Source: Candidatus Doudnabacteria bacterium (lineage in GTDB: Bacteria > Patescibacteriota > Doudnabacteria > UBA920). From it: a stretch of 64,000 nt of DNA. Under the pieces are notes generated by a model. The model worked only from the letters and a program-made list of their open reading frames with translations, searched no databases and was not told the DNA's origin. Positions within the stretch are counted from its first letter, which is position 1. The number at the start of each line of letters is the position of its first letter. The DNA lies in the NCBI GenBank assembly GCA_963837465.1, contig CAWINB010000004.1, forward strand, positions 202,853 through 266,852. Reading direction: 5' to 3'. Shown piece by piece: positions 1 to 64,000 of this stretch. Position numbers and translations under genes: made by a program.

Positions 1-36
1 AAACAAAGTTACTAAGCTCTATCCGCTAAACGCTTT

Positions 37-1422
37 TTACCATCCGAAAAGCTTGCCGACCTCTTCGGAAGATTCGCGACGACGAGCGATTTTTATTTCC
101 CCGTTTTGGGCGATAAGCTTGGCCGGAGAAGACAACAGGCAGTGGTGGGAAGCCAGCGCGTCCTGGTAGGCGCCGGTATCCAGCAGCGCTATATAAAGCT
201 CCTCTACCTCATCCAGTCTGGGCAATAAAACACAGTCGCCGCCGGCCGTGTACTTGTCGTCGCTGTCGCAGCTGGAGCCGGCCAGCCAGACCTTGGCCAT
301 TTTTTTTGTATTCATGTGGTTAATGGGAATGACGTGCCATTTTTGGTGGATGGCCCAGGTATCTATTAAATCATTCATGAAACTGCCGTCAATAATATAC
401 CATTTAAAATTTCCTTTGTTGCCGACGTCTTTTTGCGCCAGGATTTTATAAATGGTGATTTGCGCGGGCGCGGCCACATAGCTGCCCCACTCCACGATTA
501 AATTAGGGTGTTTTAACCCGAGCTTATCGCACTCTTTTTTGGCCGTTTTAACAATTTGCTGGACCAGGCTTTTGCCGCTGTAAAAATGCTTCTTTTTTTC
601 AAAGGGCACGCCGGCTCCGCCGCCAATGTCCAGAGTGTCCAGGGCGGGATTTTTTTCCTTCATTTTGGCGTACAAATCCATGGCGCGTTTTATGGGTTTA
701 ATAAAACCCTGAATGCTTTCTATCTGTTTGGAAATGTGGTAATGGAGCGTGGACAGGTTTCTGACTTTGCCGATTTTTATAAGTTCTTCCTCGGTGAAAC
801 CGTAACGGTTGAATTTTTTATCCCAGTGGGCCTGGACTTTAATATCCAGGTTGACGCGGATGCCGACCTCGCCTTTAAATTTTTGCAGCCGTTCCAGTTC
901 GTTGTAATCTTCAATAATTGGGATAACCGTCAGGCCTTTGCCCTTAAGCTCTTCAATCAAGCTGATGTATTTTTCGGTTTTCGGACCGTTGCAGATGACG
1001 CGGATTTTGGTGTTGAATTTGTCCTGTTCTATCATCCTTTTGACCAGAAACAGTTCGTTGGCGGAAGCCACGTCCAAGTTGGCGCCTTCGGCCACGGCAG
1101 GCAGCACGAATTCCTTGGTCTGGTTGGCCTTCATGGCATAATGGTAAAAAAACTTGCCCTTGTAGCCCAAAACTTTTATGTAGGCGTTGAATGTTTCTAT
1201 CAGGTCGCGCACGCGGTTTTCTATAACCGTGGGAAAAACAATTTCCGTGGAAGTTCCGTATTTTTTGACGATGTCAAAAATATTGTACTGGTAGTTGCCT
1301 TCGCGCACAATCAGTTCGCCGTCCGGGCTGATGTCAAACATGGAAGTGTTGTATTCATCTATGCCCAGCCGCCAAAATTTACGGAAACCGTTTTTCTTTT
1401 TAGCCGCGGATTTTGTGGTCAT
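37..1422 (-). CDS. Fold-type III PLP-dependent decarboxylase, short SpeA-like (biosynthetic arginine decarboxylase family)
   Basis: 461 aa ORF. HYAMKANQ resembles the YxxKAN PLP-lysine motif of Orn/DAP/Arg decarboxylases, and a GGGAGVP glycine-rich loop is present. The N-terminal layout (YNIFD...FPTVIENRVRDL...LGYKGKFFYHYAMKANQ...ANLDVASANEL) follows E. coli SpeA. The exact substrate is not certain. Confidence 0.7.
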   Translation of the reverse strand: MTTKSAAKKKNGFRKFWRLGIDEYNTSMFDISPDGELIVREGNYQYNIFDIVKKYGTSTEIVFPTVIENRVRDLIETFNAYIKVLGYKGKFFYHYAMKANQTKEFVLPAVAEGANLDVASANELFLVKRMIEQDKFNTKIRVICNGPKTEKYISLIEELKGKGLTVIPIIEDYNELERLQKFKGEVGIRVNLDIKVQAHWDKKFNRYGFTEEELIKIGKVRNLSTLHYHISKQIESIQGFIKPIKRAMDLYAKMKEKNPALDTLDIGGGAGVPFEKKKHFYSGKSLVQQIVKTAKKECDKLGLKHPNLIVEWGSYVAAPAQITIYKILAQKDVGNKGNFKWYIIDGSFMNDLIDTWAIHQKWHVIPINHMNTKKMAKVWLAGSSCDSDDKYTAGGDCVLLPRLDEVEELYIALLDTGAYQDALASHHCLLSSPAKLIAQNGEIKIARRRESSEEVGKLFGW

Positions 1423-1778
1423 GTTAAATTAGGTGATAGGGATTAGGGATTAGAGCCTGAAAAATAAAAAAGCAAACTCTGGTGAATTTGCGTAAGTTTA
1501 ATTAAGCCATTGGGTTGACTTGTCGGTTGGGGATGAAATGGTCGCCGGATAATATCGTTTGTTTGCCTTTCAGACTTTAATATTGCAGATAATGTAGCAT
1601 TTGAACCTTGGTTTGTCAAATACACAACGGATGATTTTATGATTTATTCGTTCTGTCCTTCGGCCGCGCTTAGGAGATTCGGCCCGCTATTATTGGCCGA
1701 AGGTTACCAGCGAACTTATCCAAAAATGGTGAATCTATTTTACGAAGTCCAAACCTATTTTATCAAAAACAGCTAACC

Positions 1779-2204
1779 TTGACTACTCCTAAACCACCTT
1801 CTGTCTTAGCTATAACCCAAGACCTGCGGCTAAAGACCGAGGATATTGACCGGAGGCAAGAACGGCTTTTCCAGGGCTATCTTTCCGAAGACATTAACCC
1901 AGAAAAATACCGGCAGGAGAAGAACAAGCTAACTTTGGAAAAGAAGACCCTTACCGAGCAAATTACAAAGTTGGAACATAAACAAAAAATTTGGGTTGAA
2001 CCCCTTAAAAATTTCATCAAAGACGCTGAAAATTTGGGCGAAATAACGCTTTCGCCCGAACTGCACCCCAAAAAATCGGCTGCACAACAAATCTTTGGCT
2101 CGAACCTGTTTTTAAAAAACCGTCAGTTGCAGTTTAGCCCACAAACACAATGGGCTGCGCTAAGCGCAGCCCTGCAAAAAGTCGGGGAAAGTTCCTTTGT
2201 GTAA
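1779..2204 (+). pseudogene. C-terminal coiled-coil remnant of a large serine recombinase (LSR)
   Basis: The 141 aa ORF aligns with the C-terminal ~130 aa of the LSR at 44658..45725 (QDLR..TDEIDR..IW..PLK.WI.DAE.LGEITLSP.L.PKKS.AQ.IFGS.L.LKN). No catalytic or zinc-ribbon part lies upstream. It ends 5 nt from the 3' end of the convergent tRNA-Leu. Confidence 0.7.
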
Positions 2205-2209
2205 TATTC

Positions 2210-2296
2210 TGGTGCCCGGGGAGGGAGTTGAACCCTCAATCCCTTACGGGCGACTGATCTTAAGTCAGTAGCGTATGCCAGTTCCGCCACCCGGGC
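2210..2296 (-). tRNA. tRNA-Leu(TAA), long variable arm, CCA encoded
   Basis: The reverse complement folds as a cloverleaf. Acceptor GCCCGGG/CCCGGGC, anticodon stem ACTGA/TCAGT, loop CTTAAGA, variable hairpin CCC-GTAA-GGG, T-arm GAGGG-TTCAACT-CCCTC. Confidence 0.85.
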
Positions 2297-2360
2297 TTGG
2301 GTTATTAAATTGTTTCGCGCTCCGGCCGCGCTCAGGACAAAAATCTGCCGCGTAAATTTT

Positions 2361-2435
2361 TGGAGGTGCAGATGGGAATCGAACCCATGCATTGCGGTTT
2401 TGCAGACCGCCGCGTTACCACTTCGCCACTGCACC
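2361..2435 (-). tRNA. tRNA-Cys(GCA), CCA encoded
   Basis: The reverse complement folds as a cloverleaf. Acceptor GGTGCAG/CTGCACC, anticodon stem GCGGT/ACCGC, loop CTGCAAA, T-arm ATGGG-TTCGATT-CCCAT. Confidence 0.85.
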
Positions 2436-2561
2436 CCGCGCTGATGTTTATTTTTTATTCGGCGCCCAAAATTACAGCCCTTATATTTTAATCAAAAATC
2501 CGCATTTGTTCAATAGCCCGGGCAAATTTAAACCCCCCGACTGGCGGAGGGTTTAAATTAT

Positions 2562-3230
2562 TTATTGGGCAATGGTAGCCAGTTGCTGGTTGGCGGTAGC
2601 TGTAGCTATGGAGCTTTGGGCCATAGCCACGCGCTGCTGGTCGGAAGTCTGCTGTATCTGGGTCAGCTCAGCCAGTATCTTCTTGGAACCATAACGCCAG
2701 TTACTGCTGTATGGCTGCACATAGACGCCATCCATTTTGTCCAAGCTCCAGCCGTTGTAGCGGGTGTCGAGCAGGGTGCTCATATCGTTAATCCACTCGC
2801 CGAAGTTGTTGTATTTTCTTAAGTACTGCTGGCCTCCGATGCCGCTGCAGTTATAGTAAAGGTTGCGCTGGCACATATCGCTTTCCACAAAACTTATGGA
2901 AATGACCATGGGCCAGTTGTCCTTTGTAATCAATTGCGGCACATAGTTCGCCAGCGGTGAATCGCGGGCCTGTAAATAGGCCTGTAAATTGACGGTTAAA
3001 GGGTCTGCCTGCTGGACCGTGTTTATGTTTAAAGAATTTTGGTCTGTATTTGGGTTTGGGTTGAGTAAATTCGCATCCGCGACGTTGATTTTAAAAATTG
3101 CGGCTGATTGTCCAGAAGTATCTGCCATGGCCAACTGCGGGTATAGCATAGGAGTTAGTAAGACTAACGCCATAATACCCAGTAGCACACTTTGGTCCAA
3201 GACAAGCTTCAAGTTGGAAAGAGCTTTCAT
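2562..3230 (-). CDS. Secreted or membrane-anchored hypothetical protein
   Basis: 222 aa ORF with an N-terminal hydrophobic signal/anchor (LVLDQSVLLGIMALVLLTPMLY) and an N/Q/T-rich body. A palindromic terminator-like hairpin lies downstream at about 2530..2556. No domain recognised. Confidence 0.5.
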   Translation of the reverse strand: MKALSNLKLVLDQSVLLGIMALVLLTPMLYPQLAMADTSGQSAAIFKINVADANLLNPNPNTDQNSLNINTVQQADPLTVNLQAYLQARDSPLANYVPQLITKDNWPMVISISFVESDMCQRNLYYNCSGIGGQQYLRKYNNFGEWINDMSTLLDTRYNGWSLDKMDGVYVQPYSSNWRYGSKKILAELTQIQQTSDQQRVAMAQSSIATATANQQLATIAQ

Positions 3231-3764
3231 TCTTTAAATCAAACTCCTTTCTCCCCTGTCCCGTTTAACCCGGGAAAGTCTTTATGTTAAGGAACGACTG
3301 TTGGACCCACCCAGCTTTTTAATTAAACAAAGGTGTCAGTCGTCCGGGCTTAAGCTTGTCAAAATAGGCTCAAGCTCCGGAAGTGATTGCGCTGCTTATG
3401 TTTATAAAGCAGGGCTTATATAAAACAAAAAAGCGCCAAGTAGCACTTTTCTAAACCCATTATAGCTCTTTCCAGACATTTTTTCAAGGCCTTTTAGCGA
3501 CTTTTTGGCTTAAATAAAACAGAAAACATTATTCCATTAATAGAATGGGCAATTTTTGGCATTTAAAAAAACCCTATATTTAAAGGGTTTTATGCCAGTA
3601 CTCCGTAATCGGATGCGCGAGTCCTAATTAAAATCAGTCCGGGTTGAGCGCCTCTTTTAATAAAATTCAGAATATCAGAATAATGCCCAAGCGATACAAT
3701 ACTGTTTTGATATCGCTAAAGACGTGATATACTGAAAATCAGTTTAAATTAATAAACACTATAT

Positions 3765-4028
3765 ATGTCAACAAACGCATCAAATCCCGTTTCTAACCAA
3801 GATCCCAACCCCACTATTTACCAGGCAAAGAATCACGAAGATAGTCACGAAGTTTTACGGCTGCTTGGGGAGCATGGAATACAGGGAGTGGCTTTTACCA
3901 GTTTTGAGGGCGTAGACCTTACAAAACCGGAACAGGATTTTTCAAATTTGCCCGTATCTGTTTCAGTAAAGGCCCCGGAAGCAGAAACTGCCAAACAGAT
4001 TTTAAGAAATCACGGAAGAGAGTGCTAG
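3765..4028 (+). CDS. Small hypothetical protein
   Basis: 87 aa ORF in an intergenic gap with coding-like composition. No motif recognised. Confidence 0.3.
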   Translation: MSTNASNPVSNQDPNPTIYQAKNHEDSHEVLRLLGEHGIQGVAFTSFEGVDLTKPEQDFSNLPVSVSVKAPEAETAKQILRNHGREC

Positions 4029-4199
4029 CGCCATATAGGTTTAATTTTGACTGTCAAACTATCCTTGAATAATTGAAAAAACCGGCAAATCACCTGCCGG
4101 AATTAATCGTTTATGGCGCTGGCATAGCCGGTTTTCAAAGCAGGTTCCAAACTCTCCGGACAAAAACACGATGCGTAACGGTCTTAATTAAAATAGCAC

Positions 4200-4673
4200 A
4201 TGAACCAAAACGCGGAATTAATAAATAAATTTTATACTTGTTTTCAAGGTAGGGATTTCAAGGGTATGCAGGAATGTTACGCTGATAATGCTGTTTTTAA
4301 TGACGAAATTTTTACAAATCTTGGCTCTAAAGAGGTAAGGGCCATGTGGGAAATGCTTTGTATAAACGGAAATGACCTAAAATTGGAGTTTCGAAACATA
4401 TTGGCCGGCGAAAAAACCGCAACCGCGGAATGGACAGCCTGCTATACTTTTCCAGCCACAGGAAGAAAAGTGGTGAATCATGTCAAAGCCGATTTTTTTA
4501 TCGAGCAAGGGAAAATTATAAAACACACGGATATTTTTAGTTTTTACCAATGGGCGAAACAATCCCTGGGGCTTATGGGGGTTTTGTTCGGCTGGACCTG
4601 GCTGGTGAAAAACAAGATAAGGACAGAGGCGGCGAGGAAGCTTAATGACTATATATACCAGAAAATGATCTAA
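4200..4673 (+). CDS. NTF2/SnoaL-like (ketosteroid isomerase-like) family protein
   Basis: 157 aa ORF. The N-terminal pattern (LINKFYTCFQGRDFKGMQECYADNAVFNDEIF...G...V..MWEML) is typical of SnoaL-like polyketide cyclase/NTF2 domains. Confidence 0.6.
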   Translation: MNQNAELINKFYTCFQGRDFKGMQECYADNAVFNDEIFTNLGSKEVRAMWEMLCINGNDLKLEFRNILAGEKTATAEWTACYTFPATGRKVVNHVKADFFIEQGKIIKHTDIFSFYQWAKQSLGLMGVLFGWTWLVKNKIRTEAARKLNDYIYQKMI

Positions 4674-4785
4674 AATAGGTTCTAGCGCGCCTTTAATTTA
4701 ATTATGCCTATCAGATGTGTCTGAAAGTCCAATCAGCAGAGTATTTTAAACAACTTACTATAGTCAAATTTAAATTAATGGAGCG

Positions 4786-6060
4786 CTAGTCATTCCTGCC
4801 GTAGACTTCCCAATCAAAAATAGTATATTTTACCGCTTTGTACCAGCCGACCACGGAGGCATAGTAGCGGAGGTTGGCCAGGACGCGGAAGATATAGGCA
4901 AAGTAGCCGGTAAAGTAAAAACCCGCGTAATCAAAGATTGCCCATTTGCCTCCAAGGGCCACGATAAAACCGTGCTTTTTGCCGGCGTAAGCCAGCGGTT
5001 TTTGGTTTTCCATAATTAAAGGCAACGCGTAGGCCAGGTACTCGCCCTGGGCTACGGCATCCTGGGCAGTTGGGGGAGCGGGGCGGCTATCGGCGTTAAC
5101 AATGCAGGCGCAATCGCCCAGGGCAAAAATACTTTGGTCTTTGTCCGACTGAAAAAATTGATTGGTGATAATTCTGCCTTTGCGGTCCAGATTTAACGGA
5201 TCGGTAAACGGCAGAGCGCAGGCTTTAACGCCGGTGGTCCAAACTAAAGCGTCGTACTCTACCCGCTCCTGGGTAGCCATTTCTACAAAGCGCCCGTCAA
5301 CTTTAAAAATCGGACTGCTTAGTCTGACATTTACTCCCAAATTTTTTAGATGCCACAGCGCGTCCTGGCTTAAACGGTTGGAAAAACCGGCAATAAGCTG
5401 ATTGGCCGCTTCTATAATCATGACTTCAATTTTTTCCGGCGGGAAATCATTTTTCCATGCCATAAAGCGCAACTCATGAACCAGTTCGGCCGCGAATTCG
5501 CAGCCGGTGTAGCCGCCGCCGGCTATGACAATACGGATGTTTGACTTGGTCATTTCCAGCCGCTGCTTTTGCATGGCGAATTCTATTTTATTGCGCGCGC
5601 GCAAACCATCGGCCAGAGTTTTTAAAGTGGAAGCAAAATTTTCCGCGCCCTGGATGCCAAAAAAATCACTGACGGAGCCCAGGGCCACCGCCAGATAATC
5701 GTATTGCAATTTTTTATCGCCGGCCTGGACGAATTTTTGTTCCCTATTAATAGCTGTAACTTCGGCCTGAACAACTTCAATTGTCCTTCCGGCGAAAATT
5801 TCCTTTAAAGGGATGGTTACGCTCTTTTTTAACTGGCTCTGGCTAACCAATTCTTCTTCGGCCGTGGCCACTTCGTACAAATTGGAGGTAAATAATTGGT
5901 AGTCGCGCTTATCAACAAGAGTGATGGAAACGTCTTTGCTGTTCCTGAATTTTTTTTCCAAACCCCTGGCCGCGGCCACGCCGGCATAACCGGCTCCTAA
6001 AATTACAATTTTTTTCCCGCCGGAGGCGGATCCGCCTCCGGCGGACATTTTATTTTTCAT
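4786..6060 (-). CDS. ndh: Type II NADH:quinone oxidoreductase (NDH-2), FAD/NAD-binding
   Basis: 424 aa ORF with two Rossmann dinucleotide-binding motifs (IVILGAGYAGVAAA and IVIAGGGYTGCEFAAEL). The length and C-terminal hydrophobic tail are typical of NDH-2. Confidence 0.8.
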   Translation of the reverse strand: MKNKMSAGGGSASGGKKIVILGAGYAGVAAARGLEKKFRNSKDVSITLVDKRDYQLFTSNLYEVATAEEELVSQSQLKKSVTIPLKEIFAGRTIEVVQAEVTAINREQKFVQAGDKKLQYDYLAVALGSVSDFFGIQGAENFASTLKTLADGLRARNKIEFAMQKQRLEMTKSNIRIVIAGGGYTGCEFAAELVHELRFMAWKNDFPPEKIEVMIIEAANQLIAGFSNRLSQDALWHLKNLGVNVRLSSPIFKVDGRFVEMATQERVEYDALVWTTGVKACALPFTDPLNLDRKGRIITNQFFQSDKDQSIFALGDCACIVNADSRPAPPTAQDAVAQGEYLAYALPLIMENQKPLAYAGKKHGFIVALGGKWAIFDYAGFYFTGYFAYIFRVLANLRYYASVVGWYKAVKYTIFDWEVYGRND

Positions 6061-6403
6061 TTTTTGTTTCTAAGCGCTTACTTATTGATGAGTTGATTAT
6101 AACATAATAGCACTGGCGCGGACAGAGGCAATTCTCATAGTACTGTCAACCGTAGCCGGGTAATATCAGAGCTCGGTTAAACTAAGTAAAATTCAAGTAC
6201 TTTATATTACATAGAGACTGCTAAAATGGTCAAGGCCGCGCCAGGCCAATTTCTAAATCCTAAGCTCTAAATACTAAACAAATTGTAAATTACAAAGCTG
6301 TGAGATCCTGTAATTAATAAACAATAAACGGGAACACCCTGCGCGTTGTTCCCGTTTATTGTTTGTAATTTGTTTAGGGTTTCGCTATTAGAATTTCGGA
6401 TTT

Positions 6404-7651
6404 TTACTCGTATCGTAACGCCTCTATCGGATCCATCTTAGAAGCGCTCCTGGCCGGAAGCACTCCAAAGCCAATACCAATGGCGCCGGAAACTCCCACG
6501 GCGATAAAAATCGCGTACAAAGGCACGGAAAATGTCCAGGCCAGACCGGCGGCAGTTGCTATAACCGAAACCAGCCAGCCGAGCAGTGAGCCAAAAATAA
6601 TGCCAATTATCCCACCGGCAACAGTAACCAAAACCGATTCAATTAAAAATTCGTTTAAAATGTCGGCGTTGGTGGCGCCCAATGCTTTTTTAAGTCCAAT
6701 CTCGGCCGTGCGTTCGGTAACCACCACGTACATAATATTCATAATACCCACGCCGCCAACCACCAGGGAAATCGCGGCGATGGCAATAAGCAAAATTGTG
6801 ATGCCGTTAAAAATAGTGTTAAAGGAATCCAGCGCCTGCGCCTGGGTTTGCACCGTAAAATCATCCTTGGCCGGGTCGGTAATATTGTGGTTGTGTTCCA
6901 TTACGGAAGTTATGTCAGCGGCAGTTTCATCACCCAGCTGGATGTTCTGCAGCTGGACCACGCCAATAGAAATATAATTAATACCCAGCATTTTTCTTTG
7001 CGCCGTAACAAGGGGCATATACAGGCTGTCATCGGCGGAGCTTAAGGCGCCTTCGGGATTATAGACTCCTATGACCTGAAAATTTAAAGTGCCCAAACGA
7101 ATAAGCTGTCCGAGCGGGTTGCTTTGGTTGAATAAATCCGTTGCCAGCTGGCTGCCTAAAATTACCACCTGAGCTGCGCCGGCATCTTCGCTTTCGGTGT
7201 AAAACCTGCCCTCAGCCAGAGTATTCTGGTCAATCTGGAAGCGCGAGGCCGAGGCGCCATAGTAAATAACGCTTTTGTCGGTATCGCCAAAACTGGCCAC
7301 AGCCTGGCCCGTTACCATACCGTAGTCGTTAACCACATTGGGCAGTTGCTTAATATCATCCAAATCCCTCTGCGTAAAAGTGGTAATGACCACGCCGGAA
7401 AAAGCATTGGCCGCGCTACCGGCGGAAGCCGAAGCAAGATTTTTGGTGGTGGGTGGAACGCGGGTTTGGATAAACAACGTGTTGCTGCCAAGGGCGTTAA
7501 CCTGGGCGTTAATTAAACTCCTAAATCCGGCTCCGGCGGACAACACCAAAATCACCGTGGAAATGCCTATAACGATCCCCAAAGTAGTAAGGGCTGTACG
7601 CGCCGGGTTGGCGCGAAGGGCTTTTATGGATTGTCTAAAAGAATTGAACAT
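6404..7651 (-). CDS. ABC transporter permease, FtsX/MacB-like
   Basis: 415 aa ORF. It has an N-terminal TM helix, a large extracytoplasmic domain and a C-terminal 3-TM FtsX bundle ending in the conserved ...KMDPIEALRYE. Confidence 0.8.
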   Translation of the reverse strand: MFNSFRQSIKALRANPARTALTTLGIVIGISTVILVLSAGAGFRSLINAQVNALGSNTLFIQTRVPPTTKNLASASAGSAANAFSGVVITTFTQRDLDDIKQLPNVVNDYGMVTGQAVASFGDTDKSVIYYGASASRFQIDQNTLAEGRFYTESEDAGAAQVVILGSQLATDLFNQSNPLGQLIRLGTLNFQVIGVYNPEGALSSADDSLYMPLVTAQRKMLGINYISIGVVQLQNIQLGDETAADITSVMEHNHNITDPAKDDFTVQTQAQALDSFNTIFNGITILLIAIAAISLVVGGVGIMNIMYVVVTERTAEIGLKKALGATNADILNEFLIESVLVTVAGGIIGIIFGSLLGWLVSVIATAAGLAWTFSVPLYAIFIAVGVSGAIGIGFGVLPARSASKMDPIEALRYE

Positions 7652-7740
7652 AATTGACCAAAAATGACATAATTGACAAAATTATCCGGCTGAGTAGATT
7701 ATGTCAATTTTTTAAATTATTTAAATTTTGTCAATACTAT

Positions 7741-8928
7741 TTATTCGTATCTCAACGACTCTATCGGGTTCAACTTCGCGGCTTTGTAGGCCGGGTAGAG
7801 ACCGAAGACTACGCCGGTTAAAATGGAAACGCCTACGGACAGGATAACGGAGGTTAAGGAAATTACAAAGGCCCAGTCATAGCCCAAAGAATTCATAAGC
7901 AGCGAAACCAAATAGGCGACTATTACACCGGCAATAATTCCAATAAGTCCTCCGAGCAACGTAAGCGTGCCGGATTCAAATAAAAATTGCAGTAAGATGG
8001 CGCGGTTGCTGGCGCCCACGGCTTTGCGCAAACCAATTTCGCGGGTGCGCTCGGCCACGGTAACCATCATAATATTTAAAATACCGATGCCGCCCACCAC
8101 CAAGGCAATGCCGGCCATAGCGGTTAAAAATAAACTCAGCGCGGTGGTGACCGTGGTTAAAACGCTGACGGCCTCGGCGGTGTTGCGCACGGTAAAATCC
8201 ACCTCTGAAGGAGTCAGCACATGGTGGCGCTGGTCCAAAATATTGGTAACCTCGTTAATGCTTTCGTTTATATTATCCGCGGAATCAATCTTTAAATTTA
8301 TGGCCTGCAGATAATTGATACCCAAAATTTGCTGCTGGCCAATGGCCAAAGGCAGAAAAATTTGGTCATCCTGGTCCTGGAAAAACGCGCTGCCGCGCGA
8401 CTGGATAACTCCGATAACGCGCAGGGGAATACCGCCGGGCTGGTTTTCCGAACTTTGCGAACTGCTCCTGACTTTAATGACCTGGCCTAAAGGATCCGTG
8501 CCCGAATTGCCAAACAGCTCAGTTGCCACAGTTGAGCCCAAAACCACCACATTGGCGTCACCCTCGTCCTGTTGCTGATTAAAAAAAGAGCCTTCGCTCA
8601 TGGTAAAATTGACCACCCGCGGATAATAGTAATCGGTGCCGAAAAAATTGGTGTCCACGCTTTGGTTTTCCCAGGTCACTGTTACGCTGCCGCGCACATC
8701 GGCATTTACAGCCACGGCGTGAGGCACCGCGGAAGGAGCCCGGAGCGCCTCGGCATCGGCCGTTGTCAGTGTCGTCACCACCACGCCAAACACCTGGGCC
8801 GGCGGGCCTTTATCGTTGCTTTTGCCCGGTTGGACAGAAAGCAGATTGGATCCCAATTTGGTAACCTGTCCCAATACCAAAGCCTGGGCTCCGGCGCCAA
8901 GCGCGATAATAATAATCACTCCGGCCAC
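7741..8928 (-). CDS. ABC transporter permease, FtsX/MacB-like (paralogue)
   Basis: 395 aa ORF with the same architecture as the neighbouring permease and a C-terminal ...KLNPIESLRYE. Confidence 0.8.
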   Translation of the reverse strand: MAGVIIIIALGAGAQALVLGQVTKLGSNLLSVQPGKSNDKGPPAQVFGVVVTTLTTADAEALRAPSAVPHAVAVNADVRGSVTVTWENQSVDTNFFGTDYYYPRVVNFTMSEGSFFNQQQDEGDANVVVLGSTVATELFGNSGTDPLGQVIKVRSSSQSSENQPGGIPLRVIGVIQSRGSAFFQDQDDQIFLPLAIGQQQILGINYLQAINLKIDSADNINESINEVTNILDQRHHVLTPSEVDFTVRNTAEAVSVLTTVTTALSLFLTAMAGIALVVGGIGILNIMMVTVAERTREIGLRKAVGASNRAILLQFLFESGTLTLLGGLIGIIAGVIVAYLVSLLMNSLGYDWAFVISLTSVILSVGVSILTGVVFGLYPAYKAAKLNPIESLRYE

Positions 8929-9114
8929 GCCGATGACAATTCCGAGGATGGTGAAAAAGAACGACCCTTTCTGGCCAAAAGGGTTCTGAAAACCAATTTA
9001 ATTGTGGACAAGAAATTCATTGTCAGTTATGAGCTTTCAAGTTAAAAGTATCAGGCGCGAACCGTTTCCACTTGATAACTTTAAACGTTTAACTTGGGTT
9101 ATTTCACCAGCTCT

Positions 9115-9834
9115 TTATCCGGACTCTGCGATAGCGCGTTGTTTCACCTGTTCATCGCTGACTATATTTCCATCCTTTAAACGGATAATGCGCTTGGCGT
9201 GGTTGGCGGTGTCCTGTTCATGAGTTACCAAAATAATCGTGCGCCCGCCGTCATTTAATTTTTGTAAAATTTCCATTACGGTGTTACCGCTTTTGCTGTC
9301 CAAATTGCCCGTAGGCTCGTCGGCAAAAATTACCGCCGGGTCGCAGACCAAAGCCCGCGCTATGGCCACGCGCTGTTTTTCCCCGCCGGAAATCTGGTTG
9401 GTATAAAAATCCAGGCGGTGGCCCAAACCGACATCGGTTAAAGCTTTTTTGGCCAGAGCGTCCTGGTCCTTTTTTTTGCTGTAAAGCAAAGGCAGTTTGA
9501 CGTTATCCAAAACCGAAGTCCTGGACAATAAATTAAAAGATTGGAAGACAAAACCGATTTCTTCGTTTCGCAGACCGGCCAGATATTCATCCGGAAAAAT
9601 ATTGGTGTTCTGGCCCTTAAAAGCGTACAAACCCGAAGTCGGGCGGTCCAGAAAACTTAAGATGTGCATAAGCGTGGATTTGCCGCTGCCGGACGGACCC
9701 ATAATGGCCACAAACTCCCCTTTATCTATGGTAAAGCTGACGCCGTGCAAAACCGGAGTCACCACGCCTTCGTTGACGTAATTCTTTTTTAAATTTTCAA
9801 CGCGAATGAGATCCATAAACGAATTATGAAGCAT
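9115..9834 (-). CDS. ABC transporter ATP-binding protein (MacB/LolD-type nucleotide-binding domain)
   Basis: 239 aa ORF with Walker [13 protein letters not shown] signature [15 protein letters not shown], Walker [13 protein letters not shown] and an H-loop. Confidence 0.9.
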
Positions 9835-9889
9835 GAATCAGGAATTATGGGCGGCCGTTTCCTGATTCATGATTCCATATCCCTGACTC

Positions 9890-11501
9890 TTATTGTTTAA
9901 TATACGTTACCACGCTCTGTCCCGCGCTTAAGCCGCTGGTTATTTCCACCAAGCCGCCGTCGGCGTTAAGCCCGGTCTGCACCTGCGCCTGGTGATAGGT
10001 TTTCTTTTTCGGGTCATCAATCACCCGCACGTATTCGTTGCCGTTTTGGCTGATGATGGCGCTGCTGGGCACGGCCAAAACATTTTGTTTTTGCGCCACT
10101 AAAATTGTCATATTGGCAGTCATCCCCGGCTTAACATCAGAAATTTGCGGGATGCTGGCTTTAACCAGGTAATCCACTACTCCGGAAATTACCGTGGCTC
10201 CGGGATCAATGCTTAAAACGGTTCCGGCAAAGTGCCGGTCCGGACCCAAAGCGTCAAAAGTAATATCCACGCTTTGCCCTGGCTGCAAAGAAGCCACATC
10301 GGCCTCGCTGACATCGGCCTCAACATGCAAATTATTAACATCCTGCAAAATTATGGCTTCCTGCAAGGCCGGAGCCTGCTCGCCGACTTTGGTATCAACC
10401 GAAGTTATGGTCCCGTCGCTGGGCGCGGTAATAACAGTATCGGCCAAATTAGCCTGGGCCTGCTGCGCCTGTCCCTGGGCCGAAACTATCTGCGCCTGGG
10501 CCGCGGCAATGTCCGCCGGCTGCGCCTGGGCCGTTTGTTCGTTTAAACTGGCCTGGGCCTGGGCCAAAGCTGTTTCGCTGCTGTTAAGCTGGTCCTGGGC
10601 GGCCGCGATTTCGCTGTCGCGATTTTTTAAAACCGCCTGGTAAGCATTGTAATTGGTAAGATAGGAAGAAGAATAAGTATTGGGGATACTGACTGTCCAG
10701 CTGTCTGTGGTGGAAGGGTTGGAGCTGAATTGGATGTATAAACCGTTGCCGCCCATCGCCACCGGCTGGCCGCGTACCGGTCCGGAAGAGGTCTCAAGCC
10801 CGCTGAGATTAAACTGCAATCCGCTGCCGGTGCTGTAAATGGTAATATCATAAACTCCCTGGTTTGTGCCTGAATAAGTTCCGGTTATAACCGGAATGGT
10901 ATTGTCGCTGTTGCCGCTGCTGGGTACCGCGGAATTACCGCTGTTAAGCAAAGTAGTGTAGGCGTTCTGTACCGCGGTATCCTGTTGAGCCTGGGTGGTG
11001 GCCAGGCTGCTGGAGGCATTGGTAACCGCCACCTGAGCCGCGTCCACGGCTTCCTGCGCCACGGCAATTTGCTGGTCGCTGGACCCGTCCAGCACCTTTT
11101 GGTAATTGGCCCGAGCCTGATCCAATCCGCCTTCGGCGGAAGTTAAGGCGGCATCCGCTTTTGGCATCCAGGGTAGCCAAAACCTGGCCGGCTTTAACCG
11201 TATCGCCTTCCTGGACGTTAACCGTTTTTACCACGCCGCTGGTTTGGAAGCTTAAGTTTAAATCTGTCTGGCTAACCACCTGTCCCGTAGTCAAAACAGT
11301 CTGCTGGAGGTTTTGCTTTGCCACCACGGCAGTCTCTATATTGGAGGCATTGTTGCCGCCTTTAAAAATTTTATACAAAATCGGCGCGGCAATAACCAAA
11401 ATAACCACCGTCCAGATGATTTTCTTTTTGGTCAACCAGCGGCGCCAACCGGTTTTTGCCTGAGGGTTAAAGCCGGCGGAAGTTTCTTGATCCATATCCA
11501 T
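9890..11501 (-). CDS. MacA/HlyD-like periplasmic adaptor (membrane fusion protein), interrupted by a frameshift
   Basis: ORF 10944..11501 encodes a TM anchor, the first beta-barrel strand and the start of a coiled coil. ORF 9890..11167 continues in another frame with a long coiled coil, lipoyl/beta-barrel motifs and a membrane-proximal domain. The frames switch at an A4 run near 11161, where ...LDAK(S|A)DAALTSAEGG reads through. Confidence 0.75.
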
Positions 11502-11563
11502 AAAGGTAAAATATTTTTATTAAAATTAAATTATTAAGCAATAAGCCCAAAACGGCAAATTTG

Positions 11564-11932
11564 TTATGGTTCGCGGCGTTTTTTTTGCAAAACGCCCCCG
11601 AAAAAATTTTGAAAATGTTCTTTAGCCTGGCTCTCCAATCCCGTGCCGGATAAATTTCCCATAATTGTTTCCACAAAATCCGCCAGCTGGTCGGTCTTCA
11701 TCAGCCCCAGCACTTTGCCGAACTTGCCCATAACCACGATCTGGTCGCCGGGCTTTAGGCCAAGGTCCTTCCTGGCCTGGGCCGGAATCACCAACTGCCC
11801 GCGACTGCCCAAAGTAGTGGTGCCGTAAAGCTTATCCTGCGCCCGCATCCTTTTTTGGATTTTTTTTTGCAAATCCAGCTTCATAAAATTTACTGTTATT
11901 AAGTATGATATTTCATACTTATCATACACCAA
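11564..11932 (-). CDS. AbrB/MazE/SpoVT-family DNA-binding protein
   Basis: The swapped-hairpin motif LGSRGQLVIPAQARKDLGLKPGDQIVVM is present. The real start is probably the internal Met (MKLD or MRAQ). Confidence 0.6.
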   Translation of the reverse strand: MVYDKYEISYLITVNFMKLDLQKKIQKRMRAQDKLYGTTTLGSRGQLVIPAQARKDLGLKPGDQIVVMGKFGKVLGLMKTDQLADFVETIMGNLSGTGLESQAKEHFQNFFGGVLQKKRREP

Positions 11933-11967
11933 AGGCGGAGTTTGTCAAGAGGCTCCGGGGGAGCGGG

Positions 11968-13377
11968 TTAAAGAAGGCCGAAGTAATCCATGGATGACAG
12001 GGCTTTAAAGATCGCCTTATCCAGTTGTTTGGTTTGGAAAGCTTTATCCCGTTTCGCTTCAGGCACCGCTACTTCGTAAATAGTCGGCATGGCCAAAGCC
12101 AGAGATTGGCCAAGGGTTAGGCGTTGGGCCAGAGCGGAGTAGGCAGGATAATAGTCGCGGCCGCTAAAGTACAAATCCGAAGCGCTTGGAGCCGCGGGCT
12201 TGCCGTTGAACATCATCCAAGCCAGGGAACTTTCGGCAAAATTTTTACAGGGCGCGGACTGGGCTCTTGCCGATTCAAAATCCTCAACGCCGCCTAATTC
12301 CAAAAGCAGCGCTGTTAATTTTTCTTTTGTCCGGGTCAGCCTGGTGGTTTGGTTAAAGCCTCCGGCGCAGGCCAGCCCGGCATAAAGCAAAACCGTAAAA
12401 CACAAAGGGCTTGATGGATAAATTTTTCTTTTTTCCATCAAGCCAACAACATCCCGGCTTTCCCGCGGCAAATTAAGCAAAGCCTGCCTGCGACCGTCGG
12501 GACCAATACCCCAAAACATAAAGGTATGTTCCTGTCCAAAATGGCGCCGCCACAGGTTTTGGCCCTGGCGGCTTAAAACCATCCGGGAGAGGATATGGGC
12601 CGGGTTTTTAAAAACACGGATAAAGTAATTTATAATTAAAGTTTCCAAAGGCAGATAAACCGCTCTGGGAGCCGAAGGAAAAACAACCTGCCAAAACCTG
12701 TGGCTTATATGGCAGGCTTGGGCGGAAAAATTTTCCGCTCCGGGGCAATCTTCCATTTTCAGCAAATCCAGCAAATCACCAAAACGTCCGTCGCCGTGCT
12801 TTTTAATATAATCGATATTTTTTCCGGAAACAGCCGGCGCGGAAAAGACGGGCAGGGTTTTTTGGCGGTCCGGGAAAAAAGAATACCGCCGCAAATCCCC
12901 GCTGTTGTCACGGCAGAGCAGGGAGCCTGACCAGGAAGAAGTGTTATTTAAAGACACGCTCTCGGTGGCCAAAATCACGGCCGACTCCCCAGGCTTAAAA
13001 GCCAGGGAATAAATTAAGTCACTGTTGACAAAAATAGGATGCCCCCAAATACCGTGATGATCCACTGTGGAAACTAAGGGTTTTTTTATGAGTTGGGCGG
13101 TTGCGGAAGCGGCCAGGTCATCGCCATAATAAAATTTTAACAATTGGCCAAATACAAATAAAAAATCTTCGTCCGGCGGTTTGCCCGGAACTTCCCATCG
13201 CTTGGTTATGTAATCTTTTAAAATTTCACCGCCGTAACTGCCCGCTATTTCACCCAGCGCCGGCCGGCGTAAAAAAACTTCTTTTCGCATCTTCTCTATT
13301 ATATCCATATCCAGTATATTATACCGCCGCCGCCGGAATAAAAAAATACCCCCAAGAGGCTGTCTGAAAAGATCCAT
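11968..13377 (-). CDS. Hypothetical protein, 469 aa
   Basis: Long ORF with coding-like composition and no recognisable motif. Confidence 0.4.
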   Translation of the reverse strand: MDLFRQPLGGIFLFRRRRYNILDMDIIEKMRKEVFLRRPALGEIAGSYGGEILKDYITKRWEVPGKPPDEDFLFVFGQLLKFYYGDDLAASATAQLIKKPLVSTVDHHGIWGHPIFVNSDLIYSLAFKPGESAVILATESVSLNNTSSWSGSLLCRDNSGDLRRYSFFPDRQKTLPVFSAPAVSGKNIDYIKKHGDGRFGDLLDLLKMEDCPGAENFSAQACHISHRFWQVVFPSAPRAVYLPLETLIINYFIRVFKNPAHILSRMVLSRQGQNLWRRHFGQEHTFMFWGIGPDGRRQALLNLPRESRDVVGLMEKRKIYPSSPLCFTVLLYAGLACAGGFNQTTRLTRTKEKLTALLLELGGVEDFESARAQSAPCKNFAESSLAWMMFNGKPAAPSASDLYFSGRDYYPAYSALAQRLTLGQSLALAMPTIYEVAVPEAKRDKAFQTKQLDKAIFKALSSMDYFGLL

Positions 13378-13467
13378 TTCTGCCGCAATTTCAGCATTTC
13401 GGCAGAAATGGACTTTATGGACTGTTTCTTAGAAGGGGTATTCGCAAGTAAATTACGGCTACAAAGC

Positions 13468-13995
13468 TTACCTGACCCCTTCGGGGGTAAGGATGTGCAT
13501 GCCCGGGGCAAAGTCCCCTGTTTGGCTACTCAGGCAAAAATAATAGGCATAGTCGGGATACACCACGGTTGTGCCGTTGGCGCCCAAAAAAGTGGTGCCG
13601 CTTGGGTAATAATAATATTGGCTGCCATTGGTGCCCGGAGGAACCGGCGCCGGATAAGTAATGGATGGGCACACTCCGTCCGGCGGCTGGGGGTCTGAAG
13701 GGAGCGATGATGTGTATATAGGCACCAGCAGGCTGGTAATGGAAGGGTAGCCTTGGTTATCGGAAAAATACAGTTCCAGGCCCGTATTCATTTGGGCCAT
13801 ATCGGCAAGCCGTTTGGCATCCCGGCTTTTTTGTCGGGCCGACGACAAAGCTATTAAAGCTATGGAGGCCAAAAGACCGATAATGGCCACAACCACGAGC
13901 AATTCTATCAAAGTAAAACCCCTGGCGTTTTTATAAACGCCCGGGTTTTCGGGGTGTTGTTTTTCAGGCAAATTAATATTAAAAAAACCAAGCAC
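13468..13995 (-). CDS. Type IV pilin / pseudopilin-like protein (prepilin N-terminal methylation motif)
   Basis: The leader ends in G, followed by FTLIELLVVVAIIGLLASIAL, the class III signal and hydrophobic alpha1 helix. The mature domain is small. Confidence 0.8.
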   Translation of the reverse strand: MLGFFNINLPEKQHPENPGVYKNARGFTLIELLVVVAIIGLLASIALIALSSARQKSRDAKRLADMAQMNTGLELYFSDNQGYPSITSLLVPIYTSSLPSDPQPPDGVCPSITYPAPVPPGTNGSQYYYYPSGTTFLGANGTTVVYPDYAYYFCLSSQTGDFAPGMHILTPEGVR

Positions 13996-14182
13996 GATTT
14001 TTTGTTTTTAATTTTTTATTTCTTTCACAGACGGATATCTTATGCCCAATAATTATAGCAGATGTCCGGTATTTTTCAAAATGTATAACCAGGAAGTCGC
14101 GTTTTGCCCTTGAAAAAAAAGCCTAAATAGCGTAAAATGTCAGGGATAGTCAAAGGTTCCGGTCAAAAAGAGCTTGCGGTTT

Positions 14183-14258
14183 GGGACGGTAGCTCAGCTG
14201 GTAGAGCAGCGGCCTTTTAAGCCGTTTGTCCCGGGTTCGACCCCCGGCCGTCCCACCA
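14183..14258 (+). tRNA. tRNA-Lys(TTT), copy 1, CCA encoded
   Basis: Cloverleaf with acceptor GGGACGG/CCGTCCC, anticodon stem GCGGC/GCCGT, loop CTTTTAA, T-arm CCGGG-TTCGACC-CCCGG. Confidence 0.9.
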
Positions 14259-14261
14259 AAA

Positions 14262-14300
14262 TTTTCAAGCTTTCAAAGCAACTACTTTTAAATAAGTAGT
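14262..14300 (+). terminator. Rho-independent terminator-like hairpin after tRNA-Lys
   Basis: AAAGCAACTACTTTTAAATAAGTAGTTGCTTTTTTATTT, a perfect 12-bp stem followed by a T-run. Confidence 0.6.
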
Positions 14301-14551
14301 TGCTTTTTTATTTGTGTCCAGCTTTTTGCGGACTTCAGCCATTTATTTTGGAGATAACAAGTATGGAGCAACATTTTAAAGTTAACATTGGCGGCCGCTG
14401 CGGCTTGATGCATGTTTATGGAGATGGCGGTTGGTTAGAAATTGCGACCAATGAGCAGGACTACCATGACATGGGGGTTAAATACAATGTCGACAGCTGC
14501 GATCTGGTTAACGGCAAATGGGTTTTTCAGCCATTTGATTTTCAAAAATAA
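14300..14551 (+). CDS. Small hypothetical protein (island)
   Basis: 83 aa ORF at the island start. No motif recognised. Confidence 0.3.
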   Translation: MLFYLCPAFCGLQPFILEITSMEQHFKVNIGGRCGLMHVYGDGGWLEIATNEQDYHDMGVKYNVDSCDLVNGKWVFQPFDFQK

Positions 14552-14577
14552 TTAATCAAAAAAGAAAGGATAAATTT

Positions 14578-14802
14578 ATGGAGTATTTATTGGGTGTAGT
14601 AGTGTCTATTATAGTGGAAGTGGTCAAAAAATATTCTAACAGCAACACCGTTGGCACTTATGCCATTTTGCTGGTGGTGTCAGTGCTTGGAGCAGCTGGG
14701 TATTATTACGCCTCGCATTCGGCATACTGGCCGACTGCGCTGCAAATTTTGACCAGTGCTGCGGCATTCCACAACTTGGTGATTCGGCAGCTGGCTGATT
14801 AG
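14578..14802 (+). CDS. Small membrane protein with two predicted TM helices (island)
   Basis: 74 aa ORF with two hydrophobic helices, holin-like in size. Function unknown. Confidence 0.3.
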   Translation: MEYLLGVVVSIIVEVVKKYSNSNTVGTYAILLVVSVLGAAGYYYASHSAYWPTALQILTSAAAFHNLVIRQLAD

Positions 14803-15098
14803 GTGGGTATAACTTACGGCAGGCAGCTAAAAACAGGCTTGGTTTGCAGGCCTGTTTTTCATTTGACCTTAAGTATTTTTAGAGTATAATTAAGGTATAC
14901 AAAGTTGTCGCAGATTTAAAACAAAAGTTAAGATTTCATGTCTTTCAAGCAATTTAATTTTCCGGATAGCCGCAAGGACTCATTTTGCCGGTAACCAGCC
15001 ATTGTCACATCACCATTGACAATGGCCTTGACTCGTGGTAACATTAACGTTCCCTGTAACAGTCGGCCATCCCTATCGTTATTATTAATAGATGACTT

Positions 15099-15443
15099 AT
15101 GGCTGACGAAAAGTGCGTCATTGACATTTTAGATTACAGGCAAGTTCGGATAGTTTTCACCGAGAAGAAATGGATGTTTAAGTGCCAGACCCATCCTGAA
15201 CTAAAAAGCCAAACCTTTTTAAAAAACGTTGAACGGACGTTGCAAGAGCCTGAAGAGGTCTGGGAAGATTACGACGATCCTAAGCATAAATATTGTTATT
15301 ACCGAAAATACTCCACCAATACTATGGTCAAAGTCGTAGTATGGATGGATGGAGATAACCACATTGTTACGGCTTACGAAACTGATTTTATTAAAGAGAC
15401 CAAGTATCAACCGGATTTAAAACAAGTTTATAAAAAATTGTGA
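15099..15443 (+). CDS. Hypothetical protein (first gene of a small pair)
   Basis: 114 aa ORF placed 8 nt before the next ORF. No motif recognised. Confidence 0.35.
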   Translation: MADEKCVIDILDYRQVRIVFTEKKWMFKCQTHPELKSQTFLKNVERTLQEPEEVWEDYDDPKHKYCYYRKYSTNTMVKVVVWMDGDNHIVTAYETDFIKETKYQPDLKQVYKKL

Positions 15444-15450
15444 GGTATTT

Positions 15451-15861
15451 ATGACCGAAGCAATCCAAGAACAAAAGAAGAAAGAAATCTTTGATTTCGT
15501 TTACGGGCTTCCTGCAATGGCAAAAAAGGACGGCTGGGTTCTTCGCTATGATCCGGAAAGCGACGAAGCATCAATCACTGTCCCAGAACTCTCCGACGAC
15601 GCCCGCATCCACTATGTCAACGACGAAATCGCCCTCTATTTTTCCAAAGGTGTTATCCAGGGCTTGTTTATCGAATACTTCCGCAAGAACTTCGTTCAGC
15701 ATCAACCCAATGATCTCACCGCCTTGGCAGAAAAAATAAACACCCCTTCCGAAAATGAGGGTTTTGTTGAGATGTCTTGGAATAAGGTAGAAAAAATCGC
15801 TCCGGATTTGGAAGATTCCATCAAGCGCGCTTTGGTGAAAGACGCAGCACTATCAGTATAA
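15451..15861 (+). CDS. Hypothetical protein (second gene of the pair)
   Basis: 136 aa ORF followed by a terminator hairpin at about 15905..15955 (AAAAAAAAGCCGGGAG...CTCGGCTTTTTTG). Confidence 0.35.
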   Translation: MTEAIQEQKKKEIFDFVYGLPAMAKKDGWVLRYDPESDEASITVPELSDDARIHYVNDEIALYFSKGVIQGLFIEYFRKNFVQHQPNDLTALAEKINTPSENEGFVEMSWNKVEKIAPDLEDSIKRALVKDAALSV

Positions 15862-16198
15862 ATTACTTTGCTAAACCCCTCCGAATTCTGTAACAGGACC
15901 CGGAGGTTCCAAAAAAAAAGCCGGGAGTCCAGTGTTCTGGATATCTCGGCTTTTTTGTTATAATGGAGCTATGGGAACAGTAATTTTAATTATTTTAGCA
16001 TATCTTGTGGTCGGCTTACTCATGGTCTTTTGGGATTTCCGCAGAAACAACTCATTACATGAACCACCGCGTTTTATTCATGACCGTAGCGTAAGCACGG
16101 CAATAATTTTTGTATTAATTTGGCCTTACAAATTACTTGCAAAAATTTAACGATCGAGTTATATTAACTTTAGATTTTCGGCGAAGGCCTACCCTTTA

Positions 16199-16831
16199 TT
16201 GGTGGAGATTGGTCTAGTAGGTAGAATCAAACGGAACGGACCTGTTAGAATAGCCGAAAACGCAAACCCCGCAAGGGGTTTGTTTTATTACTTGCCAATA
16301 AATTTGGGGCAAGTTAATATGTTTAACAGCATGATAACTTTTGACAAAATTAAAGATTTTTTTAAACAAGGCTGGACTTATAAACGCATAGGCAATCAGT
16401 TTGGGGTGAGCAGGCAGCGTATCCAGCAGGTCGTTAAAGAGAATGGCTATGGTAATAGGCGGCCGCCTGTTCCCGATTTCACCGACGAAAAAAAATTTAA
16501 ACAGTCGGAATTTTATAGGAAGAGGGTCAAGCAATTCGGACGCTTTAATTTACGAGATTATTTAAACCGGCAACCAGTTTCAAAAAAGAAACGTTTAGAA
16601 GTTTTTCAGCGTGATAATTTTACCTGCCAATATTGCGGTAAAAAGAGAGGGGAAGTCAAACTTTCTGTTACTCACAAAATCCCCCTCTCTCGTGATAATC
16701 GAGACAACTTTCACGATATAGAAAATTTAATTACAGCTTGCAGGAGCTGCTCCAGTAAAAAAGGCTACAGAACCCACGAGGAATTCGTCAGCAATAAAAA
16801 GGTCACTATGTTTGAAGCTTTAGGCAAATAA
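16199..16831 (+). CDS. HNH endonuclease with N-terminal HTH
   Basis: HNH beta-beta-alpha zinc motif CQYCGKK...VTHKIPLSRDNRDNFHDIENLITACRSCSSKKG. An HTH (YKRIGNQFGVSRQRIQQVV) sits upstream. The real start is probably an internal Met. Confidence 0.75.
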   Translation: MVEIGLVGRIKRNGPVRIAENANPARGLFYYLPINLGQVNMFNSMITFDKIKDFFKQGWTYKRIGNQFGVSRQRIQQVVKENGYGNRRPPVPDFTDEKKFKQSEFYRKRVKQFGRFNLRDYLNRQPVSKKKRLEVFQRDNFTCQYCGKKRGEVKLSVTHKIPLSRDNRDNFHDIENLITACRSCSSKKGYRTHEEFVSNKKVTMFEALGK

Positions 16832-17149
16832 GGTAATTTTTATATCTAAAATAGACCTAATAAAGCCCGAAAAGGGCTATTTTTATTAGGTTTTCGCTTA
16901 TTCTTGACAAAATAGCTAAAATAATGTATAATTATATGTCTTAATAATTCCACTTTTGTAGGGGTTTATTAGGACGCATTTTGATCTTAAATATTTCAAA
17001 GGGGGACTATTTTTGAGAAGATAAAGAGATTCTTTGGGCAGATTTGCATACAACTTTTTGTATTCATCTCCGCCCAAGGAATCAGATAGTGTTCATGAGA
17101 CTATCTGGCACCTGGTTGCAGTTAACTTTCTGAAACAGGAGAATTCCAC

Positions 17150-17938
17150 ATGAAGACGCTTTCGATGATCATCACGCTTTCGCTTTCCGTTTCCGCATTC
17201 GGAGCCGATGTGCATCATATGCACAAAGGGAAGATCGAAGCTGACAGCACAACTACTGCCAACCCGGCCAGCACAGGAGCCAAGGTTCTCGTTTGGTCAG
17301 ACAAGAAGTTCTATCTGCCCGGCGAGGAAATCAAGCTCCGAGCGCTCGGCTTCGCCGCCGACGCAACCCAGCTCCAGATTTCCATCTCGGAGCAGTTCAC
17401 TGACGATCAGGGCAATGTGGTTTCCACAAACTACTATCCCTGTGAGTGCGGCGACAGCAACGCCGGATACGTCCCGACTCTGGCTAACTTCAACTTCATC
17501 ACGTTGCTTTCCAAACGCGTTCCGCAGCTTGCCATTGGCCGGTATGACTTCACGGTTACAATCAGCCAGTTTCCCGGCAACGGCGCAGCTAGTCTGCCTT
17601 ATCAGACCACTCAACTCACCGTATTTGGTATGATAAGCAATGCACCGGAGGTTAACCCGATCGTCATCAATCAGATCCAGCAGGGTGTCAGCCAGGGACC
17701 CATCATACTGGTCACCGGACGGTTTCCCAAGAATGTCCCGATGAACTACTTTATCGGCGCAGCACCTTATGAAGGGAGCTTTTCAGATCAACCGACCGCA
17801 ATCTCCACGGATGGCACGTCGCTGATCTTGCCGGGGCTGAGCGGATCTCGCATGGAAAGCCGGGTCATCCTCATGTTGCCGGACGGAAGTTTCAGCACCA
17901 CTTCGGCGCAGAACTTTCTGCCAGCGATCACGCACTAA
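17150..17938 (+). CDS. Secreted hypothetical protein in a GC-rich pocket
   Basis: Signal peptide MKTLSMIITLSLSVSAFGA. GC content is clearly higher than the surrounding AT-rich island, consistent with foreign origin. Confidence 0.5.
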   Translation: MKTLSMIITLSLSVSAFGADVHHMHKGKIEADSTTTANPASTGAKVLVWSDKKFYLPGEEIKLRALGFAADATQLQISISEQFTDDQGNVVSTNYYPCECGDSNAGYVPTLANFNFITLLSKRVPQLAIGRYDFTVTISQFPGNGAASLPYQTTQLTVFGMISNAPEVNPIVINQIQQGVSQGPIILVTGRFPKNVPMNYFIGAAPYEGSFSDQPTAISTDGTSLILPGLSGSRMESRVILMLPDGSFSTTSAQNFLPAITH

Positions 17939-18018
17939 CCTTCTCGATTCTAAATCCTTGCTTAATGCAAGGTAGCCGCGGCATCCTCAATGGATAGTCC
18001 GCGGCTTTCTTTTGGTTT

Positions 18019-18243
18019 CTAAAAAGTTTTAAATAGCTCCTCAAGGCTGGTGCCTAAGGCTTTGGCTATTTTTTCTATATTTTTCAAAGCTATATTCCGT
18101 TCCCCTCGTTCGACACCACCAATATATGTGCGATCTAACCCAGACTTATTGGCTAAAGCCATTTGGGAAGTGATCCCTTTTTTCAGGCGTAGCTGATAAA
18201 TGCGCTTACCAAACTTCTTTAAAATGTCATTGTTTTTATTCAC
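18019..18243 (-). CDS. XRE-family helix-turn-helix transcriptional regulator
   Basis: 74 aa ORF with the classic Cro/C1 HTH (LRLKKGITSQMALANKSGLDRTYIGGVERGERNIALKNIEKIAKALG). Confidence 0.8.
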   Translation of the reverse strand: MNKNNDILKKFGKRIYQLRLKKGITSQMALANKSGLDRTYIGGVERGERNIALKNIEKIAKALGTSLEELFKTF

Positions 18244-18363
18244 CCTTTAAGAATAAAGGGCAGATGATTATAAGGCGACGGACTATGAGTATCAGTAAAC
18301 CTGTGGTATAATGCGGGAAAAGGTGTATAATATAGGAAACATTAACTTTTAGAAACAAAAACA

Positions 18364-19848
18364 ATGGACAACCAAAATATAGGCATGGAGGGTAATTCTC
18401 CAGCGGTCTACACCCCGACAACTGCCATTCCACCAAGCAACGGCATGCCCGGCGCTAAATTGCCGGGACCCATTGCCATTTTAAGGCAAGCTTGGGAAAT
18501 TTATAAAAGCCGTTTTGGCTTATTGCTTGGTATAACATTGCTTCCCTCCGGATTATTGTTGGTTTATTTTTTGTTAGTTGGAGGAGGCGTAATCGCAGGA
18601 AGTTTTTTAACTCCACAGTTAGGGTCAACAGCTGGCGGTGCGACTGTAATCGCCGGGATAATACTTGCTGTCCTTCTATACATTGCGCTAATTTATGTTG
18701 GTATTTGGGCACAAACTGCTTTAATACTTGCTATAAAGGGTGCGGATCAGAAAGTTGGATTTAAACAATCGTTTGGTCAGGCTTCCCATAAAATCGGTTC
18801 ATTTTTTGGCGCCAGTTTACTTGTAGGAATGGCTGTTAGTGGCATGGCATTACTTTTTGAGGTGCCGGGTTTCCTTTTATTTTATAGTGTTTTGTTAAAA
18901 TTTTTACTGCCGTTTTATCAATACCTACTTTTCATCATTGGCGCCTTGGCTTTTATCTTAATTATTCCGGCTATTATTATTGGCGTTCGGTATTCCCTTT
19001 CTGCGTTTGTGGTTGTCGGAGATAACACCAAAGCCTTGTCTGCCGTTAAACGTAGTCGCGATTATGTAAGCGGCTATTGGTGGCCAGTGTTCTGGCGCTT
19101 TTTGTTCATTGGGGTAATAGCGATAATTTTTACTATAATTATTTTTATTATTACCGCATTTTTAACGACTGCCCTTAAAGGAGTAGCCGGATCAGTAGGG
19201 ACTATAATAGGGTCTATCATCAATCTAGCACTATCAGTCATTCTGCCGCCCTTATACATTACTTACGGCTATGAAGTATACACAAACTTAAAAGCCATCA
19301 AAGGAGAATCTCAGATACCGGCAGACAAATCTAGCGGAGTCGTGTGGATAATTATTGTGGTGGTAATACTAGTTATAGCCATAGCTGGGGTATCGATTGT
19401 TTTGCTCAGTTTAAACTCGGCTCGTTCAAAATCCCGCGATGCCAAAAGGTTGGCTGATGCCAGGCAAATCTCAGCAGCATTAGAACTCTACTTTAATGAT
19501 AACAACGCCTATCCGAATACTTTATCGCAATTAGTTCCTACCGATATAGGCGTATTGCCAGTAGCGCCAGAGCCTGCTGATGGTGCTTGCACCTCTTCTG
19601 AAAATCAATATCAATACCAACAAGTTAGCACTAATGATTATAAATTTACTTTCTGCACCGGTGCTTCGGTAGGCGGATATTCTGCCGGGATGCACACCAT
19701 GACCACTCAAGGTATAGATAGCGGTTCTAATAACTTAGAAAATTTTAACTTTCCAAATTCTATACCACAAAACACTACAGCTCCCGCTAGCCAAAGCAAT
19801 CTCGGCTCAAGCCTCAATAGCATTCAAAATTCCAATGGATCAAGATAA
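18364..19848 (+). CDS. Polytopic membrane protein fused to a C-terminal type IV pilin-like globular domain that lacks a prepilin cleavage site
   Basis: The N-terminal ~330 aa contain about 8 TM helices. The C-terminal ~150 aa (NSARSKSRDAKRLADARQISAALELYFNDNNAYP...GGYSAGMHTMTTQGI) are clearly homologous to the host pilin mature domain at 13468..13995 (SSARQKSRDAKRLADMAQMNTGLELYFSDNQGYP...GDFAPGMHILTPEGV). There is no G|FTLIE motif. Confidence 0.7.
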   Translation: MDNQNIGMEGNSPAVYTPTTAIPPSNGMPGAKLPGPIAILRQAWEIYKSRFGLLLGITLLPSGLLLVYFLLVGGGVIAGSFLTPQLGSTAGGATVIAGIILAVLLYIALIYVGIWAQTALILAIKGADQKVGFKQSFGQASHKIGSFFGASLLVGMAVSGMALLFEVPGFLLFYSVLLKFLLPFYQYLLFIIGALAFILIIPAIIIGVRYSLSAFVVVGDNTKALSAVKRSRDYVSGYWWPVFWRFLFIGVIAIIFTIIIFIITAFLTTALKGVAGSVGTIIGSIINLALSVILPPLYITYGYEVYTNLKAIKGESQIPADKSSGVVWIIIVVVILVIAIAGVSIVLLSLNSARSKSRDAKRLADARQISAALELYFNDNNAYPNTLSQLVPTDIGVLPVAPEPADGACTSSENQYQYQQVSTNDYKFTFCTGASVGGYSAGMHTMTTQGIDSGSNNLENFNFPNSIPQNTTAPASQSNLGSSLNSIQNSNGSR

Positions 19849-20755
19849 CGACCCAATTCCAGTGCCTAAACCTACAAGCTCGGATCCCGCCATTCAGGAG
19901 CTTGGAGAAATTACCGACGTTAATGCTGACGTTGATAAATATATCACCCAAAAATACCGTAACCAAATGATAGTTGGCGGATTAATTCTCTTAGCAGCTG
20001 AAGTCCTCTGGTTTATTTATATTTTTGCCAGCAATAATGTTTCTCAAGGCACTTTGGAAGTGGCCTTAATTCCGGTCTTCTTTGCCGTCGCTCTTTTCTC
20101 ACTCGTCAAAAATAAAATCCAAGACGCATTTTTCCAGCAGTTTGCAGCAAGCAACGGATTTACCTTCCAAAAAATCGGCTTGCCGGACAATTTGGATGGT
20201 TCGTTATTTTCCATCGGCCACAGCGCAGGGGGAAGAGATTTAGTTACCGGCAACTTCCAAAATTTGCCGTTGACCCTCTTTAGTTACCACTATACTATAG
20301 GTTACGGAAAAGGCGCACGGACTTATTTTTACACTATTTTCAGACTGGATTACCCCACCCCGTTGCCGCCGATTTTTTTACAAGTAAAAGGCCACGATTT
20401 CGGTGAAGGCATCTTTGATCACTTTTCCAAAAATGACCCGGAAAAAATCCAATTAGAAGGAGACTTTAATCAATACTTTACTCTTTATACCAAGAAAAGT
20501 TTTGAAACAGAGGCATTGCAGGTTTTATCCCCAGACTTTATGGTAAAAATTCAGGATGAGTGGAAAAATTTCAGCTTGGAATTTGTGGGAAGCCATTTGT
20601 ATATTTATACTTACCACGTTGTAGGCACCAAAGCCGAGCTAGACAGCATGTATCAGCTAGCCCAATACCTTATAACAAGAATAGAACCTATGGCGGCTAG
20701 AATGAAGACAACCCTAACTACTTTAGAAGGTTACTACAATGGAGAAAAACAATAA
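19835..20755 (+). CDS. Membrane-anchored hypothetical protein
   Basis: 306 aa ORF with two N-terminal TM helices, overlapping the previous gene by 14 nt. Confidence 0.4.
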   Translation: MDQDNDPIPVPKPTSSDPAIQELGEITDVNADVDKYITQKYRNQMIVGGLILLAAEVLWFIYIFASNNVSQGTLEVALIPVFFAVALFSLVKNKIQDAFFQQFAASNGFTFQKIGLPDNLDGSLFSIGHSAGGRDLVTGNFQNLPLTLFSYHYTIGYGKGARTYFYTIFRLDYPTPLPPIFLQVKGHDFGEGIFDHFSKNDPEKIQLEGDFNQYFTLYTKKSFETEALQVLSPDFMVKIQDEWKNFSLEFVGSHLYIYTYHVVGTKAELDSMYQLAQYLITRIEPMAARMKTTLTTLEGYYNGEKQ

Positions 20756-20848
20756 AAATTTGTTGACGGCTTGTCAAAAATGTGCTATAATTAAAGCAAT
20801 AATTCCTTTAAAATAAAAATTATTAATTCGATAATTAAAAAACCACAT

Positions 20849-23206
20849 ATGAAAAAAATACTTTCGACATTCGTTGCTATAGGGATGTTGACTTTTGTGC
20901 TGCTTCCAGCAGCGCAAGTTTGGGCTGCTGCGACAGTCACTTTGGCTGCCACAGCTCTACCTCATGCAAAGGTTAACCAACCCTATTCTGCCAGCGTTGC
21001 CTTTACCAACTCCGGTAATGGCAGCACCACCTATGCTCTTAACGGCACGTGGACGGGTTTGCCCAATGGCATTATTGGACAAGGTTTAGCTTCTAATCCT
21101 GATCAGGTTATGGGAATGTTGGGCAGTTCAGGAAATTTTACATTATCGGGAACCCCGACCCAAGCAGGGACTTACAACGTTAGCTTAAGCGTTAACGATC
21201 AATACGGCGGCTCTGCCAGCCAGAGTTTTGTATTATATGTAGACGGACCATCAGCTATTCAAATTAATGGGACATCAATTCCGGCCGGACTAGTTGGCAC
21301 ACCTTATAGCGCTTCCATCCCTTACACTTATAACGGCACTTACGCACTTAACGCTACTTGGACTGGATTGCCGCCGGGAATAATTGGTCAAGGATTAGCC
21401 TCCGATCCCAACCATGTTTATGGCTTGCTAGGAAACTCGGTTACTGTTCTTTTGCAAGGAACCCCAACTACAGCGGGCGTATACAGCGCGCACCTTTCGA
21501 TGACCGACCAATACGGCGCTACTGCCGATCAGTATTTTAACATCATCGTCAGCACGCCAAACTCTCTTAATATCACAGCAACTTCGTTAGCCAGTGGCAC
21601 AGTAGGTCAATCTTATTCAGCTACTATTCCTTACACCTATTCAGGCTCGCCTTGTTTGAATGCTACTTGGACAGGTTTACCGTCCGGCATCATCGGCCAA
21701 GGTTTGGCTTCTAACCCCAACTCTGTTCTCGGAGTATGCGGACAAGGAAATGAAAATCTAACTTTATCAGGAACACCCACTCAAGCCGGCACATTTACTG
21801 TTACGCTACAAATGACCGATCAGGGCGCGCTCAATGTCACTAAAACATTTGCTCTTTCCGTTAGCTCATCCGCGAACAGCACCGCGAATCAAAATTTTCA
21901 AGTTACAACCACTTCTCTACCGCCGGGGACAGTAGGCACCACTTATGCAAGCGGAATATATTACACTTACACAGGCCAAGATGCTTTAAACGCTACGTTT
22001 ACCAGTCTGCCACCCGGTTTATATACTGGCACGTGCGGGTCAAGTTGTTTAACCAATACTGGTATGACCCCGGCGAGCAATGGCGGCACTGGAACTGTAT
22101 ATATCAGTGGCACCCCTACTCAGGCAGGAAATTATAGCGTTTCTCTTTACATCAACGATCCAACATACGTAGGCTCTGCTTCTTCAGGAATCAGCAAACA
22201 GTTTACTATTCAGATAAACCCTACTGGTGTCAGTAATAATATGACCCCCACGGCTCCACTTTTTTCTGGACCGAGCACAGTCCAAGCGGGCACTTCCGCA
22301 TCTTATACTTTTAGTTCTTGGGATCAAGATAATGACGGCTATAATGGCGGTTCGTTAAGTTATTCAGTAAACTGGGGCGACAACTCTCCAATAAGCAACC
22401 AAAGTGGTTTTGCTTCCGGAGCCGGCTTTACTACATCTCATACATGGACAAATGCCGGCAATTACCAAATCACAGTTACTGTCACGCCGGGTTTGGGTAA
22501 TACAGTGCAAGGCAGTTATCCGGTGCAGGTGACTTCAACTGTTGTAACCCCAACTCCTACGCCGACTCCCACTCCCACACCATCTACTGGCAGCAGTATT
22601 AATTTACCCGACGGCACTGTCATAAAACTGCCTAATAGCCCGACTGTCTATTTGGTTTCCGGCGGTCAGCTTACACCGTTTACCTCGGCTCAAGACTTCT
22701 TAAGCAAAGGTTATACTTGGTCACAAGTCCAACAGGTTAGCCCCAGCCAAGTTTCTACTCCTACTACAAATACAAATTCTGGAAGTAATTCTGGATTAAG
22801 CACTTCCAGCTTCTATCCCTATCCTTCAGGTAGTTTGGTGAACGATGGGGGCACAGTTTACTTTATTGGCAGTGGTCATACCAAAGTCGCATTTACCAGC
22901 TCTCAGGCTTTTGTGGGATTAGGTTATTCATTCGGGAATGTCATTCAAGGTGACTTAACCAACTACCCCTTATCCAGCAGTTATGCTCTCTCTTCGTCAA
23001 ATATAGCTCACCCATGGGGAAGCTGGTTAATTAACAAAGGAACAGTTTACTATTCCTCTCAAAGCGGTTTAATAGGCGTTCCAAATTCTCAAATTTTCAC
23101 TGCCAATGGTGGAAATTGGAATTTACTAGTTAAAGCTAATTCCTACGATATGAGCGCCTCAATTCTTTCTGCTATGACGTTAAATGATACAAGAGTAATC
23201 CAGTAG
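20849..23206 (+). CDS. Large secreted cell-surface protein with tandem He_PIG-like (putative Ig) repeats, a (TP)n linker and a C-terminal domain
   Basis: Signal peptide present. At least four ~100-aa repeats follow the pattern NATWTGLPPGIIGQGLASNPN...LSGTPTQAGT..V.L.M.DQ, which resembles the 'LPxGL...G.ISGTPT..AGTY' signature of the PF05345 putative Ig domain. A PTPTPTPTPTP linker is also present. Terminator hairpins follow at 23221..23305. Confidence 0.6.
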   Translation: MKKILSTFVAIGMLTFVLLPAAQVWAAATVTLAATALPHAKVNQPYSASVAFTNSGNGSTTYALNGTWTGLPNGIIGQGLASNPDQVMGMLGSSGNFTLSGTPTQAGTYNVSLSVNDQYGGSASQSFVLYVDGPSAIQINGTSIPAGLVGTPYSASIPYTYNGTYALNATWTGLPPGIIGQGLASDPNHVYGLLGNSVTVLLQGTPTTAGVYSAHLSMTDQYGATADQYFNIIVSTPNSLNITATSLASGTVGQSYSATIPYTYSGSPCLNATWTGLPSGIIGQGLASNPNSVLGVCGQGNENLTLSGTPTQAGTFTVTLQMTDQGALNVTKTFALSVSSSANSTANQNFQVTTTSLPPGTVGTTYASGIYYTYTGQDALNATFTSLPPGLYTGTCGSSCLTNTGMTPASNGGTGTVYISGTPTQAGNYSVSLYINDPTYVGSASSGISKQFTIQINPTGVSNNMTPTAPLFSGPSTVQAGTSASYTFSSWDQDNDGYNGGSLSYSVNWGDNSPISNQSGFASGAGFTTSHTWTNAGNYQITVTVTPGLGNTVQGSYPVQVTSTVVTPTPTPTPTPTPSTGSSINLPDGTVIKLPNSPTVYLVSGGQLTPFTSAQDFLSKGYTWSQVQQVSPSQVSTPTTNTNSGSNSGLSTSSFYPYPSGSLVNDGGTVYFIGSGHTKVAFTSSQAFVGLGYSFGNVIQGDLTNYPLSSSYALSSSNIAHPWGSWLINKGTVYYSSQSGLIGVPNSQIFTANGGNWNLLVKANSYDMSASILSAMTLNDTRVIQ

Positions 23207-23289
23207 TTCGACTCAGAAAAAATTGCAAAACCGCCATGTCTAGAGCTGGCGGTTTTTGCTTTGTAAATAGGAAAAGCGGCCGCGAAACT

Positions 23290-24033
23290 TCATTGCGGCC
23301 GCTTGTAGATAGTCGGAGAACGAGGAGTTTTACCGCCAGCTTTCAGATAGTTTAGGAATTCAGCGCACCCTCTCTTGTAATCGCATCTCTGGAGGATATC
23401 GTCGGCTTCTAAAAAATCTGTATCAAGTGGCTGGCCGATGGCGCGAAGTTGCTTGACTGCAAGCTGGTCGACTTTTATCCATACCCTTTCTTCTTCCAGG
23501 AGCTGCTGTTCATCGGTCGCGTTGCCTTTGGTGTAGTAGGATTTGTCGCGCTCGAAGTGTGTAGCCTCATGCACCAGTCCCAAAGCAAAATTATTTTTAC
23601 TTAACTGGTTGAAGCCAACCGGCACTTTCTGTTGAACGCGCACGATCATAAGTAGCCGTGGCGTATAAATGAAAATGCAGGGCGTGTAGGGTGGTTTGTC
23701 ATCGCTGTTCTTAGACACGTAGGCAGAGCTCATCATCGTAGCCTTGTTTTCCAGCCCGGCCTTGATTTTGTAGTATTGCCCGATGGCTTCGATCTTGAGG
23801 CGACCAGCAGAATACTCATCCCAAATCCATTGAATTTTTTCTTTCATGAATGGTGTCATGTAGGAGTTCGCCGGATCGGATGCCCCCGTCGCCGTTAATA
23901 GGTCATTGACTAACTGCTTGGCTTCGTCTGCCGAAAACTGGAAAGTCTGCTCTGTAGGCTGTATTGGGGTTATAACCGTTGGTTCCTTTCTGGACTGTTT
24001 CGTTGGAAACAGAGCAAAAATTACCACGACCAT
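23290..24033 (-). CDS. Membrane-anchored putative zinc metallopeptidase (HExxH)
   Basis: The N-terminal TM segment is followed by a conserved VHEATHFE (HExxH) motif. The region is moderately GC-rich. Confidence 0.45.
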   Translation of the reverse strand: MVVVIFALFPTKQSRKEPTVITPIQPTEQTFQFSADEAKQLVNDLLTATGASDPANSYMTPFMKEKIQWIWDEYSAGRLKIEAIGQYYKIKAGLENKATMMSSAYVSKNSDDKPPYTPCIFIYTPRLLMIVRVQQKVPVGFNQLSKNNFALGLVHEATHFERDKSYYTKGNATDEQQLLEEERVWIKVDQLAVKQLRAIGQPLDTDFLEADDILQRCDYKRGCAEFLNYLKAGGKTPRSPTIYKRPQ

Positions 24034-24562
24034 AGCTGCAACGATTGCCAGTAGAGCGATCCAGTTCGGTTGCTTTTTACGGACTGCTCGACTCGTTTTC
24101 TTTGACTCAATTTTCTATCCTCCAATTGGTGTTGTAACAGACAATTATATAGGATTTTTGACACTTTGACAATGGTCGTATTTTTCGATTTGACACCTTC
24201 CTAACCACAAGGTAACATACGCCAAATTGCATAGATTATAACCCTTGTTAAGGCTTGCAGGCACAAGGATTGCAATATTGGCATTTTTCGTTATAATACG
24301 GAAAATCCACTTTTTGAAACCTATCAGCCTGCAAGCTGGGGAGTAAAAGAGTGGATTTTTCGTTTTGGAACTCCGCACACCGAACTCACTACAAGTGGCT
24401 TAAAAGTGATTTTGTTTACCTCGGGTCGTGAGGTGGAAAATTTTATTTTCTTTTAAGCCTGTGGATAAACATGTGCTAATTTTAGGAACCTCTAATAAAT
24501 TTAAAGTCTTGTTTCTTAGTGAACGTTCGTTCATAATAGATTCATGACTCCTCAAAAAACCG

Positions 24563-25723
24563 ATGAGCCAAATTCAAATAGACAGTTTACGAAAAACCCC
24601 ATCAAGGTCTTTCGTTGCAGAAACTTTTGGAAGGATATTTTCTATGTCCAAGCCTACAAAAACTTTCAGCGAGGCCGGCCAAGAGTTTCTCTATTGGTGC
24701 CAGTATGGCAGATCAGAAGCCGTTGCAAAAACCACGCTCAAAACCTATACCAGAACATTGGAACTTATTGCCAAGCATTTTGGAGATGTCCCGGTTAGTG
24801 AGGTTACGCTGGAGCATGTCCTGAATTTGAAAAAGGATTTTTTGGATCGGGGTGCCAAGCCTGGCTATTTGAATAAGGTGGTAATGCTAGTTCGGTCGGT
24901 TATAAAACACGCAGCAGAAAAAATGCATTTACCAGTTATGTCTTGGCGCGAGATTGAGCTGCCAAGAAAGCCCCGGCCGGAAGTCAGGTATTTGAGTCAG
25001 AGCGAGCTTGACCGGGCAATGTCTTTCATTCATACCGACACACTGCAAGGTATCCGCTTTAAAGCCGTCTTTACAGCCATGCTGGACACGGGCATGCGTA
25101 TTTCCGAGGTTTTGTCGCTAAACAGGGATTCTATTGAATGGGGAGATAAGTCAGCATATATTATTGGTAAGGGCAGTAAAAAACGAAAAGTCTTGTTTCA
25201 GGACTGGTCATTGTGGTGGATCCAACAATATTTATCTAACCGCAAAGACAAACATGAGGCCATGTTCGTTTCTCACCAGAGCGGATATCCCATAGCGCGG
25301 CTACAGACCAATGATGTGCAGCGGGTATTCCGGAGAATTGCCCTCAAGGCAGGTTTGGAAAAATTCACACCACACACGGCCAGAAAAACAGCGGGATCAA
25401 CCATGTGGAATAATGGGGCAGATATTCAGGACGTGCAGGTATTTTTAGGTCATGAAAAGTTGCAAACTACTCAAATTTACGTCGGTAAAAATTATGACCG
25501 TGTCCGGGAGGTGCAAAGCCGAACCTTACAGTATCGGGCTGTGGACGTGGGTGTTACAGCAGTCATCAGGTGGGCAAAGGGCTACGACAAATGCAGCAAT
25601 TGCGGCAAAACGGACAAGCCTCATGGCGCAAAAGGTTATTGCATTAATTGCTACATGAATTTGAAGAACGCGCGAATACGGGCAGAACAGGCACAAACCG
25701 TCGAGAAACCGGTGCCAATTTAG
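24563..25723 (+). CDS. Tyrosine site-specific integrase (phage integrase family) with a C-terminal Cys4 zinc ribbon
   Basis: An N-terminal SAM-like core-binding region is followed by a catalytic domain with R...HTARKTAGSTMWNNGADIQDVQVFLGHEKLQTTQIY, matching the integrase H-x-x-R...Y signature. The C-terminus has CSNCGK...CINCY. The start may be the internal Met at about 24644. Confidence 0.85.
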   Translation: MSQIQIDSLRKTPSRSFVAETFGRIFSMSKPTKTFSEAGQEFLYWCQYGRSEAVAKTTLKTYTRTLELIAKHFGDVPVSEVTLEHVLNLKKDFLDRGAKPGYLNKVVMLVRSVIKHAAEKMHLPVMSWREIELPRKPRPEVRYLSQSELDRAMSFIHTDTLQGIRFKAVFTAMLDTGMRISEVLSLNRDSIEWGDKSAYIIGKGSKKRKVLFQDWSLWWIQQYLSNRKDKHEAMFVSHQSGYPIARLQTNDVQRVFRRIALKAGLEKFTPHTARKTAGSTMWNNGADIQDVQVFLGHEKLQTTQIYVGKNYDRVREVQSRTLQYRAVDVGVTAVIRWAKGYDKCSNCGKTDKPHGAKGYCINCYMNLKNARIRAEQAQTVEKPVPI

Positions 25724-25760
25724 ACTTGCATTTGTATACCGGTTATGTTAATATGGATGT

Positions 25761-25949
25761 ATGCATGAACAAAAGCTTAGTCGGAACATGGCAGTGGTGA
25801 TTTTAAGGAAGGCTAACCCAAAAGTCTTTACTTTTGACGAATTAGCCGATTTATTTGAGGTTCAGAAGCATGTTGTGCATAAAGTGTTTCTGCGAGATAA
25901 GGATAAATATAACTTGCCAAACGAAAGTCTAGTAAATTCAAGGGTTTGA
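25761..25949 (+). CDS. Small hypothetical protein downstream of the integrase
   Basis: 62 aa ORF between the integrase gene and the att-like core and tRNA-Lys. Confidence 0.25.
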   Translation: MHEQKLSRNMAVVILRKANPKVFTFDELADLFEVQKHVVHKVFLRDKDKYNLPNESLVNSRV

Positions 25950-26148
25950 TAGGATTAGCAAATCTTGTATACCCATTTTGGAAAAATTTGGCAAAGTTCT
26001 TTAAAAAATTGGTGTTTATATAAAAGTAGTAAAGAAAATTTTGGCTCAATGATTGATGCTTTATCACACTGGGCTGAGTTCGACCCCATTAGACGACAAA
26101 GGCTCCTAATTTCCCAGTCTGTATACCTTTGAAAAATTTAATACTCGT

Positions 26149-26224
26149 GGGTCGGTAGCTCAGCTGGTAGAGCAGCGGCCTTTTAAGCCGTTTGTCGAGG
26201 GTTCGACCCCCTCCCGACCCACCA
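26149..26224 (+). tRNA. tRNA-Lys(TTT), copy 2 (different acceptor and T stems from copy 1)
   Basis: Cloverleaf with acceptor GGGTCGG/CCGACCC and T-arm GAGGG-TTCGACC-CCCTC. Positions 8-47 are identical to copy 1. Confidence 0.9.
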
Positions 26225-27665
26225 TATTGAACTTCTTGGAATCTGCAACGAGTTTAAACTCATTTTTCCAATTGGGGATTAGTGTTTCTCCATTCCAAGA
26301 AAAGTTTTCCAACATAGACTTCACCAAACGCCTTTTCCCTTCGGGAGAGGCTTTTTGGTAAGAGAAATAAGGATTTCTTAAAAGTTTTCCAAGTAGCACC
26401 ATTTGGTCTAAAATCTTTTCATCCGCAGTATCCAAAGCAACCCGCCTTTGCCTAAGCACTAATGATTGGTTAACAAACCTGGCCTTTAGCGAATTGTAAG
26501 TGTCTTCCTCAATTTTACCCTCAATTAGCCTCATTGCCAAGGCCTCAGTTTGTTGCCTTATTCTGACCTCGTCCATCTGAATTTTCTTTAGTTCGTCATC
26601 CTTGCAAAAGTTCATATCAGTCCGAAAACTCTTGACGGCTTCAATATATTTCTGCCCCTCTTGCTCGCTGAACTGGATTTCTTTTAACCGTTTTAAAAAC
26701 TGTTTTTCAATGACGGCTTCCCCAATATTTTTAAAGCCGCAGTTTTTATTTCGGCAATTGTAATATTTATATTTTTTCTTTGCCGAAACACAGCGTAGTT
26801 TACCTTTGCACAAAGGGCAGAATACTAAATTTTGAAAAACATAAATAAAAGTTTTGCTATGCTTGTAGCCTCTGCCACTTAAAACTACCTGCACTTGATC
26901 GTAAAGGTCTTTGGTGACAATGGGGGTATGCTTGCCCTCAATCGGTTCCTTGCGATAGCGAAAGAAGCCGTAGTAAAACGGATTGCGTAATATGTGAGCC
27001 AGTTTATTTTTACTTAACTTACAGCCTTTTTTAGTAAGTAAGCCCATTTCAGTTAAAATATCGGTTAACTGCACTAGCGAATAATTGCCTGTAGCGTACA
27101 TTTCAAAAGCTCTTTTTATAAACGGTGCTTTCACTGGATCTGGTTCTTTAAAAGCTTTCTTGCCCATGTTGACATAGCCTATCGGAGCAGGTAATGGAGT
27201 CATCCCTAAATTTAATAATCCGCTTATGCCTTTGTTGACTTCCTGCTTTAGGTTGGCAACGTAAGACTTGGCAAAACCAAATTGGATAAATAATATGCCC
27301 TTGTTGGGAGTTGAACTGGAAATTCCGTCAGCTACAAAATGCAGATCAAAACCAGCGTTCATCATATCTTCTAAAATTATCATATCCTGAAAATTCCTGG
27401 AGGCTCGGTCAACTTTATTAAAAATAATGCCTTTAACTTTATAATGTTTAGCTAATGCTATCATTTCGTGAAATTCATGGCGATCAATTTTTGAAGCACT
27501 TTCAATCTCCCTGAAAACTTTGAAAATTGGCAGTGGCGGATGATGATGTTCCGCATAAAATTGGTTTTGCCGTGTTTGTTCGTCTAAAGACGCTCCATCC
27601 GATTGCATTTGGCTGGAGACCCTGACATAGGAAATATAGGAATTTTGGTAGTCAATTGCTTTCAT
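26160..27665 (-). CDS. Large serine recombinase (resolvase catalytic domain, recombinase domain, zinc ribbon and coiled coil)
   Basis: Catalytic domain YISYVRVSSQMQ...KVDRASRN with the Ser nucleophile. The recombinase domain and zinc ribbon CPLCKGKLRCV...YYNCRNKNCGF follow, then a coiled coil. The last ~16 codons are encoded antisense to tRNA-Lys copy 2. Confidence 0.85.
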   Translation of the reverse strand: MKAIDYQNSYISYVRVSSQMQSDGASLDEQTRQNQFYAEHHHPPLPIFKVFREIESASKIDRHEFHEMIALAKHYKVKGIIFNKVDRASRNFQDMIILEDMMNAGFDLHFVADGISSSTPNKGILFIQFGFAKSYVANLKQEVNKGISGLLNLGMTPLPAPIGYVNMGKKAFKEPDPVKAPFIKRAFEMYATGNYSLVQLTDILTEMGLLTKKGCKLSKNKLAHILRNPFYYGFFRYRKEPIEGKHTPIVTKDLYDQVQVVLSGRGYKHSKTFIYVFQNLVFCPLCKGKLRCVSAKKKYKYYNCRNKNCGFKNIGEAVIEKQFLKRLKEIQFSEQEGQKYIEAVKSFRTDMNFCKDDELKKIQMDEVRIRQQTEALAMRLIEGKIEEDTYNSLKARFVNQSLVLRQRRVALDTADEKILDQMVLLGKLLRNPYFSYQKASPEGKRRLVKSMLENFSWNGETLIPNWKNEFKLVADSKKFNMVGREGVEPSTNGLKGRCSTS

Positions 27666-28429
27666 AATATCTTTGAATAGGCTCCGCTGTAAGTTTGATT
27701 TTTATAGGTTATAAATCCCTTATACATCTTATTGCTTAAAATTTTGCGTATTGATGAGGGATGCCAAAGACTGACTCCTCGCTTGGTCGGTATGTTATTT
27801 TGGTTAAGATGCTTGGCAATACGGGCAACGCTCATTTTTTGATAGCGCTTGAGGTAATAAATTTTTTTGACTACTTCCGCTTCTTTTTTATTTATAGTAA
27901 GTTGTCCGTCTTTGCTGTTATAGCCATAAATAAGCCCTCCGTGCCAGTTGCCTTTGGCAACGGATTGGTCACGGCCTGTCTTCATGCGAATGGTGATAAG
28001 ACTTCTTTCAAACTCGGAAAAAATTCCGATCATTTGCCTAAAGGCTTTGCGGAACGGATCATTATCCGATAAATTAGGCTCTAAAACTGAAACAATATTC
28101 TTTTTTAATTCGGCAAATTTTTTAATTAAAAGTTCCTGTAAAACCAAATCCCTGGCAAGCCTTGTCAGGCTGTAAATTAGTACTGTATCCACATCATCAT
28201 TGGTTTCCAAAAACTTCATTAGTTTTAGTAAGGCTGGTCTGTCTTGCAGTTCTTTGCTTCCGCTAACTCCGTCATCCTTGAAGCAGTCAATAATTTCCAT
28301 ATCATGTTTTTTTGCATAATCAGTCAAGCTTTTGACTTGTAATTCTATATTGTCATTTTCGGCCTGTATCGCTGTGGAAACTCGGCAGTAAATTATGCAA
28401 CGGGTCATTTTGACCTCCTTAAAGCCCAA
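27662..28429 (-). CDS. Short serine recombinase (resolvase catalytic domain and recombinase domain, no zinc ribbon or coiled coil)
   Basis: Catalytic motif CIIYCRVSTAIQ...SLTRLARD is followed by a partial recombinase domain. It overlaps the downstream LSR by ATGA, indicating translational coupling. Confidence 0.75.
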   Translation of the reverse strand: MGFKEVKMTRCIIYCRVSTAIQAENDNIELQVKSLTDYAKKHDMEIIDCFKDDGVSGSKELQDRPALLKLMKFLETNDDVDTVLIYSLTRLARDLVLQELLIKKFAELKKNIVSVLEPNLSDNDPFRKAFRQMIGIFSEFERSLITIRMKTGRDQSVAKGNWHGGLIYGYNSKDGQLTINKKEAEVVKKIYYLKRYQKMSVARIAKHLNQNNIPTKRGVSLWHPSSIRKILSNKMYKGFITYKNQTYSGAYSKIL

Positions 28430-28599
28430 CTCACTTTCTTAAATTCATCTCTGGCAAACTTTATGCCTTTTAGGAGAGAAAAGGCTTGTCCAAAGTCTCC
28501 GCTCATAATGCACTGTAAGCGTTCCCTCTCCATAGCTTGGATTTTCTGGCCTGCTAACCGCAACCAGTTAATCCGATCTTCTCTTGAAGAGAATTTCAT
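28405..28599 (-). CDS. Small basic hypothetical protein upstream of the recombinase pair
   Basis: 64 aa ORF overlapping the start of the recombinase gene. It could be an RDF or regulator, but nothing supports that directly. Confidence 0.25.
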   Translation of the reverse strand: MKFSSREDRINWLRLAGQKIQAMERERLQCIMSGDFGQAFSLLKGIKFARDEFKKVSWALRRSK

Positions 28600-28909
28600 A
28601 TTATCTCCAACTAAAAAACCACCAGAGATTGAACCGTCGATTGTTGCTACACAACAACAGTTTTCTCTGATGGCTTATTAGTAATATACCAATAAAAATA
28701 AGACCGTTCAATACCTATTGTTGTGTAGCAATTTAATTTTATAACATTTCTATGAGGGTGTACAATCGTTTATTAACAATTGCGATAAAGTATCGCCCTG
28801 TAATAACAATATGCAAAAACTTGGATACTTTTATATTGGTTTTTAGTCATATAATATATAGACTGAGGACAGATGGTGTCTTTACCGTCCATGCTGTCCA
28901 AAGACATCT

Positions 28910-30520
28910 TTAGAACTTCACACCTTCTACGCTTTCCTGTCCAGCATCGTCGTCTGCGGTAACGTCTTGTTCGTCCCCGGCTTTGTTTTGATTGGCTAGG
29001 ACAGCAGAGACGGCATTGACGGCATTTTCGTCCGTCTTTATTAAGCTAATGGTCCTTCCACCTGATTTGTCTTTTTCTACCTTAATCCCAATTGCAGCAA
29101 GGTTTGTGACGACCATTTCAAGCCTACGCCAGAGCCAGTTTGAGGTTTGCGGGAAATATTTGTTTTTGGTGTTAAGGCCAAGGCGTTCGGCTTCCGCAGT
29201 AAGTTCCCGTAATAAATCAGTAGGACTCGCTGTGTATTCCACCTGATCCCGCATGATCTCAATTACCACCTGGGCCACTAGCGAATCTTCAATGGCTTGG
29301 TAATTTTGCATAGCTAGGTTGGCTTTTAAGGCATTTACGAATTCCTCGTCCTTATGGCCTAAGGCGTTGCTAATAGCACAACCCCAGCGGACAAAATCAG
29401 CCATGCGCAAGTTCTCAATATCTTTGGGTAAAACTGTTTTCTCAAATAACTCCAGTGATCTCTTGACTGCGTCAAATAGTGCGCCGACCAAATGAGGTTT
29501 TGCCTTTGTAAACTTTGCCAACAGTTGGGCTTCGTCTTGATAGACTTCAGGCCTTTCAAGTTCAATTATTAATGAACGTTCCAACAGGTTAGGCTTGCTC
29601 ACAACGAGGTTAATTCCATTCATCGCCACAAGTCTACGGAAGCTGTAAATAATGTCGTCATCATCGCTGAAAAGTTCGCGTTTTGACATCGCCTCACCCG
29701 TAACTACGCGGCATAACATATCGGAAAAATTTGACTGTATGATAGACAAATTATCCAGTGGTAAAAGGTAGTGATGACTGGCAAGTTGAACGAATTCTTT
29801 GCTATCTCCAGTCGCTGTTAGCGTTTCCATTATTGATGGGTCAATCAACCTGCGGAGCAGTTTGCATAATGTAGTTTTACGGGAACCCTGCGCTCCGTGG
29901 ATTACCAAGACTGGATGAGGAAAATCAGGCACTATTCCAGCAACCATCCAAACCAGTAGTAATAATTTTTGTCCAGAATCTTTTGGCGTAGGGATAAAAT
30001 TATAGACTTCTTCTAAACTGCCTCCCGATATCGGCTCATCCTGGGCTCTCTGGTGTGAAAACCGATAAAACAATATCGGGGACGGATCAATAATTTTCCA
30101 GCCCTCTTTGCCGATTTCTACTGCTCTTCCGTCGCCAAGGTCGTAATAGATTTTATCCTTTAAAGTCGCAATCCGCACTTGCAACTTTATTTCCTCTCCA
30201 TCATGGGTAGCATGACCCTCAAGCGTCCTTACTGCGGTCTCAATCACGGCCGGGGAAACTGCTTTTTTTAATTCTTTCCAACCCAGGAATGACAGCCATT
30301 TTTTGAATTCTTTTGACTTAAGTTTTAAAACTTTTTTGCCATTGCCATCTATGGCCAAAAGTCCATTTTTAAACTGGTCAAAAAATAATTTAGATTTGCT
30401 GTTTAAAACCAAATTCACCAATTTTTTTGCCTGACTTTCATCCTCATCTTTTTCGCCCTCAATATTTCTTTCAATCTGTTGCAAAAGTTCTTCATCTTTT
30501 GTGTCTTTATTATCTTGCAT
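28910..30520 (-). CDS. P-loop NTPase of the primase-associated helicase type (VirE/D5/P4-like)
   Basis: Walker A VIHGAQGSRKTT and Walker B-like LLPLDNL. The acidic N- and C-termini and the 536 aa size are typical of mobile-element primase-helicases. Confidence 0.55.
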   Translation of the reverse strand: MQDNKDTKDEELLQQIERNIEGEKDEDESQAKKLVNLVLNSKSKLFFDQFKNGLLAIDGNGKKVLKLKSKEFKKWLSFLGWKELKKAVSPAVIETAVRTLEGHATHDGEEIKLQVRIATLKDKIYYDLGDGRAVEIGKEGWKIIDPSPILFYRFSHQRAQDEPISGGSLEEVYNFIPTPKDSGQKLLLLVWMVAGIVPDFPHPVLVIHGAQGSRKTTLCKLLRRLIDPSIMETLTATGDSKEFVQLASHHYLLPLDNLSIIQSNFSDMLCRVVTGEAMSKRELFSDDDDIIYSFRRLVAMNGINLVVSKPNLLERSLIIELERPEVYQDEAQLLAKFTKAKPHLVGALFDAVKRSLELFEKTVLPKDIENLRMADFVRWGCAISNALGHKDEEFVNALKANLAMQNYQAIEDSLVAQVVIEIMRDQVEYTASPTDLLRELTAEAERLGLNTKNKYFPQTSNWLWRRLEMVVTNLAAIGIKVEKDKSGGRTISLIKTDENAVNAVSAVLANQNKAGDEQDVTADDDAGQESVEGVKF

Positions 30521-30676
30521 ATTTTTGCTCCTCCCTAATTAATTTTGCCTTTTTTAATTTAGCTAACTTAAGACCCTTTCTAACTGCCCGACTTAAATTT
30601 TGACGATACGTAAGCCTCATTGCTTCTAAAAAATGCTGGGCTATGCGTCGTTTAAAACTTTTATTACCTTCAATTC

Positions 30677-31372
30677 TCATATATTTGAATCTCCTGTCAG
30701 TTGCCCGATTGCTTCTTTAAAAGCGCAACCTGTTTGCAACATAATTAGTTTTATTACGTCTCCCTGCATCCCGCAACCGAAACACTTAAAAGTATTAGTG
30801 CTGGTATAAATGGTAAACGAAGGTGTTTTTTCTTGATGTAGCATGCAAAGACCTACTTTGGTTTTGCCGCTCCGCCTCAACTTTCCTCGGTAAAAATTTT
30901 CTATAGGGACTTGTTTAGCATAATTTATCTGCTCTTGGGTTAGCCGTCCCTTTAAGACCTTGCCTCTTTTAATCCACAATAACCCCATGACTCGGTAAAT
31001 CTGTTTTTTCGCTTCAATTATTTTTTGGACTTCGTACGACTTCAGCCCTTGCCGCAGAAACCAAAGGTCGTTGGAATTTTTGGCAATAAGTTTAAAGGTT
31101 TTGAGTTTTTTACGAATTTCCGTAGATATAATTTGCTTGACGTTTTCCCAATCCTTGATTTTTTGTACCAACAAAGCTTCGTCTACTTCAGGGAAAATTT
31201 TTAATAGTTCTATTTCCGTGTATCTTACTTGGTGAAAGCGGTAATATTCTTCTTCAAGTTTCAAAAGATAAAGTAGTTGCCTATGCTCGGCCTCATCTTT
31301 TAAATCTGCTTCATTTAATATTTTCATCTTTAGCTGATTTTTTACCTTTCTGCTTAGCGACCAGTTCTTCAT
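30677..31372 (-). CDS. DNA primase zinc-finger (zf-CHC2) domain protein
   Basis: The C-terminal CMLHQEKTPSFTIY...FKCFGCGMQGDVIKL matches the DnaG/P4 primase CHC2 finger (C..H..PS......F.CFGCG..GD.I.). Confidence 0.6.
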   Translation of the reverse strand: MKNWSLSRKVKNQLKMKILNEADLKDEAEHRQLLYLLKLEEEYYRFHQVRYTEIELLKIFPEVDEALLVQKIKDWENVKQIISTEIRKKLKTFKLIAKNSNDLWFLRQGLKSYEVQKIIEAKKQIYRVMGLLWIKRGKVLKGRLTQEQINYAKQVPIENFYRGKLRRSGKTKVGLCMLHQEKTPSFTIYTSTNTFKCFGCGMQGDVIKLIMLQTGCAFKEAIGQLTGDSNI

Positions 31373-31585
31373 AAATGAAAAGTATTGATCGGCAGTATTC
31401 TGCCAAGTTTGGAGAAAGCTGGTCGCTAAGATTTAATAATTTTTTTTCTGGATCCATGCATTAATTATAAAATTTTCCAGAAAAATATTTTATTTCAACT
31501 TGTTTACTGTACAAAATAAAAAACGGCTAACTTTAGCCGTTTAAAAAAATTTATTAACAATAACCAAAAGTAAACAAACGGTAAA

Positions 31586-32590
31586 CTAATCGTCTTGCGT
31601 AAATTTTATATCATACCTATCGTAGTTTAACCTATACCCCCCAGTAGGAACTTTTTCAATTAACTTATAATGCAAATTCAATTTTTCTTGAAAATGTCGG
31701 TTAATTTCATTTACCGCTGTAGTGACAACAGTATAGCGGGTCTTTAATATTGCTATTAATAAGGGACCTGTTAAAAATCCGTTCTCTAAAGATTTTACCA
31801 AGACCATACGTTTGCGACTAATCGGATACTTCAACTCCCCAAGATCTCCAATTCTCCAAATGCCTTTGTTTCCAGATATATAAATTTGCATGCCGGTATG
31901 ATAGTCTGCCGGTTTGGGAACTTTAACTTTTTCGTATGGATTTTTATTTTTAGACAATGGCTTTAATAGTTCAACTGAATATTCATAACAATGAAGCTTG
32001 GAAGAAATATCATAATCCAAAAATAGACGCAATGATACGTTTAAAATTTTTATAAAGCCGTCATCGCTTATAGCCTGTATTGCTTCGCTAAGTGACACTG
32101 CCTGGTAATCATCTTGAGCGACTTTAAATAAATCCTTTTCAGTAAAGATAAACTTATCGCTATCCGCTCTTGACTTCGCTTCCAAAAGGGCTCGTGTCAA
32201 AATATTTTTCTGCTGTTCAATTTTATAAAATTTTTTGGGTATACAATTCTGGTTATTAAAAAACCAATTGGCAACCTCAAACACATTTTTCCAGTTAACG
32301 CCTTTCAAATGGTAAGCATATTCTACACGGTCATCCCCAGGCTCTCTTTCCACATCAACAACTCTAATTTGGTAGCTTTTAAATAAGCCCCACATATTAA
32401 ACCTCTCCACGCAGTTTTTTAAATCATTATCAACATCATCAATTATCATTTCCCCATCAGTTGCCCCGAATTGATAATTTTTTATAATCCCATTGAGCAG
32501 TTTAATTTCTGCCTCCGTTGGGTTCTGCATTAGGTCAGTTAGATGAATCATGGTTGTCACTCGGTTAAAACCGGATTTTTTAAAATTCAC
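31586..32590 (-). CDS. Hypothetical protein, 334 aa
   Basis: AT-rich ORF. No motif recognised. Confidence 0.35.
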   Translation of the reverse strand: MNFKKSGFNRVTTMIHLTDLMQNPTEAEIKLLNGIIKNYQFGATDGEMIIDDVDNDLKNCVERFNMWGLFKSYQIRVVDVEREPGDDRVEYAYHLKGVNWKNVFEVANWFFNNQNCIPKKFYKIEQQKNILTRALLEAKSRADSDKFIFTEKDLFKVAQDDYQAVSLSEAIQAISDDGFIKILNVSLRLFLDYDISSKLHCYEYSVELLKPLSKNKNPYEKVKVPKPADYHTGMQIYISGNKGIWRIGDLGELKYPISRKRMVLVKSLENGFLTGPLLIAILKTRYTVVTTAVNEINRHFQEKLNLHYKLIEKVPTGGYRLNYDRYDIKFTQDD

Positions 32591-32901
32591 AATGTCTATA
32601 CAGGGAACGTTTTTTATCGTTTTGTTCTATTATAGCCCTGCTTAATTAAGCTGGCAATTATTCACTTTAAGCTGATTTTGGTATATAATAGTAATGGAAA
32701 ATTTAACACCTAAACCGTAATTTTTACGGCATGGTGTGACAAAAAACGATTGAAGTTCAAGGGTGGTCATCCACCTTGCTTTACTTCAATCGTCATAGCC
32801 GAAAGGTTATGGGCAAATCCGAAAGGACGAGCCGAGCAAGCTCTGGATGGCCTTTTTGTTTGGCTAACCAACTTGCTCCTTAACAATTAAAACAATAAAA
32901 A

Positions 32902-33705
32902 ATGGATAAAAACATTACAAATGCTGTCTCCACAGAATCCAAAACTATTAATAAAGATGAAATGAAAGAGCTGCAAAAAAATAAAAAAATTGGTTTCATC
33001 GTTGGAATTATAGGGTTAGTTCTTTTGCCTGTTTATGGCCTTGGCATACTTCTGTTGCTACTAGCAGTATGGTTTTGGAATGGAAAGAAAATTCCAAAAA
33101 TTGTTAAATCTGTTACTGATTTTTCAAAGGATTCAAAACAAGAAAAAATTTTTTGGGATTTGATGAATGGAAAATATGGCCATACCGATCTAGGCGTAGG
33201 AGATATTATAATGTTGTATATTATCAGCTTAGTAAGAGAACTTCGTGTTGGAGATTTTCCCATCAAAAGTGCAACTGACCAAAATAGCTTTAATAAAAAT
33301 ATAATACAGGAAAGTAACGGGTCATTTAAAAATATTCAAATATTATGTGACGCTATGGAAGAAAAAAAGAAAATCAGTAAAGAACTCTTTAACAAGATTA
33401 CTTTTATTTCTACTGATGCTGAGGCACTTAAAAAATTTGAAGATTTTAAAAATGATATGATGAATCGTAATATTGAAGGAATTGACAAAGTTTTATCGTC
33501 TATTATTGATGCGGCAAAAGATCCAAAAAACGAAACTACGGTCTTGGAGGCCATGAATAAGTTTGGGGAGGACGGTATTTACGACCCACTTTATAAAAAA
33601 ATCCAAGAAAAAGAAACGGCAAAAAAATTAAAAGAAACTCTTAACGATTGGGAATACTTAAATATGCTAAGGTGGTGTATAGCAAGTTTTAAAGCAAGAA
33701 GCTAA
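32902..33705 (+). CDS. Membrane-anchored hypothetical protein
   Basis: 267 aa ORF with one N-terminal TM hairpin. A terminator hairpin follows at 33735..33770 (AAAAGCTCCCC...GGGGAGCTTTTTTG). Confidence 0.4.
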   Translation: MDKNITNAVSTESKTINKDEMKELQKNKKIGFIVGIIGLVLLPVYGLGILLLLLAVWFWNGKKIPKIVKSVTDFSKDSKQEKIFWDLMNGKYGHTDLGVGDIIMLYIISLVRELRVGDFPIKSATDQNSFNKNIIQESNGSFKNIQILCDAMEEKKKISKELFNKITFISTDAEALKKFEDFKNDMMNRNIEGIDKVLSSIIDAAKDPKNETTVLEAMNKFGEDGIYDPLYKKIQEKETAKKLKETLNDWEYLNMLRWCIASFKARS

Positions 33706-33846
33706 AAAATGAAAAACTTAAAAAAATAATTATTTTAAAAGCTCCCTTGTAATGGGGAGCTTTTTTGTATGAGGTTTTATACGGCCAACCTCGGATAAGT
33801 GTTCTGCCGGTCAATCTTCTTTCACAAAACTACACATCTGTTAGAG

Positions 33847-34239
33847 TTAGCCGATAGCCTCTTGTAATTTTCTTTCGTATTCCAAATCTACTTCTCCGTC
33901 AATATCTGGTTGTAATTCTTCTATCTGTTGTTCAGACCGTTCGGCTATAATTCCCTTATTTCTAGATCGGATTTCACGAAGTATGCCAGCCAATGGACCT
34001 TCCGTAGGAGTTGAAATTTCCATGCTGTCCTTAACCTTACCTAATGACCTGTCAAAAACTTCTTTTAATGCAGAAACCTCACCAGATTTAGCTTTCTCAA
34101 TCAGAGCTTCAACTAGCTCTTTTTTATTTGCTATAACCTGCTCTATCATATACTGCCGAAAGGTTATGGCTTCCAGCGTATGGCTAGCTAAACTGCCTTT
34201 TGGCCTGCCTGAGTTTTTGCGTTTTCCGCCGTGATTCAT
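33847..34239 (-). CDS. Hypothetical protein with a basic GGKRKNSGRPKG N-terminus
   Basis: 130 aa ORF. The GRPKG-type motif is reminiscent of phage small terminase or AT-hook-like DNA binders, but the assignment is weak. Confidence 0.3.
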   Translation of the reverse strand: MNHGGKRKNSGRPKGSLASHTLEAITFRQYMIEQVIANKKELVEALIEKAKSGEVSALKEVFDRSLGKVKDSMEISTPTEGPLAGILREIRSRNKGIIAERSEQQIEELQPDIDGEVDLEYERKLQEAIG

Positions 34240-34375
34240 AAAACTTGGTTAAATAATCAAATAACCAAGTTTATTATAATTGGTCTGCCAGTCCTGTAAA
34301 CGGATTAATTTTACTCTTTATAATAAGCCAATTTAGGTATATTATATATAAGTACACTTATTTTTATACTATAAA

Positions 34376-35314
34376 ATGCCTACTAAATTTAAACCAGGGG
34401 AGATAATTGATAAAGTATATATGGTTGAAGAAGCCTTTACAGGAGGTTCATTTGGGCATGCTTATAAAATAAAAAATGGTACAGGCTATGAAGTTATAAA
34501 AATCTGTGCAGAACCTGCTGGTACAACCGAAGCACTAAGATTTGTGCAAGAAAATGATTTTTTGTACAAACTATTTCCAAACCCCGCTATTATTGAGCCA
34601 CTAAGTAAAATCAGCCCATTAAATCCCGACAGTATTTATTATAGGATGAAGTTTGCTGATTATAATCTAGAAACTTATCTAGACGATTTTGAATCAAGCC
34701 TTGACCTAAATAGTAAATTGTCTATATTCAAAGGAATATGCGAGGGCTTAAAGCATGCACATGCAAATAAAATTTTGCATAGAGATTTGCATTGGGGGAA
34801 TATTTTAATTGACATGCTAAATAACATGCCAGTCCCTAAACTGACCGATTTTGGAAGATCTAAAGATCTAAAAGCTTTAATAGCATTATCATCAAATCCT
34901 GGAATTTGGGGAGAATTTGTTTGTCCACCAGAAATAAGGTTTAGGATTTGGGATAAACTTCCGACAAATTATATGGAGGGTGATATATACTCTTTGGGGA
35001 TTATATTTTATTATATATTAGGGGCTATGCCGAACTTCCCATTTATATTTCAAAATGAAATTATAAATTTTTTAAGAAATAAAAAGGTGACTCTTAAGAC
35101 AGTTAATGATGAAAGTATCCGTCATGGTTTGTATAAAGAATGGCTAGGAACCCTCACAGACCAAAAGATTAATAGTCATCTCAGCATTTTAATAAATGGA
35201 AGTGCGGTAATAAATGACAAAATTAATACCATTTTAAAAAAACTTAGCCATCCTAATTATGAGTTGCGGTATCGTTCGGTAGAGGATGTGTTAAAAGAAA
35301 TAGCAACACTATAA
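34376..35314 (+). CDS. Ser/Thr protein kinase-like protein
   Basis: Glycine loop GGSFGHAY, a VIKI lysine, catalytic loop HRDLHWGNILI and DFG motif LTDFGRS. Confidence 0.7.
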   Translation: MPTKFKPGEIIDKVYMVEEAFTGGSFGHAYKIKNGTGYEVIKICAEPAGTTEALRFVQENDFLYKLFPNPAIIEPLSKISPLNPDSIYYRMKFADYNLETYLDDFESSLDLNSKLSIFKGICEGLKHAHANKILHRDLHWGNILIDMLNNMPVPKLTDFGRSKDLKALIALSSNPGIWGEFVCPPEIRFRIWDKLPTNYMEGDIYSLGIIFYYILGAMPNFPFIFQNEIINFLRNKKVTLKTVNDESIRHGLYKEWLGTLTDQKINSHLSILINGSAVINDKINTILKKLSHPNYELRYRSVEDVLKEIATL

Positions 35315-37086
35315 TGGAAGACTTATTAATAATTCGTAATGCCACCAAAGCACAGCCAGCAGAAATTATTGCTGACCCTAATTTGGATTTGCCAGATTTT
35401 TATTTAGACCAAAAAAATCCGGAAAAAAATAAGTATTATGAAAAAGAAAAGTCCGAAGACTATTCCTTTTTAAGTAAAAATTTAAATAAAGAATTCCTAA
35501 AAAATCAATACAAAATAGCAAAATCAAATTTTGCAAGAAAAAAAAGCACCAGGAATGCTTACGCATTAGGTGAAATATTTTTATTAAAAAAAATCTTTTC
35601 CACTGCTAAAAATTATTACAAAATTAGCATAGAACTTGATAAGTCTTTTCTGCCTGCTTATGAAAAATTAGTATTGGTGTCCATAATTCTAAACGAAACA
35701 GATAGGGCAAATTACTATTATAAATTGCTTTTAGAAGTTTCCAATCATAGACCAGATCTAGTTCATAGTTACGCGCTTTTTAGAGTTGCAAGCTCTGCTG
35801 GAGATAAAACGACTTTGGATGAGACGCTCAAAGACTTAGATCAAATTTTAGCTCTGCAACCATTGGATATTGCCGCAATAAATAGTTATGGATTTATTTT
35901 ACTAAATTTTTACCAAAAACTTGATGAGGCACAACAGTATTTTGAGAAGGCTTTAGAAATAGATTCTACCTTTGTTCACTCAATGAATAATTTAGCGGTT
36001 TGTTATATTCATAAAAATGACTTAACAAAGGCTATATCACTACTTGAAAAAGCAATAAAAATCCATCCAAACTATGTGATGGCATATCAAAATTTAGCTG
36101 GCATATATTTTAGAACAAATAAATTAGCAGAAGTGTCCAAGATACTTAAGCAAGCAGTAAAAAATAATATTACCTTATCTGACGAAACCAAACATCTGTC
36201 TGGTTGGCTTTTAATTCTTACTCATAAATATGAGGAGGCAAAAAATTGGTACCTGAAAGAAATAATGGGAGAGCCAGGAAATAATCTTTTATATAACAAT
36301 TTAGGGTACGCATACCAACAACTCAAAGATTTAAACAAAGCAGAAGAATACTATAAACAGGCTGTTGATATAGCGAAAAGAAGAAAGGCAAAAAATTTAT
36401 TTGTTGATGACAGATCTCTTTTTGCCTTTTATAATCTTGGCCGACTTTTTCAATTTTTTGGTAAAGTTGACGAACTCCATAAAATTTCAAATGATATTCT
36501 TAATTGGAAGCCCGAAGATCCTTTTGGCCAATATTTGTATGGGAGCGCTTTAGTCATAGATGGTAAGCATGATGCCGCTAAAAAACAATTATTAAAGGTA
36601 GTTGAAAAATATCCGAAACTTCCAGAAACCTATCAAGACCTTTCTTACATATATGACTCTATAGATAAAGATTATAAAGCTTCTATTGATTTGTTGAATG
36701 ATGCCATAAAAATTGGAATTAACTTACCTATAATTTATAATAACTTGGCAATAGCCTATATAAATTTAGGAGACTTTAAAAATGCAGAGGACACGCTTAA
36801 TAAAATAACGGATGATTGTGAGCCTACAATAATTGCAACCCGGGGACTTTTAGCTTTTAGAAAAAATGATTCGGAGAAAGGTAATAAATATTACAAAAAA
36901 GCTGTCGATGAAATTAAACCGCAATTAAAAAATTTGGCGAATCAAATTTGGTTATATGAGCAAGCATTTTATTTCTTTCGTACTGGAAAGTTAGAAGAAG
37001 CAAAGATAAAACTCAAAGAATCAAAGAAAATGGGTAAATCATATATGACTAAGGATATAACCGAATTAGAAAATAAACTGACCTAA
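35314..37086 (+). CDS. TPR-repeat protein
   Basis: 590 aa ORF with multiple 34-aa TPR-like repeats (A..YY..AL..DP....A.NNLG..Y). Its start overlaps the kinase stop (ATAATGG). Confidence 0.7.
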   Translation: MEDLLIIRNATKAQPAEIIADPNLDLPDFYLDQKNPEKNKYYEKEKSEDYSFLSKNLNKEFLKNQYKIAKSNFARKKSTRNAYALGEIFLLKKIFSTAKNYYKISIELDKSFLPAYEKLVLVSIILNETDRANYYYKLLLEVSNHRPDLVHSYALFRVASSAGDKTTLDETLKDLDQILALQPLDIAAINSYGFILLNFYQKLDEAQQYFEKALEIDSTFVHSMNNLAVCYIHKNDLTKAISLLEKAIKIHPNYVMAYQNLAGIYFRTNKLAEVSKILKQAVKNNITLSDETKHLSGWLLILTHKYEEAKNWYLKEIMGEPGNNLLYNNLGYAYQQLKDLNKAEEYYKQAVDIAKRRKAKNLFVDDRSLFAFYNLGRLFQFFGKVDELHKISNDILNWKPEDPFGQYLYGSALVIDGKHDAAKKQLLKVVEKYPKLPETYQDLSYIYDSIDKDYKASIDLLNDAIKIGINLPIIYNNLAIAYINLGDFKNAEDTLNKITDDCEPTIIATRGLLAFRKNDSEKGNKYYKKAVDEIKPQLKNLANQIWLYEQAFYFFRTGKLEEAKIKLKESKKMGKSYMTKDITELENKLT

Positions 37087-37126
37087 ATCATATATTTTTG
37101 TTTAAATTAAAATATTTATTAACCGT

Positions 37127-37657
37127 ATGAAAATTTCCTCAATGATACTATTTCCACATAATCCTCATTCTAGTAAGCTAGATAGATTTATCAAAGTGAT
37201 ACTGTTAGTAGGGGTTTTAACCTTTTTTATCTTAATATATGAAAATATCATCGTACCTGCCCAGCAACGCCAGCCTTATTATGCCTTTTCTTTTCAAAAT
37301 AACTATGATACATTTCCGGAAAAAGAAATTTATTGTAATTTAAAGCCTCTATGCATGAACCCAGATCAAATTGTCATTTCTTATGACACTTATGCTGATA
37401 ATACAGCCGAAAAAAATTATGTATCACAGGCAATGATACAAAATGTTGATAACCAACAAATATTGAACCACTTAGAAAATGATGGGGCAATTAACGTAGC
37501 CCAACTAAAAGCTAAAGACATTAATGATTACCAAGACTACGTCAATCAAGCGATTACCCGAACTATTTTATATACAATTATTGCCTATTTTTTTGCTACG
37601 CAAATACTTTATAGAATTTTTTTATATATTGTTTATGGTAAGACGAAACAAGTTTAA
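37127..37657 (+). CDS. Membrane hypothetical protein (N- and C-terminal TM segments)
   Basis: 176 aa ORF with no recognised motif. Confidence 0.35.
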   Translation: MKISSMILFPHNPHSSKLDRFIKVILLVGVLTFFILIYENIIVPAQQRQPYYAFSFQNNYDTFPEKEIYCNLKPLCMNPDQIVISYDTYADNTAEKNYVSQAMIQNVDNQQILNHLENDGAINVAQLKAKDINDYQDYVNQAITRTILYTIIAYFFATQILYRIFLYIVYGKTKQV

Positions 37658-37666
37658 TTTAAAAAA

Positions 37667-37981
37667 ATGCGCAACATTAATAAGTCAGTTGCTATAATTA
37701 TACCTAAAAAGCCCTTTGCAAACTGGGCTAATCATCTGCCAGGTGTTGACACGGAACTTAGCTTTAACGAGCTTAAAAAATATGCTAAAGCTATTTTGCT
37801 AGAAAAATTTACAACTTCTAAAGAAGCCAAGGAAGTATTCAGTCAAACATGGAATGAGGTTTTTGAAGAGTATCTAACAAGCTGGTCTAACGACGTGGAT
37901 TATTGGCCAACAGGTAGAACCAAAGAATTATTTTACAAATGGTTTGATGTAGAATTTTATTCTAACGTTTTAGATCTATAG
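37667..37981 (+). CDS. Small hypothetical protein
   Basis: 104 aa ORF with no recognised motif. Confidence 0.3.
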   Translation: MRNINKSVAIIIPKKPFANWANHLPGVDTELSFNELKKYAKAILLEKFTTSKEAKEVFSQTWNEVFEEYLTSWSNDVDYWPTGRTKELFYKWFDVEFYSNVLDL

Positions 37982-38002
37982 AAAGATAAAAAATAAAAAT
38001 TT

Positions 38003-38578
38003 ATGGATTATAAGATATTCGTTAGTATAATTTCAGTCATCCTTGTTTTTGTAGGATACGGCCCGTACATTCGGGATATTTTTAAGCGAAAGACAACCCC
38101 ACATACTTTTACTTTTTTGGTTTGGGGTATTTCAAGTTCAATTACTTGGGCTTTACAAGTGATGGGGGGGGCTGGAGTGGGTGCGTGGATAACATTTGCG
38201 GTTTCTGCCGTGTGTATATTTATTTTTTTCCTGTGTCTAAAATATGGTGAAAAAAGTATCGCTATTTCAGACGTTGTATTTTTAATACTTGCCCTGTTTT
38301 CGCTTTTTCTTTGGCTTGTGGTAAAACAGCCAGTCTTGTCAGTAATACTTGTGGTTTTAACGGATATATTAGGTTTTGGGCCAACTATAAGAAAGTCTTG
38401 GAATAAACCTCATTCCGAAACATTATTTACTTGGTGGGTCGCGGCATTTAGGCACGCATTAGGTATTATTGCCTTACAAAAGTTTAATATTTTTACACTT
38501 CTTTATCCAGTAGCCTGGACGATAGCCAACTTAATTTTTTGTCTAATTTTGCTTATAAGACGTAAGCAAATTAAGTAA
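38003..38578 (+). CDS. Polytopic membrane protein (about 6 TM)
   Basis: 191 aa ORF made up almost entirely of hydrophobic helices. Confidence 0.45.
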   Translation: MDYKIFVSIISVILVFVGYGPYIRDIFKRKTTPHTFTFLVWGISSSITWALQVMGGAGVGAWITFAVSAVCIFIFFLCLKYGEKSIAISDVVFLILALFSLFLWLVVKQPVLSVILVVLTDILGFGPTIRKSWNKPHSETLFTWWVAAFRHALGIIALQKFNIFTLLYPVAWTIANLIFCLILLIRRKQIK

Positions 38579-38590
38579 ATTTGTCCTTTT

Positions 38591-38980
38591 ATGGAACGTG
38601 CAGAAACATTAGGCCTTTTGGCCTTTAAAAACTGGGTAGGAGATCGGGGCGAAATCCTTAATACTTCTAGGGATGGAGTTGGGTATGATTGCAAAGTAAA
38701 ATGGAAGGACACGGGCTTGGCCGAAACATACGAAATTAAAGGAACAGCAAAAGTATTGAAAATTCCCGATATGAGCGTCGTTGAATTTGATGAAAGCCAT
38801 AGATTAAAGGCCGATTTTCTTTTTGTGGCCGGAAACGTATTTGAAACTGGTAAAGAAGTGCTGTTTAAAATTCCAAGAGAAGCCTTAACTGAAGAAAATC
38901 TAAAACTGAAACAAACCTATCATATAAGGCTTTTCCAAAACCAAAAGAAAATGGGGAAATACCGCCTTACCAGTAATTAA
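38591..38980 (+). CDS. Stand-alone DUF3883 (NOV C-terminal, restriction-endonuclease-like) domain protein
   Basis: G.RGE...GVGYDCKV...ETYEIKGT matches the remembered DUF3883 signature G..GE...GyDi...yIEVKtT. Confidence 0.5.
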   Translation: MERAETLGLLAFKNWVGDRGEILNTSRDGVGYDCKVKWKDTGLAETYEIKGTAKVLKIPDMSVVEFDESHRLKADFLFVAGNVFETGKEVLFKIPREALTEENLKLKQTYHIRLFQNQKKMGKYRLTSN

Positions 38981-39260
38981 ATTGCTCTGATAAGGCAAAC
39001 CCGTCTGAAATAAAAAATTGACCTCAGATGAGGTCTTTGTGTAGAATGTATATAATATCGGCTTGGCTATTTAGATCATTCCTGACGTTAGCAGTGAACT
39101 CTGGGATAACCCTAATAAGGCCTGATAGATGTCCTTAACCAAACGAGCAAATAGTTTTCCAATTGGTTCTATATGCTCCACCAAAAAAAGCGCCGAGACT
39201 TTTTGGGCGCTTGTTAGTAAAAATAAAAAGTGGTATAATTAAGATAATTAAACTTATCTT

Positions 39261-39875
39261 ATGAGAAAAACATTATTACTTGCAGTTCCTTTAATTGCCT
39301 TGATGGCAGCTGGTTGTTCGTCAAATTCCAACAACAGCCCCCAGAGCAGCGCTTCGCAGTCACCAATTGCAAATTCTCCTAGCGTCCAACAACCATCGAC
39401 ATTGACGGCACCGTCAGCTGCCGAATCAGATTTTAAACAAGCCAGCGACCTAGCAGCACAGCAATGCAGTAATTTACAGCTGGTCGAATATTTCAAAAAT
39501 TTTAAACCAGCAGATAAGGGTAATACTGCCAGTGGTTATAAATTTATTTGCGACGATGGAAAATATGTCTCGGTTGATATAATGAGCACCGGAAACATGC
39601 AAACGAGAAAATTAACTAATCTTTACTATAAACCCATTACATTGGCAGATTGGAAAGTTAATTTAGATTCGGCAAAAAACATAGCTTTACAGAATGGTGG
39701 GAACGATTTTATTAGCAAAAATAGTGGAGCATTTTTGAATGGTGAAATTTTAACCAGCAGAACCGATGAAGGCTTTAAGTGGATTATAGATTTTGAGTCG
39801 CAAAATTATAATTCGGAATTGCAGATATTTATCGATCCGACGACTGGCGCAATACTAGGTCAGAAAACTTACTAA
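39261..39875 (+). CDS. Lipoprotein
   Basis: Signal peptide with a lipobox (LIALMAAGC|SSNSNNS). 204 aa. Confidence 0.6.
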   Translation: MRKTLLLAVPLIALMAAGCSSNSNNSPQSSASQSPIANSPSVQQPSTLTAPSAAESDFKQASDLAAQQCSNLQLVEYFKNFKPADKGNTASGYKFICDDGKYVSVDIMSTGNMQTRKLTNLYYKPITLADWKVNLDSAKNIALQNGGNDFISKNSGAFLNGEILTSRTDEGFKWIIDFESQNYNSELQIFIDPTTGAILGQKTY

Positions 39876-39983
39876 ATCGTATACCTTTAAAATTTCGGTC
39901 TGGGCAGGTTCTTTAAAAAATCGCACCAAACTTAAGCAAAGTTAAAATAATTCTCGCTTACAAATTGGTGGTTTGGCACATGT

Positions 39984-40012
39984 GCTGAGTTCGATCCCCG
40001 GCCGTCCCACCA
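39984..40012 (+). repeat. Partial tRNA-Lys 3' end (att-site remnant or direct repeat of tRNA-Lys copy 1)
   Basis: GCTGAGTTCGATCCCCGGCCGTCCCACCA. The 3' 24 nt match copy 1 with one mismatch. The 5' GCTGAGTTCGA part matches the attP-like core at 26073. Confidence 0.7.
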
Positions 40013-40044
40013 TAGTGTCCTTTTTCGCTTCTGCGACTAACCTG

Positions 40045-40152
40045 AATTCGTTTTTCCAGTTGACCTGTATAACCTTTTCGCTATTCCAGGTTAGGTTTTC
40101 AACCATAGATTTCACCAAACGCCTTTTCCCTTCGGGAGAGGCGTTTTGGTAT
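40045..40152 (+). repeat. Diverged ~105-bp direct repeat of 26255..26360 (LSR C-terminal coding remnant)
   Basis: CATAGATTTCACCAAACGCCTTTTCCCTTCGGGAGAGGCGTTTTGG aligns with CATAGACTTCACCAAACGCCTTTTCCCTTCGGGAGAGGCTTTTTGG. In both places the sequence lies directly 3' of a tRNA-Lys sequence. Confidence 0.7.
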
Positions 40153-40178
40153 GCCGGGTGCGGATTCTTCAGCCGTAT

Positions 40179-41261
40179 TTATTTTGCCTCCGCGCCAACT
40201 GCCTGGCTGATATTTGTAAAACCATCGCGCTTCAATAATTCAACCAACCCCCGGTTGATTTTTTTTACCAAACCCGGACCTTCATAAACCAAACCCGTGT
40301 AAATTTGAATTAAACTCGCGCCGGCTTTTATTCTTTCATAGGCGGTTTCGGCCGAATCAATGCCACCTAAGCCAATTATGCAAGGGCGCTTAAGCTGTTT
40401 GTAAGCGTGCCTTACCAGTTCCGTAGCTTTTTGCCTTAGAGGTTGTCCCGAGATTCCGCCTTTGCCGATTTTTTCCAAAATTGTTTTGTCCGTTTTTAAG
40501 TTGTCCCTGAACTTGGCGGTGTTGGTTAAAATATATCCGTCTATTTTACGCGCTTCACAAACTTCCAAAATTTTATCCAATTGCTCAAAATTCACATCCG
40601 GGGAAATTTTAACCAGTACAGGCTTTCCGTGGGCCATCGCGGCTTTAGCTTTATTAATTTCGTCCAGCAAAACTTTTAAAGCGCCGGGGTCTTCAAAAGT
40701 TTTCCCTTCCGCCGTATTGGGACAGCTGACGTTTAAAGTAGTGTAAGCAAACAAAGGGTAAAGTTTTTTAAACGTGTACAAAAAATCTTCCACCGCTTTA
40801 TCGCCCAAAATATTTGGATCGTGGGTCTTGGCGATGTTAATACCCACAGGCACCTGAAACTGTTTTCCGCCTAAACGCCAAGCGATAACATTAGCTCCTT
40901 CGTTATTTAGGCCTAAACGATTTATCAAACCGCTATCATCAGGCAACCTAAAAAGACGTGGCTTGGGATTGCCCGGAGAGGGGAGCGCCGTTATGTTTCC
41001 CATTTCAATATGGCCAAATCCTAAGGCCGGTAAAAAATCCAAAATTTTACCGTCTTTATCAAAACCCGCGGCCAAGCCCACGGGATTTTTAAACTTTATG
41101 CCAAAGACTTCGGTTTCCAAACTTGGATGTCCAAATTTATATACCGCGGAAACCGGACCGCTTAAACCTGCCGTATTGGCCACGCCGCACAGCCCCAGCA
41201 TCATGCCGTGCGATGCCTCCGGATCAAGCCCAAACAAAAACGGACGGATGAGTTTGTACAT
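40179..41261 (-). CDS. pyrD: Dihydroorotate dehydrogenase (class 2)
   Basis: 360 aa ORF with an N-terminal membrane-association helix and a TIM-barrel DHOD pattern (GLAAGFDKDG, GGISG, GLGGIDSAETAYERIKAGASLIQIYTGLVYEGPGLV). Confidence 0.85.
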   Translation of the reverse strand: MYKLIRPFLFGLDPEASHGMMLGLCGVANTAGLSGPVSAVYKFGHPSLETEVFGIKFKNPVGLAAGFDKDGKILDFLPALGFGHIEMGNITALPSPGNPKPRLFRLPDDSGLINRLGLNNEGANVIAWRLGGKQFQVPVGINIAKTHDPNILGDKAVEDFLYTFKKLYPLFAYTTLNVSCPNTAEGKTFEDPGALKVLLDEINKAKAAMAHGKPVLVKISPDVNFEQLDKILEVCEARKIDGYILTNTAKFRDNLKTDKTILEKIGKGGISGQPLRQKATELVRHAYKQLKRPCIIGLGGIDSAETAYERIKAGASLIQIYTGLVYEGPGLVKKINRGLVELLKRDGFTNISQAVGAEAK

Positions 41262-41263
41262 TA

Positions 41264-42064
41264 TTATCTAAACTGGTTAATTCGGTAACTTAACCTTTTT
41301 GTTTCCCCTGCCGGGTCTTCGGCAAAAATTATGGCGCGGGAAGAATTTATAATCAGGCCGCGTTTTTGGCTGTCCAGTCCGGCGCCAAGCACAGCCTGCA
41401 CATCCCCCCCTTGCGCCCCCACGCCGGGAACCAGCAAAGTCATTTCCGGAGCGATGGCTCTTATGGCCCTGATTTCGTCGGGATAGGTGGCGCCGGCCAC
41501 CAGCATGCAATTGTGGTTATAATCCCAGTCCTGGGACACTTTTTCCGCGATAATTTTCCACAGGGCTTTGCCGTTGACTTCCAAGTCCTGGATTTCCCCC
41601 GCCCCCGGGTTGGATGTCCTGCATAATATAACAGAGGCTTTATCCGGCCGGTCCAAAAACGGACCCAGGGCTTCCTTGCCCAAATAAGGATGCAAAGTTA
41701 TGGCGTCAAAACCCAGCCAGTCAAAAACAGAAGTCGCGTAGCCGTTATTGGTACTGCCAATGTCGCCGCGTTTGGCGTCGCAAATGGTAAAAACGTCCGG
41801 ATGTTTCTTCAGCAAGTAATCCATGGTCATTTTTAATTCCTTCATTCCCTGTTCGCCGCGCGCCTCGTAAAACGCCGTGTTCGGCTTGTAAGCGGCCGCG
41901 TAATCCGCCGTCTGGTCAATTATCCATTTGTTAAACTCAAACTGCGGATTCTCCAAACTTTTAAACCGCGGCGGCAACTTGTCGTAGTCGCTGTCCAGCC
42001 CGACACAAACCAAAGAATTAACCTTTTTGGCCCGCAAATTGTATTTTTCCGTGGGGATGTTCAT
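41264..42064 (-). CDS. pyrF: Orotidine 5'-phosphate decarboxylase (type 2)
   Basis: Motifs VCVGLDSD and ICDAKRGDIGSTNNGY. The start is taken as the internal Met, whose ATG overlaps the pyrE stop as ATGA. The longest ORF runs to 42142. Confidence 0.8.
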   Translation of the reverse strand: MNIPTEKYNLRAKKVNSLVCVGLDSDYDKLPPRFKSLENPQFEFNKWIIDQTADYAAAYKPNTAFYEARGEQGMKELKMTMDYLLKKHPDVFTICDAKRGDIGSTNNGYATSVFDWLGFDAITLHPYLGKEALGPFLDRPDKASVILCRTSNPGAGEIQDLEVNGKALWKIIAEKVSQDWDYNHNCMLVAGATYPDEIRAIRAIAPEMTLLVPGVGAQGGDVQAVLGAGLDSQKRGLIINSSRAIIFAEDPAGETKRLSYRINQFR

Positions 42065-42741
42065 TTTGTTTGTTTTAATTTTTCTTCCAAAAATTTTTTT
42101 CCGTGCCCGACCCTGGTATTTATGGGAACACCGGCTTTGCACAGGGGACAGTCATCGGCGTCAAAATTCTCGGCTTTAAAAATACACAGCGGATAAAACG
42201 GAGCGCCTAAAAATTCCGCGGTCACGTTTTCCGGATTACGGTTGGCAATCGCGGCAACAGCCGCTACTTCTCCCCCGACTTCCTTAACGGCCTCCACGGT
42301 CTTTCGCGCGCTGGCGCCGGTATTGGTAATATCCTCTACCACCAAAACTTTTTTCCCTTTAACCAACTGATCATAATTGCGGCGGCCGATTAACGTCATT
42401 CCCCCTTCCGGGGTTTTTTCAGCGTAAAGGCCTAAAATATCCTTATTCTTGATTTTTGACAAATGGTACGCCACCAGCTGAGAAAGAATAACCCCACCAA
42501 TAACCGGACCGACCACCGCATCGACATCCAGATACTTAATTTTTTGGGCGAATAGTTCGCAAAGCCTGAAGGTTTCCCGCGTGTGCGGATATATAGCGTC
42601 TTTGTTGATATAAACGCTCATATGACCGCCTTTGGTGCCAACAATGTGGCTGTCCGTAATAACAGCTTCCGTTCTTTTTAAAATGCCCAAAACTTCTTCT
42701 TGGATGTTCATAAATTTAGTCGGGCTCCGGACCAAGTCCAA
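42061..42741 (-). CDS. pyrE: Orotate phosphoribosyltransferase-like type I PRTase
   Basis: PRPP-binding motif KVLVVEDITNTGASA. The gene sits in the pyr operon. Confidence 0.7.
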   Translation of the reverse strand: MDLVRSPTKFMNIQEEVLGILKRTEAVITDSHIVGTKGGHMSVYINKDAIYPHTRETFRLCELFAQKIKYLDVDAVVGPVIGGVILSQLVAYHLSKIKNKDILGLYAEKTPEGGMTLIGRRNYDQLVKGKKVLVVEDITNTGASARKTVEAVKEVGGEVAAVAAIANRNPENVTAEFLGAPFYPLCIFKAENFDADDCPLCKAGVPINTRVGHGKKFLEEKLKQTK

Positions 42742-42783
42742 GGCATCTTATATTAAATATGAGTGTATGAGTGTTTGTCAATT

Positions 42784-43716
42784 TTAAAACAAAGTCCTCG
42801 TGCCGCTCAGTTTTTCCATAAGTTTTTCTTTTATGGAAACTTTGGCGTGGTCGTTAATTATAGTGTCGGTGGAATAAACGAAAGTGGTAAGTTTGCGGAT
42901 TTTATCCATGCAGTTGTATAAAAACAGGCCGTGGGTGGCGGCGCAGCAGACTTTTTTGGCCCCGGCCGCTTTGAGTTTTTCCAGGGCTTTTATCATAGTG
43001 GCGCCGGTGCTTATCATATCATCCAACACCAAAACATTTTTACCGGCGACTTCAAAGTCTCCGTCCATTTCGCCCACATCACGGTAATGGATTTTGTCGC
43101 CCTCGTATTCCTTGCGCGCTTTTTTGTATGACTTGCCGCCGTGCTCTGCCGCCATGTAACCGGCGCCCATGTCCGGCGAGATAACTTCACAGCCCTCCCC
43201 GCCAAAAGCTTCGCGGCGGGCAAAAGCCCCCAGCTCTTTGCCCATGGAAATATTTTCTATATCCAGCTCCGCGAATTTAGCCGGACCCTCCTTGTTTAAA
43301 AAATGGCAGTCAAAAGTCACCAACTTGTCGCAGCCGGCGCGCTTAAGCAAATTACAAAGCACGAAAGCGCTGGCTACTTCGCCGTTCAACTTTTTTTTAT
43401 CCTGCCGGGAATAGGCTAAATACGGGGCCACCACCGCCACGCTTTTGGCGCCTGCCTCTTTTACGGAATCCAAAATAAAAAGCAGCGCCACCAAGGAAGT
43501 GTTCTGCTCGGGATACAGCCTGTGAAATACGATTACGTCACTATCTTCGCATTCTGCCAAATTTAAAATCCTGACATGGGTGTCGCCGTCCGGGAATTTG
43601 CCAATTTCAATACTGGGCGGAAAAATATCGCTAAAATTCGGGGAAACCAAATGGACGGCTTTGGACATAGTATAATTGACAAAAATGGCAAGATTGACAA
43701 AAATGAGCAAAAACAA
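42784..43716 (-). CDS. prs: Ribose-phosphate pyrophosphokinase (PRPP synthetase)
   Basis: Motifs KFPDGDTHVRI, VISPDMGAGYMAAEHGG and VLVLDDMISTGATM. The real start is probably the internal MSKAV at about 43668. Confidence 0.8.
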   Translation of the reverse strand: MFLLIFVNLAIFVNYTMSKAVHLVSPNFSDIFPPSIEIGKFPDGDTHVRILNLAECEDSDVIVFHRLYPEQNTSLVALLFILDSVKEAGAKSVAVVAPYLAYSRQDKKKLNGEVASAFVLCNLLKRAGCDKLVTFDCHFLNKEGPAKFAELDIENISMGKELGAFARREAFGGEGCEVISPDMGAGYMAAEHGGKSYKKARKEYEGDKIHYRDVGEMDGDFEVAGKNVLVLDDMISTGATMIKALEKLKAAGAKKVCCAATHGLFLYNCMDKIRKLTTFVYSTDTIINDHAKVSIKEKLMEKLSGTRTLF

Positions 43717-43781
43717 GACCCCGACCCATGAATACTGACTTTATCATAACAAAAGTTTTTGGATTGTGCTAATATTTTCTT

Positions 43782-44117
43782 ATGAAACATCCCGGAACCA
43801 CTACAAAAAAATTTCAGCGGAAAATTGAGAATTTTACCTGCCAAAATTGCGGATTTAAAGTTACGGGCAACGGCTACACCAACCACTGTCCCAATTGCCT
43901 GTGGAGCAGGCACGTGGACATTAATCCCGGAGACAGGGCCGGGGCGTGCGGCGGATTAATGGAGCCGGTGAATTTGGAATTGCGAAAAAAGCAATATATT
44001 ATTACCCACCGCTGCCAAAAATGCGGCCTTGAAAGCAAAAACCGCCCGGCCGAAAATGACAACTCCGATGCTTTGCTTAATTTAGCCGGTACCCTTGCCA
44101 AAAAGGCAATGTTTTGA
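43782..44117 (+). CDS. RNHCP domain protein
   Basis: FTCQNCGFKVTGNGYTNHCPNCLWSRHVD matches the conserved R-N-H-C-P zinc-binding signature. Confidence 0.7.
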   Translation: MKHPGTTTKKFQRKIENFTCQNCGFKVTGNGYTNHCPNCLWSRHVDINPGDRAGACGGLMEPVNLELRKKQYIITHRCQKCGLESKNRPAENDNSDALLNLAGTLAKKAMF

Positions 44118-44175
44118 TATATTATTCTGGCAATCTTAAAAATATTTTGCGGCGAATCTGCGGTTAATATTCCTC

Positions 44176-44252
44176 GGGCGGTTAGCTCAGTTGGTTAGAG
44201 CGCCTCGTTTACACCGAGGAGGCCACAGGTTCGAATCCTGTATCGCCCACCA
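44176..44252 (+). tRNA. tRNA-Val(TAC), CCA encoded
   Basis: Cloverleaf with acceptor GGGCGGT/ATCGCCC, anticodon stem CCTCG/CGAGG, loop TTTACAC, T-arm ACAGG-TTCGAAT-CCTGT. Confidence 0.85.
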
Positions 44253-44312
44253 GATAAGTTGGAAGATGAAAATTATCAAGTGGAGCCACTTTTCACTTGA
44301 AATTTATTTATA

Positions 44313-44641
44313 TGCCTCGGTAGCTCATTGGTAGAGCGTTGCCCTATAAAAACAATCTTTGGGGCCATTCGCCGTAAGGCGGATTGAGAAAAACTGGGTG
44401 AACTCGGGGAAAACTTCATCTCATAAAAAAGATGAAATAATCCCGAGCCAAGTTCCGAAGGGCTTCGCCGGCTGGCGGAAGGTTTCGGAAAAGGTGTAGA
44501 GACTAATAGGTGAGTCCCAACAATAATCCTATACAAGCGCCCAGCCCCGGCCCTTTAATATAAAGAGCCGGGTGATGATATAGTCCAAATTAGCCTCGGA
44601 AGAGGCAAGCGTAGTCAGTTCGATTCTGACCCGAGGCACCA
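44313..44641 (+). tRNA. tRNA-Phe(GAA) interrupted by a 254-nt group I intron after U33
   Basis: The 5' exon 44313..44344 (GCCTCGGTAGCTCATTGGTAGAGCGTTGCCCT) and the 3' exon 44599..44641 (GAAGAGGCAAGCGTAGTCAGTTCGATTCTGACCCGAGGCACCA) join to a canonical cloverleaf with loop CTGAAGA. The intron carries the group I R element (GTAGAGACTAATAGG) and S element (GATATAGTCC). The IGS GGGGC can pair with the exon end GCCCU, with a U.G pair at the splice site. Omega-G is at 44598. Confidence 0.75.
44345..44598 (+). ncRNA. Group I self-splicing intron (no ORF)
   Basis: Conserved P7-flanking R and S elements and P1 pairing. 254 nt, too short for a homing endonuclease. Confidence 0.7.
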
Positions 44642-44702
44642 GATTTTACTAAGTTTTTTAGCGCGGACAGAGTTCCCCTAAAAAAAGCAACAATCCAAAC
44701 AA

Positions 44703-44776
44703 GCGGCCATGGTTCAATGGTAGAACTCCTCCTTGCCAAGGAGGGGATAGGGGTTCGATTCCCCTTGGCCGCTCCA
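44703..44776 (+). tRNA. tRNA-Gly(GCC), CCA encoded
   Basis: Cloverleaf with acceptor GCGGCCA/TGGCCGC, anticodon stem CTCCT/AGGAG, loop TGCCAAG, T-arm AGGGG-TTCGATT-CCCCT. Confidence 0.85.
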
Positions 44777-44930
44777 GTAGCAAACTTTCAGACATTTCAG
44801 ATTTTTTTGCACGGGCTTCGCAGAGCGAAGCCCATTGTGTCGGGGGGACGGAAACGATTTTTTGATTTTTTAAAACAAGGTGCGAGCCGAAGATTTTTTG
44901 TGCAGACGATTTTTTGGGGGGTAAGTCGGG
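44772..44930 (+). repeat. Perfect ~160-bp inverted repeat, copy A (partner 50672..50828)
   Basis: Copy A, from CTCCAGTAGCAAACTTTCAGACATTTCAG to GACGATTTTTTGGGG, is the exact reverse complement of copy B. It starts at the CTCCA 3' end of tRNA-Gly and encodes the penultimate ~50 aa of the LSR. Confidence 0.85.
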
Positions 44931-46329
44931 CGAAAGCGTTATTTCGCCGAGTTTTTCTGCGTCTTGTATCCACTCTTTGAGAGGTGCGAGCCAGATTGTC
45001 CGTTGTTGTTCAAGACGGGCTATTTGCTCCTCCAGCGACTTCTTATCGGACACAAGAACGTTCTTTTGTGTCCGATAGGTTTCCTGCTCAATGTCTTGGT
45101 CTAAATAGGCGTTAAGAAGTCGCTGGAGCTTGCGGTCAATCTCATCTGTCCTTGAACGCAAGTCTTGGACAACCACGGCCACGGAGCGGGCGGAGTCCTT
45201 GTCGTCCTTGTCCGCCATAGCGTTTAGCTGTTCCGCCCACTCTGGTGGCATTACAAAGGTTTTAAGGATAGTTGTAAGCTGGTTGTCCAGTTCCGTGTCC
45301 CTGACGGACAACTGCGAGCAATGGGTGTTTTTCTTAGTGCAACGATAGTATAGGTAATTATGGACATTGCCGTTTTTTTGGTGCTTGGTCTTGGTTTCGG
45401 CGGTTATGCTGCGGCCGCACTCGCCGCACTTGAGCAAACCACAAAACGGCTGGGGCTGGTTCTTGGGATTGTCGCGCTGGTGGCCGCGTTTTTCTAAAAC
45501 CTCCTGTACTTTATCCCAAAGCTGCTTGGTAATGATTGGCTCGTGTCGCCCTTGGTGCAACTCACCTGCGTATTGGAAAAATCCGTAATAAAAAGGGTCG
45601 TTTAAAATATATGTTATCCTGTCCCGTTTTAGGATTTTTCCGCTCTTGGCTACTATGCCCTTATCTTTTAAAAACAAAGAAATGGCCTCAAGGGTATTAC
45701 TACCTTGAGCGTATAGTTCAAACATCTGTTTAATGATTTTGGACTTCCTTTTGTCTATGACAATAGTTTTAGTCCGGCTGTCGTTAAGATAGCCGATAGG
45801 CGCACGGCTGGGATACTCGCCGCGCCGGACTTTTCTCTAAGCCCCCGTTTAGTGTTGTTGCTTAGGTCTAAAATAAACTGGTTAGCCATTCCAAACTCAA
45901 CGCTCATAAGCAGAACGTTATCAGTCGAGCGATAGCTCCGCTCATTGGTTTGGATATGCTGGATTATGCCGCGCTGTAAAAACCAGCTAATCTGCCCGCC
46001 GTCCACGGGGTTGCGGGCGAGCCTGTCCAGTTTCCAGCAGACAAGGCCTTGAGCTTCGCCTTTTTCAATCCGGCTCATCATCTCGGAAAACACCGGACGG
46101 CCTAAAGATTTAGCCGACTGTTTTTCCACAAACTCGCAAGCAATAGATAAGTCCTGCTCTTTTGCCAAAGCCCGCAACTCCGTGAGCTGGGCTTCTATGG
46201 ATAAAACCTGTTTATCCTCAACATCGGTGGACTTGCGGGCGTAGAGAAAATAGTTATCGTTTACCAAAATTGATTTTTTTGCTATCATATAATTGTAGTA
46301 AATTGTTATATATTGATACTAGCAAATAG

Positions 46330-46545
46330 TTGAAGAATATGCAAACAACCCCGAACATTGGGAATAATATAAAAAAATACAGGGGCAAGCTCGGCTTAAC
46401 ACAGGAAGATTTGGTAAAAAAATCAGGCGTAAAATACACCACCCTTTCTAAGATTGAAAGCGGAGCGTCAAAAAAACCGACAGTTCACATAATCGCTAAA
46501 ATCGCTAAAGCCCTCGGCGTTTCTATTGAAAATTTAATAAAATAA
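46330..46545 (+). CDS. XRE-family HTH regulator (possible controller of the R-M operon)
   Basis: 71 aa ORF with the HTH KKYRGKLGLTQEDLVKKSGVKYTTLSKIESG. It lies 5 nt upstream of mod. Confidence 0.7.
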   Translation: MKNMQTTPNIGNNIKKYRGKLGLTQEDLVKKSGVKYTTLSKIESGASKKPTVHIIAKIAKALGVSIENLIK

Positions 46546-46549
46546 ACTT

Positions 46550-48277
46550 ATGAAAAATCCAGAACGCGCGCCGGAAGATAACAAAAAGGCGCAGTTAGAA
46601 AATGAAGTGGCGAGGCTTAACAAAAAAATTGCCAAATACGAGGCCATAGAGTTAAAGCAAAATCGTTTTGGCTTGGTTTGGATTGATGTGCCGGAAGCCT
46701 TTGAAGATGATGTTGAAAACAAACTGCCGATTTTAGAAGAAGTGCCAAAGTTGGCAATAAACAGCAAAGACGGCAAGCCAACACATTTGCTTATTGAGGG
46801 CGACAACTATCACGCTTTAACCTGCTTAAATTATACTCACAAAGACAAAGTTGATGTTATTTACATTGACCCTCCGTATAATACTGGCTCCGCTGATTTT
46901 AAATATAAAGATAAGAGAATTTTAGACAAGTTTCCCGATGGGACTTTAGTGCCAGTTGACCACCCTTTACGCCATAGCTATTGGCTTTCTTTTATGAAAA
47001 AGCGTTTGGAATTGGCTAAAGATATTTTGAAAAAAACCGGAGTTATTTTTATTAGCATAGATGACAATGAACTTGCACAACTAAAATTATTATGTGATGA
47101 AATTTTTGGAACAGAAAACTTCATTGAAACAATTATATGGAAAAAAAGAGCTACTCCTCCAAATGACCGTGAAATTGGAAGAAATCACGAATATATTTTG
47201 TGTTATGGCAAAACCCAAAATGTAAATTTAAATTTGCTTCCAAGAACCGAAGAAGGGATAGCGAGATATAAAAATCCAGACAATGACCCGAATGGAGCGT
47301 GGGCGGCTTCTGATTTAAGCGCAAATGGAAAAGGTGGAAGATTAGTCCAATCTTTAGTATTTCCGATAAAAAACCCATTAAATAAAAAAGAATACTTGCC
47401 GCCTAAAGATAAGTGTTGGCTTTATAACAAAGAAAAAATTGATAAGTTCATATCCGAGGGAAGAATTATTTTTCGTAATAGTGGAGCGCCATTTTTAAAA
47501 AGATATTTGAGTGAAGTTAGACAAGGCCAAACCGCACCGACTATTTGGGTTGACGCAGGCTTTTCTCAAGATTCCGCTCAAGAGATAAAAGATTTGTTTA
47601 ACGGGGAAAATATTTTTGAAAGCCCAAAGCCTTTAAAGCTAATAAGCAGACTTTGTTTTTTGGGTTGCAAAAAAAAGGACGCTGTAATTTTGGATTTTTT
47701 CGCTGGCTCTGGTACAACAGGCCAAGCAATTATGGATTTAAATGAAGAAGACAAGGGAAGCAGGCGGTTTATTCTGATTACCAATAATGACGAAATAACA
47801 AACGGGGGAAAGCATAAAATAATGACAGATATTTGTTACCCAAGAATAAAAAAGGTTATTAAAGGTTATAATTCAAAAAAGGGCTTGGGTAATTCCATAA
47901 AGTATTTCAAAACGGCTTTCGTTGGGAAAAATAACATATTGAAAGCTGATGACGCAGATAAAATAGAATTAGCTCACAATGCAGGCGGTATGTTGGCTAT
48001 TGCAGAAAATACTTTTGATCAAGTTGAACAGAATAATTATTGGCAAATTTTTGAAAGTAACAAACAATATACAGCCGTATATTTTAGAGAAGAATTTGGC
48101 AAGTTTGATGAATTTATAGAAAAGGTTAAGAAACTAAAAAAACCGGCTGTTGTTTACATTTTTAGCTGGGAAAAAGAATTTGAATTTAACGAATTTGAAG
48201 AAGACAAAAACATAAAAATTAAAACTATTCCCCAGCCGATTTTAGAAATTTACAAACAGATTTATAACCTTGTTTAA
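46550..48277 (+). CDS. mod: Type III restriction-modification methyltransferase (Mod), beta-class N6-adenine/N4-cytosine MTase
   Basis: Motif IV DVIYIDPPYNTG comes before motif I ILDFFAGSGTTGQA. The 575 aa size and the position directly upstream of res support the call. Confidence 0.85.
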   Translation: MKNPERAPEDNKKAQLENEVARLNKKIAKYEAIELKQNRFGLVWIDVPEAFEDDVENKLPILEEVPKLAINSKDGKPTHLLIEGDNYHALTCLNYTHKDKVDVIYIDPPYNTGSADFKYKDKRILDKFPDGTLVPVDHPLRHSYWLSFMKKRLELAKDILKKTGVIFISIDDNELAQLKLLCDEIFGTENFIETIIWKKRATPPNDREIGRNHEYILCYGKTQNVNLNLLPRTEEGIARYKNPDNDPNGAWAASDLSANGKGGRLVQSLVFPIKNPLNKKEYLPPKDKCWLYNKEKIDKFISEGRIIFRNSGAPFLKRYLSEVRQGQTAPTIWVDAGFSQDSAQEIKDLFNGENIFESPKPLKLISRLCFLGCKKKDAVILDFFAGSGTTGQAIMDLNEEDKGSRRFILITNNDEITNGGKHKIMTDICYPRIKKVIKGYNSKKGLGNSIKYFKTAFVGKNNILKADDADKIELAHNAGGMLAIAENTFDQVEQNNYWQIFESNKQYTAVYFREEFGKFDEFIEKVKKLKKPAVVYIFSWEKEFEFNEFEEDKNIKIKTIPQPILEIYKQIYNLV

Positions 48278-48279
48278 TT

Positions 48280-50664
48280 ATGCCAGCATTTAACCTTTTA
48301 CCATTCCAAAAGACAACGATTGATGATTTAAACGAAGCCTTTTTAAGACTTTGGAAAAAACAAGGCAGGCAGTTGCCTTTGGTTTTTAAATCGCCAACTG
48401 GAAGCGGTAAGACTTTGACCGCCGCCCATTTTATAAAAGGACTTAATCATTTGCCGCAATGGAAAATTGATAAAGCATTTATTTGGATTACTTTTAGCGA
48501 TGACTTGGCAATGCAGAGCAAGGATAAGTTCAAAGACTATTTTGAAAACAATCTAGAAAATGCTCTGTTAACTGTAAACGATATAAACAGAGGCAAACTA
48601 TACGAAAATGATATTTTATTTTTGAACTGGCAAAAGGTTGTGCAGGATAATGCCGCAACCCGAAAACTTAAATTACGCAAACCCAAAGACGAAAGATTTA
48701 AAAAAGAAACGGGCAGTTATTTTGAAGATGTAATGGCAGAAACTAAAAAGGCTGCTCGAGAAATTATTTTGTTTGTTGATGAAGCCCACACCCACAAATC
48801 AACAGAGCTGGCGCAGGAGATTATTGACCTTATTAACCCTAAAATAATTGTGCATATAACCGCAACACCAGATGAAAAAGACGAACTGACGGCAAGGCGG
48901 TTAAAAAGTTTTGTAGAAGTAGCCCGAGAACAGGTTGTTGATGAGGGTTTAATAAAAGAAAAAATTTTAGTGCAGACTGAGGAAGACTTAAAAAAATACA
49001 AGGGCAAAGATTTAGATGAAGTCCTTTTGACACTGGGAATGGAAAGGCGGGAAGAGCTGGCAAATGAACTAAAAGCATTGGGTAAGGATATAAACCCGCT
49101 AATGCTTATTCAGTTGCCCAATGATGATAAAGAGCTTATAGCCAAAGGTGATAAGACTAAAGAAGAAGTTGTGAGCCAATTTTTAGCCTCTAAGGGCATA
49201 AAAAGCCAGCACATAGCCAAATGGTTTGACGGCAAAAAAGACAACTTGGACTTTATAGCCGACAATGACAGCAAGGTTGATTTTATGCTTTTCAAACAGG
49301 CCGCAGGCACGGGCTGGGACTGTCCCCGTGCGAGTGTTTTGGTTATGTTTAGGGAAATAAAAAAGGAAACTTTTTACACTCAAACAGTTGGCCGCATTTT
49401 AAGAATGGCCGAACCACAGGCAAAAGAAGATTATAAGAACAGTCCGAATTTAAGAACCGGCTATTTATATACCAACTATAAGCGTAGCCAAGTTGAACTG
49501 CCCGATTTAAAGAAAAATGAAATTCCAAGCCAGCACGCTTACAGGAAACAAGGTATTAAAAATATTAAATTGCAATCAGCCTATATTTCACGCATTGACT
49601 ATGGCGACATTCCAGCCTCGTCCAAATTCCAAGAGAGCTTTGTGAACTCAATGAACTCCTATTTTGGAATTACCAAAACAGACTTGCAAGCAATGGGGAA
49701 AGCCGAAGCGAAGCTAAAAAAGGCGGGCGTTGATTTAAGCCGCAAGCTAACCAACAGCATTATTGCCAATGCCAAGTTTGAAGATTTTGACCAAATGGCT
49801 TATGACTTTAAAAAGAGAGGCATTGATGTTGAGCTGGAAATATCAACCAATGATGTAGAAAAAACTTTTAATTATTTTTGCCTAATGCTCTTAAAAGAAC
49901 AAACAGATGAGCAGGCAAAATATACCAATGTCGCCCGTGCTTGGGGCGTGTTTAAATCAGCTATCCGTATTTGGTTTCAGGCTGTGTTAAACACAGACAG
50001 TAATTATTATTACAGGGTTTTTGTTAAGGATATACAAAAGGGGGCGGCCAGCAAATTCAGACCGGCAATAACCAAAGCCTTAATTGATTTTAAGCCTATT
50101 GCTCAAAGCATACTAAAAGACCGGAAGAAAAAACAGGAAGAAGCAGAAGCTCCGATTTTTGAAATTTTAGAGCAATACGGTTTTACATCTGATTACGAAG
50201 AACTGCCCCAAAAACTTTGCGCTTTGGATAAATGTTTTGTGCTTAAAGATTATAAAGGCAAAGAGAATGAATTGAATTTTATTAAATATCTTGAGGGCAA
50301 AGGCAAACAGATTGACTGGTGGTTTAAAAACGGCAATCAAGGCAAAGAATATTTTGCGATTAAGTATTTTAACAGCGTGGACGGCAAAGAAGCCCTGTTT
50401 TACCCCGACTTCATAATACGCTTTAAAAGTGGCGGGATAGGGATTTTTGACCCTAAAAAAGACCAGACGGCAACAGACCCCGAAACGGCCGACAAAGCCA
50501 AAGCGTTGGCGTTGAAACTAAATAAGTTAGGCAAGGTCTATGTTGGCGGTATAGCTGTTTTTGAAAATGGCGTTTGGAATTATAATAGCTCTGAAAAATA
50601 CAAATACCAAAAAGGTAAGATGAACCAAGATAAAAATTGGCAACCTCTTGAAAATTTATTTTAG
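48280..50664 (+). CDS. res: Type III restriction enzyme Res subunit (SF2 helicase-like with a C-terminal nuclease region)
   Basis: Walker A FKSPTGSGKT and a DEAH box LFVDEAHT. 794 aa, with its start 3 nt after the mod stop. Confidence 0.8.
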   Translation: MPAFNLLPFQKTTIDDLNEAFLRLWKKQGRQLPLVFKSPTGSGKTLTAAHFIKGLNHLPQWKIDKAFIWITFSDDLAMQSKDKFKDYFENNLENALLTVNDINRGKLYENDILFLNWQKVVQDNAATRKLKLRKPKDERFKKETGSYFEDVMAETKKAAREIILFVDEAHTHKSTELAQEIIDLINPKIIVHITATPDEKDELTARRLKSFVEVAREQVVDEGLIKEKILVQTEEDLKKYKGKDLDEVLLTLGMERREELANELKALGKDINPLMLIQLPNDDKELIAKGDKTKEEVVSQFLASKGIKSQHIAKWFDGKKDNLDFIADNDSKVDFMLFKQAAGTGWDCPRASVLVMFREIKKETFYTQTVGRILRMAEPQAKEDYKNSPNLRTGYLYTNYKRSQVELPDLKKNEIPSQHAYRKQGIKNIKLQSAYISRIDYGDIPASSKFQESFVNSMNSYFGITKTDLQAMGKAEAKLKKAGVDLSRKLTNSIIANAKFEDFDQMAYDFKKRGIDVELEISTNDVEKTFNYFCLMLLKEQTDEQAKYTNVARAWGVFKSAIRIWFQAVLNTDSNYYYRVFVKDIQKGAASKFRPAITKALIDFKPIAQSILKDRKKKQEEAEAPIFEILEQYGFTSDYEELPQKLCALDKCFVLKDYKGKENELNFIKYLEGKGKQIDWWFKNGNQGKEYFAIKYFNSVDGKEALFYPDFIIRFKSGGIGIFDPKKDQTATDPETADKAKALALKLNKLGKVYVGGIAVFENGVWNYNSSEKYKYQKGKMNQDKNWQPLENLF

Positions 50665-50671
50665 TTTATTG

Positions 50672-50828
50672 ACGTTACCCCAAAAAATCGTCTGCACAAA
50701 AAATCTTCGGCTCGCACCTTGTTTTAAAAAATCAAAAAATCGTTTCCGTCCCCCCGACACAATGGGCTTCGCTCTGCGAAGCCCGTGCAAAAAAATCTGA
50801 AATGTCTGAAAGTTTGCTACTGGAGTCC
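50672..50828 (-). repeat. Inverted repeat copy B
   Basis: Exact reverse complement of 44772..44930. Confidence 0.85.
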
Positions 50829-50873
50829 CTGTATCAGGACGCACGCACCCATTTTATCAAAAATTCCTGACTT
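50680..50873 (+). pseudogene. Orphan LSR C-terminal fragment (...PKKSSAQKIFGSHLVLKNQKIVSVPPTQWASLCEARAKKSEMSESLLLESLYQDARTHFIKNS*)
   Basis: The in-frame translation of repeat copy B on the plus strand is identical to the tail of the LSR at 44658 up to the CTGGAG junction. After the junction it continues with a different 15-aa tail. Confidence 0.6.
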
Positions 50874-51118
50874 CCGATAGGCCAAAACAGGGTCAAAAGG
50901 GGGGTCGTTTACCCCTTCATTCAGGTAGTCACTAGCCATTTTCAGAGTGACTACCCTCCGGTCTTAAAATAGCCCTGCTGCTATTGGCTTTCCTGCTCCG
51001 GCACTACCCAAAATCCAATGCCGACTTCACTCCGCTACAGTGTGCTCACTTCCGCTCCGTGATTGCCCCTCGGCCTTCTCTCCCGTCCGTCTTTTGACTT
51101 TACTCGTTGGTGGGGGTG
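50824..51118 (+). repeat. Near-perfect ~295-bp inverted repeat, copy C (partner 53928..54220)
   Basis: The reverse complement of 50824..51118 matches 53928..54220 except for a ~10-nt indel near one end. The sequence runs from CCCCCACCAACGAGTAAAG to GGTGCGTGCGTCCTGATACAGGGA. Confidence 0.85.
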
Positions 51119-51196
51119 TGTGAATTGAAACAAAAAAATTGCGCTCAAGGCCGCAAGGCCGAGCGCGAAAAAAATAAAAACTTGAATTTCTAACAA

Positions 51197-51988
51197 TCAA
51201 TTTAAATCATTTGATTTCTTCCATCGTTTATCAAAGACAGCTTTTAAAGCTGGCAAAAAGATTGATACCGTTTGTGTCGGCAGGAATATAACGAATGACT
51301 CTTTATTCGCAAAATCTTTAATGCCATAGCCAACTATCACCAAAGCGTTATCTGCTATTATGTATCTGTCGTGTAGCTCGTAAAACTTATCGTATTTTTT
51401 TAATTTTATGTTTTTAAATTCGCGTTTAAATCTTTTTAAGTTATTCTGAAAATTTGTTAAATTTCTTTGTTCCTCATTTCCTAATTGAGAAGATAAAAAT
51501 TTTATTTTGGTTTTTTTACCAAACTTTTCTAGTGTAAAAAATGTTCCATTACCATAGTATGGGTCAACAATACGCAAATCTCCTTTTAACATTTTAATAA
51601 TATTTGGAAGTTCTCTGTTTGAGTCTGTCCAAGCATTAACGCCGCTTAAAAATACTATTTTGTTTGTTGGTATATCAGGATTTTCTACTTTATTTTTATC
51701 TATCCAAGCAGGAAACCAATATTTCTTCTTATTGCGACCCCTGCCAACAATTTTAACCTTGACCACATCATTTTCTAAGAGAGGCTCCATCAATGATGTT
51801 AAGTTATTTGCTTTAATTTTTTTACCAGCACCCTCATTAAGTAAATGGGTAAGTTGCGATGAAGATATCACAGCGTCAAATTCCTCATCTTTCAATAATT
51901 TACATACCCGAAAAGCAAAACTCCCTTTGCGAGTGAGTTGTTTCGAATTTTCTATTTTATTAAAAACAGTCTTTTTTGCAATAACCAT
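51197..51988 (-). CDS. Hypothetical protein, 263 aa (cargo of the inverted-repeat cassette)
   Basis: AT-rich, basic ORF with no confident motif. Confidence 0.4.
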   Translation of the reverse strand: MVIAKKTVFNKIENSKQLTRKGSFAFRVCKLLKDEEFDAVISSSQLTHLLNEGAGKKIKANNLTSLMEPLLENDVVKVKIVGRGRNKKKYWFPAWIDKNKVENPDIPTNKIVFLSGVNAWTDSNRELPNIIKMLKGDLRIVDPYYGNGTFFTLEKFGKKTKIKFLSSQLGNEEQRNLTNFQNNLKRFKREFKNIKLKKYDKFYELHDRYIIADNALVIVGYGIKDFANKESFVIFLPTQTVSIFLPALKAVFDKRWKKSNDLN

Positions 51989-52035
51989 ATTATATTTTTA
52001 TGTAAAGCAGAACTTTTAATATCTCACTTTTTCAG

Positions 52036-52257
52036 TTAGACAAAATATTTGTACTTTCCGTCTTCTTTTTTTCTCATCACCCGCTCTCTCCTTAGTAAAT
52101 AAAGTAAATTAACCCTGATGTCTTCAGGTTTTTCGTTGTGGCCAAATCTGTCTTTCAGTTCTTTTCTGATTTCCTCTGCTATCTTTGGCTGCTTACTAAT
52201 TACTTTCATAATTTTTTCTGCAACACTTGGTTTTGATTTATTTGTTTTCATATTCAT
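52036..52257 (-). CDS. Small basic hypothetical protein (C-terminal ...GKYKYFV)
   Basis: 73 aa ORF. Its C-terminal motif is shared with the next ORF. Confidence 0.35.
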   Translation of the reverse strand: MNMKTNKSKPSVAEKIMKVISKQPKIAEEIRKELKDRFGHNEKPEDIRVNLLYLLRRERVMRKKEDGKYKYFV

Positions 52258-52260
52258 AAT

Positions 52261-52617
52261 TTATCTTTTAAAATATTTATAAGTGCCTTTTTGAGGCTTG
52301 TTTCTCCCAAGAACTTTTTTTCGAACCAATAATATTAAAGAGGGCATTAGCGAAGTGGTTGGCTTTACAACCCCCTCATCGCGCAGTTTTTTTTGTATTT
52401 CAGATATATCCTTAGGGTCTTTAAAAAACCCGTCTTTAACCAGTGTATATATTTCCCCAGTCAAACCAGAGAACTGGCTATGCTCTAAACCCTGTTTTCC
52501 AGTCCGTTTAGCCAAAATTGCCGACTTTTGTTGTTTAATGCCTACTGATTGTTTCAGTTCAACCAAAAGCGATTCGATTTCTTCAATGATATCTTTGCTA
52601 TTTCTTACTTTTTGCAT
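52261..52617 (-). CDS. Small basic hypothetical protein (C-terminal ...GTYKYFKR)
   Basis: 118 aa ORF, 3 nt from the previous ORF. It appears paralogous to that ORF at its C-terminus. Confidence 0.35.
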   Translation of the reverse strand: MQKVRNSKDIIEEIESLLVELKQSVGIKQQKSAILAKRTGKQGLEHSQFSGLTGEIYTLVKDGFFKDPKDISEIQKKLRDEGVVKPTTSLMPSLILLVRKKVLGRNKPQKGTYKYFKR

Positions 52618-52966
52618 ATTAGGTTTTATAATTTAATTAATAATTAAGTATAACGAATAGTTAAATAATATTAGTTGACCACCGTAAACATCTGAATTTA
52701 AAGCTGATTATGTCTTTTCCTATTGAACGTATAATATTACAAAATGGAATAGTTGTCAAGAATTAAATAGTAATAAACTAAAAAAAGCCTTATTTAAAGG
52801 CTTTAATGCTATTTTAGTTTATATCTTTAACTGAATAGGGATATAAAAACTATTTTAAAGTATATTCAGCTTGAGAAAGGAACGTTAATCAAACCGGACG
52901 ATTTTTAAGGGAGCTTAGAAGCTCTCTTTGCCCGCGCAACGGGAGGGTTGGGGCAAGGACAAAACC

Positions 52967-53833
52967 TTAATGCAAAATCGTTTTCGGCATATCGTCCTTC
53001 GGCGACTTCCATATCGGCTCAAAAATCGCCTCCGGCTTGGAGATTGAATAGTTTTTATCAGACGTAAACAGGAACATATTACTGCCCTGCTGGTTTGAGT
53101 TGGCCACCTTGGAGGCGATTCGCAAGTTTTCGCTCCGCGTTTCGTTAGGGGTTATAGTAATGACCCGAAAACGGGTGAAGCCTAAAGAATCTTTGAGCCG
53201 TTCTTCCCGCCCCCACCGCCAGTAAAGTTTTAGTTTGTTTACAAATCTTTCCTCGGTCATCGTCCCTCTATCGGCTTCAAGGAAGACGGGATATTTATAT
53301 TCCTTGGTATCCAAGACAAAGAAAGCGTCCGGCACGAGTTCGGGATTTTGGCCGTGCCGCCCCCGCAATGCGGACTTTAAGTCATAGCCCTGTAACCACC
53401 GGTGGAGCTTGAGGTCGTCTCGTTTCCGTATCGCCAATGTAAGACAAGTTCTAAACTGCGAAATCATCAGGGCGTGGGCAATCAAGGGCAGGGAGCGTTC
53501 AATCTCACGCATACGGCGCAAAATCCCTTGGAACTGTTCCGAGTCTCCGTAGACAACTTCCGCTCCTTTCTTGCCGAGGGAATAGATGATGTGGGAGGAA
53601 GGAAGCTTTGAATGGCTCTGGTTCTTAGGCCTGTCCAAGAATCCCAAGTCAAACATAGCGGCAAGACGGCGAAGGAAGTTACGTCTGCCTCCGGGGTGCA
53701 GGGCAAGGATTTGCTCGGTGTTGAGGAAACGATATTCTCCCAACTCTTGGAGCAGTTCCATATCCCGTGCCTGTAGCTGGAGGGGGTCTTTTACCTCTCT
53801 CCTGACTAACCTTTTTCTTAAAGCGGTAGCCAT
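52967..53833 (-). CDS. Replication-relaxation (Replic_Relax)-like family protein, GC-rich
   Basis: An N-terminal wHTH-like region is followed by a conserved ...FFVLD...YPVFLEADRGTM motif, as remembered for PF13814. GC content is far above that of neighbouring genes. Confidence 0.5.
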   Translation of the reverse strand: MATALRKRLVRREVKDPLQLQARDMELLQELGEYRFLNTEQILALHPGGRRNFLRRLAAMFDLGFLDRPKNQSHSKLPSSHIIYSLGKKGAEVVYGDSEQFQGILRRMREIERSLPLIAHALMISQFRTCLTLAIRKRDDLKLHRWLQGYDLKSALRGRHGQNPELVPDAFFVLDTKEYKYPVFLEADRGTMTEERFVNKLKLYWRWGREERLKDSLGFTRFRVITITPNETRSENLRIASKVANSNQQGSNMFLFTSDKNYSISKPEAIFEPIWKSPKDDMPKTILH

Positions 53834-53927
53834 AAAAGAATCTGTTATAATTCCATTATAGCAGGTTCCAAGACCCCCTCTGTCCGAGGCCTTCTCGACC
53901 CGTCCGCTACCTTATTTATCTGTTTCA

Positions 53928-54220
53928 CACCCCCACCAACGAGTAAAGTCAAAAGACGGACGGGAGAGAAGGCCGAGGGGCAATCACGGAGCGGAAGTGA
54001 GCACACTGTAGCGGAGTGAAGTCGGCATTGGATTTTGGGTAGTGCCGGAGCAGGAAAGCCAATAGCAGCAGGGCTATTTTAAGACCGGAGGGTAGTCACT
54101 CTGAAAATGGCTAGTGACTACCTGAATGAAGGGGTAAACGACCCCCCTTTTGACCCTGTTTTGGCCTATCGGAAGTCAGGAATTTTTGATAAAATGGGTG
54201 CGTGCGTCCTGATACAGGGA
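53928..54220 (-). repeat. Inverted repeat copy D
   Basis: Reverse complement of 50824..51118. It overlaps the 3' end of the truncated LSR gene. Confidence 0.85.
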
Positions 54221-54852
54221 CTCCAATCGGAACTTTCAGCCCTTTGACGCACCCTGTCAAAGGGTTTTCCGTAAGTAAATTGGGGCTTTTGGTCAATTAG
54301 TTTAGAGTTCTGAAGTAAGAAACCCAACAGCTCCCGTTTTTCATCGGGTTTCGCATTTTCATACAGTATTGCCGCATTTTTAGCGAGTTCTAAAGTTTTT
54401 ACGCCAAATTGGTAATAATCAATGTCCGCATAAGTATATTTGCTAATCAGCGTATCCAAGTCTTTAATTTTTTTAGAATACTCGGCAAACCTTTGGTTAT
54501 AAAATTCATCGCTAATCTTCCTGTCCAGCCTGTCCTCATACATAACGCTAAGCCGATTTTGTAGCTTGGCCTTTTCCGCTTCCAGCTTTTCCCGTGTTAC
54601 ATCCTCTGTATTGCGCTTAAAATACAAAGACTGCTTAAGACCCTCTGCCACATAATCAACAGCGTCCTGGGGCATTTTGTGCATTATGTGTAGTGAATTT
54701 AGTATATCCTCATCAAAGACAGTTTCATTTACGGCCTTTTGCATACAGTTAGTGCCAAACTTGGTGCAATGGTAATAAATAAATTCCTTGCCGGATTTTT
54801 TAACAACCTTTTCTGCCGTTACTGTGCGGCCACATTCGCCGCAAGCCAGCAA
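54166..54852 (-). pseudogene. 5'-truncated large serine recombinase (zinc ribbon and coiled coil only)
   Basis: The ORF begins directly in the zinc ribbon (CGECGR...YYHCTKFGTNC) and is followed by a coiled coil. No resolvase or recombinase domain lies upstream. Confidence 0.75.
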
Positions 54853-54951
54853 ACCCAGGCTTAAAAGTTAGTCCTAATTCCATAACCCCATTTATTTTTG
54901 ATATTGCTGACTCAAAAAACCTTTCTAGCATTGAAAGGCAGCTAATTAAGC

Positions 54952-56013
54952 TTGGCGAAAAACTACAAATTGAACTTATTGAAAACAAGGCTAAGAATCT
55001 TAAAAAGTATGCCTACTAAAACACAACACAGATATCCAAAGGTTTTTATACGCAGTAAAAACGAGCTGGCTAAAAGATTTGAGTCACCTGGGTTAACAAA
55101 AACCCAAGCTCTGGAGCTTATCAACGATGTTGTTAGTAATTTTAATAACTACTGGCGAGACAGCAAACACTCTCAGCCGAAAAAAAATAAATACGTTAGG
55201 AACGCTAAAGGTAAACCTCTAGGTAGACTCCTTAAATTGATAGACAAGAAGTTGTTAGCGCCCCACGACAAACTTATACCGGGATTTATTTTTGGCGGCG
55301 TATCCGGAAAAAGTCACATGGACGCCGCCTACTATCTTTTGGGTAAACAGCGGGAACGAACGCTACTAGCTTTGGATATTGGAAGATTTTTTGAGCAAAT
55401 ATCCGAGGATAGAGTATTTCACTTTTTTTATAATAAGGCCCAATGCAGTAAAAAAGCCGCGACCCTGTTGGCTAGGTTGTGTTGCGTAGAGGAAGGACCC
55501 AAAGGTAATGGCACTAATAAAAAAGTTTTAGCTCGCGGGTTTGCTACATCAACCAGATTGGCAGCTTGGTGCAATCTAGACACATTCTTAAAACTACATT
55601 GGCTAGCAAAAAATAATCTAAAACGGCACGACCCCCGACTGGCTATATTTGTTGATGACATTGGTATTTCTGCCAGCAGAATCTCACGAGATAATATGCT
55701 TACACTCCAAAAAGAAGTTGAAGACATTCTTGTAAATTCTGACCGTAATCAAAAATTACCTGTAAATCCTGAAAAAACTTTTATTTACTCCTATGAAGAA
55801 GGCATAGAACACTTGGGACTTAATCTTGGCAGGAACAAACTTTCATTCGGAAGCAAGACTCTTTCCCGTAAAGCCAAAGTAAACCACTTGCTAAAAATTA
55901 GTACTAAAAAATCAGAAAAAATAAAGTTGCGTATAAAAAGAAAGTCATATTTCGCTTACCGCGAGCAAATTAACAAACTTAATAAACAGGCAGCCAAGTT
56001 GCCACTAGCATGA
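54952..56013 (+). CDS. Compact reverse transcriptase (RT domain only)
   Basis: RT motif A LALDIGRFFEQI, motif B' LARGFATSTRLAAWCN and motif C AIFVDDIGIS (an xxDD variant). There is no endonuclease, maturase or other fused domain. 353 aa, or about 334 aa from the second Met. Confidence 0.7.
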   Translation: MAKNYKLNLLKTRLRILKSMPTKTQHRYPKVFIRSKNELAKRFESPGLTKTQALELINDVVSNFNNYWRDSKHSQPKKNKYVRNAKGKPLGRLLKLIDKKLLAPHDKLIPGFIFGGVSGKSHMDAAYYLLGKQRERTLLALDIGRFFEQISEDRVFHFFYNKAQCSKKAATLLARLCCVEEGPKGNGTNKKVLARGFATSTRLAAWCNLDTFLKLHWLAKNNLKRHDPRLAIFVDDIGISASRISRDNMLTLQKEVEDILVNSDRNQKLPVNPEKTFIYSYEEGIEHLGLNLGRNKLSFGSKTLSRKAKVNHLLKISTKKSEKIKLRIKRKSYFAYREQINKLNKQAAKLPLA

Positions 56014-56630
56014 TTTCAGACAAAAACAACTTAACACCATACGGCGGACCCAAGCGTTCTGAAGACGGACCTTTTCACGAATTATTTTTAATGCTTGGGA
56101 AAATTCCTGCCCAAAAAAGGCCTAAGCTTATACTGATAGATAAATTTCAGATGCTCATTTGTGATGGTGAAAGAATGACACTAAACACCACAATGAGGCC
56201 ACACGGCACAATTACTGGCCTGAGCTTTGACAGAGGCGAAGTGCTTGAGCTATTTGCCAAAGTAGAATTTTTAATAAACACCCTTGTTTTAAGTTATATA
56301 AAACCTACTGGAGGGAGCTTTGATGACTTTAATAAATTACTCGACAGTACGGACCTGTTTTCAAAAATAAAAGTTTTGATGGAGTGGGGTGTATTAAGTC
56401 CTAAATTAGGTAGTAAACTAATCTCAATAAAAAAGGTGCGCAATAGTTTCGCACACAGATGGTCGGAGGATGATGTGCTGTTTGAAGGTAAACCGCTCAA
56501 TAAGGATGCTGTTTTTGAAAAATTTGTAAAAGAAATTACTACTATTTGGATGGAGTTAATAAAAATTAGCCAATCGATCCAGCCTGACATTAAGGAATTG
56601 CTGAAAAAGTACGCCGTGCCGACAGAATAA
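56010..56630 (+). CDS. Small HEPN-like protein translationally coupled to the RT
   Basis: Its start overlaps the RT stop by ATGA. The C-terminal KKVRNSFAHRWSEDD fits the HEPN Rx4-6H motif (R-N-x-x-x-H). 206 aa. Confidence 0.5.
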   Translation: MISDKNNLTPYGGPKRSEDGPFHELFLMLGKIPAQKRPKLILIDKFQMLICDGERMTLNTTMRPHGTITGLSFDRGEVLELFAKVEFLINTLVLSYIKPTGGSFDDFNKLLDSTDLFSKIKVLMEWGVLSPKLGSKLISIKKVRNSFAHRWSEDDVLFEGKPLNKDAVFEKFVKEITTIWMELIKISQSIQPDIKELLKKYAVPTE

Positions 56631-56651
56631 TTTTTCAGCCTTATGTAGCCA

Positions 56652-56692
56652 CTCACAAAAAAGCCTGGACTTTTCCAGGCTTTTTTGATATA
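56652..56692 (+). terminator. Rho-independent terminator after the RT/HEPN operon
   Basis: AAAAGCCTGGACTTTTCCAGGCTTTTTTG. Confidence 0.65.
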
Positions 56693-57492
56693 TTAAATGG
56701 TCTTTGATACATATCAAGGCAAAAGGAGCAGGAGGATGAAAGTCACCGAATTGTATCGCTACCCCTTAAAGTCTGCGGGCGGCCTCGCTCAAGCTTTTAT
56801 TGAGGTTGATTCCCGCGGCTTCGTTCATGACCGGCAGTATATGGTCGTGGATGAAAACACCGACATGTTTGTTTCGCAGCGCAGCGATCGAGGTCTCGGA
56901 ATTGAGATTAAAATCATGTGCCAAATCCGTCCGACGTTGAGCAGCCTCGGCAATCTCGTTTTGCATGCCGAGGAAATGCAGTCTATGTTCATCTCTCACG
57001 ATGAAGCGAACTTTTGGCCTTCGCGTGACGTGCAGGTCTGGAGCAATAAATTCCAAGCCAAAGATGCCGGCGACGAGGCGGCAGAATGGGTTACCACCTT
57101 CCTAACGAAGGAGCGTCCGGGGAAGTATCGGCTCGTTCGCTTCGACGACGGACACCATCGTAACGCCAAACGCGGCGAAGCGGAACTCGCTTTTGCTGAC
57201 GCATACCCCTTTCTGTTTATCTCGCGAGCATCGCTCAAAGACCTTAACCAACGCATCAATGGCGAGGTGCTGGGCATGGACCGCTTCCGTCCCAACATCG
57301 TCATCAATGACTGCGAACCGTATGCCGAAGACCGCATGAAGCGCGTCCGGATAAACGGAGTCGAGTTCGAAGGAATGAAACTCTGCGTCCGCTGCCCGTT
57401 GACCATGACCGACCAGGATACGGCAAAACGTGGCAAGGAGCCGTTGCGCACATTGAGCACTTACCGCAAGAACCCTTACCCGTTACCGTTCG

Positions 57493-58691
57493 GGAATCCG
57501 TTGTTAGTAATCGCTTTTTTCGAAAAAATTTATTTTGTTAATTCCTAAAGTTTTTAAAGTTTCAGGCCACAGGGCCTGTTTTTTAATGGTAAATTCCAGG
57601 GAGCAGTGTTTGTTTAAATATTTAAATTTTTTGTCGCAATCGGTAAAAGTCTTGCTGCGGCGCCGAATCATCCAGGCGTTAAGCCAGCGATTTGCCGACT
57701 TAAAACTCTGGAAACCCTTGATGGTTTTAAGGCGGCCGTTTAAGTGGGAATTAAAAAGTTCTATGAGGTTGGTGTTGTTGGGACAGTCTTTGACTTTCAG
57801 GTAATTAAACAAGGCTTCGCGTCTACGCTTAACTTCCCAGATAATATCCTGGAGTTTGGGGCTGTGTTGGGCATGATTTCTTAAGACATGCTCCAGTCCG
57901 GCGTCAATTTTTTCCTCATCCGCTCCTTCGGTAAACACATGGAGCTTAAGTGAATTAAAAAAGTGTCTGTAGCGCTCCTCGGTTTTAACCCTAAGCACAG
58001 CGCGGATGTTTTCCAGGAAGTGGACATGGCAGAGCTGCAGCCGCGCGTAGGGAAAGACCTTGTTTAGAGCCTGTTTTATGCCTGCTCTGTCATCGGCGAC
58101 AACTATTTTAAGGTTGTAGCCCAGGTCTTTTAGTTTCTGAAAGTACTGGGAGAAAGCCGCTTCGTCCTCAGAAAAGAACAATTCTCCGTGTAAAATATCG
58201 TGAGTCAGGTAATCAATGCCGAACAGGAATGGAATCTTCCGCTCAAAGCCTTTAACCGCGATGTATTTGCCGTCAAGGATTAAAATCCCCTGGCAGTGGG
58301 CCAAATCACAGAGGGTTTTGGTCAAAAAGTCGTTTTTTGGCAGCTGATCCAGCTCTGTGATGACGCGCGCGTAGGTCTGGGGCCCTGACAGGGTGTTTTC
58401 ATCGCCTAAGCGTCTAAAGCCCACGCCGTCAATATGCTCTATCCAAAGGTTGTGAGAATCCTGGCCGTGGTAAATGGAAAAGGTGCGCTTACAAAAATGG
58501 CAGAGGTAGCGATGACTCTTGCCATCCTTACCAAATTTAATTGTTTTTAAACTGCTGCAATGTGGACAAACATGGCGACGTTTTTTTTGGCATGACTAGA
58601 TTCCTTTCTTAGTTAACTGGTTAAACCTTGGTTTTATCGCTTAAGCTTAACAGGAACATCTGATTTCACCAACGGATTTCCGAACGGTATC
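57493..58691. mobile_element. IS1595-family insertion sequence (~1.2 kb) with ~20-bp terminal inverted repeats and an 8-10 bp target-site duplication
   Basis: IRL TTACCGTTCGGGAATCCGTTG pairs with IRR (reverse complement) GATACCGTTCGGAAATCCGTTG. CCCTTACCCG is duplicated at 57483..57492 and 58692..58701. Confidence 0.8.
57504..58596 (-). CDS. IS1595-family transposase (N-terminal zinc ribbon and DDE domain), N-terminus frameshifted in an A8 run
   Basis: ORF 57504..58424 carries the DDE region (DGKYIAVKG...VVADDRAGIKQAL...CHVHFLENIR). Upstream in frame lies CPHCSSLKTIKFGKDGKSHRYLCHFCKRTFS, an IS1595-type zinc ribbon. The ATG at 58594..58596 is in the -1 frame relative to this and is separated from it by a poly-A(8) tract at 58583..58590. 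Confidence 0.7.
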
Positions 58692-59279
58692 CCCTTACCC
58701 GGGCGAGAACGGTGTGGTGTTCGGCCGCAACTTCAATCATGTGGGAACCGGCACAATCAAAATCGGCGACGAAATCGAAGTCCTCGAATGGGACTGAATG
58801 CTTTGGGAGCGTGCGCTGTTGACCTTAACCGGCAACGGCGTGCGCTTCTTCTTTTTTATTACTTAGTTCTAACTTAGTTAGATTCCCTTTAGGGGTCAAA
58901 AAGTTGGCAGATAGAATTTCTCACCAATAAGTGCAATGTTAGTTCTAACCTGCTGAACTAGGCAGCTCCAAAGAAAATTTACCGCCGCCATTTGGCGGTT
59001 TTTTCTTTTGTCTATTGGCGTTCCCTCCGCACATCTTTACACCCCCCGAAAGGGGGCTTTTGCTTTTAAGTGAAGCAAAAAAATTGGTTCGATTCTGGCA
59101 ATTTTGAATATACCGCTAAGTAGAATGTTTTTAACAAAATTCCAATAATTTTCTAATGACTATTGACGATTCTTTAAGTTCGAATGGATATTGATAAAAA
59201 ATGCTATAATATAATTAAATCCGACCACTGCGTCGTCGGTAACAGAATTAAATAACAAAGTTCATACAAAATAAATACT

Positions 59280-59804
59280 ATGGGAAATAATGACATAAAT
59301 CAACCTCATCATCGGCTTTTTGAAAGTCCTGATACGTCAACTCCGAAAGCAAAGCCGCCAAAACAACAAAGCGACGAATTTCTAAAATTACCTAAGAATG
59401 AAATGTATATCGCTTTAGTCATCTTAGGGTGGTCAGTTGGAATTATATTATTATTGTTCGTTATTTTTGCGGTAATAGTTGCATTTAGCCAGCCATATAA
59501 TTCCGACTCAATAAAAAGTATATTGTTGAATCATAACTACATAACGATTGGTAGCATAATTTTAATTCCTTTAGGCTGCTTCCTAACTTGGGTTGGTGTG
59601 CTTAAAGCAAAACAATATATTATGCCATCTCATTCGGCTTTAAAGCTAACGGGATATGCAGCTATTGTTTATTTCCTTTTGTATACCCAGCAAATTTCTA
59701 ACCCAACAACGATTATGATTCTTTTAATTTGGTTATGCGCCTATTACTACTTTGTAAACAAGGAAATAAAACTTGTCAAGAGCCGTAAGACCGCAAATAT
59801 ATAA
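59280..59804 (+). CDS. Membrane hypothetical protein (4 TM)
   Basis: 174 aa ORF with four hydrophobic helices. Confidence 0.4.
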   Translation: MGNNDINQPHHRLFESPDTSTPKAKPPKQQSDEFLKLPKNEMYIALVILGWSVGIILLLFVIFAVIVAFSQPYNSDSIKSILLNHNYITIGSIILIPLGCFLTWVGVLKAKQYIMPSHSALKLTGYAAIVYFLLYTQQISNPTTIMILLIWLCAYYYFVNKEIKLVKSRKTANI

Positions 59805-59810
59805 GTAGGA

Positions 59811-60037
59811 CTTACGCCTTCGCGTAATTTAAGTAATTAGCGACGGAAATTCTGGTAATGGATATTTTCTGCTCATACCAGCTGACCCCTTCGGCAATTC
59901 TGGCTCTTTCCAATTTAAAGAATGTCATGAATGCGGCAAGATTGTGAGTTTGCTGGGACTTGGCTTTTATGGAATAGCATTTTTCAATGCCGGTAGTTTG
60001 TTTAATGCCTCTGTGGAATTCTTCAATCTTCCAGCGG
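59811..60037 (-). pseudogene. Orphan C-terminal fragment of a DDE transposase (IS4/IS5-type C-terminus)
   Basis: Translation ...IEEFHRGIKQTTGIEKCYSIKAKSQQTHNLAAFMTFFKLERARIAEG...*. No N-terminal part is present. Confidence 0.5.
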
Positions 60038-60038
60038 T

Positions 60039-60637
60039 TAGAGCCTGTTTAATAAATCATTTAGTCAATCTTTTAAGCATTAAACTGGTCATCGCCAGGT
60101 AAATCATGTTCTCACTGGTCTCAGGGTTGTACTCATAGTCTTTGGAAAGCCTCCGATAGTTACCAAACCAGCCAAAGGCGCGCTCCACGATCCAGCGCTT
60201 AGACAAAACATGAAAGACTGGGAGTCAATAATCCCGGCGGCGGGCTGTTCCTTTTTACCGGCTTTGACGCGGACTGCGCTGCGGAGCGTATCATGAACTT
60301 TCTTCCAGGTGCCGTCTTTGCTGAATTTTTGAAAGTAGTAATAGACCTGTTCCCATTCAGGAAAGTCATTGGGAAGGAGTCTCCAGGCACAACCACTTTT
60401 TAACAAATACATAATGGCATTTATGACTTCCCGCGTATCAACCCGTCTTGGCCTGCCCCGTTTGCCTGGCCTGGGCGGCAAACTGAGCACCAAGACCCAT
60501 TCAGCATCGGAAAGGTCGGTTTCATAAGGTTTTCTGGGCACTTTTTGTTTTTGGTTTCGCATAAGGTTACAATCATCAGGTTAATGATTATATCCTTATT
60601 TTAAACCAAAATCAGTATTTATTAAACAGGCTCTAAG
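60039..60637. mobile_element. Internally deleted IS5-family element (~600 bp) with 19-bp terminal inverted repeats
   Basis: IR TAGAGCCTGTTTAATAAAT at 60039..60057 has its reverse complement at 60619..60637. Inside is a transposase with the DUF4096-type N-terminus (LSDAEWVLVLSLPPRPGKRGRPRRVDTREVINAIMYLLKSGCAWRLLP...IIDSQS). The typical C-terminus ([23 protein letters not shown]...LMLKRLTK*) is in another frame, and the DDE core is missing. Confidence 0.7.
60057..60562 (-). pseudogene. IS5-family transposase, internally deleted and frameshifted
   Basis: See the mobile-element entry. The listed ORF 60104..60562 is the N-terminal part only. Confidence 0.7.
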
Positions 60638-60765
60638 AGAATCGTGTTCCAATCTGTTGTTCTGAATAAATCAAATATAGGGAACCATTATTATTAACCA
60701 AAGCTCGGTACGAATAAAACTTCACCAACGGCCACCACTTTAGCTCGAACTTCCCTAATGAGGGA

Positions 60766-60806
60766 GCTCCAATCGGAACTTTCAGCCCTTTGACGCGTCC
60801 TGATAC
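60766..60806 (+). repeat. Copy of an LSR-junction motif (CTCCAATCGGAACTTTCAGCCCTTTGACGC + GTCCTGATACA)
   Basis: The 30-mer at 54221..54250 recurs at 60766..60795. The flanking GCGTCCTGATACA (54204..54216) recurs at 60794..60806 but in the opposite order, giving a circularly permuted arrangement. Confidence 0.6.
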
Positions 60807-60919
60807 AATAGCAGCCTCGCGACATCAGCAAACATTGATACGAAAAACGCGGACTTGTGTCCGCATTTTCTTTCCATATTCTTCTGACGCATCCTGGTCT
60901 GGTTCCAGGCTGCGCTATT

Positions 60920-60995
60920 TGGTGCGCGTGGTAGGACTCGAACCTACGGCCAGACGTGTATAAGACGTCCGCTCTACCAACTGAGCTACACGCGC
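60920..60995 (-). tRNA. tRNA with anticodon TAT (tRNA-Ile(UAU)-type, AUA decoding), CCA encoded
   Basis: The reverse complement folds as acceptor GCGCGTG/CACGCGC, D-arm GCTC-AGTTGGTA-GAGC, anticodon stem GACGT/ACGTC, loop CTTATAC, T-arm GTAGG-TTCGAGT-CCTAC. Confidence 0.7.
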
Positions 60996-61270
60996 ATGGT
61001 TGGCCTAACTAGGGTATTATAAAAAAACCAGGCAAAATAAGCAATGACTGAATTTTTCAAAATTTATTCCATAGCCCGTCAAACGGCATTTTTTGCCGTT
61101 TGACATATCGGCGCTCAATAGTTATTCAGCGACGGCGCGAACGACTTGCCGGTTTTATTTTTTAATGTGTTTAAGTCCGGTATTTTTTACGGGCGCCTCC
61201 GGCTATGTATTGCTTCATCCGGCTTTGGTAAGGGGCGTCCGGTTTGCTGGCCTGGATTTTAACCTCCCAA

Positions 61271-62113
61271 TTAAAACGTCCGGTTTTTGCCGACTATTAT
61301 TTTAAGTCTTTGGGGGATTATTTCCACTGTGGCCGGGAATTTGGCGACGACGCGGCCGAGCATGGTCAGGGAAAAACCGCGCGGCTCCAGGAACTGGATT
61401 TTTCTGCATTTTATAACCGTGGTGTTGGGGACTTTTTCCAAAAGACCCTCGGCCAGGTCCTTGCGATGGGCCAGGATTTGGGATTTTTTTAAGCGTTCCA
61501 CTATCAACAAATCCAAATAGCCGTCAGTTGGGTTGGCAATGGCTTCGTTTTTGCCCGAGCTGGAGCGGATGTTGGCCGCGAGTCCTCCCAGACCGCTAAG
61601 ATTGATGTTGTAGGAATCGTCTATCCTTATGGTAAAAGATTTGGATTCGCTGGATAAAAGCTTAAGGCTTTGCCACAAGCCGGCCTGCCGCAGCTGGTGG
61701 CTCATAACCCCGAACTCCAAAAAACTTATAAAGTAACTGCCGGAAATTTTGGCCAAGTCTATTTTTTCTATGCGCCGCGCCGCAATGGTTTTAATCCCGA
61801 CCGACAAATTTTCCGCCCCCAGAATTTTGGCCAGCATGGACTGTTCGTCCAGCGGGATGAATCCCAAAGTAAAATCCCTGCCCTTAAGCTGGGCCAGCAT
61901 GACGTTAAAGGTATCATCGCTGCCGCAGGCTACCAACGTGGTGGCGCCGCGCTGGCTGGCGGTGTTCACCAAATCCGCCACGGAACGCAGCGGCGTCACC
62001 CGCCCGGTTTCTCCGGCAATCTTAAATTCCGCCAGCAGGCCCTGGAGCTGGGTTTGCAGTTTTTCGAATTTATCTATGGGCATGCCGCCCTGGTCAAGGA
62101 TGTAGTAGTACAC
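61271..62113 (-). CDS. Diacylglycerol-kinase-catalytic-domain lipid kinase (YegS/BmrU family)
   Basis: 280 aa ORF with an N-terminal Rossmann-like part carrying ...TLVACGSDDTFNVMLAQL, equivalent to the GGDGT motif, and a C-terminal beta-sandwich. Confidence 0.6.
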   Translation of the reverse strand: MYYYILDQGGMPIDKFEKLQTQLQGLLAEFKIAGETGRVTPLRSVADLVNTASQRGATTLVACGSDDTFNVMLAQLKGRDFTLGFIPLDEQSMLAKILGAENLSVGIKTIAARRIEKIDLAKISGSYFISFLEFGVMSHQLRQAGLWQSLKLLSSESKSFTIRIDDSYNINLSGLGGLAANIRSSSGKNEAIANPTDGYLDLLIVERLKKSQILAHRKDLAEGLLEKVPNTTVIKCRKIQFLEPRGFSLTMLGRVVAKFPATVEIIPQRLKIIVGKNRTF

Positions 62114-62249
62114 AAAATAAAATGACTAAAATTAAAAAAATAATTCCGTCGGCGGCGGATCCGCCGCCGGCGGAAAAAACGGCAAAACCGGCGAACATCA
62201 ATTTGTTGCATTTGCCGTCCCGATTTAAAACAGGTTCCAATTTACCTTA

Positions 62250-62660
62250 TTATTCCGGCTCAATGCCAGGTTCGTGTTGTTTGGAATTTTTTTTGCCGCT
62301 GGCCGCCATTTCGCTTCCGTTCATTGAGCATTTGCCGGAAAATTGCGCGCCGTCTTCAATGCGTAAAACCTGGCAGGTAATGTCGCCGGTAATTTTAGCG
62401 GTTCCCTGCAGCACCAAATGCCCGCTGATTTTTAAATTTCCCTGCACGTCGCCGCCTATCATGGCGTTGCCGGCCAATACATCTGCCGCGATTTTGGCTC
62501 CCGGCATCACAAACACGCTCTGGCTGGTCTGGACTTTTCCCGCCACCTGGCCTTCTATTTTAATATTGCCTTCGCTGTTTAAGTCGCCCTGTATTTTTAC
62601 GCTTGGCCCGACTACGGTTTCGGCCGGCGCGTTTAAGTTATCATCCAGCATTTTGTCCAT
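62250..62660 (-). CDS. Bactofilin family cytoskeletal protein
   Basis: 136 aa ORF with repetitive beta-helix G-x-V/I-x-G repeats (IKIEGQVAGKVQ...IGGDVQGNLKISGHLVLQGTAKITGDI). Confidence 0.75.
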   Translation of the reverse strand: MDKMLDDNLNAPAETVVGPSVKIQGDLNSEGNIKIEGQVAGKVQTSQSVFVMPGAKIAADVLAGNAMIGGDVQGNLKISGHLVLQGTAKITGDITCQVLRIEDGAQFSGKCSMNGSEMAASGKKNSKQHEPGIEPE

Positions 62661-62699
62661 AAACTTTGTCTTTCCGATGGTTTAAATCCATTTTAATAT

Positions 62700-63191
62700 T
62701 TAATGATTGGCGTTTGATATTTGAAATTTGGTATTTGCCTCACTTATGGCTTGCTCCTCTTCTCCCGTGAGTTTTGATTCGCATTTTCCGTTTTCTATTT
62801 TTTTGCTGTAAACGCGATTTTGTTCCCGGCCATAAAGCGAGGTTATGATTATTCCGCTGCTGTGGGCATCCAGCAAAGCCAGGGAAAAACTAAAATTGCC
62901 CCCGCCGTCGCCAAAAGGATTAAAACGCACCAGCCCCATTTGCTGCAAAGAAAATCCGGAACCGCGCCGCAGCCCCGTAAGCTGGTTTTCCAAAGCTTCG
63001 GTCGCCCTTTGTCCGGCGTTGATTTTTTCTTCCAGCCGCAAAATTACGCTTTCCAGATCGTTGCCGTTTTTGCCCAAAAAAAATGTCCGGCGTAATTTTG
63101 CCAAAGACCTTCCCTGCCACAGGCAGTAGCCGGCAGTTAAAAAGGCCAAAACGCTTAAAATTAAGGTTAAATCGGGCGAAAAGAAGTTCAT
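62700..63191 (-). CDS. DUF4446 family protein
   Basis: An N-terminal TM helix is followed by the conserved RFNPFGDGGGNFSFSLALLD...SLYGRE core. Confidence 0.6.
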   Translation of the reverse strand: MNFFSPDLTLILSVLAFLTAGYCLWQGRSLAKLRRTFFLGKNGNDLESVILRLEEKINAGQRATEALENQLTGLRRGSGFSLQQMGLVRFNPFGDGGGNFSFSLALLDAHSSGIIITSLYGREQNRVYSKKIENGKCESKLTGEEEQAISEANTKFQISNANH

Positions 63192-63220
63192 AGCTAGAGT
63201 ATTGTAGCATTAGTTGTTGT

Positions 63221-63475
63221 TTGCTTTCAAATAGCGCCAAATGTTATAATTATCCTATGAGTAAAAAGCATAAAAAAAGCCAGTCGATGGCAGTGGCCCA
63301 GGCTCCCCATCCGGCAGCGTTGTCGCAAACCGCCGAATACCGGGTGATTAAGTTTGATTTAATCAAAGTTTTAATTCTGAACTTGGTCTACTTGGTCGTA
63401 ATTTTAGCGCTCTACTACGGCAATCAGCGCGATCATTTTTTGGATAACTGGTTCGCGAGGGTATTGCGCTTTTAG
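63221..63475 (+). CDS. Small membrane protein
   Basis: 84 aa ORF with one C-terminal TM helix. Confidence 0.35.
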   Translation: MLSNSAKCYNYPMSKKHKKSQSMAVAQAPHPAALSQTAEYRVIKFDLIKVLILNLVYLVVILALYYGNQRDHFLDNWFARVLRF

Positions 63476-63769
63476 GGGCCGCGGATTTGCCGCGGATTTT
63501 GTCCAGCGTAGCTTTGGCGAAGTTGGATATACGCGCTGAATAGACGCTGAATCTAAGTTGTTCCCATCCCGGAAATTTTGAGTGTACCCGAAAAATTATC
63601 CGGGATCCAGATTGACGTTTATAATTTAATCTGATAATTGCCAATAAAAACGCTATATTAAAACCCGCCATTACAGTGGGTTTTGTCATATATGATATAA
63701 TTTATTTACTATATTGACTCAAAGTCAAAATTTTGCTAAAATTATAATATAATTATATCACATACGATT

Positions 63770-64000
63770 ATGAAACCGACAATCCAGGATAATCAAAAAA
63801 TCGGCCGGTTCATAGCCGAAGTCAGGCAGTCCAAAGGTTTTACCCAAAGCGCTTTTGCCAAAGGATTAAAAACCAGCCAGTCGGCAGTGGCCAGGATGGA
63901 AAAGGGCGAACAGAATTTAACAACAGAAATGCTGGCTAAAATAAGCACGGTTTTAAACCAGGAAATTATCCAGCTGGCCGATAAATCCGTCAGCTTTAAA
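63770..64000 (+). CDS. XRE-family HTH protein, 3' end outside the window
   Basis: The ATG is at 63770. The translation MKPTIQDNQKIGRFIAEVRQSKGFTQSAFAKGLKTSQSAVARMEKGEQNLTTEMLAKIS... is a typical Cro/C1 HTH. The ORF runs to the window edge. Confidence 0.7.
   Translation, partial: MKPTIQDNQKIGRFIAEVRQSKGFTQSAFAKGLKTSQSAVARMEKGEQNLTTEMLAKISTVLNQEIIQLADKSVSFK

Follow-up and report, generated by a model that had tools for sequence, protein, structure and literature searches.

In a small genome of the Patescibacteria (Doudnabacteria-like), we examined a 26 kb stretch adjoining a tRNA-Lys gene, within a sequence of 64,000 nucleotides (hereafter, the window). Two tRNA-Lys(UUU) genes were detected on the forward strand by ARAGORN and by the Rfam tRNA model, copy 1 at 14183–14258 (71.5 bits) and copy 2 at 26149–26224 (72.5 bits). 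An earlier note on this DNA had described a second tRNA-Lys with a different acceptor stem and had proposed scoring it to decide whether it is element-borne. In line with that description, the copies were identical at 70 of 76 positions, with the six differences located in the acceptor and T stems, and copy 2, scored as above, sits inside the island. Base pairing was intact within each copy despite these differences, and both copies shared an exact 44-nt stretch. Every feature that the note had listed was present where it had placed it. With regard to base composition, GC content was 0.431 in the part carrying a tyrosine integrase (element A′, 14259–26087), 0.354 in the part carrying a large serine recombinase (LSR; element B″, 26225–39183) and 0.47 in the flanks.

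Core Repeats and Adjacent Arms

The last 24 nt of copy 1 (14235–14258, +), comprising the T-loop core GTTCGACCCC and the tRNA 3′ half, were found again as a direct repeat at 39989–40012 (+; site 3), where 23 of 24 positions matched (E = 3.4e-6 within the window). The core was also present at 26078–26087 (site 2). Scoring of the repeated cores against background, as the earlier note had suggested, upheld site 3 but not the tRNA match of site 2 taken alone, since the 10 nt in common are at chance level (E = 3.2).

The significance of site 2 comes from its arm and not from its match to the tRNA. The left flanks of sites 2 and 3 were homologous, with a local score of 43 compared to 17.6 ± 2.4 (maximum 28) in 500 shuffles. 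Two arms of approximately 120 nt each, which are around 70–75% alike, precede the two sites: X(A′) (25967–26087, +), which ends with the site 2 core and forms the right end of A′, and X(B′) (39879–39998, +), which ends in the core GTTCGATCCC, the left part of site 3, and has no integrase upstream. Judged by this homology, site 3 is a diverged copy of the arm joined to the 3′ half of the original host tRNA-Lys, that is, a putative attR.

The Tyrosine Integrase Module and Its Orthologous Loci

A tyrosine integrase of 386 aa is encoded at 24563–25723 (+; PF00589, E = 2.8e-39, profile positions 2–170 of 172), and its R, K, HxxR, H, Y catalytic motifs were seen in the translation (TGMRISE, HTAR, LGHEK and QIY). 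The gene ends 350 nt before site 2, which agrees with the distance of ~350 bp noted previously. It is preceded by a conserved non-coding leader (24181–24562, +) with a promoter-like TTGCAA-17-TATAAT, a near-invariant block at 24283–24365 and an inverted core-like CGAACTCA, and followed by a 62-aa ORF (25761–25949, +), which is conserved at this position in every orthologous locus and is a candidate excisionase or DNA-binding protein. The remaining cargo of A′ (14259–24180; GC 0.43) comprises a PBECR2 toxin-like gene, an HNH endonuclease, pilin-like and membrane proteins, and a PKD-domain surface protein; its tetranucleotide correlation was 0.87, compared to 0.97–0.99 in the flanks.

Orthologues of the integrase (52–83% identity) were found in the loci L087, L088/89, L090-92, L138, L139 and L140. 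All orthologous loci proceed from leader, integrase and 62-aa ORF through arm and core into a host-specific tRNA-Lys 3′ half, the core being TG(T/G)GCTGAGTTCGAT(C/T)CCC, with GGTG for GCTG in L138. Arm and core were always fused to the tRNA-Lys 3′ half in the seven other metagenomic loci. In none of the orthologous loci did the 10 kb upstream of the integrase contain a full tRNA-Lys (attL). These seven loci support the proposal that copy 1, site 2 and site 3 correspond to the attB/attL, attP-like and attR sites of a tyrosine-integrase element, with several refinements.

One refinement concerns site 2. A segment of 364 nt ending with its core was 92.6% identical to the sequence downstream of the orthologous integrase in L087. 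At the very point where the two part, L087 runs on into a tRNA-Lys 3′ half; this places a recombination breakpoint at the core. Only at site 2 is there a break directly after GTTCGACCCC, whereas the orthologous loci continue into the tRNA-Lys 3′ half. On this comparison, site 2 is a family arm broken at its core, and would be an internal hybrid att junction separating A′ from a second element, B′. The chance-level match of site 2 to the tRNA is what would be expected if the site had no meaning and a single 25.8 kb island, in which a tRNA and two recombinase systems were present by chance, extended from copy 1 to site 3; this reading is contradicted by the L087 homology up to the core, and we give it very little credence.

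The tRNA-Lys Locus of an Island-Free Relative

Comparison with related genomes lacking the island, which the earlier note had recommended for defining the empty site, was possible with L136, a relative at genus or family distance whose tRNA-Lys locus is unoccupied (the closest flank orthologues of the window were only 50–56% identical). The order in L136 is ABC/MacB, a 439-aa orthologue, pilin, tRNA-Lys, terminator, a 129-aa gene, Methyltrans_SAM and, further on, DnaJ. The left flank in L136 and the promoter region of its tRNA-Lys are orthologous to the left flank of the window and the promoter region of copy 1, respectively, and its right flank is orthologous to the sequence after attR in L087, L139 and L140. 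The native tRNA-Lys of L136 itself was identical to copy 2 at 72 of 76 positions and to copy 1 at 66 of 76.

Element B′ and the LSR Element Nested in It

Element B′ (26088–39998) lies in tandem with A′, and no tyrosine recombinase was found in this interval. Its left junction (26088–26148, +) starts with ATTAGACG and is not a tRNA 3′ half, which every other family member has at this place; it is therefore only a putative att arm. This junction has no counterpart among the loci compared, and its likeness to the arms is limited to an exact GTATACCTTT resembling the start of the X arms. The right arm, X(B′), belongs to the family. At the right end, an integrase-less remnant of B′ (39184–39875, +) contains a hairpin after a reconstructed tRNA end and then a PepSY-like lipoprotein gene (39261–39875).

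The interior of B′ is occupied by the LSR element (B″; ~13 kb). Its LSR (501 aa; 26160–27665, −), reported previously as convergent to copy 2, was confirmed by the Resolvase (PF00239), Recombinase (PF07508) and Zn_ribbon_recom (PF13408) domains and overlaps copy 2 by 65 nt, its last 21 codons and stop being antisense to the tRNA. The coding sequence of the LSR also contains a terminator-like hairpin for the tRNA strand (26330–26351, +). The catalytic Ser in YVRVSS was invariant across the family alignment, and the family profile matched the recombinase/zinc-ribbon/coiled-coil domain of A118 (4KIS, E = 8e-14) and the TP901-1 catalytic domain (3BVP, E = 1e-17); the single LSR sequence gave no hit in the PDB at E ≤ 0.001. 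Next to it are a short serine recombinase of 255 aa (27662–28429, −), a gene pair with the LSR that is conserved in L006 and L082, and a 64-aa ORF upstream of the recombinases (28405–28599, −) conserved in L082 and L084; either of the two is a candidate recombination directionality factor. A replication-type module (28910–31372, −) follows, encoding a 536-aa Walker A protein, 64.6% identical to its L082 homologue (tblastx), together with one that has a CHC2 zinc finger of the DnaG type.

This element appears to have att sites of its own, different from those of the tyrosine integrase: the CCA end of copy 2, which would act as attL, and a half-site TTCCAATTGGTTCTATATGCTCCACCA at 39157–39183 (+), the predicted attR. 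In the L082 element, which has an LSR 53% identical to that of the window, the far end carries a motif 97% identical to a 34-nt motif at 39150–39183. The 34-nt motif does not fold, and the sequences flanking it in the window and in L082 were unrelated on both sides. The core common to attL and attR is CCACCA. Joining position 39183 to 26225 yields a dyad, TTCCAAttgGTTC-18 nt-GAACttcTTGGAA, with 13-nt inverted arms. This reconstructed attP scored 16/26, which only 25 of the window's 63,940 centres attain, and was the best of 37 CACCA candidates; the dyad was weaker in L082, and the evidence for the LSR att sites comes from these two elements only. Partner half-sites were not found for the remaining LSR loci.

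The LSR belongs to a clade whose genes overlap the 3′ ends of tRNA or tmRNA genes, embedding a terminator-like hairpin for the tRNA, and whose products end in antisense-tRNA peptides. Homologues abut tRNA-Glu (L003, L041, L052, L084-86), tRNA-Cys (L058), tmRNA beside smpB (L006) and, within the window, tRNA-Gly, which together with tRNA-Lys makes five targets; one relic adjoins tRNA-Leu.

Two of these observations, the regular association of the LSR family with tRNA 3′ ends and the greater similarity of copy 2 to the tRNA-Lys of L136, could be accommodated if the tyrosine integrase were uninvolved, copy 2 were the native tRNA, region A were chromosome, and site 3 with the LSR relic following it were the junction of two successive LSR elements. 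This model is nevertheless largely refuted, and we regard it as hardly tenable: the arm preceding sites 2 and 3 is part of the tyrosine-integrase module in the seven loci that are without the window's LSR, the orthology to empty L136 lies with copy 1 and the left flank, the LSR attR is at 39157–39183 and not at site 3, and the composition of region A differs from that of the flanks.

The LSR Relic after Site 3

The diverged copy of the LSR 3′ end that had been reported after site 3 proved longer than claimed. It is an open frame corresponding to the C-terminal 55 codons (LSR′; 40013–40178, −), with 36 of 55 residues identical to the LSR and 69% DNA identity; it abuts the stop codon of pyrD, shares an exact 36-nt stretch with the LSR and keeps a terminator-like hairpin at 40123–40141. 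Its position suggests that an older LSR element at the host's original tRNA left this remnant.

Since the source is a metagenome-assembled contig (868 kb), the exact repeats of 44 nt (tRNA copies) and 36 nt (LSR and relic) might have led to contigs of different strains being joined at the tRNA-Lys or LSR repeats. This we judge highly improbable, as base pairing holds within both tRNA copies, sites 2 and 3 break at the T-loop core, outside the long exact repeats, and the three junctions are consistent with reciprocal recombination at one position.

Proposed History of the Locus

The architecture of the sequence with the associated statistics, the conservation of both att systems across their families and the empty orthologous locus are direct observations; from them, we infer the enzyme responsible for each junction and the order of the integration events. 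Taken together, they make it quite probable that the 26 kb region is a stack of mobile elements, two in tandem and a third nested in one of them. Repeated integration at one tRNA had been suggested previously as either tandem or nested; based on the seven-locus comparison and on sites 2 and 3, both apply, with A′ and B′ in tandem and the LSR element within B′.

In the oldest step, an LSR element would have occupied the 3′ end of the host tRNA-Lys, where its last ~55 codons (40013–40178) persist, perhaps kept because of the terminator-like hairpin for the tRNA embedded in them. A′ and B′, sharing one att system of a ~120-nt arm plus core, would then have recombined at the T-loop core GTTCGA(C/T)CCC of the host tRNA-Lys. 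A′ would have brought the tyrosine integrase, its conserved leader and the small Xis-like gene adjoining its arm, while B′, keeping the arm but no tyrosine integrase, would have brought its own complete tRNA-Lys. The outcome would be the order attL (copy 1), A′, hybrid junction (site 2), B′ and attR (site 3). The LSR element (26225–39183) would have entered B′ at the CCACCA end of copy 2, its LSR gene running antisense into that tRNA after the nested insertion. The elements may still be mobile at present; scans of viral contigs for a free form of the island found none.

The same anatomy could have arisen through a different history, in which A′ and B′ with its nested LSR element formed a composite in an earlier host and integrated once via the outer sites, site 2 being a fossil of accretion elsewhere. 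The outer repeat is near-perfect (23/24) whereas the arms are only ~70–75% alike, copy 2 resembles the tRNA-Lys native to L136, also a Doudnabacteria-like genome, more closely than copy 1 does, and other elements are known to have been transferred as whole composites (PMC5704250). The 92.6% identity of the A′ arm to that of L087, however, indicates that A′-type elements exist on their own, and we consider such a one-step acquisition possible but distinctly less probable than stepwise stacking at this tRNA-Lys.

Comparison with Known Systems

Tandem and nested islands are an already known kind of structure. Tandem accretion of an integrating element and an integrase-less cis-mobilisable element (CIME) is described for ICESt1/ICESt3 with CIME in Streptococcus thermophilus, and a composite island with IME_Sag2603_tRNAlys lies at tRNA-Lys in S. 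agalactiae (PMC5704250). As in ICE/CIME accretion, two adjacent elements at the 3′ part of tRNA-Lys share the same core with an internal att between them, one with an integrase and the other left with att sequences only; in B′, the left of these is putative. Here, however, the host belongs to the Patescibacteria, no conjugation genes were seen in the island, and the left arm of B′ does not restore a tRNA, B′ having a complete tRNA-Lys instead.

At tRNA/tmRNA genes, Islander/TIGER has also mapped tandem arrays as well as nested integrative genetic elements, including SopE-phi within a tRNA-Phe island, and restoration of the crossover core at both ends makes further integrations possible (PMC7192596). 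The present locus likewise has the core restored at both ends and an element within an element, although the nested one uses a serine recombinase and another sublocation of an island-borne second tRNA. Replacement of a target gene by an island-borne copy is exemplified by a tmRNA-encoding island in a Rhodobacter tmRNA gene (cited in PMC7192596), and the full tRNA-Lys of B′ could similarly stand in for a disrupted target. Since A′ supplies the 3′ half, copy 1 is now intact, and replacement would only be a possible past state.

The less ordinary feature is a clade of LSRs whose elements would insert right at the 3′ terminus of tRNA genes. Phage A118 integrates in comK, a protein gene and not a tRNA. 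The integrases of this Listeria phage (4KIS) and of TP901-1 (3BVP) are alike to the LSR in the domains matched by its family profile. Serine-integrase elements at t(m)RNA genes made up 14 of 297 TIGER calls and were termed previously unreported, awaiting experimental proof (PMC7192596); as in those cases, the island edge beside a tRNA or tmRNA harbours an LSR that combines Resolvase, Recombinase and zinc-ribbon domains. In contrast to them, the elements considered here form a whole clade with five targets, in which the ORF extends antisense into the tRNA and has the hairpin within its coding sequence, a short serine recombinase is conserved alongside, and crossover would take place in the terminal CCACCA.

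tRNA-Lys Copies and att Sites of the Composite Island

Two intact tRNA-Lys(UUU) genes were found in the window by ARAGORN and Rfam, at 14183–14258 (copy 1) and at 26149–26224 (copy 2). They were identical at 70 of 76 positions, with the mismatches in the acceptor and T stems and base pairing kept within each copy. The final 24 nt of copy 1, which is the attL of the tyrosine-integrase island, were repeated with one mismatch at 39989–40012 (site 3, the attR; E = 3.4e-6 within the window), which upheld the tRNA-Lys repeat that the earlier note had read at a third position. Its implied expectation that the repeated cores stand out from the background held for site 3 and failed for the core of the internal hybrid junction taken alone (site 2, 26078–26087), where the 10 nt in common with the tRNA are at chance level (E = 3.2). 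The case for site 2 came from its arm, i.e., the approximately 120 nt before the core: the left flanks of sites 2 and 3 were homologous over ~95–120 nt, with a local score of 43 compared to 17.6 ± 2.4 (maximum 28) in 500 shuffles, and this was the top non-self match in the window.

Copy 1 consisted of the tRNA 5′ part, the core, and a 3′ half with the left end of A′ (14259–26087, the element with the tyrosine integrase). At site 2, the arm of A′ and the core were followed by the left end of B′ (26088–39998, in tandem to A′ and devoid of a tyrosine integrase), and site 3 comprised the arm of B′, the core and the host 3′ half, which matched copy 1. The site 3 arm was the more diverged member, with no integrase upstream and a PepSY-like gene stopping 3 nt before it. 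This three-site layout is the expected product of two reciprocal exchanges at one core, giving attL, A′, hybrid site, B′ and attR. The repeated integration at one tRNA that had been suggested, either tandem or nested, fits the three layouts in both forms, with A′ and B′ in tandem and an element of a large serine recombinase (LSR) nested in B′. We infer the order of events and the enzyme acting at each junction; A′ alone at copy 1 would end in arm, core and CGGCCGTCCCACCA, followed by the relic of an older LSR (LSR′). That a MAG misjoin lies behind the arrangement is very improbable.

Empty Locus and Chromosomal Flanks

The left-flank protein (11968–13377) had orthologues outside the source genome with at most 56% identity, and the comparison was thus above strain level. 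An empty site of the kind envisaged in the earlier note was provided by L136, a metagenomic locus with the order MacB/ABC, 439-aa orthologue, pilin, tRNA-Lys, terminator, 129-aa gene, Methyltrans_SAM, response regulator and, further on, DnaJ, in which neither integrase nor LSR was present at the tRNA-Lys. Its left flank and tRNA promoter region matched the window left flank, and its right flank matched the sequence after attR in the relatives L087, L139 and L140. Therefore, this chromosomal tRNA-Lys locus is unoccupied in one relative, and in others it holds an island of this family.

The native right flank was missing from the window, with the LSR′ relic and pyrD in its place. A scan of metagenomes for pyrD yielded a single locus of 2.9 kb (L081; 79% identity), in which pyrD is accompanied by a terminator and tRNA-Leu. 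No synteny with the window beyond pyrD and no LSR relic were found there; all that this locus shows is that the relic is not part of the normal pyrD locus. Exact-sequence look-up of pyrD and of the LSR gave no record.

Tyrosine-Integrase Module and Its Relatives

The tyrosine integrase that had been placed near site 2 was confirmed by a Pfam match at 24563–25723. Its orthologues in other metagenomes showed 52–83% identity, and the source contig (868 kb) was also matched. Comparison of the contexts L087–L092 and L138–L140 (counted as eight) revealed a common module, composed of a leader, the integrase, a small ORF of 57–63 aa (25761–25949 in the window), the arm, the core and a tRNA-Lys 3′ half. 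The arm opened with a GT(A/T)TACC-type motif, and the core was typically TG(T/G)GCTGAGTTCGAT(C/T)CCC, with GGTG in place of GCTG in L138. The 3′ half ended in CCACCA and varied by locus in its acceptor and T-stem bases. Judged from sequence, arm, core and 3′ half together are built like an attR; in none of the orthologous contexts did the 10 kb upstream of the integrase contain a complete tRNA. After the integrase, the window and L087 were 92.6% identical over 364 nt, up to GTTCGACCCC, past which L087 reads CGCCCATCCCACCA and the window ATTAGACGAC. A tandem model involving LSR elements only was rejected, since the arm is orthologous to that of the tyrosine-integrase module.

The ~380-nt non-coding leader (24181–24562, + strand) was 73–94% identical in the four sequences aligned. 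It harbors a promoter-like TTGCAA-17-TATAAT at about 24262–24290, an almost invariant 80-nt block with hairpins (24283–24365) and, in inverted orientation, a copy of the att core, CGAACTCA (24381–24406). The region may act as a structured leader or as a site of autoregulation.

Upstream of the orthologous integrase in L088/L089 (1–4315), genes for ParB, a serine recombinase of a different clade and a CBASS-like set (CD-NTase, Cap15, NYN) were observed, the latter indicating that the cargo of this island family includes defence genes. The LSR-like gene at the L088 left end was rejected as a sign of a two-integrase element because of its different clade. In L090–L092 (about 11425–13416 in L090), the attR tRNA-Lys 3′ half faces the pilin and 417-aa genes, which in L136 and the window lie upstream of the tRNA 5′ end, indicating an inversion at this locus in the L090–L092 lineage. 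Scans of viral contigs with the LSR half-site, the arm core, the LSR family and the integrase as queries returned nothing, or distant or unrelated matches only.

Proposed Boundaries of the Nested LSR Element

The LSR gene (26160–27665, − strand; Pfam) overlaps copy 2 by 65 nt. Directly upstream, and overlapping its start, lies a short serine recombinase gene (27662–28429, −; 255 aa; Pfam Resolvase and partial Recombinase domains), a pair conserved in L006 and L082, which is preceded by a 64-aa ORF (28405–28599, −) conserved in L082 and L084. No long tRNA repeat was found at the far end of the LSR elements, as is expected for serine integrases. Instead, the far end of the window element carried a 34-nt sequence (39150–39183), ending in GCTCCACCA, which was 97% identical, in the same relative orientation, to one at the far end of the L082 element; both elements share primase-type, P-loop, short-recombinase and LSR genes. 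Related flanks were lacking on either side of the motif, and no fold is formed by the region. In view of these flanks, a fold z-score of −0.6 and the lack of an Rfam match, the motif was discarded as a candidate 3′ terminus of a small RNA gene.

Joining of 39183 to 26225 gave TTCCAAttgGTTC-18 nt-GAACttcTTGGAA, with a dyad score of 16/26. Across the window, 25 of 63,940 centres attained this value, and among 37 candidate positions this one was the best; no dyad partners were found for the other LSR loci. Based on the motif and the dyad, we place the LSR element (GC 0.354) at 26225–39183, with a putative crossover within the shared CCACCA. With the element removed, copy 2 would stand directly before AAAAAAGCGCC; the A-run and hairpin that then follow it resemble the natural tRNA-Lys downstream region of L136. 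Inside the element, between divergent genes, an Rfam LOOT RNA (RF03000) match was observed at 32707–32833 (+; 51.8 bits, gathering score 46.4).

Without the nested element, B′ is ~0.95 kb long (26088–26224 and 39184–39998): a left junction of 61 nt is followed by copy 2, the gene for a PepSY-like lipoprotein and the arm. The native L136 tRNA-Lys was matched by copy 2 at 72 of 76 positions and by copy 1 at 66, and copy 2 probably came from another Doudnabacteria-like genome. The model is weakest at the left junction of B′. No tRNA 3′ half forms this junction, and a decayed 3′ half on the right side of site 2 was unconvincing in a base-by-base comparison (7 of 13 positions match that of L088). 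An exact GTATACCTTT is common to the junction and the arms; this candidate arm-type integrase site, GTATACCYWT, had three exact matches in the window, all in att arms and none in the arm beside copy 1. On one reading, the junction would be the decayed arm of an element that replaced, rather than repaired, its target tRNA, an outcome that a passage of one survey reports for a tmRNA island (PMC7192596).

LSR Homologues and Relics at t(m)RNA 3′ Ends

The LSR homologues aligned (30–53% identity) had C-termini (GIEP or NRTP, for example) that correspond to tRNA T-loops translated in antisense. Their genes were convergent with, and reached or overlapped the 3′ end of, tRNA-Glu (L003, L041, L052, L084–86), tRNA-Cys (L058), the tmRNA beside smpB (L006) and a tmRNA-like stub (L082). 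The L082 ‘tRNA’ (11439–11510, −), beside the closest LSR homologue, is a tmRNA reduced to a tRNA-like stub: it matched the tmRNA model at both ends only (28.4 bits) and lacked the 306 positions in between. In the window, a second LSR of the same family, a pseudogene (44658–46288, −; two ORFs, 355 and 177 aa), overlaps with its 3′ end tRNA-Gly (44703–44776), the end of a host tRNA cluster. This tRNA-Gly, the tmRNA beside smpB and the other contexts indicate that the adjacent tRNA is target; its interpretation as cargo of the LSR element was rejected on the first two of these cases.

After the pseudogene, a low-GC island (GC 0.38) extends to ~53 kb. Between tRNA-Val and tRNA-Gly, a tRNA split by a group I intron was observed (44316–44643, +; Rfam Intron_gpI at 44336–44608, 71.9 bits), which was not called by ARAGORN; group I introns in tRNAs were recently described in Patescibacteria (PMC13011429).

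The diverged copy of the LSR 3′ end reported after site 3 proved to be an open frame (40013–40178, −; LSR′) with 36 of 55 residues identical to the LSR C-terminus (DNA 69% identical, one in-frame indel), ending at the pyrD stop codon. A further C-terminal relic of 141 codons (1779–2204, +), the rest of its element gone, stops 6 nt short of the 3′ terminus of tRNA-Leu(taa) (2210–2296, −), and a third (2824–3147, −) directly follows the tRNA-Lys 3′ half in L087, a close relative of the integrase locus, showing that such relics beside tRNA 3′ ends are recurrent. Terminator-like hairpins on the tRNA strand, ~105 nt after the tRNA end, were found within the LSR coding sequence (26330–26351) and in the LSR′ relic (40123–40141). 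The 36-nt block over the hairpin was identical (26314–26349 and 40105–40140) in DNA otherwise only 69% identical, which may reflect either selection on the hairpin or gene conversion. The embedded hairpin may explain the survival of short relics and, if it does replace the tRNA terminator, would account for all three.

Discussion

That elements at tRNA genes form tandem arrays, nest within one another or accrete with integrase-less partners has been established (PMC5704250; PMC7192596). The composite island itself is of an already known type. In a reduced genome of the Patescibacteria, a group whose mobile elements are poorly charted, the locus is a precisely delimited three-layer case of island build-up at a single tRNA gene. 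An att system, composed of leader, integrase, small ORF, ~120-nt arm and T-loop core, is now defined for a tyrosine-integrase island family recurring at the same tRNA-Lys locus in related genomes.

The LSR clade is the most interesting component. In the TIGER survey, serine integrases at t(m)RNA genes were rare (14 of 297), and the same 2020 paper considered them previously unreported and needing proof (PMC7192596). Testable attP and attB sequences are now given for a serine integrase aimed at a tRNA 3′ end. Integrases of this kind have short and defined sites that lie in universally conserved genes, and they are of practical interest in genome engineering. We give even chances to the proposal that this is a clade of serine integrases specialised for the extreme 3′ end (CCACCA) of t(m)RNA genes, with antisense overlap, a terminator-like hairpin embedded in the C-terminal coding sequence, which takes over from the tRNA terminator upon integration, and a conserved short serine-recombinase partner. 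As a general rule, t(m)RNA sites belong to tyrosine integrases; if the proposal is true, serine integrases would, against this rule, be the main tRNA-targeting integrases in this lineage.

Follow-up and report, generated by a model that had tools for sequence, protein, structure and literature searches.

An island-borne membrane protein of Candidatus Doudnabacteria with a predicted C-terminal type IV pilin fold and no recognisable prepilin signal

The window analysed here is a stretch of 64,000 nucleotides from a Candidatus Doudnabacteria genome (assembly GCA_963837465.1, contig CAWINB010000004.1, positions 202,853 to 266,852 of the forward strand). It contains 25.7 kb of tandem integrated DNA, lying between a tRNA-Lys gene (14183) and a tRNA-Lys 3' fragment (39987-40012), and within this DNA lies a gene for a 494-aa protein, the fusion, in which a membrane domain is followed by a pilin-like part. 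The features that matter for this study, in positions of the window, are as follows:

13468..13995, minus strand: host prepilin of 175 aa with a canonical G|FTLIE site, outside the island
14183..14258, plus strand: tRNA-Lys(UUU) #1, left border of the integrated DNA
15932..16150, plus strand: membrane protein of 72 aa, 46% identical to an element gene of loci L002/L008 and part of a shared cargo module
18019..18243, minus strand: XRE-type HTH gene, divergent from the fusion
18364..19848, plus strand: fusion gene, 494 aa, with a predicted six-TM domain, linker, pilin-derived TM7, pilin head and disordered tail (from the ORF, the architecture of homologues and AF2 models)
18517..19299, plus strand: membrane domain of the fusion, residues ~52-312, six predicted TM helices
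19300..19407, plus strand: basic, putatively cytoplasmic linker KGESQIPADKSS and TM7 (residues 325-348), from BLASTP against the host prepilin, the GspG profile and a PDB profile search
19408..19728, plus strand: predicted pilin alpha1-C and four-stranded head, residues 349-455, with invariant Cys409 and Cys431
19729..19845, plus strand: S/N-rich, predicted disordered tail, residues 456-494 (pLDDT about 30, alignment A2, He_PIG match)
19835..20755, plus strand: two-TM protein of 306 aa with a weak DUF3137 match
20849..23206, plus strand: secreted protein of 785 aa with He_PIG/PKD Ig-like repeats, a recurrent neighbour of the fusion (L002/L008, L009)
23290..24033, minus strand: 247-aa protein with an N-terminal TM helix and a HEATH (HExxH) motif, 68% identical to its L002/L008 counterpart
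24563..25723, plus strand: tyrosine integrase (PF00589, E 2.8e-39), right end of island part A
26149..26224, plus strand: tRNA-Lys(UUU) #2, border of parts A and B, 92% identical to #1 and internally compensated
39987..40012, plus strand: tRNA-Lys 3' fragment (GAGTTCGATCCCCGGCCGTCCCACCA), right border of the integrated DNA

A preliminary description of this DNA had placed the gene on a mobile element anchored at tRNA-Lys, and this is borne out: the segment is integrated foreign DNA with tRNA-Lys borders and a tyrosine integrase. The 3' end of a serine recombinase gene overlaps tRNA-Lys #2, and housekeeping pyr genes begin at 40179, beyond the right border. We rejected a model in which the two full tRNA-Lys copies took their 5' halves from the host and their 3' halves from the element, since acceptor and T stems are compensated in both copies and neither is a hybrid. 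A cargo module related to that of the window sits in a serine-recombinase element of another genome (L002/L008). Upstream of the fusion, the 120-bp spacer that separates it from the XRE gene carries the boxes TGGTATAAT and TGTATAAT; downstream, the first 14 nt of the 306-aa gene lie within the end of the fusion gene, an overlap that points to one operon. The host prepilin lies where it had been reported, about 200 bp from the tRNA-Lys anchor (188 bp from the end of the 175-aa ORF to tRNA-Lys(UUU) 14183-14258), and it is a genuine prepilin by its matches to PF07963 N_methyl (E 1e-9) and TIGR02532 (E 9.7e-9). An orthologue with 63% identity also adjoins tRNA-Lys in the relative L009.

Homologues of the fusion share its architecture and its N-terminal MENxxI start. 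The N-terminal part had been described as a domain of about eight TM helices; the membrane anchoring stands, while the count comes down to six TM helices in this domain and one pilin-derived TM helix behind it. K+R counts of 4/0/4/1/5/1/3 for the N-terminus and the six loops alternate between inside and outside, giving an N-in, C-out topology. Conserved cytoplasmic motifs of the membrane domain, KGA(D/E)Q..GF, SHK..S.FGA and GD....A..A.RS.(D)YV.G(Y/H)WW, are also retained in paralogues without a pilin head. In hmmscan the window protein matched no Pfam family at E<=0.1, though a precomputed match to PF25231 (DUF7847) is on record; the homologue P0003 scored 39.6 bits on PF10110 (cut-off 29.6), P0008 and P0011 stayed under the cut-off, and UPF0259 is recorded on distant fusions. 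Except for a weak GspG match on its alpha1 helix, the fusion had no family-level match in Pfam, NCBIfam, PHROGs or PADLOC. Unlike the fusion, none of YciC/UPF0259 (PF06790), GPDPase_memb (PF10110) and DUF7847 (PF25231) is described with a pilin domain, and to our knowledge UPF0259, GPDPase_memb and DUF7847 have no known function. It is possible that the six-helix domain of the family has a CysZ/CTL-like fold, as suggested by a model with pLDDT 65.5 built on an 8-sequence alignment. CysZ is a sulfate permease. A transport role of CTL proteins is disputed (PMC13160678).

Since the protein looks modular, one could suppose that adjacent membrane-protein and pilin genes were joined by an assembly or frameshift error. 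Apart from this modular appearance nothing speaks for such an artefact, and we regard it as negligible: the reading frame runs through without a break, some 100 clusters (<=50% identical) drawn from many samples contain this fusion as well, and across these clusters the linker is conserved and no prepilin leader is found.

The homology of the two pilin domains proved real on pairwise alignment: residues ~315-451 of the fusion match the 175-aa ORF at 13468..13995 with a composition-adjusted BLASTP E of 8e-31 (61/165 identical, 37%, with 29 gap positions). The similarity is not that of a low-complexity segment; the match spans the hydrophobic alpha1-N/TM helix, the blocks SAR(S/Q)KSRDAKRLAD, LELYF.DN..YP, PxPxDGxC and FC..S..G..A.GMH, and two invariant cysteines. 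In addition, positions 6-63 of the GspG profile match the alpha1 region of the fusion, and a PDB profile search with the fusion returned only pilins, aligned from their residue ~7. The predicted structure agrees with a true pilin fold: modelled separately with AF2, the C-terminal domain forms a pilin lollipop (pLDDT 92.2), in which alpha1 would be a continuous helix of ~50 residues with a hydrophobic N-terminal half (residues 325-380 in the full-length model and 324-380 when the C-terminal domain is modelled alone). The head has what defines a pilin head, an antiparallel beta-sheet packed on alpha1-C, with a likely C-terminal disulfide. A Foldseek search of the full-length model against the PDB gave nothing significant (best E 0.39). 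The earlier statement that the C-terminal ~150 aa are pilin-like thus holds for the homology, and the extent is smaller: the pilin part covers residues ~325-455, and the last ~40 residues are an S/N-rich tail predicted to be disordered (pLDDT about 30). In close homologues the position of this tail is taken by a He_PIG Ig-like or other domain (alignment A2, He_PIG match).

Residues 325-455 are also colinear, at 50-61% identity, with short CPR type IV pilins of 116-145 aa that consist of PF07963 and a GspG/T2SSG-like head. These pilins and the fusion have in common a hydrophobic alpha1-N, LNSARxKSRDAKR, LELY.ND..YP, PxPxDGxC, the FCLG cysteine and a predicted lollipop fold; a CPR-enriched pilin family, fam000005, has been reported (PMC6744442). 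Unlike the short pilins, the fusion has neither a leader nor a G|F1...E5 motif, and its pilin part is preceded by ~320 residues with six TM helices; in this form, therefore, it cannot serve as a filament subunit.

The preliminary description had noted that the prepilin cleavage site is replaced, and we find the same. The stretch of the fusion equivalent to G|FTLIE reads SSG-VVWIII, so that TM7, although colinear with pilin alpha1-N, has neither F1 nor E5. In a motif scan of the window, SRDAKR occurred in two ORFs only, the fusion and the 175-aa ORF, and GFTLIE only in the latter, at 13903-13920; likewise, PF07963 and TIGR02532 both match the host pilin and gave no match on the fusion. Throughout the family the pattern is similar: GFxxxE is kept in 0/69 fusions examined, and in 60/69 the TM helix has no acidic residue. 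Since there is no free N-terminus and no E5, prepilin peptidase would not process the protein, and it would not be lifted into a filament. It could still be imagined that the peptidase cuts after the Gly in ...KSSG|VVW... and frees an E5-less pilin-like subunit from its 6-TM carrier. G-1 is the main determinant of prepilin cleavage, and a Gly stands at, or one residue before, the equivalent position in the window protein and several homologues; however, this Gly is not conserved (P0006 has KKSSLL, P0007 has SGPVW, and many others have none), F1 or E5 is found in no homologue, and cleavage would have to take place inside the protein, ~324 residues from its N-terminus, where we know of no class III signal so far. 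Such cryptic processing is very unlikely. The topology, the membrane-locked head and the loss of processing and polymerisation signals are what sequence and models together indicate, and at this level the earlier picture of a non-processable, membrane-anchored pilin look-alike is supported.

The same cannot be said of the view that the head is a copy of, or closely homologous to, the host pilin. Against the 37% identity in BLASTP, the value over MAFFT columns is 45% (alignment A4), which is the lowest but one of 116 rows: the 115 foreign short CPR pilins in this alignment are 41-58% identical to the head, with only one of them below the host pilin, and BLASTP identities to foreign pilins reach 61%. 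By these comparisons, the head does not stem from the host pilin next to the island; it belongs to a very large CPR pilin-head family.

The breadth of the family leads to a similar result for the whole protein. A profile search gave 20,933 matches at E<=1e-3 and 496 at E<=1e-30, and local HMMs found the membrane domain together with the head in 103/173 retrieved proteins. For genomic contexts, contig scans gave 4 genome loci and 3 short distant metagenome loci, a sample in which back-translated patterns reach close relatives only. At L005, L012, L014 and L019/L020, homologous fusions stand among housekeeping genes with no recombinase; the contexts of L001 and L009 are ambiguous and probably also chromosomal; and at L002-4 and L008, in the genomes of the closest homologues, the fusion gene lies in recombinase-bearing integrated DNA. 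The fusion had been taken as specific to the element; instead, it is largely conserved outside islands, as most contexts examined are without a recombinase and at least five of them are independent and chromosomal. One distant fusion (L019) is 7 kb from pilM/pilB, and most contexts are without pilus genes. Distant fusions are followed by Peptidase_M23 and CAP genes, and a He_PIG neighbour is seen in the closer subfamily only. As far as sequences can tell, the fusion architecture is old and widespread in patescibacterial (CPR) proteins. Because the family is large and mostly at ordinary chromosomal sites, the fusion was not purpose-built to mimic the host pilin nearby, and the idea of an island-made mimic is mostly deflated.

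These contexts also bear on the proposal that the protein is an element-encoded decoy, which would poison pilus assembly or mask a pilus receptor and so bring about superinfection exclusion or a block of DNA uptake. The gene is in recombinase-bearing integrated DNA here and at L002-4 and L008, its product is a pilin look-alike that would not be extractable from the membrane, and mobile elements are known to target T4P, also with pilin homologues such as the prophage P-FimU (PMC12952977). These P-FimU minor-pilin homologues keep the prepilin signal, are incorporated into the pilus and are phage-specific (PMC12952977); like the fusion, they are encoded on integrated foreign DNA and resemble a pilus structural protein. 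Unlike them, the fusion is non-processable, matches nothing in PHROGs or PADLOC by sequence and belongs to a mostly chromosomal family. Further mobile-element proteins, Zip, PfsE and a D3112-derived peptide, reportedly also act on T4P, as small inhibitors of PilB, PilZ or PilC that are located in the cytoplasm or the inner membrane. We consider the decoy improbable. All but one of the foreign pilins in A4 are closer to the head than the host pilin is, the identical architecture is chromosomal in at least five independent contexts, and the pilin-type defence known so far depends on a pilin that can be processed and is built into the pilus. Phage structural genes are absent, PHROGs families and PADLOC models gave no match to the fusion, and IMG/VR scans with profiles of the fusion and the pilin head and with the 247-aa neighbour confirmed no relative. 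Since such relatives are missing and an Ig-like domain or a short tail can stand in for the head, the suggested pilus interference or superinfection exclusion has no specific tie to this protein; it is possible but unsupported, a minority possibility and not the leading reading.

The replaceability of the head is seen across homologues. P0009 and P0012 have a short low-complexity tail in its place, P0011 has He_PIG in its place, and P0002-4 have the pilin head plus He_PIG. Loci with the same neighbours can differ in this respect, P0008 having the head and P0012 lacking it, and P0011, a head-less paralogue, is probably from the same genome as the window protein.

Based on these findings, we propose, with a probability of about one half, that the fusion is an island-borne extra paralogue of an uncharacterised patescibacterial family that shows a non-polymerisable pilin-fold module outside the membrane. 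In this scheme, a conserved six-helix membrane domain of the YciC/UPF0259, GPDPase_memb and DUF7847 group would lead, through a basic cytoplasmic linker, into a complete short type IV pilin, which would have lost the class III signal (G-1, F1, E5) and kept alpha1-N, alpha1-C, the four-stranded head and a likely disulfide. With the N-in/C-out topology, the head would stand on the outer face of the cytoplasmic membrane like that of an unassembled prepilin, covalently held by the 6-TM domain. The extracellular C-terminal part appears to be exchangeable (pilin head, head plus He_PIG, He_PIG alone or short tail), and therefore the pilin fold would serve in binding or docking, as a small domain close to the membrane. 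It would probably pair with the secreted He_PIG/PKD protein encoded alongside it, or with other components of the envelope, and would not join the pilus fibre as a subunit; the confinement of the He_PIG neighbour to the closer subfamily weighs against this part of the scheme. Since the head, ~100 residues from the membrane, may not clear the wall or S-layer, direct adhesion to other cells is argued against. The copy in the window would be cargo together with the Ig-like protein, the HExxH protein, the small TM protein and the XRE regulator, carried by a ~12-kb integrase-bearing segment at a tRNA-Lys hot spot.

A point against this proposal is that a full-length alpha1-N-like helix is present in all fusions examined, which could mean that the protein still contacts pilins or the pilus platform and that the helix is more than an anchor. 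In the corresponding alternative, which we hold to be distinctly less probable, the locked pilin would be a fixed subunit associated with the pilus, engaging the mobile pilin pool or the assembly platform (PilC/M/N/O) via alpha1-N/alpha1-C as a resident regulator, as an anchor or stop at the pilus base, or in a stator-like role. The colinearity of TM7 with pilin alpha1-N holds from residue ~6-7 in all fusions examined, the head shares 50-61% identity with bona fide prepilins, and one distant fusion is 7 kb from pilM..pilB. However, E5 and the free methylated N-terminus, which pilins use in subunit docking, are absent, the head is swapped for an Ig domain or missing at similar loci and in paralogues, and most contexts have no pilus genes. 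T4P are central and enriched in CPR (PMC6744442), and paralogues of filament subunits have been repurposed before (PMC4425475, PMC8667602): the archaellum proteins ArlF/ArlG (FlaF/FlaG) are duplicates of the filament subunit that stay anchored in the membrane and do not polymerise. The likeness is one of concept, namely a duplicate of a subunit of a type IV filament machine that has lost its polymerising role and is anchored outside the cell membrane. ArlF/ArlG differ in being monotopic, encoded in a dedicated operon and built on a beta-sandwich archaellin domain, and no sequence relationship to the fusion was seen; the fusion, for its part, has a conserved 6-TM anchor, and the genes of its family lie outside pilus operons. 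The Pam pilus system of CPR, which uses Ig-like donor-strand pilins (10.64898/2026.03.03.709456), is unrelated to the fusion.

What stands out here is a widespread family that would hold a complete pilin fold in the membrane without cleavage or polymerisation signals; in the literature searched, on the Pfam names and on pilin-like domain fusions in Patescibacteria, we found no description of this architecture. We tentatively raise, as a rather unlikely generalisation, that Patescibacteria have a large unrecognised class of "locked pilins" acting on T4P as basal anchors, stop subunits or regulators, and that element versions reprogramme or block the host pilus. The context for this idea is that episymbiotic Patescibacteria use T4P for host attachment and DNA uptake, T4P being their best-documented tool for attachment, movement and DNA uptake (PMC6744442, PMC11623550). 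If the family touches the pilus machinery, it would add a new layer of control or anchoring to a central CPR organelle. If it makes no pilus contact, the pilin head would be reused as a general extracellular module, and such reuse would be relevant to the annotation of many "pilin-like" genes of CPR genomes. Elsewhere, the pilin head behaves as a promiscuous domain: 38 proteins have two or three heads and no N_methyl, large proteins contain it in tandem, and it is also found in fusions with membrane proteins of the RDD and Zn-ribbon types.

Our pairwise comparison concerns two reading frames:

18364..19848, plus strand: the fusion, an ORF of 494 aa
13468..13995, minus strand: the host pilin, a canonical prepilin ORF of 175 aa

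BLASTP with composition-adjusted statistics matched the two at E 8e-31, with 37% identity over 165 aligned positions and an alignment that starts within the hydrophobic helix. Because the match spans this helix and four shared blocks (SAR(S/Q)KSRDAKRLAD, LELYF.DN..YP, PxPxDGxC and FC...G..A.GMH), the similarity is not one of low complexity. The host pilin matches PF07963 (E 1e-9) and TIGR02532 (E 9.7e-9) and carries the cleavage motif ...NARG|FTLIELL. In a six-frame motif scan of the window, the SRDAKR block occurred in the fusion and host pilin ORFs only and GFTLIE in the host pilin only; at the equivalent place the fusion reads ...ADKSSGVVWIIIVVV..., so that the prepilin cleavage site is indeed replaced. 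The resemblance noted in the preliminary description is therefore real, and that observation is partly confirmed; its wording as a close homologue or copy of the host pilin was too strong, since foreign pilins are mostly nearer. A search with residues 322-460 of the fusion (E<=1e-5) returned 156 proteins, nearly all of 116-180 aa, PF07963-bearing and 40-61% identical, and annotated, for instance, as [quoted passage not shown] In a joint alignment, the host pilin was 45% identical to the fusion head, against 41-58% for 115 foreign pilins, all but one of which reached at least 48%; on this ground we rejected a recent origin of the head by copying of the host pilin. When heads alone were aligned, the fusion head was closest to those of other fusions (the homologues P0005, 64%, and P0003, 62%) and to foreign prepilin heads (up to 62%). 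The fusion head and the host pilin thus both belong to a single, very large pilin family of the CPR, and the idea of a mimic of the host pilin built by the island is mostly refuted, the similarity being at family level only.

The number of lysines and arginines alternates along the fusion (N-terminus 4; loops 1-2, 0; 2-3, 4; 3-4, 1; 4-5, 5; 5-6, 1; 6-7, 3), as does the mean of eight fusions. From this alternation we predict six TM helices, a basic cytoplasmic linker (KGESQIPADKSS), a seventh TM (TM7) and an extracytoplasmic C-terminal domain; the C-terminal part would have the same orientation as an unassembled prepilin. An AlphaFold2 model with eight full-length homologues as input (mean pLDDT 65.5) has a helical membrane domain, then a single unbroken helix (325-380) and then beta-strands (417-447). 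PDB matches of the fusion profile were pilins only (Geobacter PilA-N, GspG and PilE1), aligned from about their residue 7 on, and the fusion matched NCBIfam GspG at profile positions 6-63. From these boundaries, TM7 is a pilin alpha1-N without its first five or six residues, F1 and E5 included. Cys409 and Cys431 are invariant. At the level of sequence and model, the fusion is an N-in/C-out seven-helix protein whose last helix and outer domain form a complete pilin without the class III signal. Of the 69 fusions for which the (K/R)D.(K/R)R motif provided an anchor, none had a GFxxxE-like motif and 60 had a TM without an acidic residue. Despite its pilin fold, the fusion lacks the cleavage/methylation motif that defines type IV pilins, and a pilin annotation would therefore be inappropriate. 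Class III prepilin cleavage requires G-1, and subunit docking uses the free methylated N-terminus and E5. Since all of these are missing, established pilin biology implies that the fusion would be neither processed nor polymerised and would stay in the membrane as a tethered pilin fold. The membrane domain can be placed, loosely, in the YciC/GPDPase_memb/DUF7847 group, which is uncharacterised. The conservation of this domain peaks in its two large cytoplasmic loops (KGA[DE]Q..GF, SHK..S.FGA and GD....A..A.RS.DYV.G[YH]WW), which suggests that it does more than passively anchor the protein.

The surroundings of the fusion in the window are marked by the following features:

14183-14258: tRNA-Lys(UUU) #1, 188 bp from the end of the host pilin; island content begins to its right
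15099..15443, plus strand: PBECR2/DUF4258 toxin-like gene of island part A
15451..15861, plus strand: 136-aa gene with no family hit, starting 8 nt after the preceding gene
19835..20755, plus strand: two-TM DUF3137-like protein (weak match, E 3.3e-4, below cut-off)
23290..24033, minus strand: 247-aa protein with an N-terminal TM and a HEATH (HExxH) motif
26149-26224, plus strand: second full tRNA-Lys(UUU), 92% identical to #1
39987-40012: 26-nt tRNA-Lys 3' fragment (chance expectation: none)

From tRNA-Lys #1, part A consists of small ORFs, the toxin-like gene, an HNH endonuclease, a secreted 262-aa protein, an XRE gene transcribed divergently from the fusion, the fusion, the DUF3137-like gene, a He_PIG/PKD protein, the HExxH protein and a tyrosine integrase (PF00589, E 2.8e-39). 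In both full tRNA-Lys copies the stems are compensated within the copy. Beyond the second copy lie two serine recombinases, a primase Zn-finger and a kinase/TPR pair in DNA of 30-38% GC. Given the 3' fragment and the dihydroorotate dehydrogenase and OMP decarboxylase genes that begin immediately after it, the span 14259-40012 represents about 25.7 kb of DNA integrated in tandem. Its first 12-kb part bears the integrase and contains the fusion, and "island-encoded" was a correct description. The fragment matches copy 1 at its acceptor end and resembles copy 2 in its downstream flank. The toxin-like gene and the 136-aa gene are possibly a toxin-immunity pair. The start of the DUF3137-like gene overlaps the fusion stop codon by 14 nt; at the loci L002/L008 and L009 of other genomes, no such gene separates the fusion from the Ig gene. 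The HExxH protein had no match in Pfam, NCBIfam, PHROGs or PADLOC. In the low-GC part B, a Ser/Thr kinase (34376..35314, plus strand; PDC-M71A, E 1.4e-13) and a TPR protein (35314..37086, plus strand; PDC-M71B, E 5e-21) match a PADLOC candidate defence pair.

The closest homologues (P0003, 57% identity) come from the element-like loci L002-L004 and L008. Their module shares five genes with the window: a 72-aa TM protein (46%), the fusion, a He_PIG protein (34%), the HExxH protein (at 68% the most conserved gene of the cargo) and XRE (41%). It also holds HicA and ParB/methyltransferase genes and a serine recombinase that overlaps a tRNA-Asp with its 3' end. The cargo module thus travels with different recombinases. 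In the related locus L009 (ABC ATPase 81%, HlyD 57% and pilin 63% identical to the window), the fusion and a He_PIG protein adjoin the same landmark of tRNA-Lys, pilin, 469-aa, MazE-like and HlyD genes and are flanked by hrcA-grpE-dnaK-dnaJ, clpP and nusA; its 21.5 kb contain no recombinase and no second tRNA-Lys fragment, and it may be a decayed island. Equally ambiguous is the context of P0005 (L001/L011), where no recombinase lies within 10 kb. Other homologues are clearly placed as chromosomal: P0008 (L005) is flanked by groES/EL, nusB and HU and, on its other side, by DUF2090 and glycosyltransferases; P0006 (L012) adjoins pheT, a UvrD-type helicase, rmuC and hsp20; and P0032, a different fusion paralogue in the close relative L014, lies between PRPP synthase/RNHCP and an Orn/Arg decarboxylase 88% identical to window 37..1422. 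These two blocks are about 4 kb apart in L014 and about 40 kb apart and mutually inverted in the window. The order fusion, Peptidase_M23, CAP is conserved in the chromosomal loci L019 and L020 of two genomes, and pilM..pilB lies 7 kb from the fusion in L019. The family is thus not element-specific. Such a distribution argues against interference with the pilus, or superinfection exclusion, by an element-encoded protein, as do the merely family-level match to the host pilin and the lack of phage or defence-family signals in PHROGs, PADLOC and IMG/VR. All that this special case gains is the island location in two lineages, and we consider it improbable. The prophage protein P-FimU, which can be processed as a pilin and enters the pilus, resembles the fusion only as a pilin look-alike on foreign DNA (PMC12952977). 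Taken overall, the earlier interpretation is partly supported; what remains is a modestly interesting CPR family of proteins with a pilin fold predicted to be locked into the membrane.

With a profile built from eight fusions, a search of 1.84 billion representatives of 50% identity clusters yielded 20,933 hits at E<=1e-3, 4,734 at 1e-10 and 496 at 1e-30. Local HMMs for the membrane domain and the head sorted 173 retrieved proteins into membrane domain plus head (103), membrane domain alone (20), two to three heads with neither membrane domain nor N_methyl motif (38), a single head in other contexts (6; e.g., with Zn-ribbon and RDD in P0024) and true prepilins (6). Distant fusions have an N-terminal Zn-ribbon and UPF0259/YciC scores. 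Judged from these hits, the architecture of membrane domain plus head is old and common. We found no description of it in the searchable literature; the fusion combines known domains in a way that is widespread but undescribed. The 38 proteins with two to three heads represent a second undescribed architecture: in about 650-850 aa, a single N-terminal TM is combined with tandem heads, each of which starts at the SRDAKR motif and has neither a hydrophobic alpha1-N nor an N_methyl motif. Members include P0017-P0023 and P0042-P0055, and none is in the window.

The C-terminal module appears to be exchangeable. P0011, probably from the same genome as the window fusion, has a He_PIG Ig-like domain in place of the head; P0002-4 have a head plus He_PIG, and the He_PIG tail of P0002 matches each N-terminal repeat of the window's 785-aa protein (E 1e-9). 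Short low-complexity tails terminate P0009 and the head-less P0012, whose locus L010 has the same tRNA-Gly and tRNA-Pro neighbours as L005. Since He_PIG domains replace or extend the head in paralogues, the head is absent from a relative with the same neighbours, and heads occur as free-standing tandem domains in other proteins, we favor a role independent of the pilus, with a probability of roughly one half. In this view, the extracellular module borne by the conserved 6-TM domain would be exchangeable, and the pilin head could be a small domain for binding or docking close to the membrane; the co-encoded He_PIG protein would be a plausible partner of the head. The main alternative, a resident pilus-associated function as an anchor, stop subunit or regulator, draws on the strict retention of the alpha1-N-like helix and on the ArlF/ArlG precedent (PMC4425475, PMC8667602), and we regard it as a tentative second choice.

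Other mobile DNA was seen alongside. The large serine-recombinase genes 26160..27665 (minus strand) and 44658..45725 (minus strand) of the window end inside tRNA-Lys 26149-26224 (plus) and tRNA-Gly 44703-44776 (plus), and that of L002 (16543-18114, plus strand) ends inside tRNA-Asp 18057-18133 (minus). Since all three end in opposite-strand tRNA genes, they suggest a CPR integrative-element family with its attachment site in the recombinase 3' end and the tRNA. Beside the tRNA-Gly, a third mobile stretch (44658-58424) holds a split serine recombinase, a Replic_Relax protein, a reverse transcriptase, a Mutator-family transposase and a type III restriction-modification pair (N6_N4 methylase and ResIII helicase). 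For a genome with an 868-kb contig, this amounts to a heavy load of mobile DNA.

Follow-up and report, generated by a model that had tools for sequence, protein, structure and literature searches.

The 64,000-nucleotide stretch of DNA analysed here (the window) contains a replicative, non-conjugative, integrative element of about 13.8 kb (approximately 26.1 to 40.0 kb of the window) at a tRNA-Lys gene of a Patescibacteria-type genome, in which a conserved short serine recombinase is translationally coupled to a full-length large serine recombinase (LSR). We tentatively propose that this is an SCC-like replicative tRNA-Lys element whose short recombinase acts with the LSR at the att sites as an accessory subunit. 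The replicative and integrative nature of the element, already suggested by a first-pass annotation of this DNA, is supported by the fold of its helicase, the primase fusions found in homologues of this helicase, the iteron-like repeats, the tRNA target, and a tRNA fragment at the far end. The coordinates of the features are compiled in Table 1.

Table 1. Features of the element and its borders, in positions of the window. The letters of the repeats and hairpins are given in the last column.
Feature	Position	Strand	Description
att-like site upstream of tRNA-Lys2	26057..26104	+	Left arm homologous to the right-end arm of the element
tRNA-Lys(UUU) copy 2	26149..26224	+	Left junction of the element
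Large serine recombinase (LSR501)	26160..27665	-	501 aa; Resolvase, Recombinase and Zn-ribbon domains
Terminator-like hairpin and T-run on the tRNA strand	26330..26351	+	105 nt past the tRNA, antisense within the LSR C-terminal coding region
Short serine recombinase	27662..28408	-	248 aa from ATG; 255 aa from TTG at 28429
p64, 64-aa protein	28405..28599	-	First gene of the recombinase operon; stop overlaps the short-recombinase ATG (ATGA)
Terminator-like hairpin	28619..28674	-	GCCATCAGAGA...TCTCTGGTGG then T6; operon leader, directly before the p64 ribosome-binding site
17-bp inverted repeat	28644..28731	-	TTGCTACACAACAATAG / CTGTTGTTGTGTAGCAA; flanks the sigma-70-like promoter
Sigma-70-like promoter	28683-28711	-	TTGAAC-17-TATATT; directed at the recombinase operon
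Three tandem 9-10-bp iteron-like repeats	28873..28899	-	GGACAGCAT GGACGGTAAA GACACCAT; 10 nt past the helicase stop
D5-like SF3 helicase (AF2 fold search)	28910..30520	-	536 aa; Walker A GAQGSRKTT
56-aa protein	30510..30680	-	Flanked by the zinc-finger and helicase genes, with an overlap on either side
231-aa protein, C-terminal CHC2 (DnaG-type) zinc finger	30677..31372	-	Finger at residues 164-230 only, 2e-19
Cargo	32902..39875	+	Ser/Thr kinase, TPR protein, membrane proteins, lipoprotein
Right end of the element	39850..40012	+	~150-bp conserved non-coding arm, T-arm-like end, tRNA-Lys 3' fragment at 39981-40012
Remnant of another LSR's C-terminal coding region	40013..40160	+	87% identical to 26285-26360; hairpin included

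The two recombinase genes lie in tandem on the (-) strand and, as the first-pass annotation stated, overlap by ATGA (the sequence reads ...ATA TTA TGA / ATG AAA); p64, the short recombinase and LSR501 are all chained by such overlaps. The same annotation described the short protein as one of 255 aa. The protein is real, while its length needs correction: translation almost certainly begins with the ATG at 28408, giving 248 aa, since this codon is preceded at a distance of 6 nt by an AAGGAGG ribosome-binding site, overlaps the p64 stop codon, and is the position at which all homologues begin; the longer form starts at an upstream in-frame TTG.

In Pfam, the short recombinase matches the Resolvase profile over its full length (2.9e-32) and the Recombinase profile at positions 2-64 of 102 only, with no match to Zn_ribbon_recom and none to an HTH domain such as the HTH_7-type C-terminus of small resolvases and invertases. 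Its make-up is a catalytic domain, an E-helix and a truncated LSR-type recombinase domain, without zinc ribbon or coiled coil, much as first described. Its C-terminus falls just past the beta-hairpin of the recombinase domain, at a point matching residue 250 of the neighbouring LSR. In the AF2 model the C-terminal domain is a compact fold with pLDDT >90, and the model of residues 160-248 superposes on the recombinase domain of A118 integrase with an rmsd of 2.4 Å over 112 columns, so that, judged by the model, this domain is of the LSR recombinase-domain type. Integrases of the Bxb1, A118/LI, SPbeta SprA and TP901-1 types are the top sequence and fold matches of both the short recombinase and LSR501; the short protein differs from these canonical large serine integrases in ending after the beta-hairpin.

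Sequence comparison places the short recombinase in a conserved family of full-length proteins with intact catalytic residues: more than 80 protein clusters with identities of 43-61% were found, each of ~245-251 aa with a common end point and with Y7, R9, S11, R83 and R86 invariant. The incomplete Recombinase match, ending at position 64 of 102, might suggest that the short ORF is a pseudogene or a recently truncated copy of a paralogous LSR, an origin that had been raised as a check on the first reading and that can now be ruled out for practical purposes, given the conservation of the family and an identity of just 19% to the adjoining LSR. Moreover, the LSR begins at the stop codon of the short ORF, which leaves no room for a frameshifted remainder, and the C-terminal domain is confidently modelled as a compact fold. 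A scan of metagenomes brought back mainly stand-alone relatives, and the closest match in the IMG/VR viral contigs was only 42% identical, with no close relative among them. Distant short relatives (<47% identity) are always stand-alone, with no LSR; they are the sole recombinase of small islands, and one of them (L008) lies beside ParA.

LSR501 is the large serine recombinase described in the first-pass annotation and, in our proposal, the integrase proper of the element. It matches the Resolvase (1.5e-18), Recombinase (1.2e-18, positions 1-102 of 102) and Zn_ribbon_recom (1.7e-08, 277-328) profiles of Pfam as well as the PHROG 95 integrase family (6e-73), and its long C-terminal region, residues ~330-440, appears helical by eye. 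The last 65 nt of its gene are antisense to the tRNA-Lys, an arrangement absent from the earlier annotation.

The pairing of the two enzymes, as far as sequence comparison reveals, is one-sided. At 22 of the 23 loci with a short protein at least 47% identical to ours an LSR follows immediately downstream, and the single exception has just 544 bp of sequence beyond the short gene; homologous elements with only one recombinase, which the first reading had named as an argument against a functional pair, are therefore not what this clade presents. In the intact pairs measured, the LSR starts -38 to +69 nt from the short-gene stop, and the TATTATGAA junction is identical in 4 loci. The partner LSRs are 30-57% identical to LSR501 and keep the YVRVSS motif, and the divergence of the short recombinase correlates with that of the LSR (r = 0.76). 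The LSR, on the other hand, is also found without the short partner: L251 and L252 carry helicase, p64, LSR and tRNA-Glu, and L253 carries helicase and LSR, in all cases with an LSR 43-46% identical to LSR501 and no short recombinase. Because these sister elements carry the LSR alone, the LSR does not need the short partner, which is dispensable in some lineages; in a neighbour-joining tree, the LSRs lacking a short partner nest within the paired clade. At L246, a short protein 60% identical to ours is coupled to an LSR just 21% identical to LSR501, which is hard to square with a co-evolved heteromer interface. The claim that the paired enzymes act together, made by analogy in the first-pass annotation, is thus left unsupported by the unpaired LSRs and by the unrelated partner at L246. 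The short recombinase is also the slower to evolve, with a mean pairwise identity of 0.59 versus 0.40 for the N-terminal 262 residues of the partner LSRs, which suggests a constant DNA or protein target instead of the variable tRNA site. Recognition of the universal T-loop, considered as an explanation of this slow evolution, is not supported, there being no T-loop-like motif near the LSR ends at the paired loci L246, L004 and L009.

The association of the LSR gene with its target extends beyond the window, as the 3' ends of related LSR genes are antisense to tRNA-Lys, Glu, His, Ala or tmRNA, and in a syntenic relative (L164) the recombinase pair lies directly at the pilin-proximal tRNA-Lys. 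The terminator-like hairpin within the LSR501 gene has an equivalent in 13 of 13 related loci and is the core of a repeat shared with 40076-40151. The latter belongs to the LSR remnant beyond the right end, which stops 19 nt short of the pyrD stop codon and is read as left behind by a previous occupant; tandem and composite arrangements do occur at these sites. On the left, the att-like site upstream of tRNA-Lys2 presents, by eye, an imperfect dyad symmetry about a T-loop-like GTTCGA, which the repeat tool did not report, giving only a different 9-nt inverted repeat. The stems of tRNA-Lys2 are self-consistent yet unlike the displaced tRNA fragment, and a simple crossover at the T-loop of a tRNA-Lys1-type tRNA was discarded, as it fails to explain these different stems. 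The crossover may instead lie at the tRNA 3' end, or may involve an element-borne tRNA with attP ~60 nt upstream or a composite of two related elements. Far ends are known only for the window element and L013, and the 1.3-10 kb available upstream of nine related elements contain no displaced tRNA 3' fragment.

The Pfam scans of the element ORFs, which covered the search for a relaxase proposed at first pass, gave neither a relaxase nor type IV secretion genes, and among the 10 proteins scanned, which cover part of the cargo, there were no PHROG structural, packaging or capsid matches. Terminal overlaps diagnostic of circular contigs were absent among the whole-contig loci tested. A 13.8-kb Logan contig (L081) ends in a 32-nt exact repeat common to 26.3 kb and 40.1 kb of the window, which is uninformative on circularity.

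The replication module lies upstream of the recombinase operon on the same strand. The P-loop protein, initially described as VirE/D5-like, has no Pfam, PHROG or NCBIfam family, and sequence searches, including the PDB, matched only its P-loop; the D5-type assignment rests on the AF2 model (pLDDT 84.5, pTM 0.81), by which the protein is a D5-like SF3 helicase. Its fold matches are the D5-type SF3 helicases 7ola, 5dgk (SCCmec Cch), NrS-1, ASFV PrimPol and vaccinia D5, with the highest TM-scores for the SaPI5 primase-helicase Rep 7ola (TMq 0.50, TMt 0.60), and homologues 40-45% identical to it occur as fusions with Prim-Pol/PriCT or Toprim primase domains. For the zf-CHC2 protein, the finger itself was confirmed, and no catalytic primase domain was recognised in Pfam, PHROG or NCBIfam. 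The 56-aa protein between them has counterparts of 42-55 aa at the same position in most related loci with a helicase module. By analogy with the SCC Cch2 origin, which adjoins the helicase gene (PMC7581432), the iteron-like repeats are a candidate replication origin; their motif is common to L002, L164 and L248, while a different repeat adjoins the other helicase variant in L162, L249 and L251.

The recombinase operon is preceded by a conserved leader and opens with p64, which matches no Pfam or PHROG family, is conserved (52-61% identity) across related elements, even those without the short recombinase, and is a candidate directionality or regulatory factor. In the leader, the arms of the 17-bp inverted repeat co-vary between loci and flank the promoter; together with the weak NCBIfam similarity of the short recombinase to Mpi-type invertases (3e-11), this could point to a DNA invertase that flips the promoter. 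We consider such a role extremely improbable. L251 and L252 lack the short recombinase yet share this repeat and leader, and the promoter faces the same way in 9 of 9 loci examined (near-duplicates L250 and L252 included), on which grounds an invertible promoter was rejected; in addition, a spacer of 54-61 bp would be very short for an invertible segment, and the 3' arm belongs to the terminator-like hairpin, so that a role as RNA structure or operator is indicated instead.

Combining these observations, the replication operon comprises the CHC2 zinc-finger protein, the 56-aa protein and the D5-like SF3 helicase, followed by the iteron-like candidate origin, and the recombination operon consists of p64, the short recombinase and the LSR behind the conserved promoter and hairpin leader. 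LSR501 would integrate the element through an attP placed at the 3' end of its own gene, overlapping the tRNA on the opposite strand; after integration, one end would then carry the complete tRNA, with a terminator supplied by the element, and the opposite end a 3' fragment of the tRNA. The short recombinase keeps the catalytic domain, the E-helix and the inner DNA-binding domain, but not the zinc ribbon and coiled coil, on which site selection and directionality depend. It could join the LSR at the att sites in the way that CcrA joins CcrB, modifying the efficiency or direction of the reaction. A role as accessory partner of the LSR seems most likely.

The strongest competitor, still on the unlikely side, is that the short recombinase is an independent resolvase-type enzyme that resolves multimers of the excised, replicating circle or tandem integrated copies at a site of its own, the LSR alone being responsible for integration and excision and the linkage of the two genes ensuring only their co-expression. 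The element is replicative, tandem and composite arrangements exist, the LSR of the sister elements works without a partner, the short recombinase is indifferent to the adjoining LSR at L246 and evolves more slowly than it, and a stand-alone relative sits next to ParA, all of which would suit a resolvase. However, no res-like site specific to the elements bearing the short recombinase was found, the sister elements without it are equally replicative and would be expected to have the same need, the clade of at least 47% identity is not seen apart from an LSR (with the one locus cut short after 544 bp), and L246 and L247 have the pair without a helicase module.

A more distant possibility is that the short recombinase serves as an additional integrase or excisase and has a specificity of its own, for instance for secondary or occupied sites (attL/attR of resident relatives). 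This would account for the composite arrays in the window and for the junction at 26057-26104, where the end-arm of a decayed relative meets the DNA upstream of tRNA-Lys2, a product that canonical attP x attB recombination cannot give, and it would suit the stand-alone relatives that serve as sole recombinase; yet the reading is purely inferential, the dyad symmetry at this junction is weak and escaped the repeat tool, and far ends are available for two elements only. We regard it as improbable. Slightly less so, although doubtful as well, is the following reading. Canonical large serine integrase systems consist of one LSR and a non-catalytic directionality factor, for which the short recombinase might be a catalytic substitute, forming mixed dimers with the LSR on attL/attR or occupied sites. 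Such dimers would carry one coiled coil and would consequently escape the intradimer coiled-coil lock that normally blocks excision by the LSR; if so, the rules of direction and site pairing would be unlike those of all characterised serine integrases.

Our accessory-partner proposal draws on the likeness to SCC elements, in whose ccr locus a CCPol-MP-Cch2 or LP1413-Cch operon, with the origin by the helicase gene, precedes CcrAB or CcrC (PMC7581432), so that the parallel with SCCmec CcrAB drawn at first pass extends to the primase-like protein, the small protein, the helicase and the origin. Both types of element have a primase-type protein, a small protein, a self-loading helicase and origin-like repeats, followed by one or two serine recombinases on the same strand; both exist in two-recombinase and one-recombinase versions and have the 3' end of a conserved housekeeping gene as their insertion site, and here, too, the helicase operon and its adjacent candidate origin lie directly upstream of the recombinases. 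SCCmec Cch is among the top fold matches of our 536-aa protein. The differences are also clear. CcrA and CcrB are two full-length LSRs, both required, whereas here the upstream partner is short, lacking zinc ribbon and coiled coil, and sister elements do without it. The NCBIfam scores for CcrA, CcrB and CcrC span 55-101 bits (CcrB 101 and CcrA 55 for the short recombinase, CcrB 81 for LSR501), far under the cut-offs of 700-900 (700 for CcrA, 900 for CcrB) and thus below membership. In Patescibacteria, the hosts here, a tRNA or tmRNA gene takes the place of rlmH as target, and the primase-like protein is a CHC2 zinc-finger protein and not an A-family polymerase.

Modules with several serine recombinases are not confined to SCC: triplets of serine integrases occur in streptococcal ICEs, where single rumA-specific enzymes are also known, and the rumA ICEs have a documented att site within the 3' end of the gene for their serine integrase (PMC4701971). 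As there, an att site in the 3' end of the integrase gene, at the attP position that we infer here, would swap the 3' ends of the gene upon integration, and conserved multi-gene serine recombinase modules have a fixed gene order. The streptococcal elements differ in being conjugative, in their protein-coding targets and in recombinases that have a Recombinase domain and mostly a zinc ribbon; to our knowledge, no comparable short member has been described in these modules as an obligate neighbour. The element also has the layout of a tRNA-targeting replicative island, as in tycheposons and PICI-like islands, with an integrase by the tRNA, a primase/helicase module, a far-end partial-tRNA repeat, a small cargo and tandem arrays. 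Its recombinases are serine enzymes, in contrast to tycheposons, in which 910 of 937 have tyrosine recombinases (bioRxiv 10.1101/2020.12.28.424599), and the packaging and capsid-interference genes of PICIs were not seen among the 10 proteins scanned.

These findings extend the SCC-type design of helicase operon, origin and serine recombinases from staphylococci to Patescibacteria. Serine integrases are prized in genome engineering, as a single protein and two short sites suffice; it is the zinc ribbon and coiled coil that determine their direction. With the short recombinase, a conserved partner without this region exists in nature, translationally coupled to a full integrase, and the pair would allow a direct test of how the choice of site and the direction of the reaction depend on which subunits take part; should the short enzyme prove an ordinary resolvase, the finding shrinks to a well-described new element family. 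The LSRs described here are directed at tRNA and tmRNA genes, which are usually associated with tyrosine integrases (PMC4383910), and the integrase gene shares its DNA with both the tRNA and the terminator of this tRNA. As for the cargo, its Ser/Thr kinase and TPR protein form a candidate defence pair that PADLOC identifies as PDC-M71A/B-like.

Both serine recombinase genes described in the first-pass annotation are real, and ORF calling places them where they had been reported, with the short gene's stop codon and its downstream neighbour's start codon sharing the bases ATGA. The downstream product (LSR501) is, as claimed, a full large serine recombinase (LSR) of 501 aa. The length of 255 aa given for the short recombinase has to be revised, since it arose from taking a TTG as the start: the ATG at 28408, with the ribosome binding site AAGGAGG 6 nt upstream, yields 248 aa, agrees in an alignment with the start of every homologue, and overlaps, by a second ATGA, the stop codon of the gene for a 64-aa protein (p64). 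The reported absence of a zinc ribbon holds: the domain search found none in the short recombinase, which has a full Resolvase domain (2.9e-32) and a Recombinase match ending at profile position 64 of 102.

The short recombinase belongs to a conserved family and is not a truncated remnant. A search of 5.8 billion proteins returned over 80 clusters sharing 43-61% identity with it, of which almost all measure 244-251 aa and every one has Resolvase and Recombinase domains, and an alignment of 38 homologues shows invariant catalytic residues (Y7, R9, S11, R83 and R86) and a common end point; together, these observations rule out a remnant. The protein is collinear with LSR501, ending at LSR residue 250, at 19% identity, and the two are old paralogues rather than products of a recent duplication. 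In its AF2 model (pLDDT 81.6), the C-terminal domain is compact (pLDDT >90) and fits the recombinase domain of the A118/LI integrase with an rmsd of 2.4 A, a match also found by sequence profile; the closest structural matches overall are LSRs (SPbeta SprA and Bxb1). Unlike the small resolvases and invertases, it has no HTH, and, as it also lacks a zinc ribbon and coiled coil, it is neither one of these nor an LSR but a third, "recombinase-domain-only" form. Our literature search, which was incomplete, returned no description of such an enzyme coupled to an LSR, and this counts as absence of evidence only.

The short protein shares at least 47% identity with that of the window in 23 loci, mostly from Patescibacteria MAGs. 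In 22 of them an LSR directly follows the short gene, and the sole exception has only 544 bp of downstream sequence. For the intact pairs that were measured, the LSR begins between -38 and +69 nt from the short gene's stop, and the junction TATTATGAA is identical in four loci. Where identity is 40-47% (Nitrospirota, Melainabacteria, Atribacterota and others), an LSR was never found directly downstream; the neighbours are ParA in one locus, a divergent LSR in another, and restriction-modification genes or rplL upstream in others. Conservation of the pair is thus confined to one clade. The short and large genes are associated in another way in L014, where a short recombinase of the stand-alone type and a 532-aa LSR are divergent, beside a Dcm-type methylase.

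Homologous elements do not always carry both recombinases. Some homologous modules have an LSR with 43-46% identity to LSR501 (a solo LSR) and lack the short recombinase: L251/L252 have the helicase, p64 (61% identical) and an LSR overlapping tRNA-Glu, with the same leader upstream, and L253 has the helicase and LSR. In a neighbour-joining tree, built without support values, the solo LSRs nest within the paired clade, which suggests that the short gene has been lost there. Conversely, L246/L247 couple a short protein of 60% identity with an LSR of only 21% identity, among quite different surrounding genes. The short proteins have a mean pairwise identity of 0.59, and the matching N-terminal stretch (262 residues) of the LSRs has one of 0.40; the distances of the two proteins correlate (r = 0.76). 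The solo LSRs, the L246/L247 pairing and this comparison of identities indicate that the partnership is one-sided, the short enzyme not being found without an LSR in the clade while the LSR can dispense with the short enzyme, and that any interface between them is not lineage-specific.

Two readings of this partnership can be weighed. The one that we tentatively favour is an SCC-like (staphylococcal cassette chromosome) replicative integrative element in which the LSR would act as the integrase and the conserved short recombinase, predicted to be catalytically competent, would probably work with it as an accessory. In the main rival, which we regard as less likely, the short protein is an independent multimer-resolving recombinase. 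The interpretation of the first-pass annotation is supported in part, and its observation is confirmed.

The replicative side of the favoured reading concerns the genes upstream of the pair. The 536-aa protein, earlier described as P-loop and D5-like, has no sequence-family match, and its AF2 model (pLDDT 84.5, pTM 0.81) does match D5-type SF3 helicases, including the SaPI5 primase-helicase, SCCmec Cch, NrS-1, ASFV PrimPol, PriRep1 and vaccinia D5. At 40-45% identity, its homologues form the C-terminal portions of larger proteins (700-900 aa) that bear Prim-Pol/PriCT_1, Toprim, RepB-primase or CHC2 domains. Three 9-10-bp repeats at 28873-28899 start 10 nt past the stop codon of this helicase gene; loci that share this helicase variant have the same motif, and those with the other variant have a different repeat. 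In the 231-aa protein, the claimed CHC2 finger is present and is the only domain seen, so that primase activity is putative. Pfam scans of the element's ORFs found no relaxase or T4SS genes, and a PHROG scan of 10 proteins, covering part of the cargo, found no capsid genes. The closest known design is the SCC ccr locus, whose order is a primase-type protein, a small protein, a self-loading helicase with an origin beside its gene, and then CcrAB or CcrC (PMC7581432). The element differs from it in the short partner, the tRNA/tmRNA target and the phylum, and its recombinases score far below the Ccr cut-offs. Serine-recombinase triplets (PMC4701971) and tycheposons, which are tRNA-bound replicative islands (10.1101/2020.12.28.424599), are further functional relatives.

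Positions of the features discussed, in the window unless a related locus (L number) is named
Feature	Position	Strand	Remarks
tRNA-Lys1	14183-14258		pilin-proximal
Second island	14259-26087		between tRNA-Lys1 and tRNA-Lys2
Tyrosine integrase	24563..25723		in second island
att-like site	26057-26104		
tRNA-Lys2 (UUU)	26149-26224		
LSR501	26160..27665	-	Resolvase, complete Recombinase, Zn_ribbon_recom
Hairpin and T-run	26330-26351	+	
Conserved leader	28619-28731	-	also L002, L162, L164, L248, L249, L251
LOOT RNA (Rfam RF03000)	32707-32833	+	above gathering score
Kinase and TPR genes	34376-37086	+	
tRNA-Lys 3' fragment	39981-40012		then 148-nt LSR remnant
Group I intron (RF00028)	44336-44608	+	71.9 bits; between tRNA-Val and tRNA-Gly
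Third LSR	44658-46288	-	177-aa Resolvase ORF, 355-aa Recombinase/Zn-ribbon ORF
tRNA-Gly	44703-44776	+	
LOOT RNA, L001	6942-7052		
Short recombinase and LSR, L014	119-2574		
Segments of the proposed tandem, L013	680-755, 1849-1915, 11793-11859		
LSR 3'-end duplication, L004	11941-12164, 15765-15988		exact, 224 bp
tRNA-like sequence, L248	12190-12270	-	

The GC content is lower over roughly 26-40 kb. At the left end, the final 65 nt of LSR501 are antisense to tRNA-Lys2; at the right end, the remnant following the tRNA-Lys 3' fragment is the C-terminal coding region of another LSR, with the pyrD stop codon 19 nt beyond. Related pairs overlap tRNA genes for Glu, His, Ala and Lys, and in L001 the tmRNA gene. 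L164 shares synteny with the left flank of the window (pilin, a 470-520-aa protein, an AbrB/MazE-like protein and a YknX-type adaptor) and has its pair directly at the pilin-proximal tRNA-Lys. The acceptor and T stems of tRNA-Lys2 are internally compensated and differ from the displaced 3' fragment, which is of the copy-1 type, and the att-like site joins a foreign end-arm to the sequence upstream of tRNA-Lys2. Candidate crossover points are the T-loop, the tRNA 3' end and this att-like site. There is precedent for a serine integrase gene with an att site within its 3' end (PMC4701971). In L248, the 3' end of the LSR overlaps a sequence resembling a tRNA, with intact acceptor stem, T-arm and CCA and a 13-nt anticodon-region loop, which neither ARAGORN nor Rfam calls.

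A strong hairpin with a T-run lies on the tRNA strand within the LSR C-terminal coding region in all 13 loci examined. It is separated from the tRNA by 101-128 nt in L248 and the Lys/Glu/Ala loci, and by 3-6 nt in the group of His and tmRNA loci. The stem sequences differ between loci and the distance is conserved, and we read the hairpin as a tRNA terminator supplied by the element; if so, the persistence of short LSR C-terminal relics beside tRNAs after element decay would follow. L013 has two far-end copies, 1.17 kb apart, of an LSR C-terminal relic with the last ~11 nt of tRNA-His, and a similar end arm comes after each of them, suggesting that a mini-element stands in tandem with the full one. 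In L004, downstream of an intact pair not at a tRNA, a 3.6-kb segment encoding a sigma factor, a GIY-YIG protein and a methyltransferase lies between duplicated copies of the LSR 3' end.

Upstream of p64, a promoter directed into the operon is bracketed by a 17-bp inverted repeat with arms that co-vary from locus to locus. The 3' arm of the repeat belongs to a terminator-like hairpin just before the p64 RBS, and the two pairings are mutually exclusive because they are interleaved. Read-through from the helicase operon could have an anti-terminator effect; alternatively, the repeats may be operators. Since L251 has this leader without the short recombinase, it is not that enzyme's private site. 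The tRNA-His group has a different 15-21-bp palindrome ~110 bp upstream.

Around the element, the second island encodes a tyrosine integrase whose C-terminal extension is Cys-rich, together with an HNH protein and large proteins of secreted or pilin-like type; over 150 bp, its right end and that of the serine-recombinase element are homologous, and a ~30-nt LSR-tail-like relic follows tRNA-Lys1. The third LSR, split by an apparent frameshift, is 27% identical to LSR501, has no short partner, and its 3' end is antisense to tRNA-Gly; an HTH gene and a DNA methyltransferase-like gene follow in low-GC DNA. The nearby group I intron is inside no ARAGORN-called tRNA. Within the element, the LOOT RNA, found also in the related element of L001, suggests that this motif travels with the element family, and the cargo includes a Ser/Thr kinase gene and, following it with an overlap of 1 nt, a TPR protein gene; the two match the PADLOC candidate defence pair PDC-M71A (1.4e-13) and PDC-M71B (5e-21).
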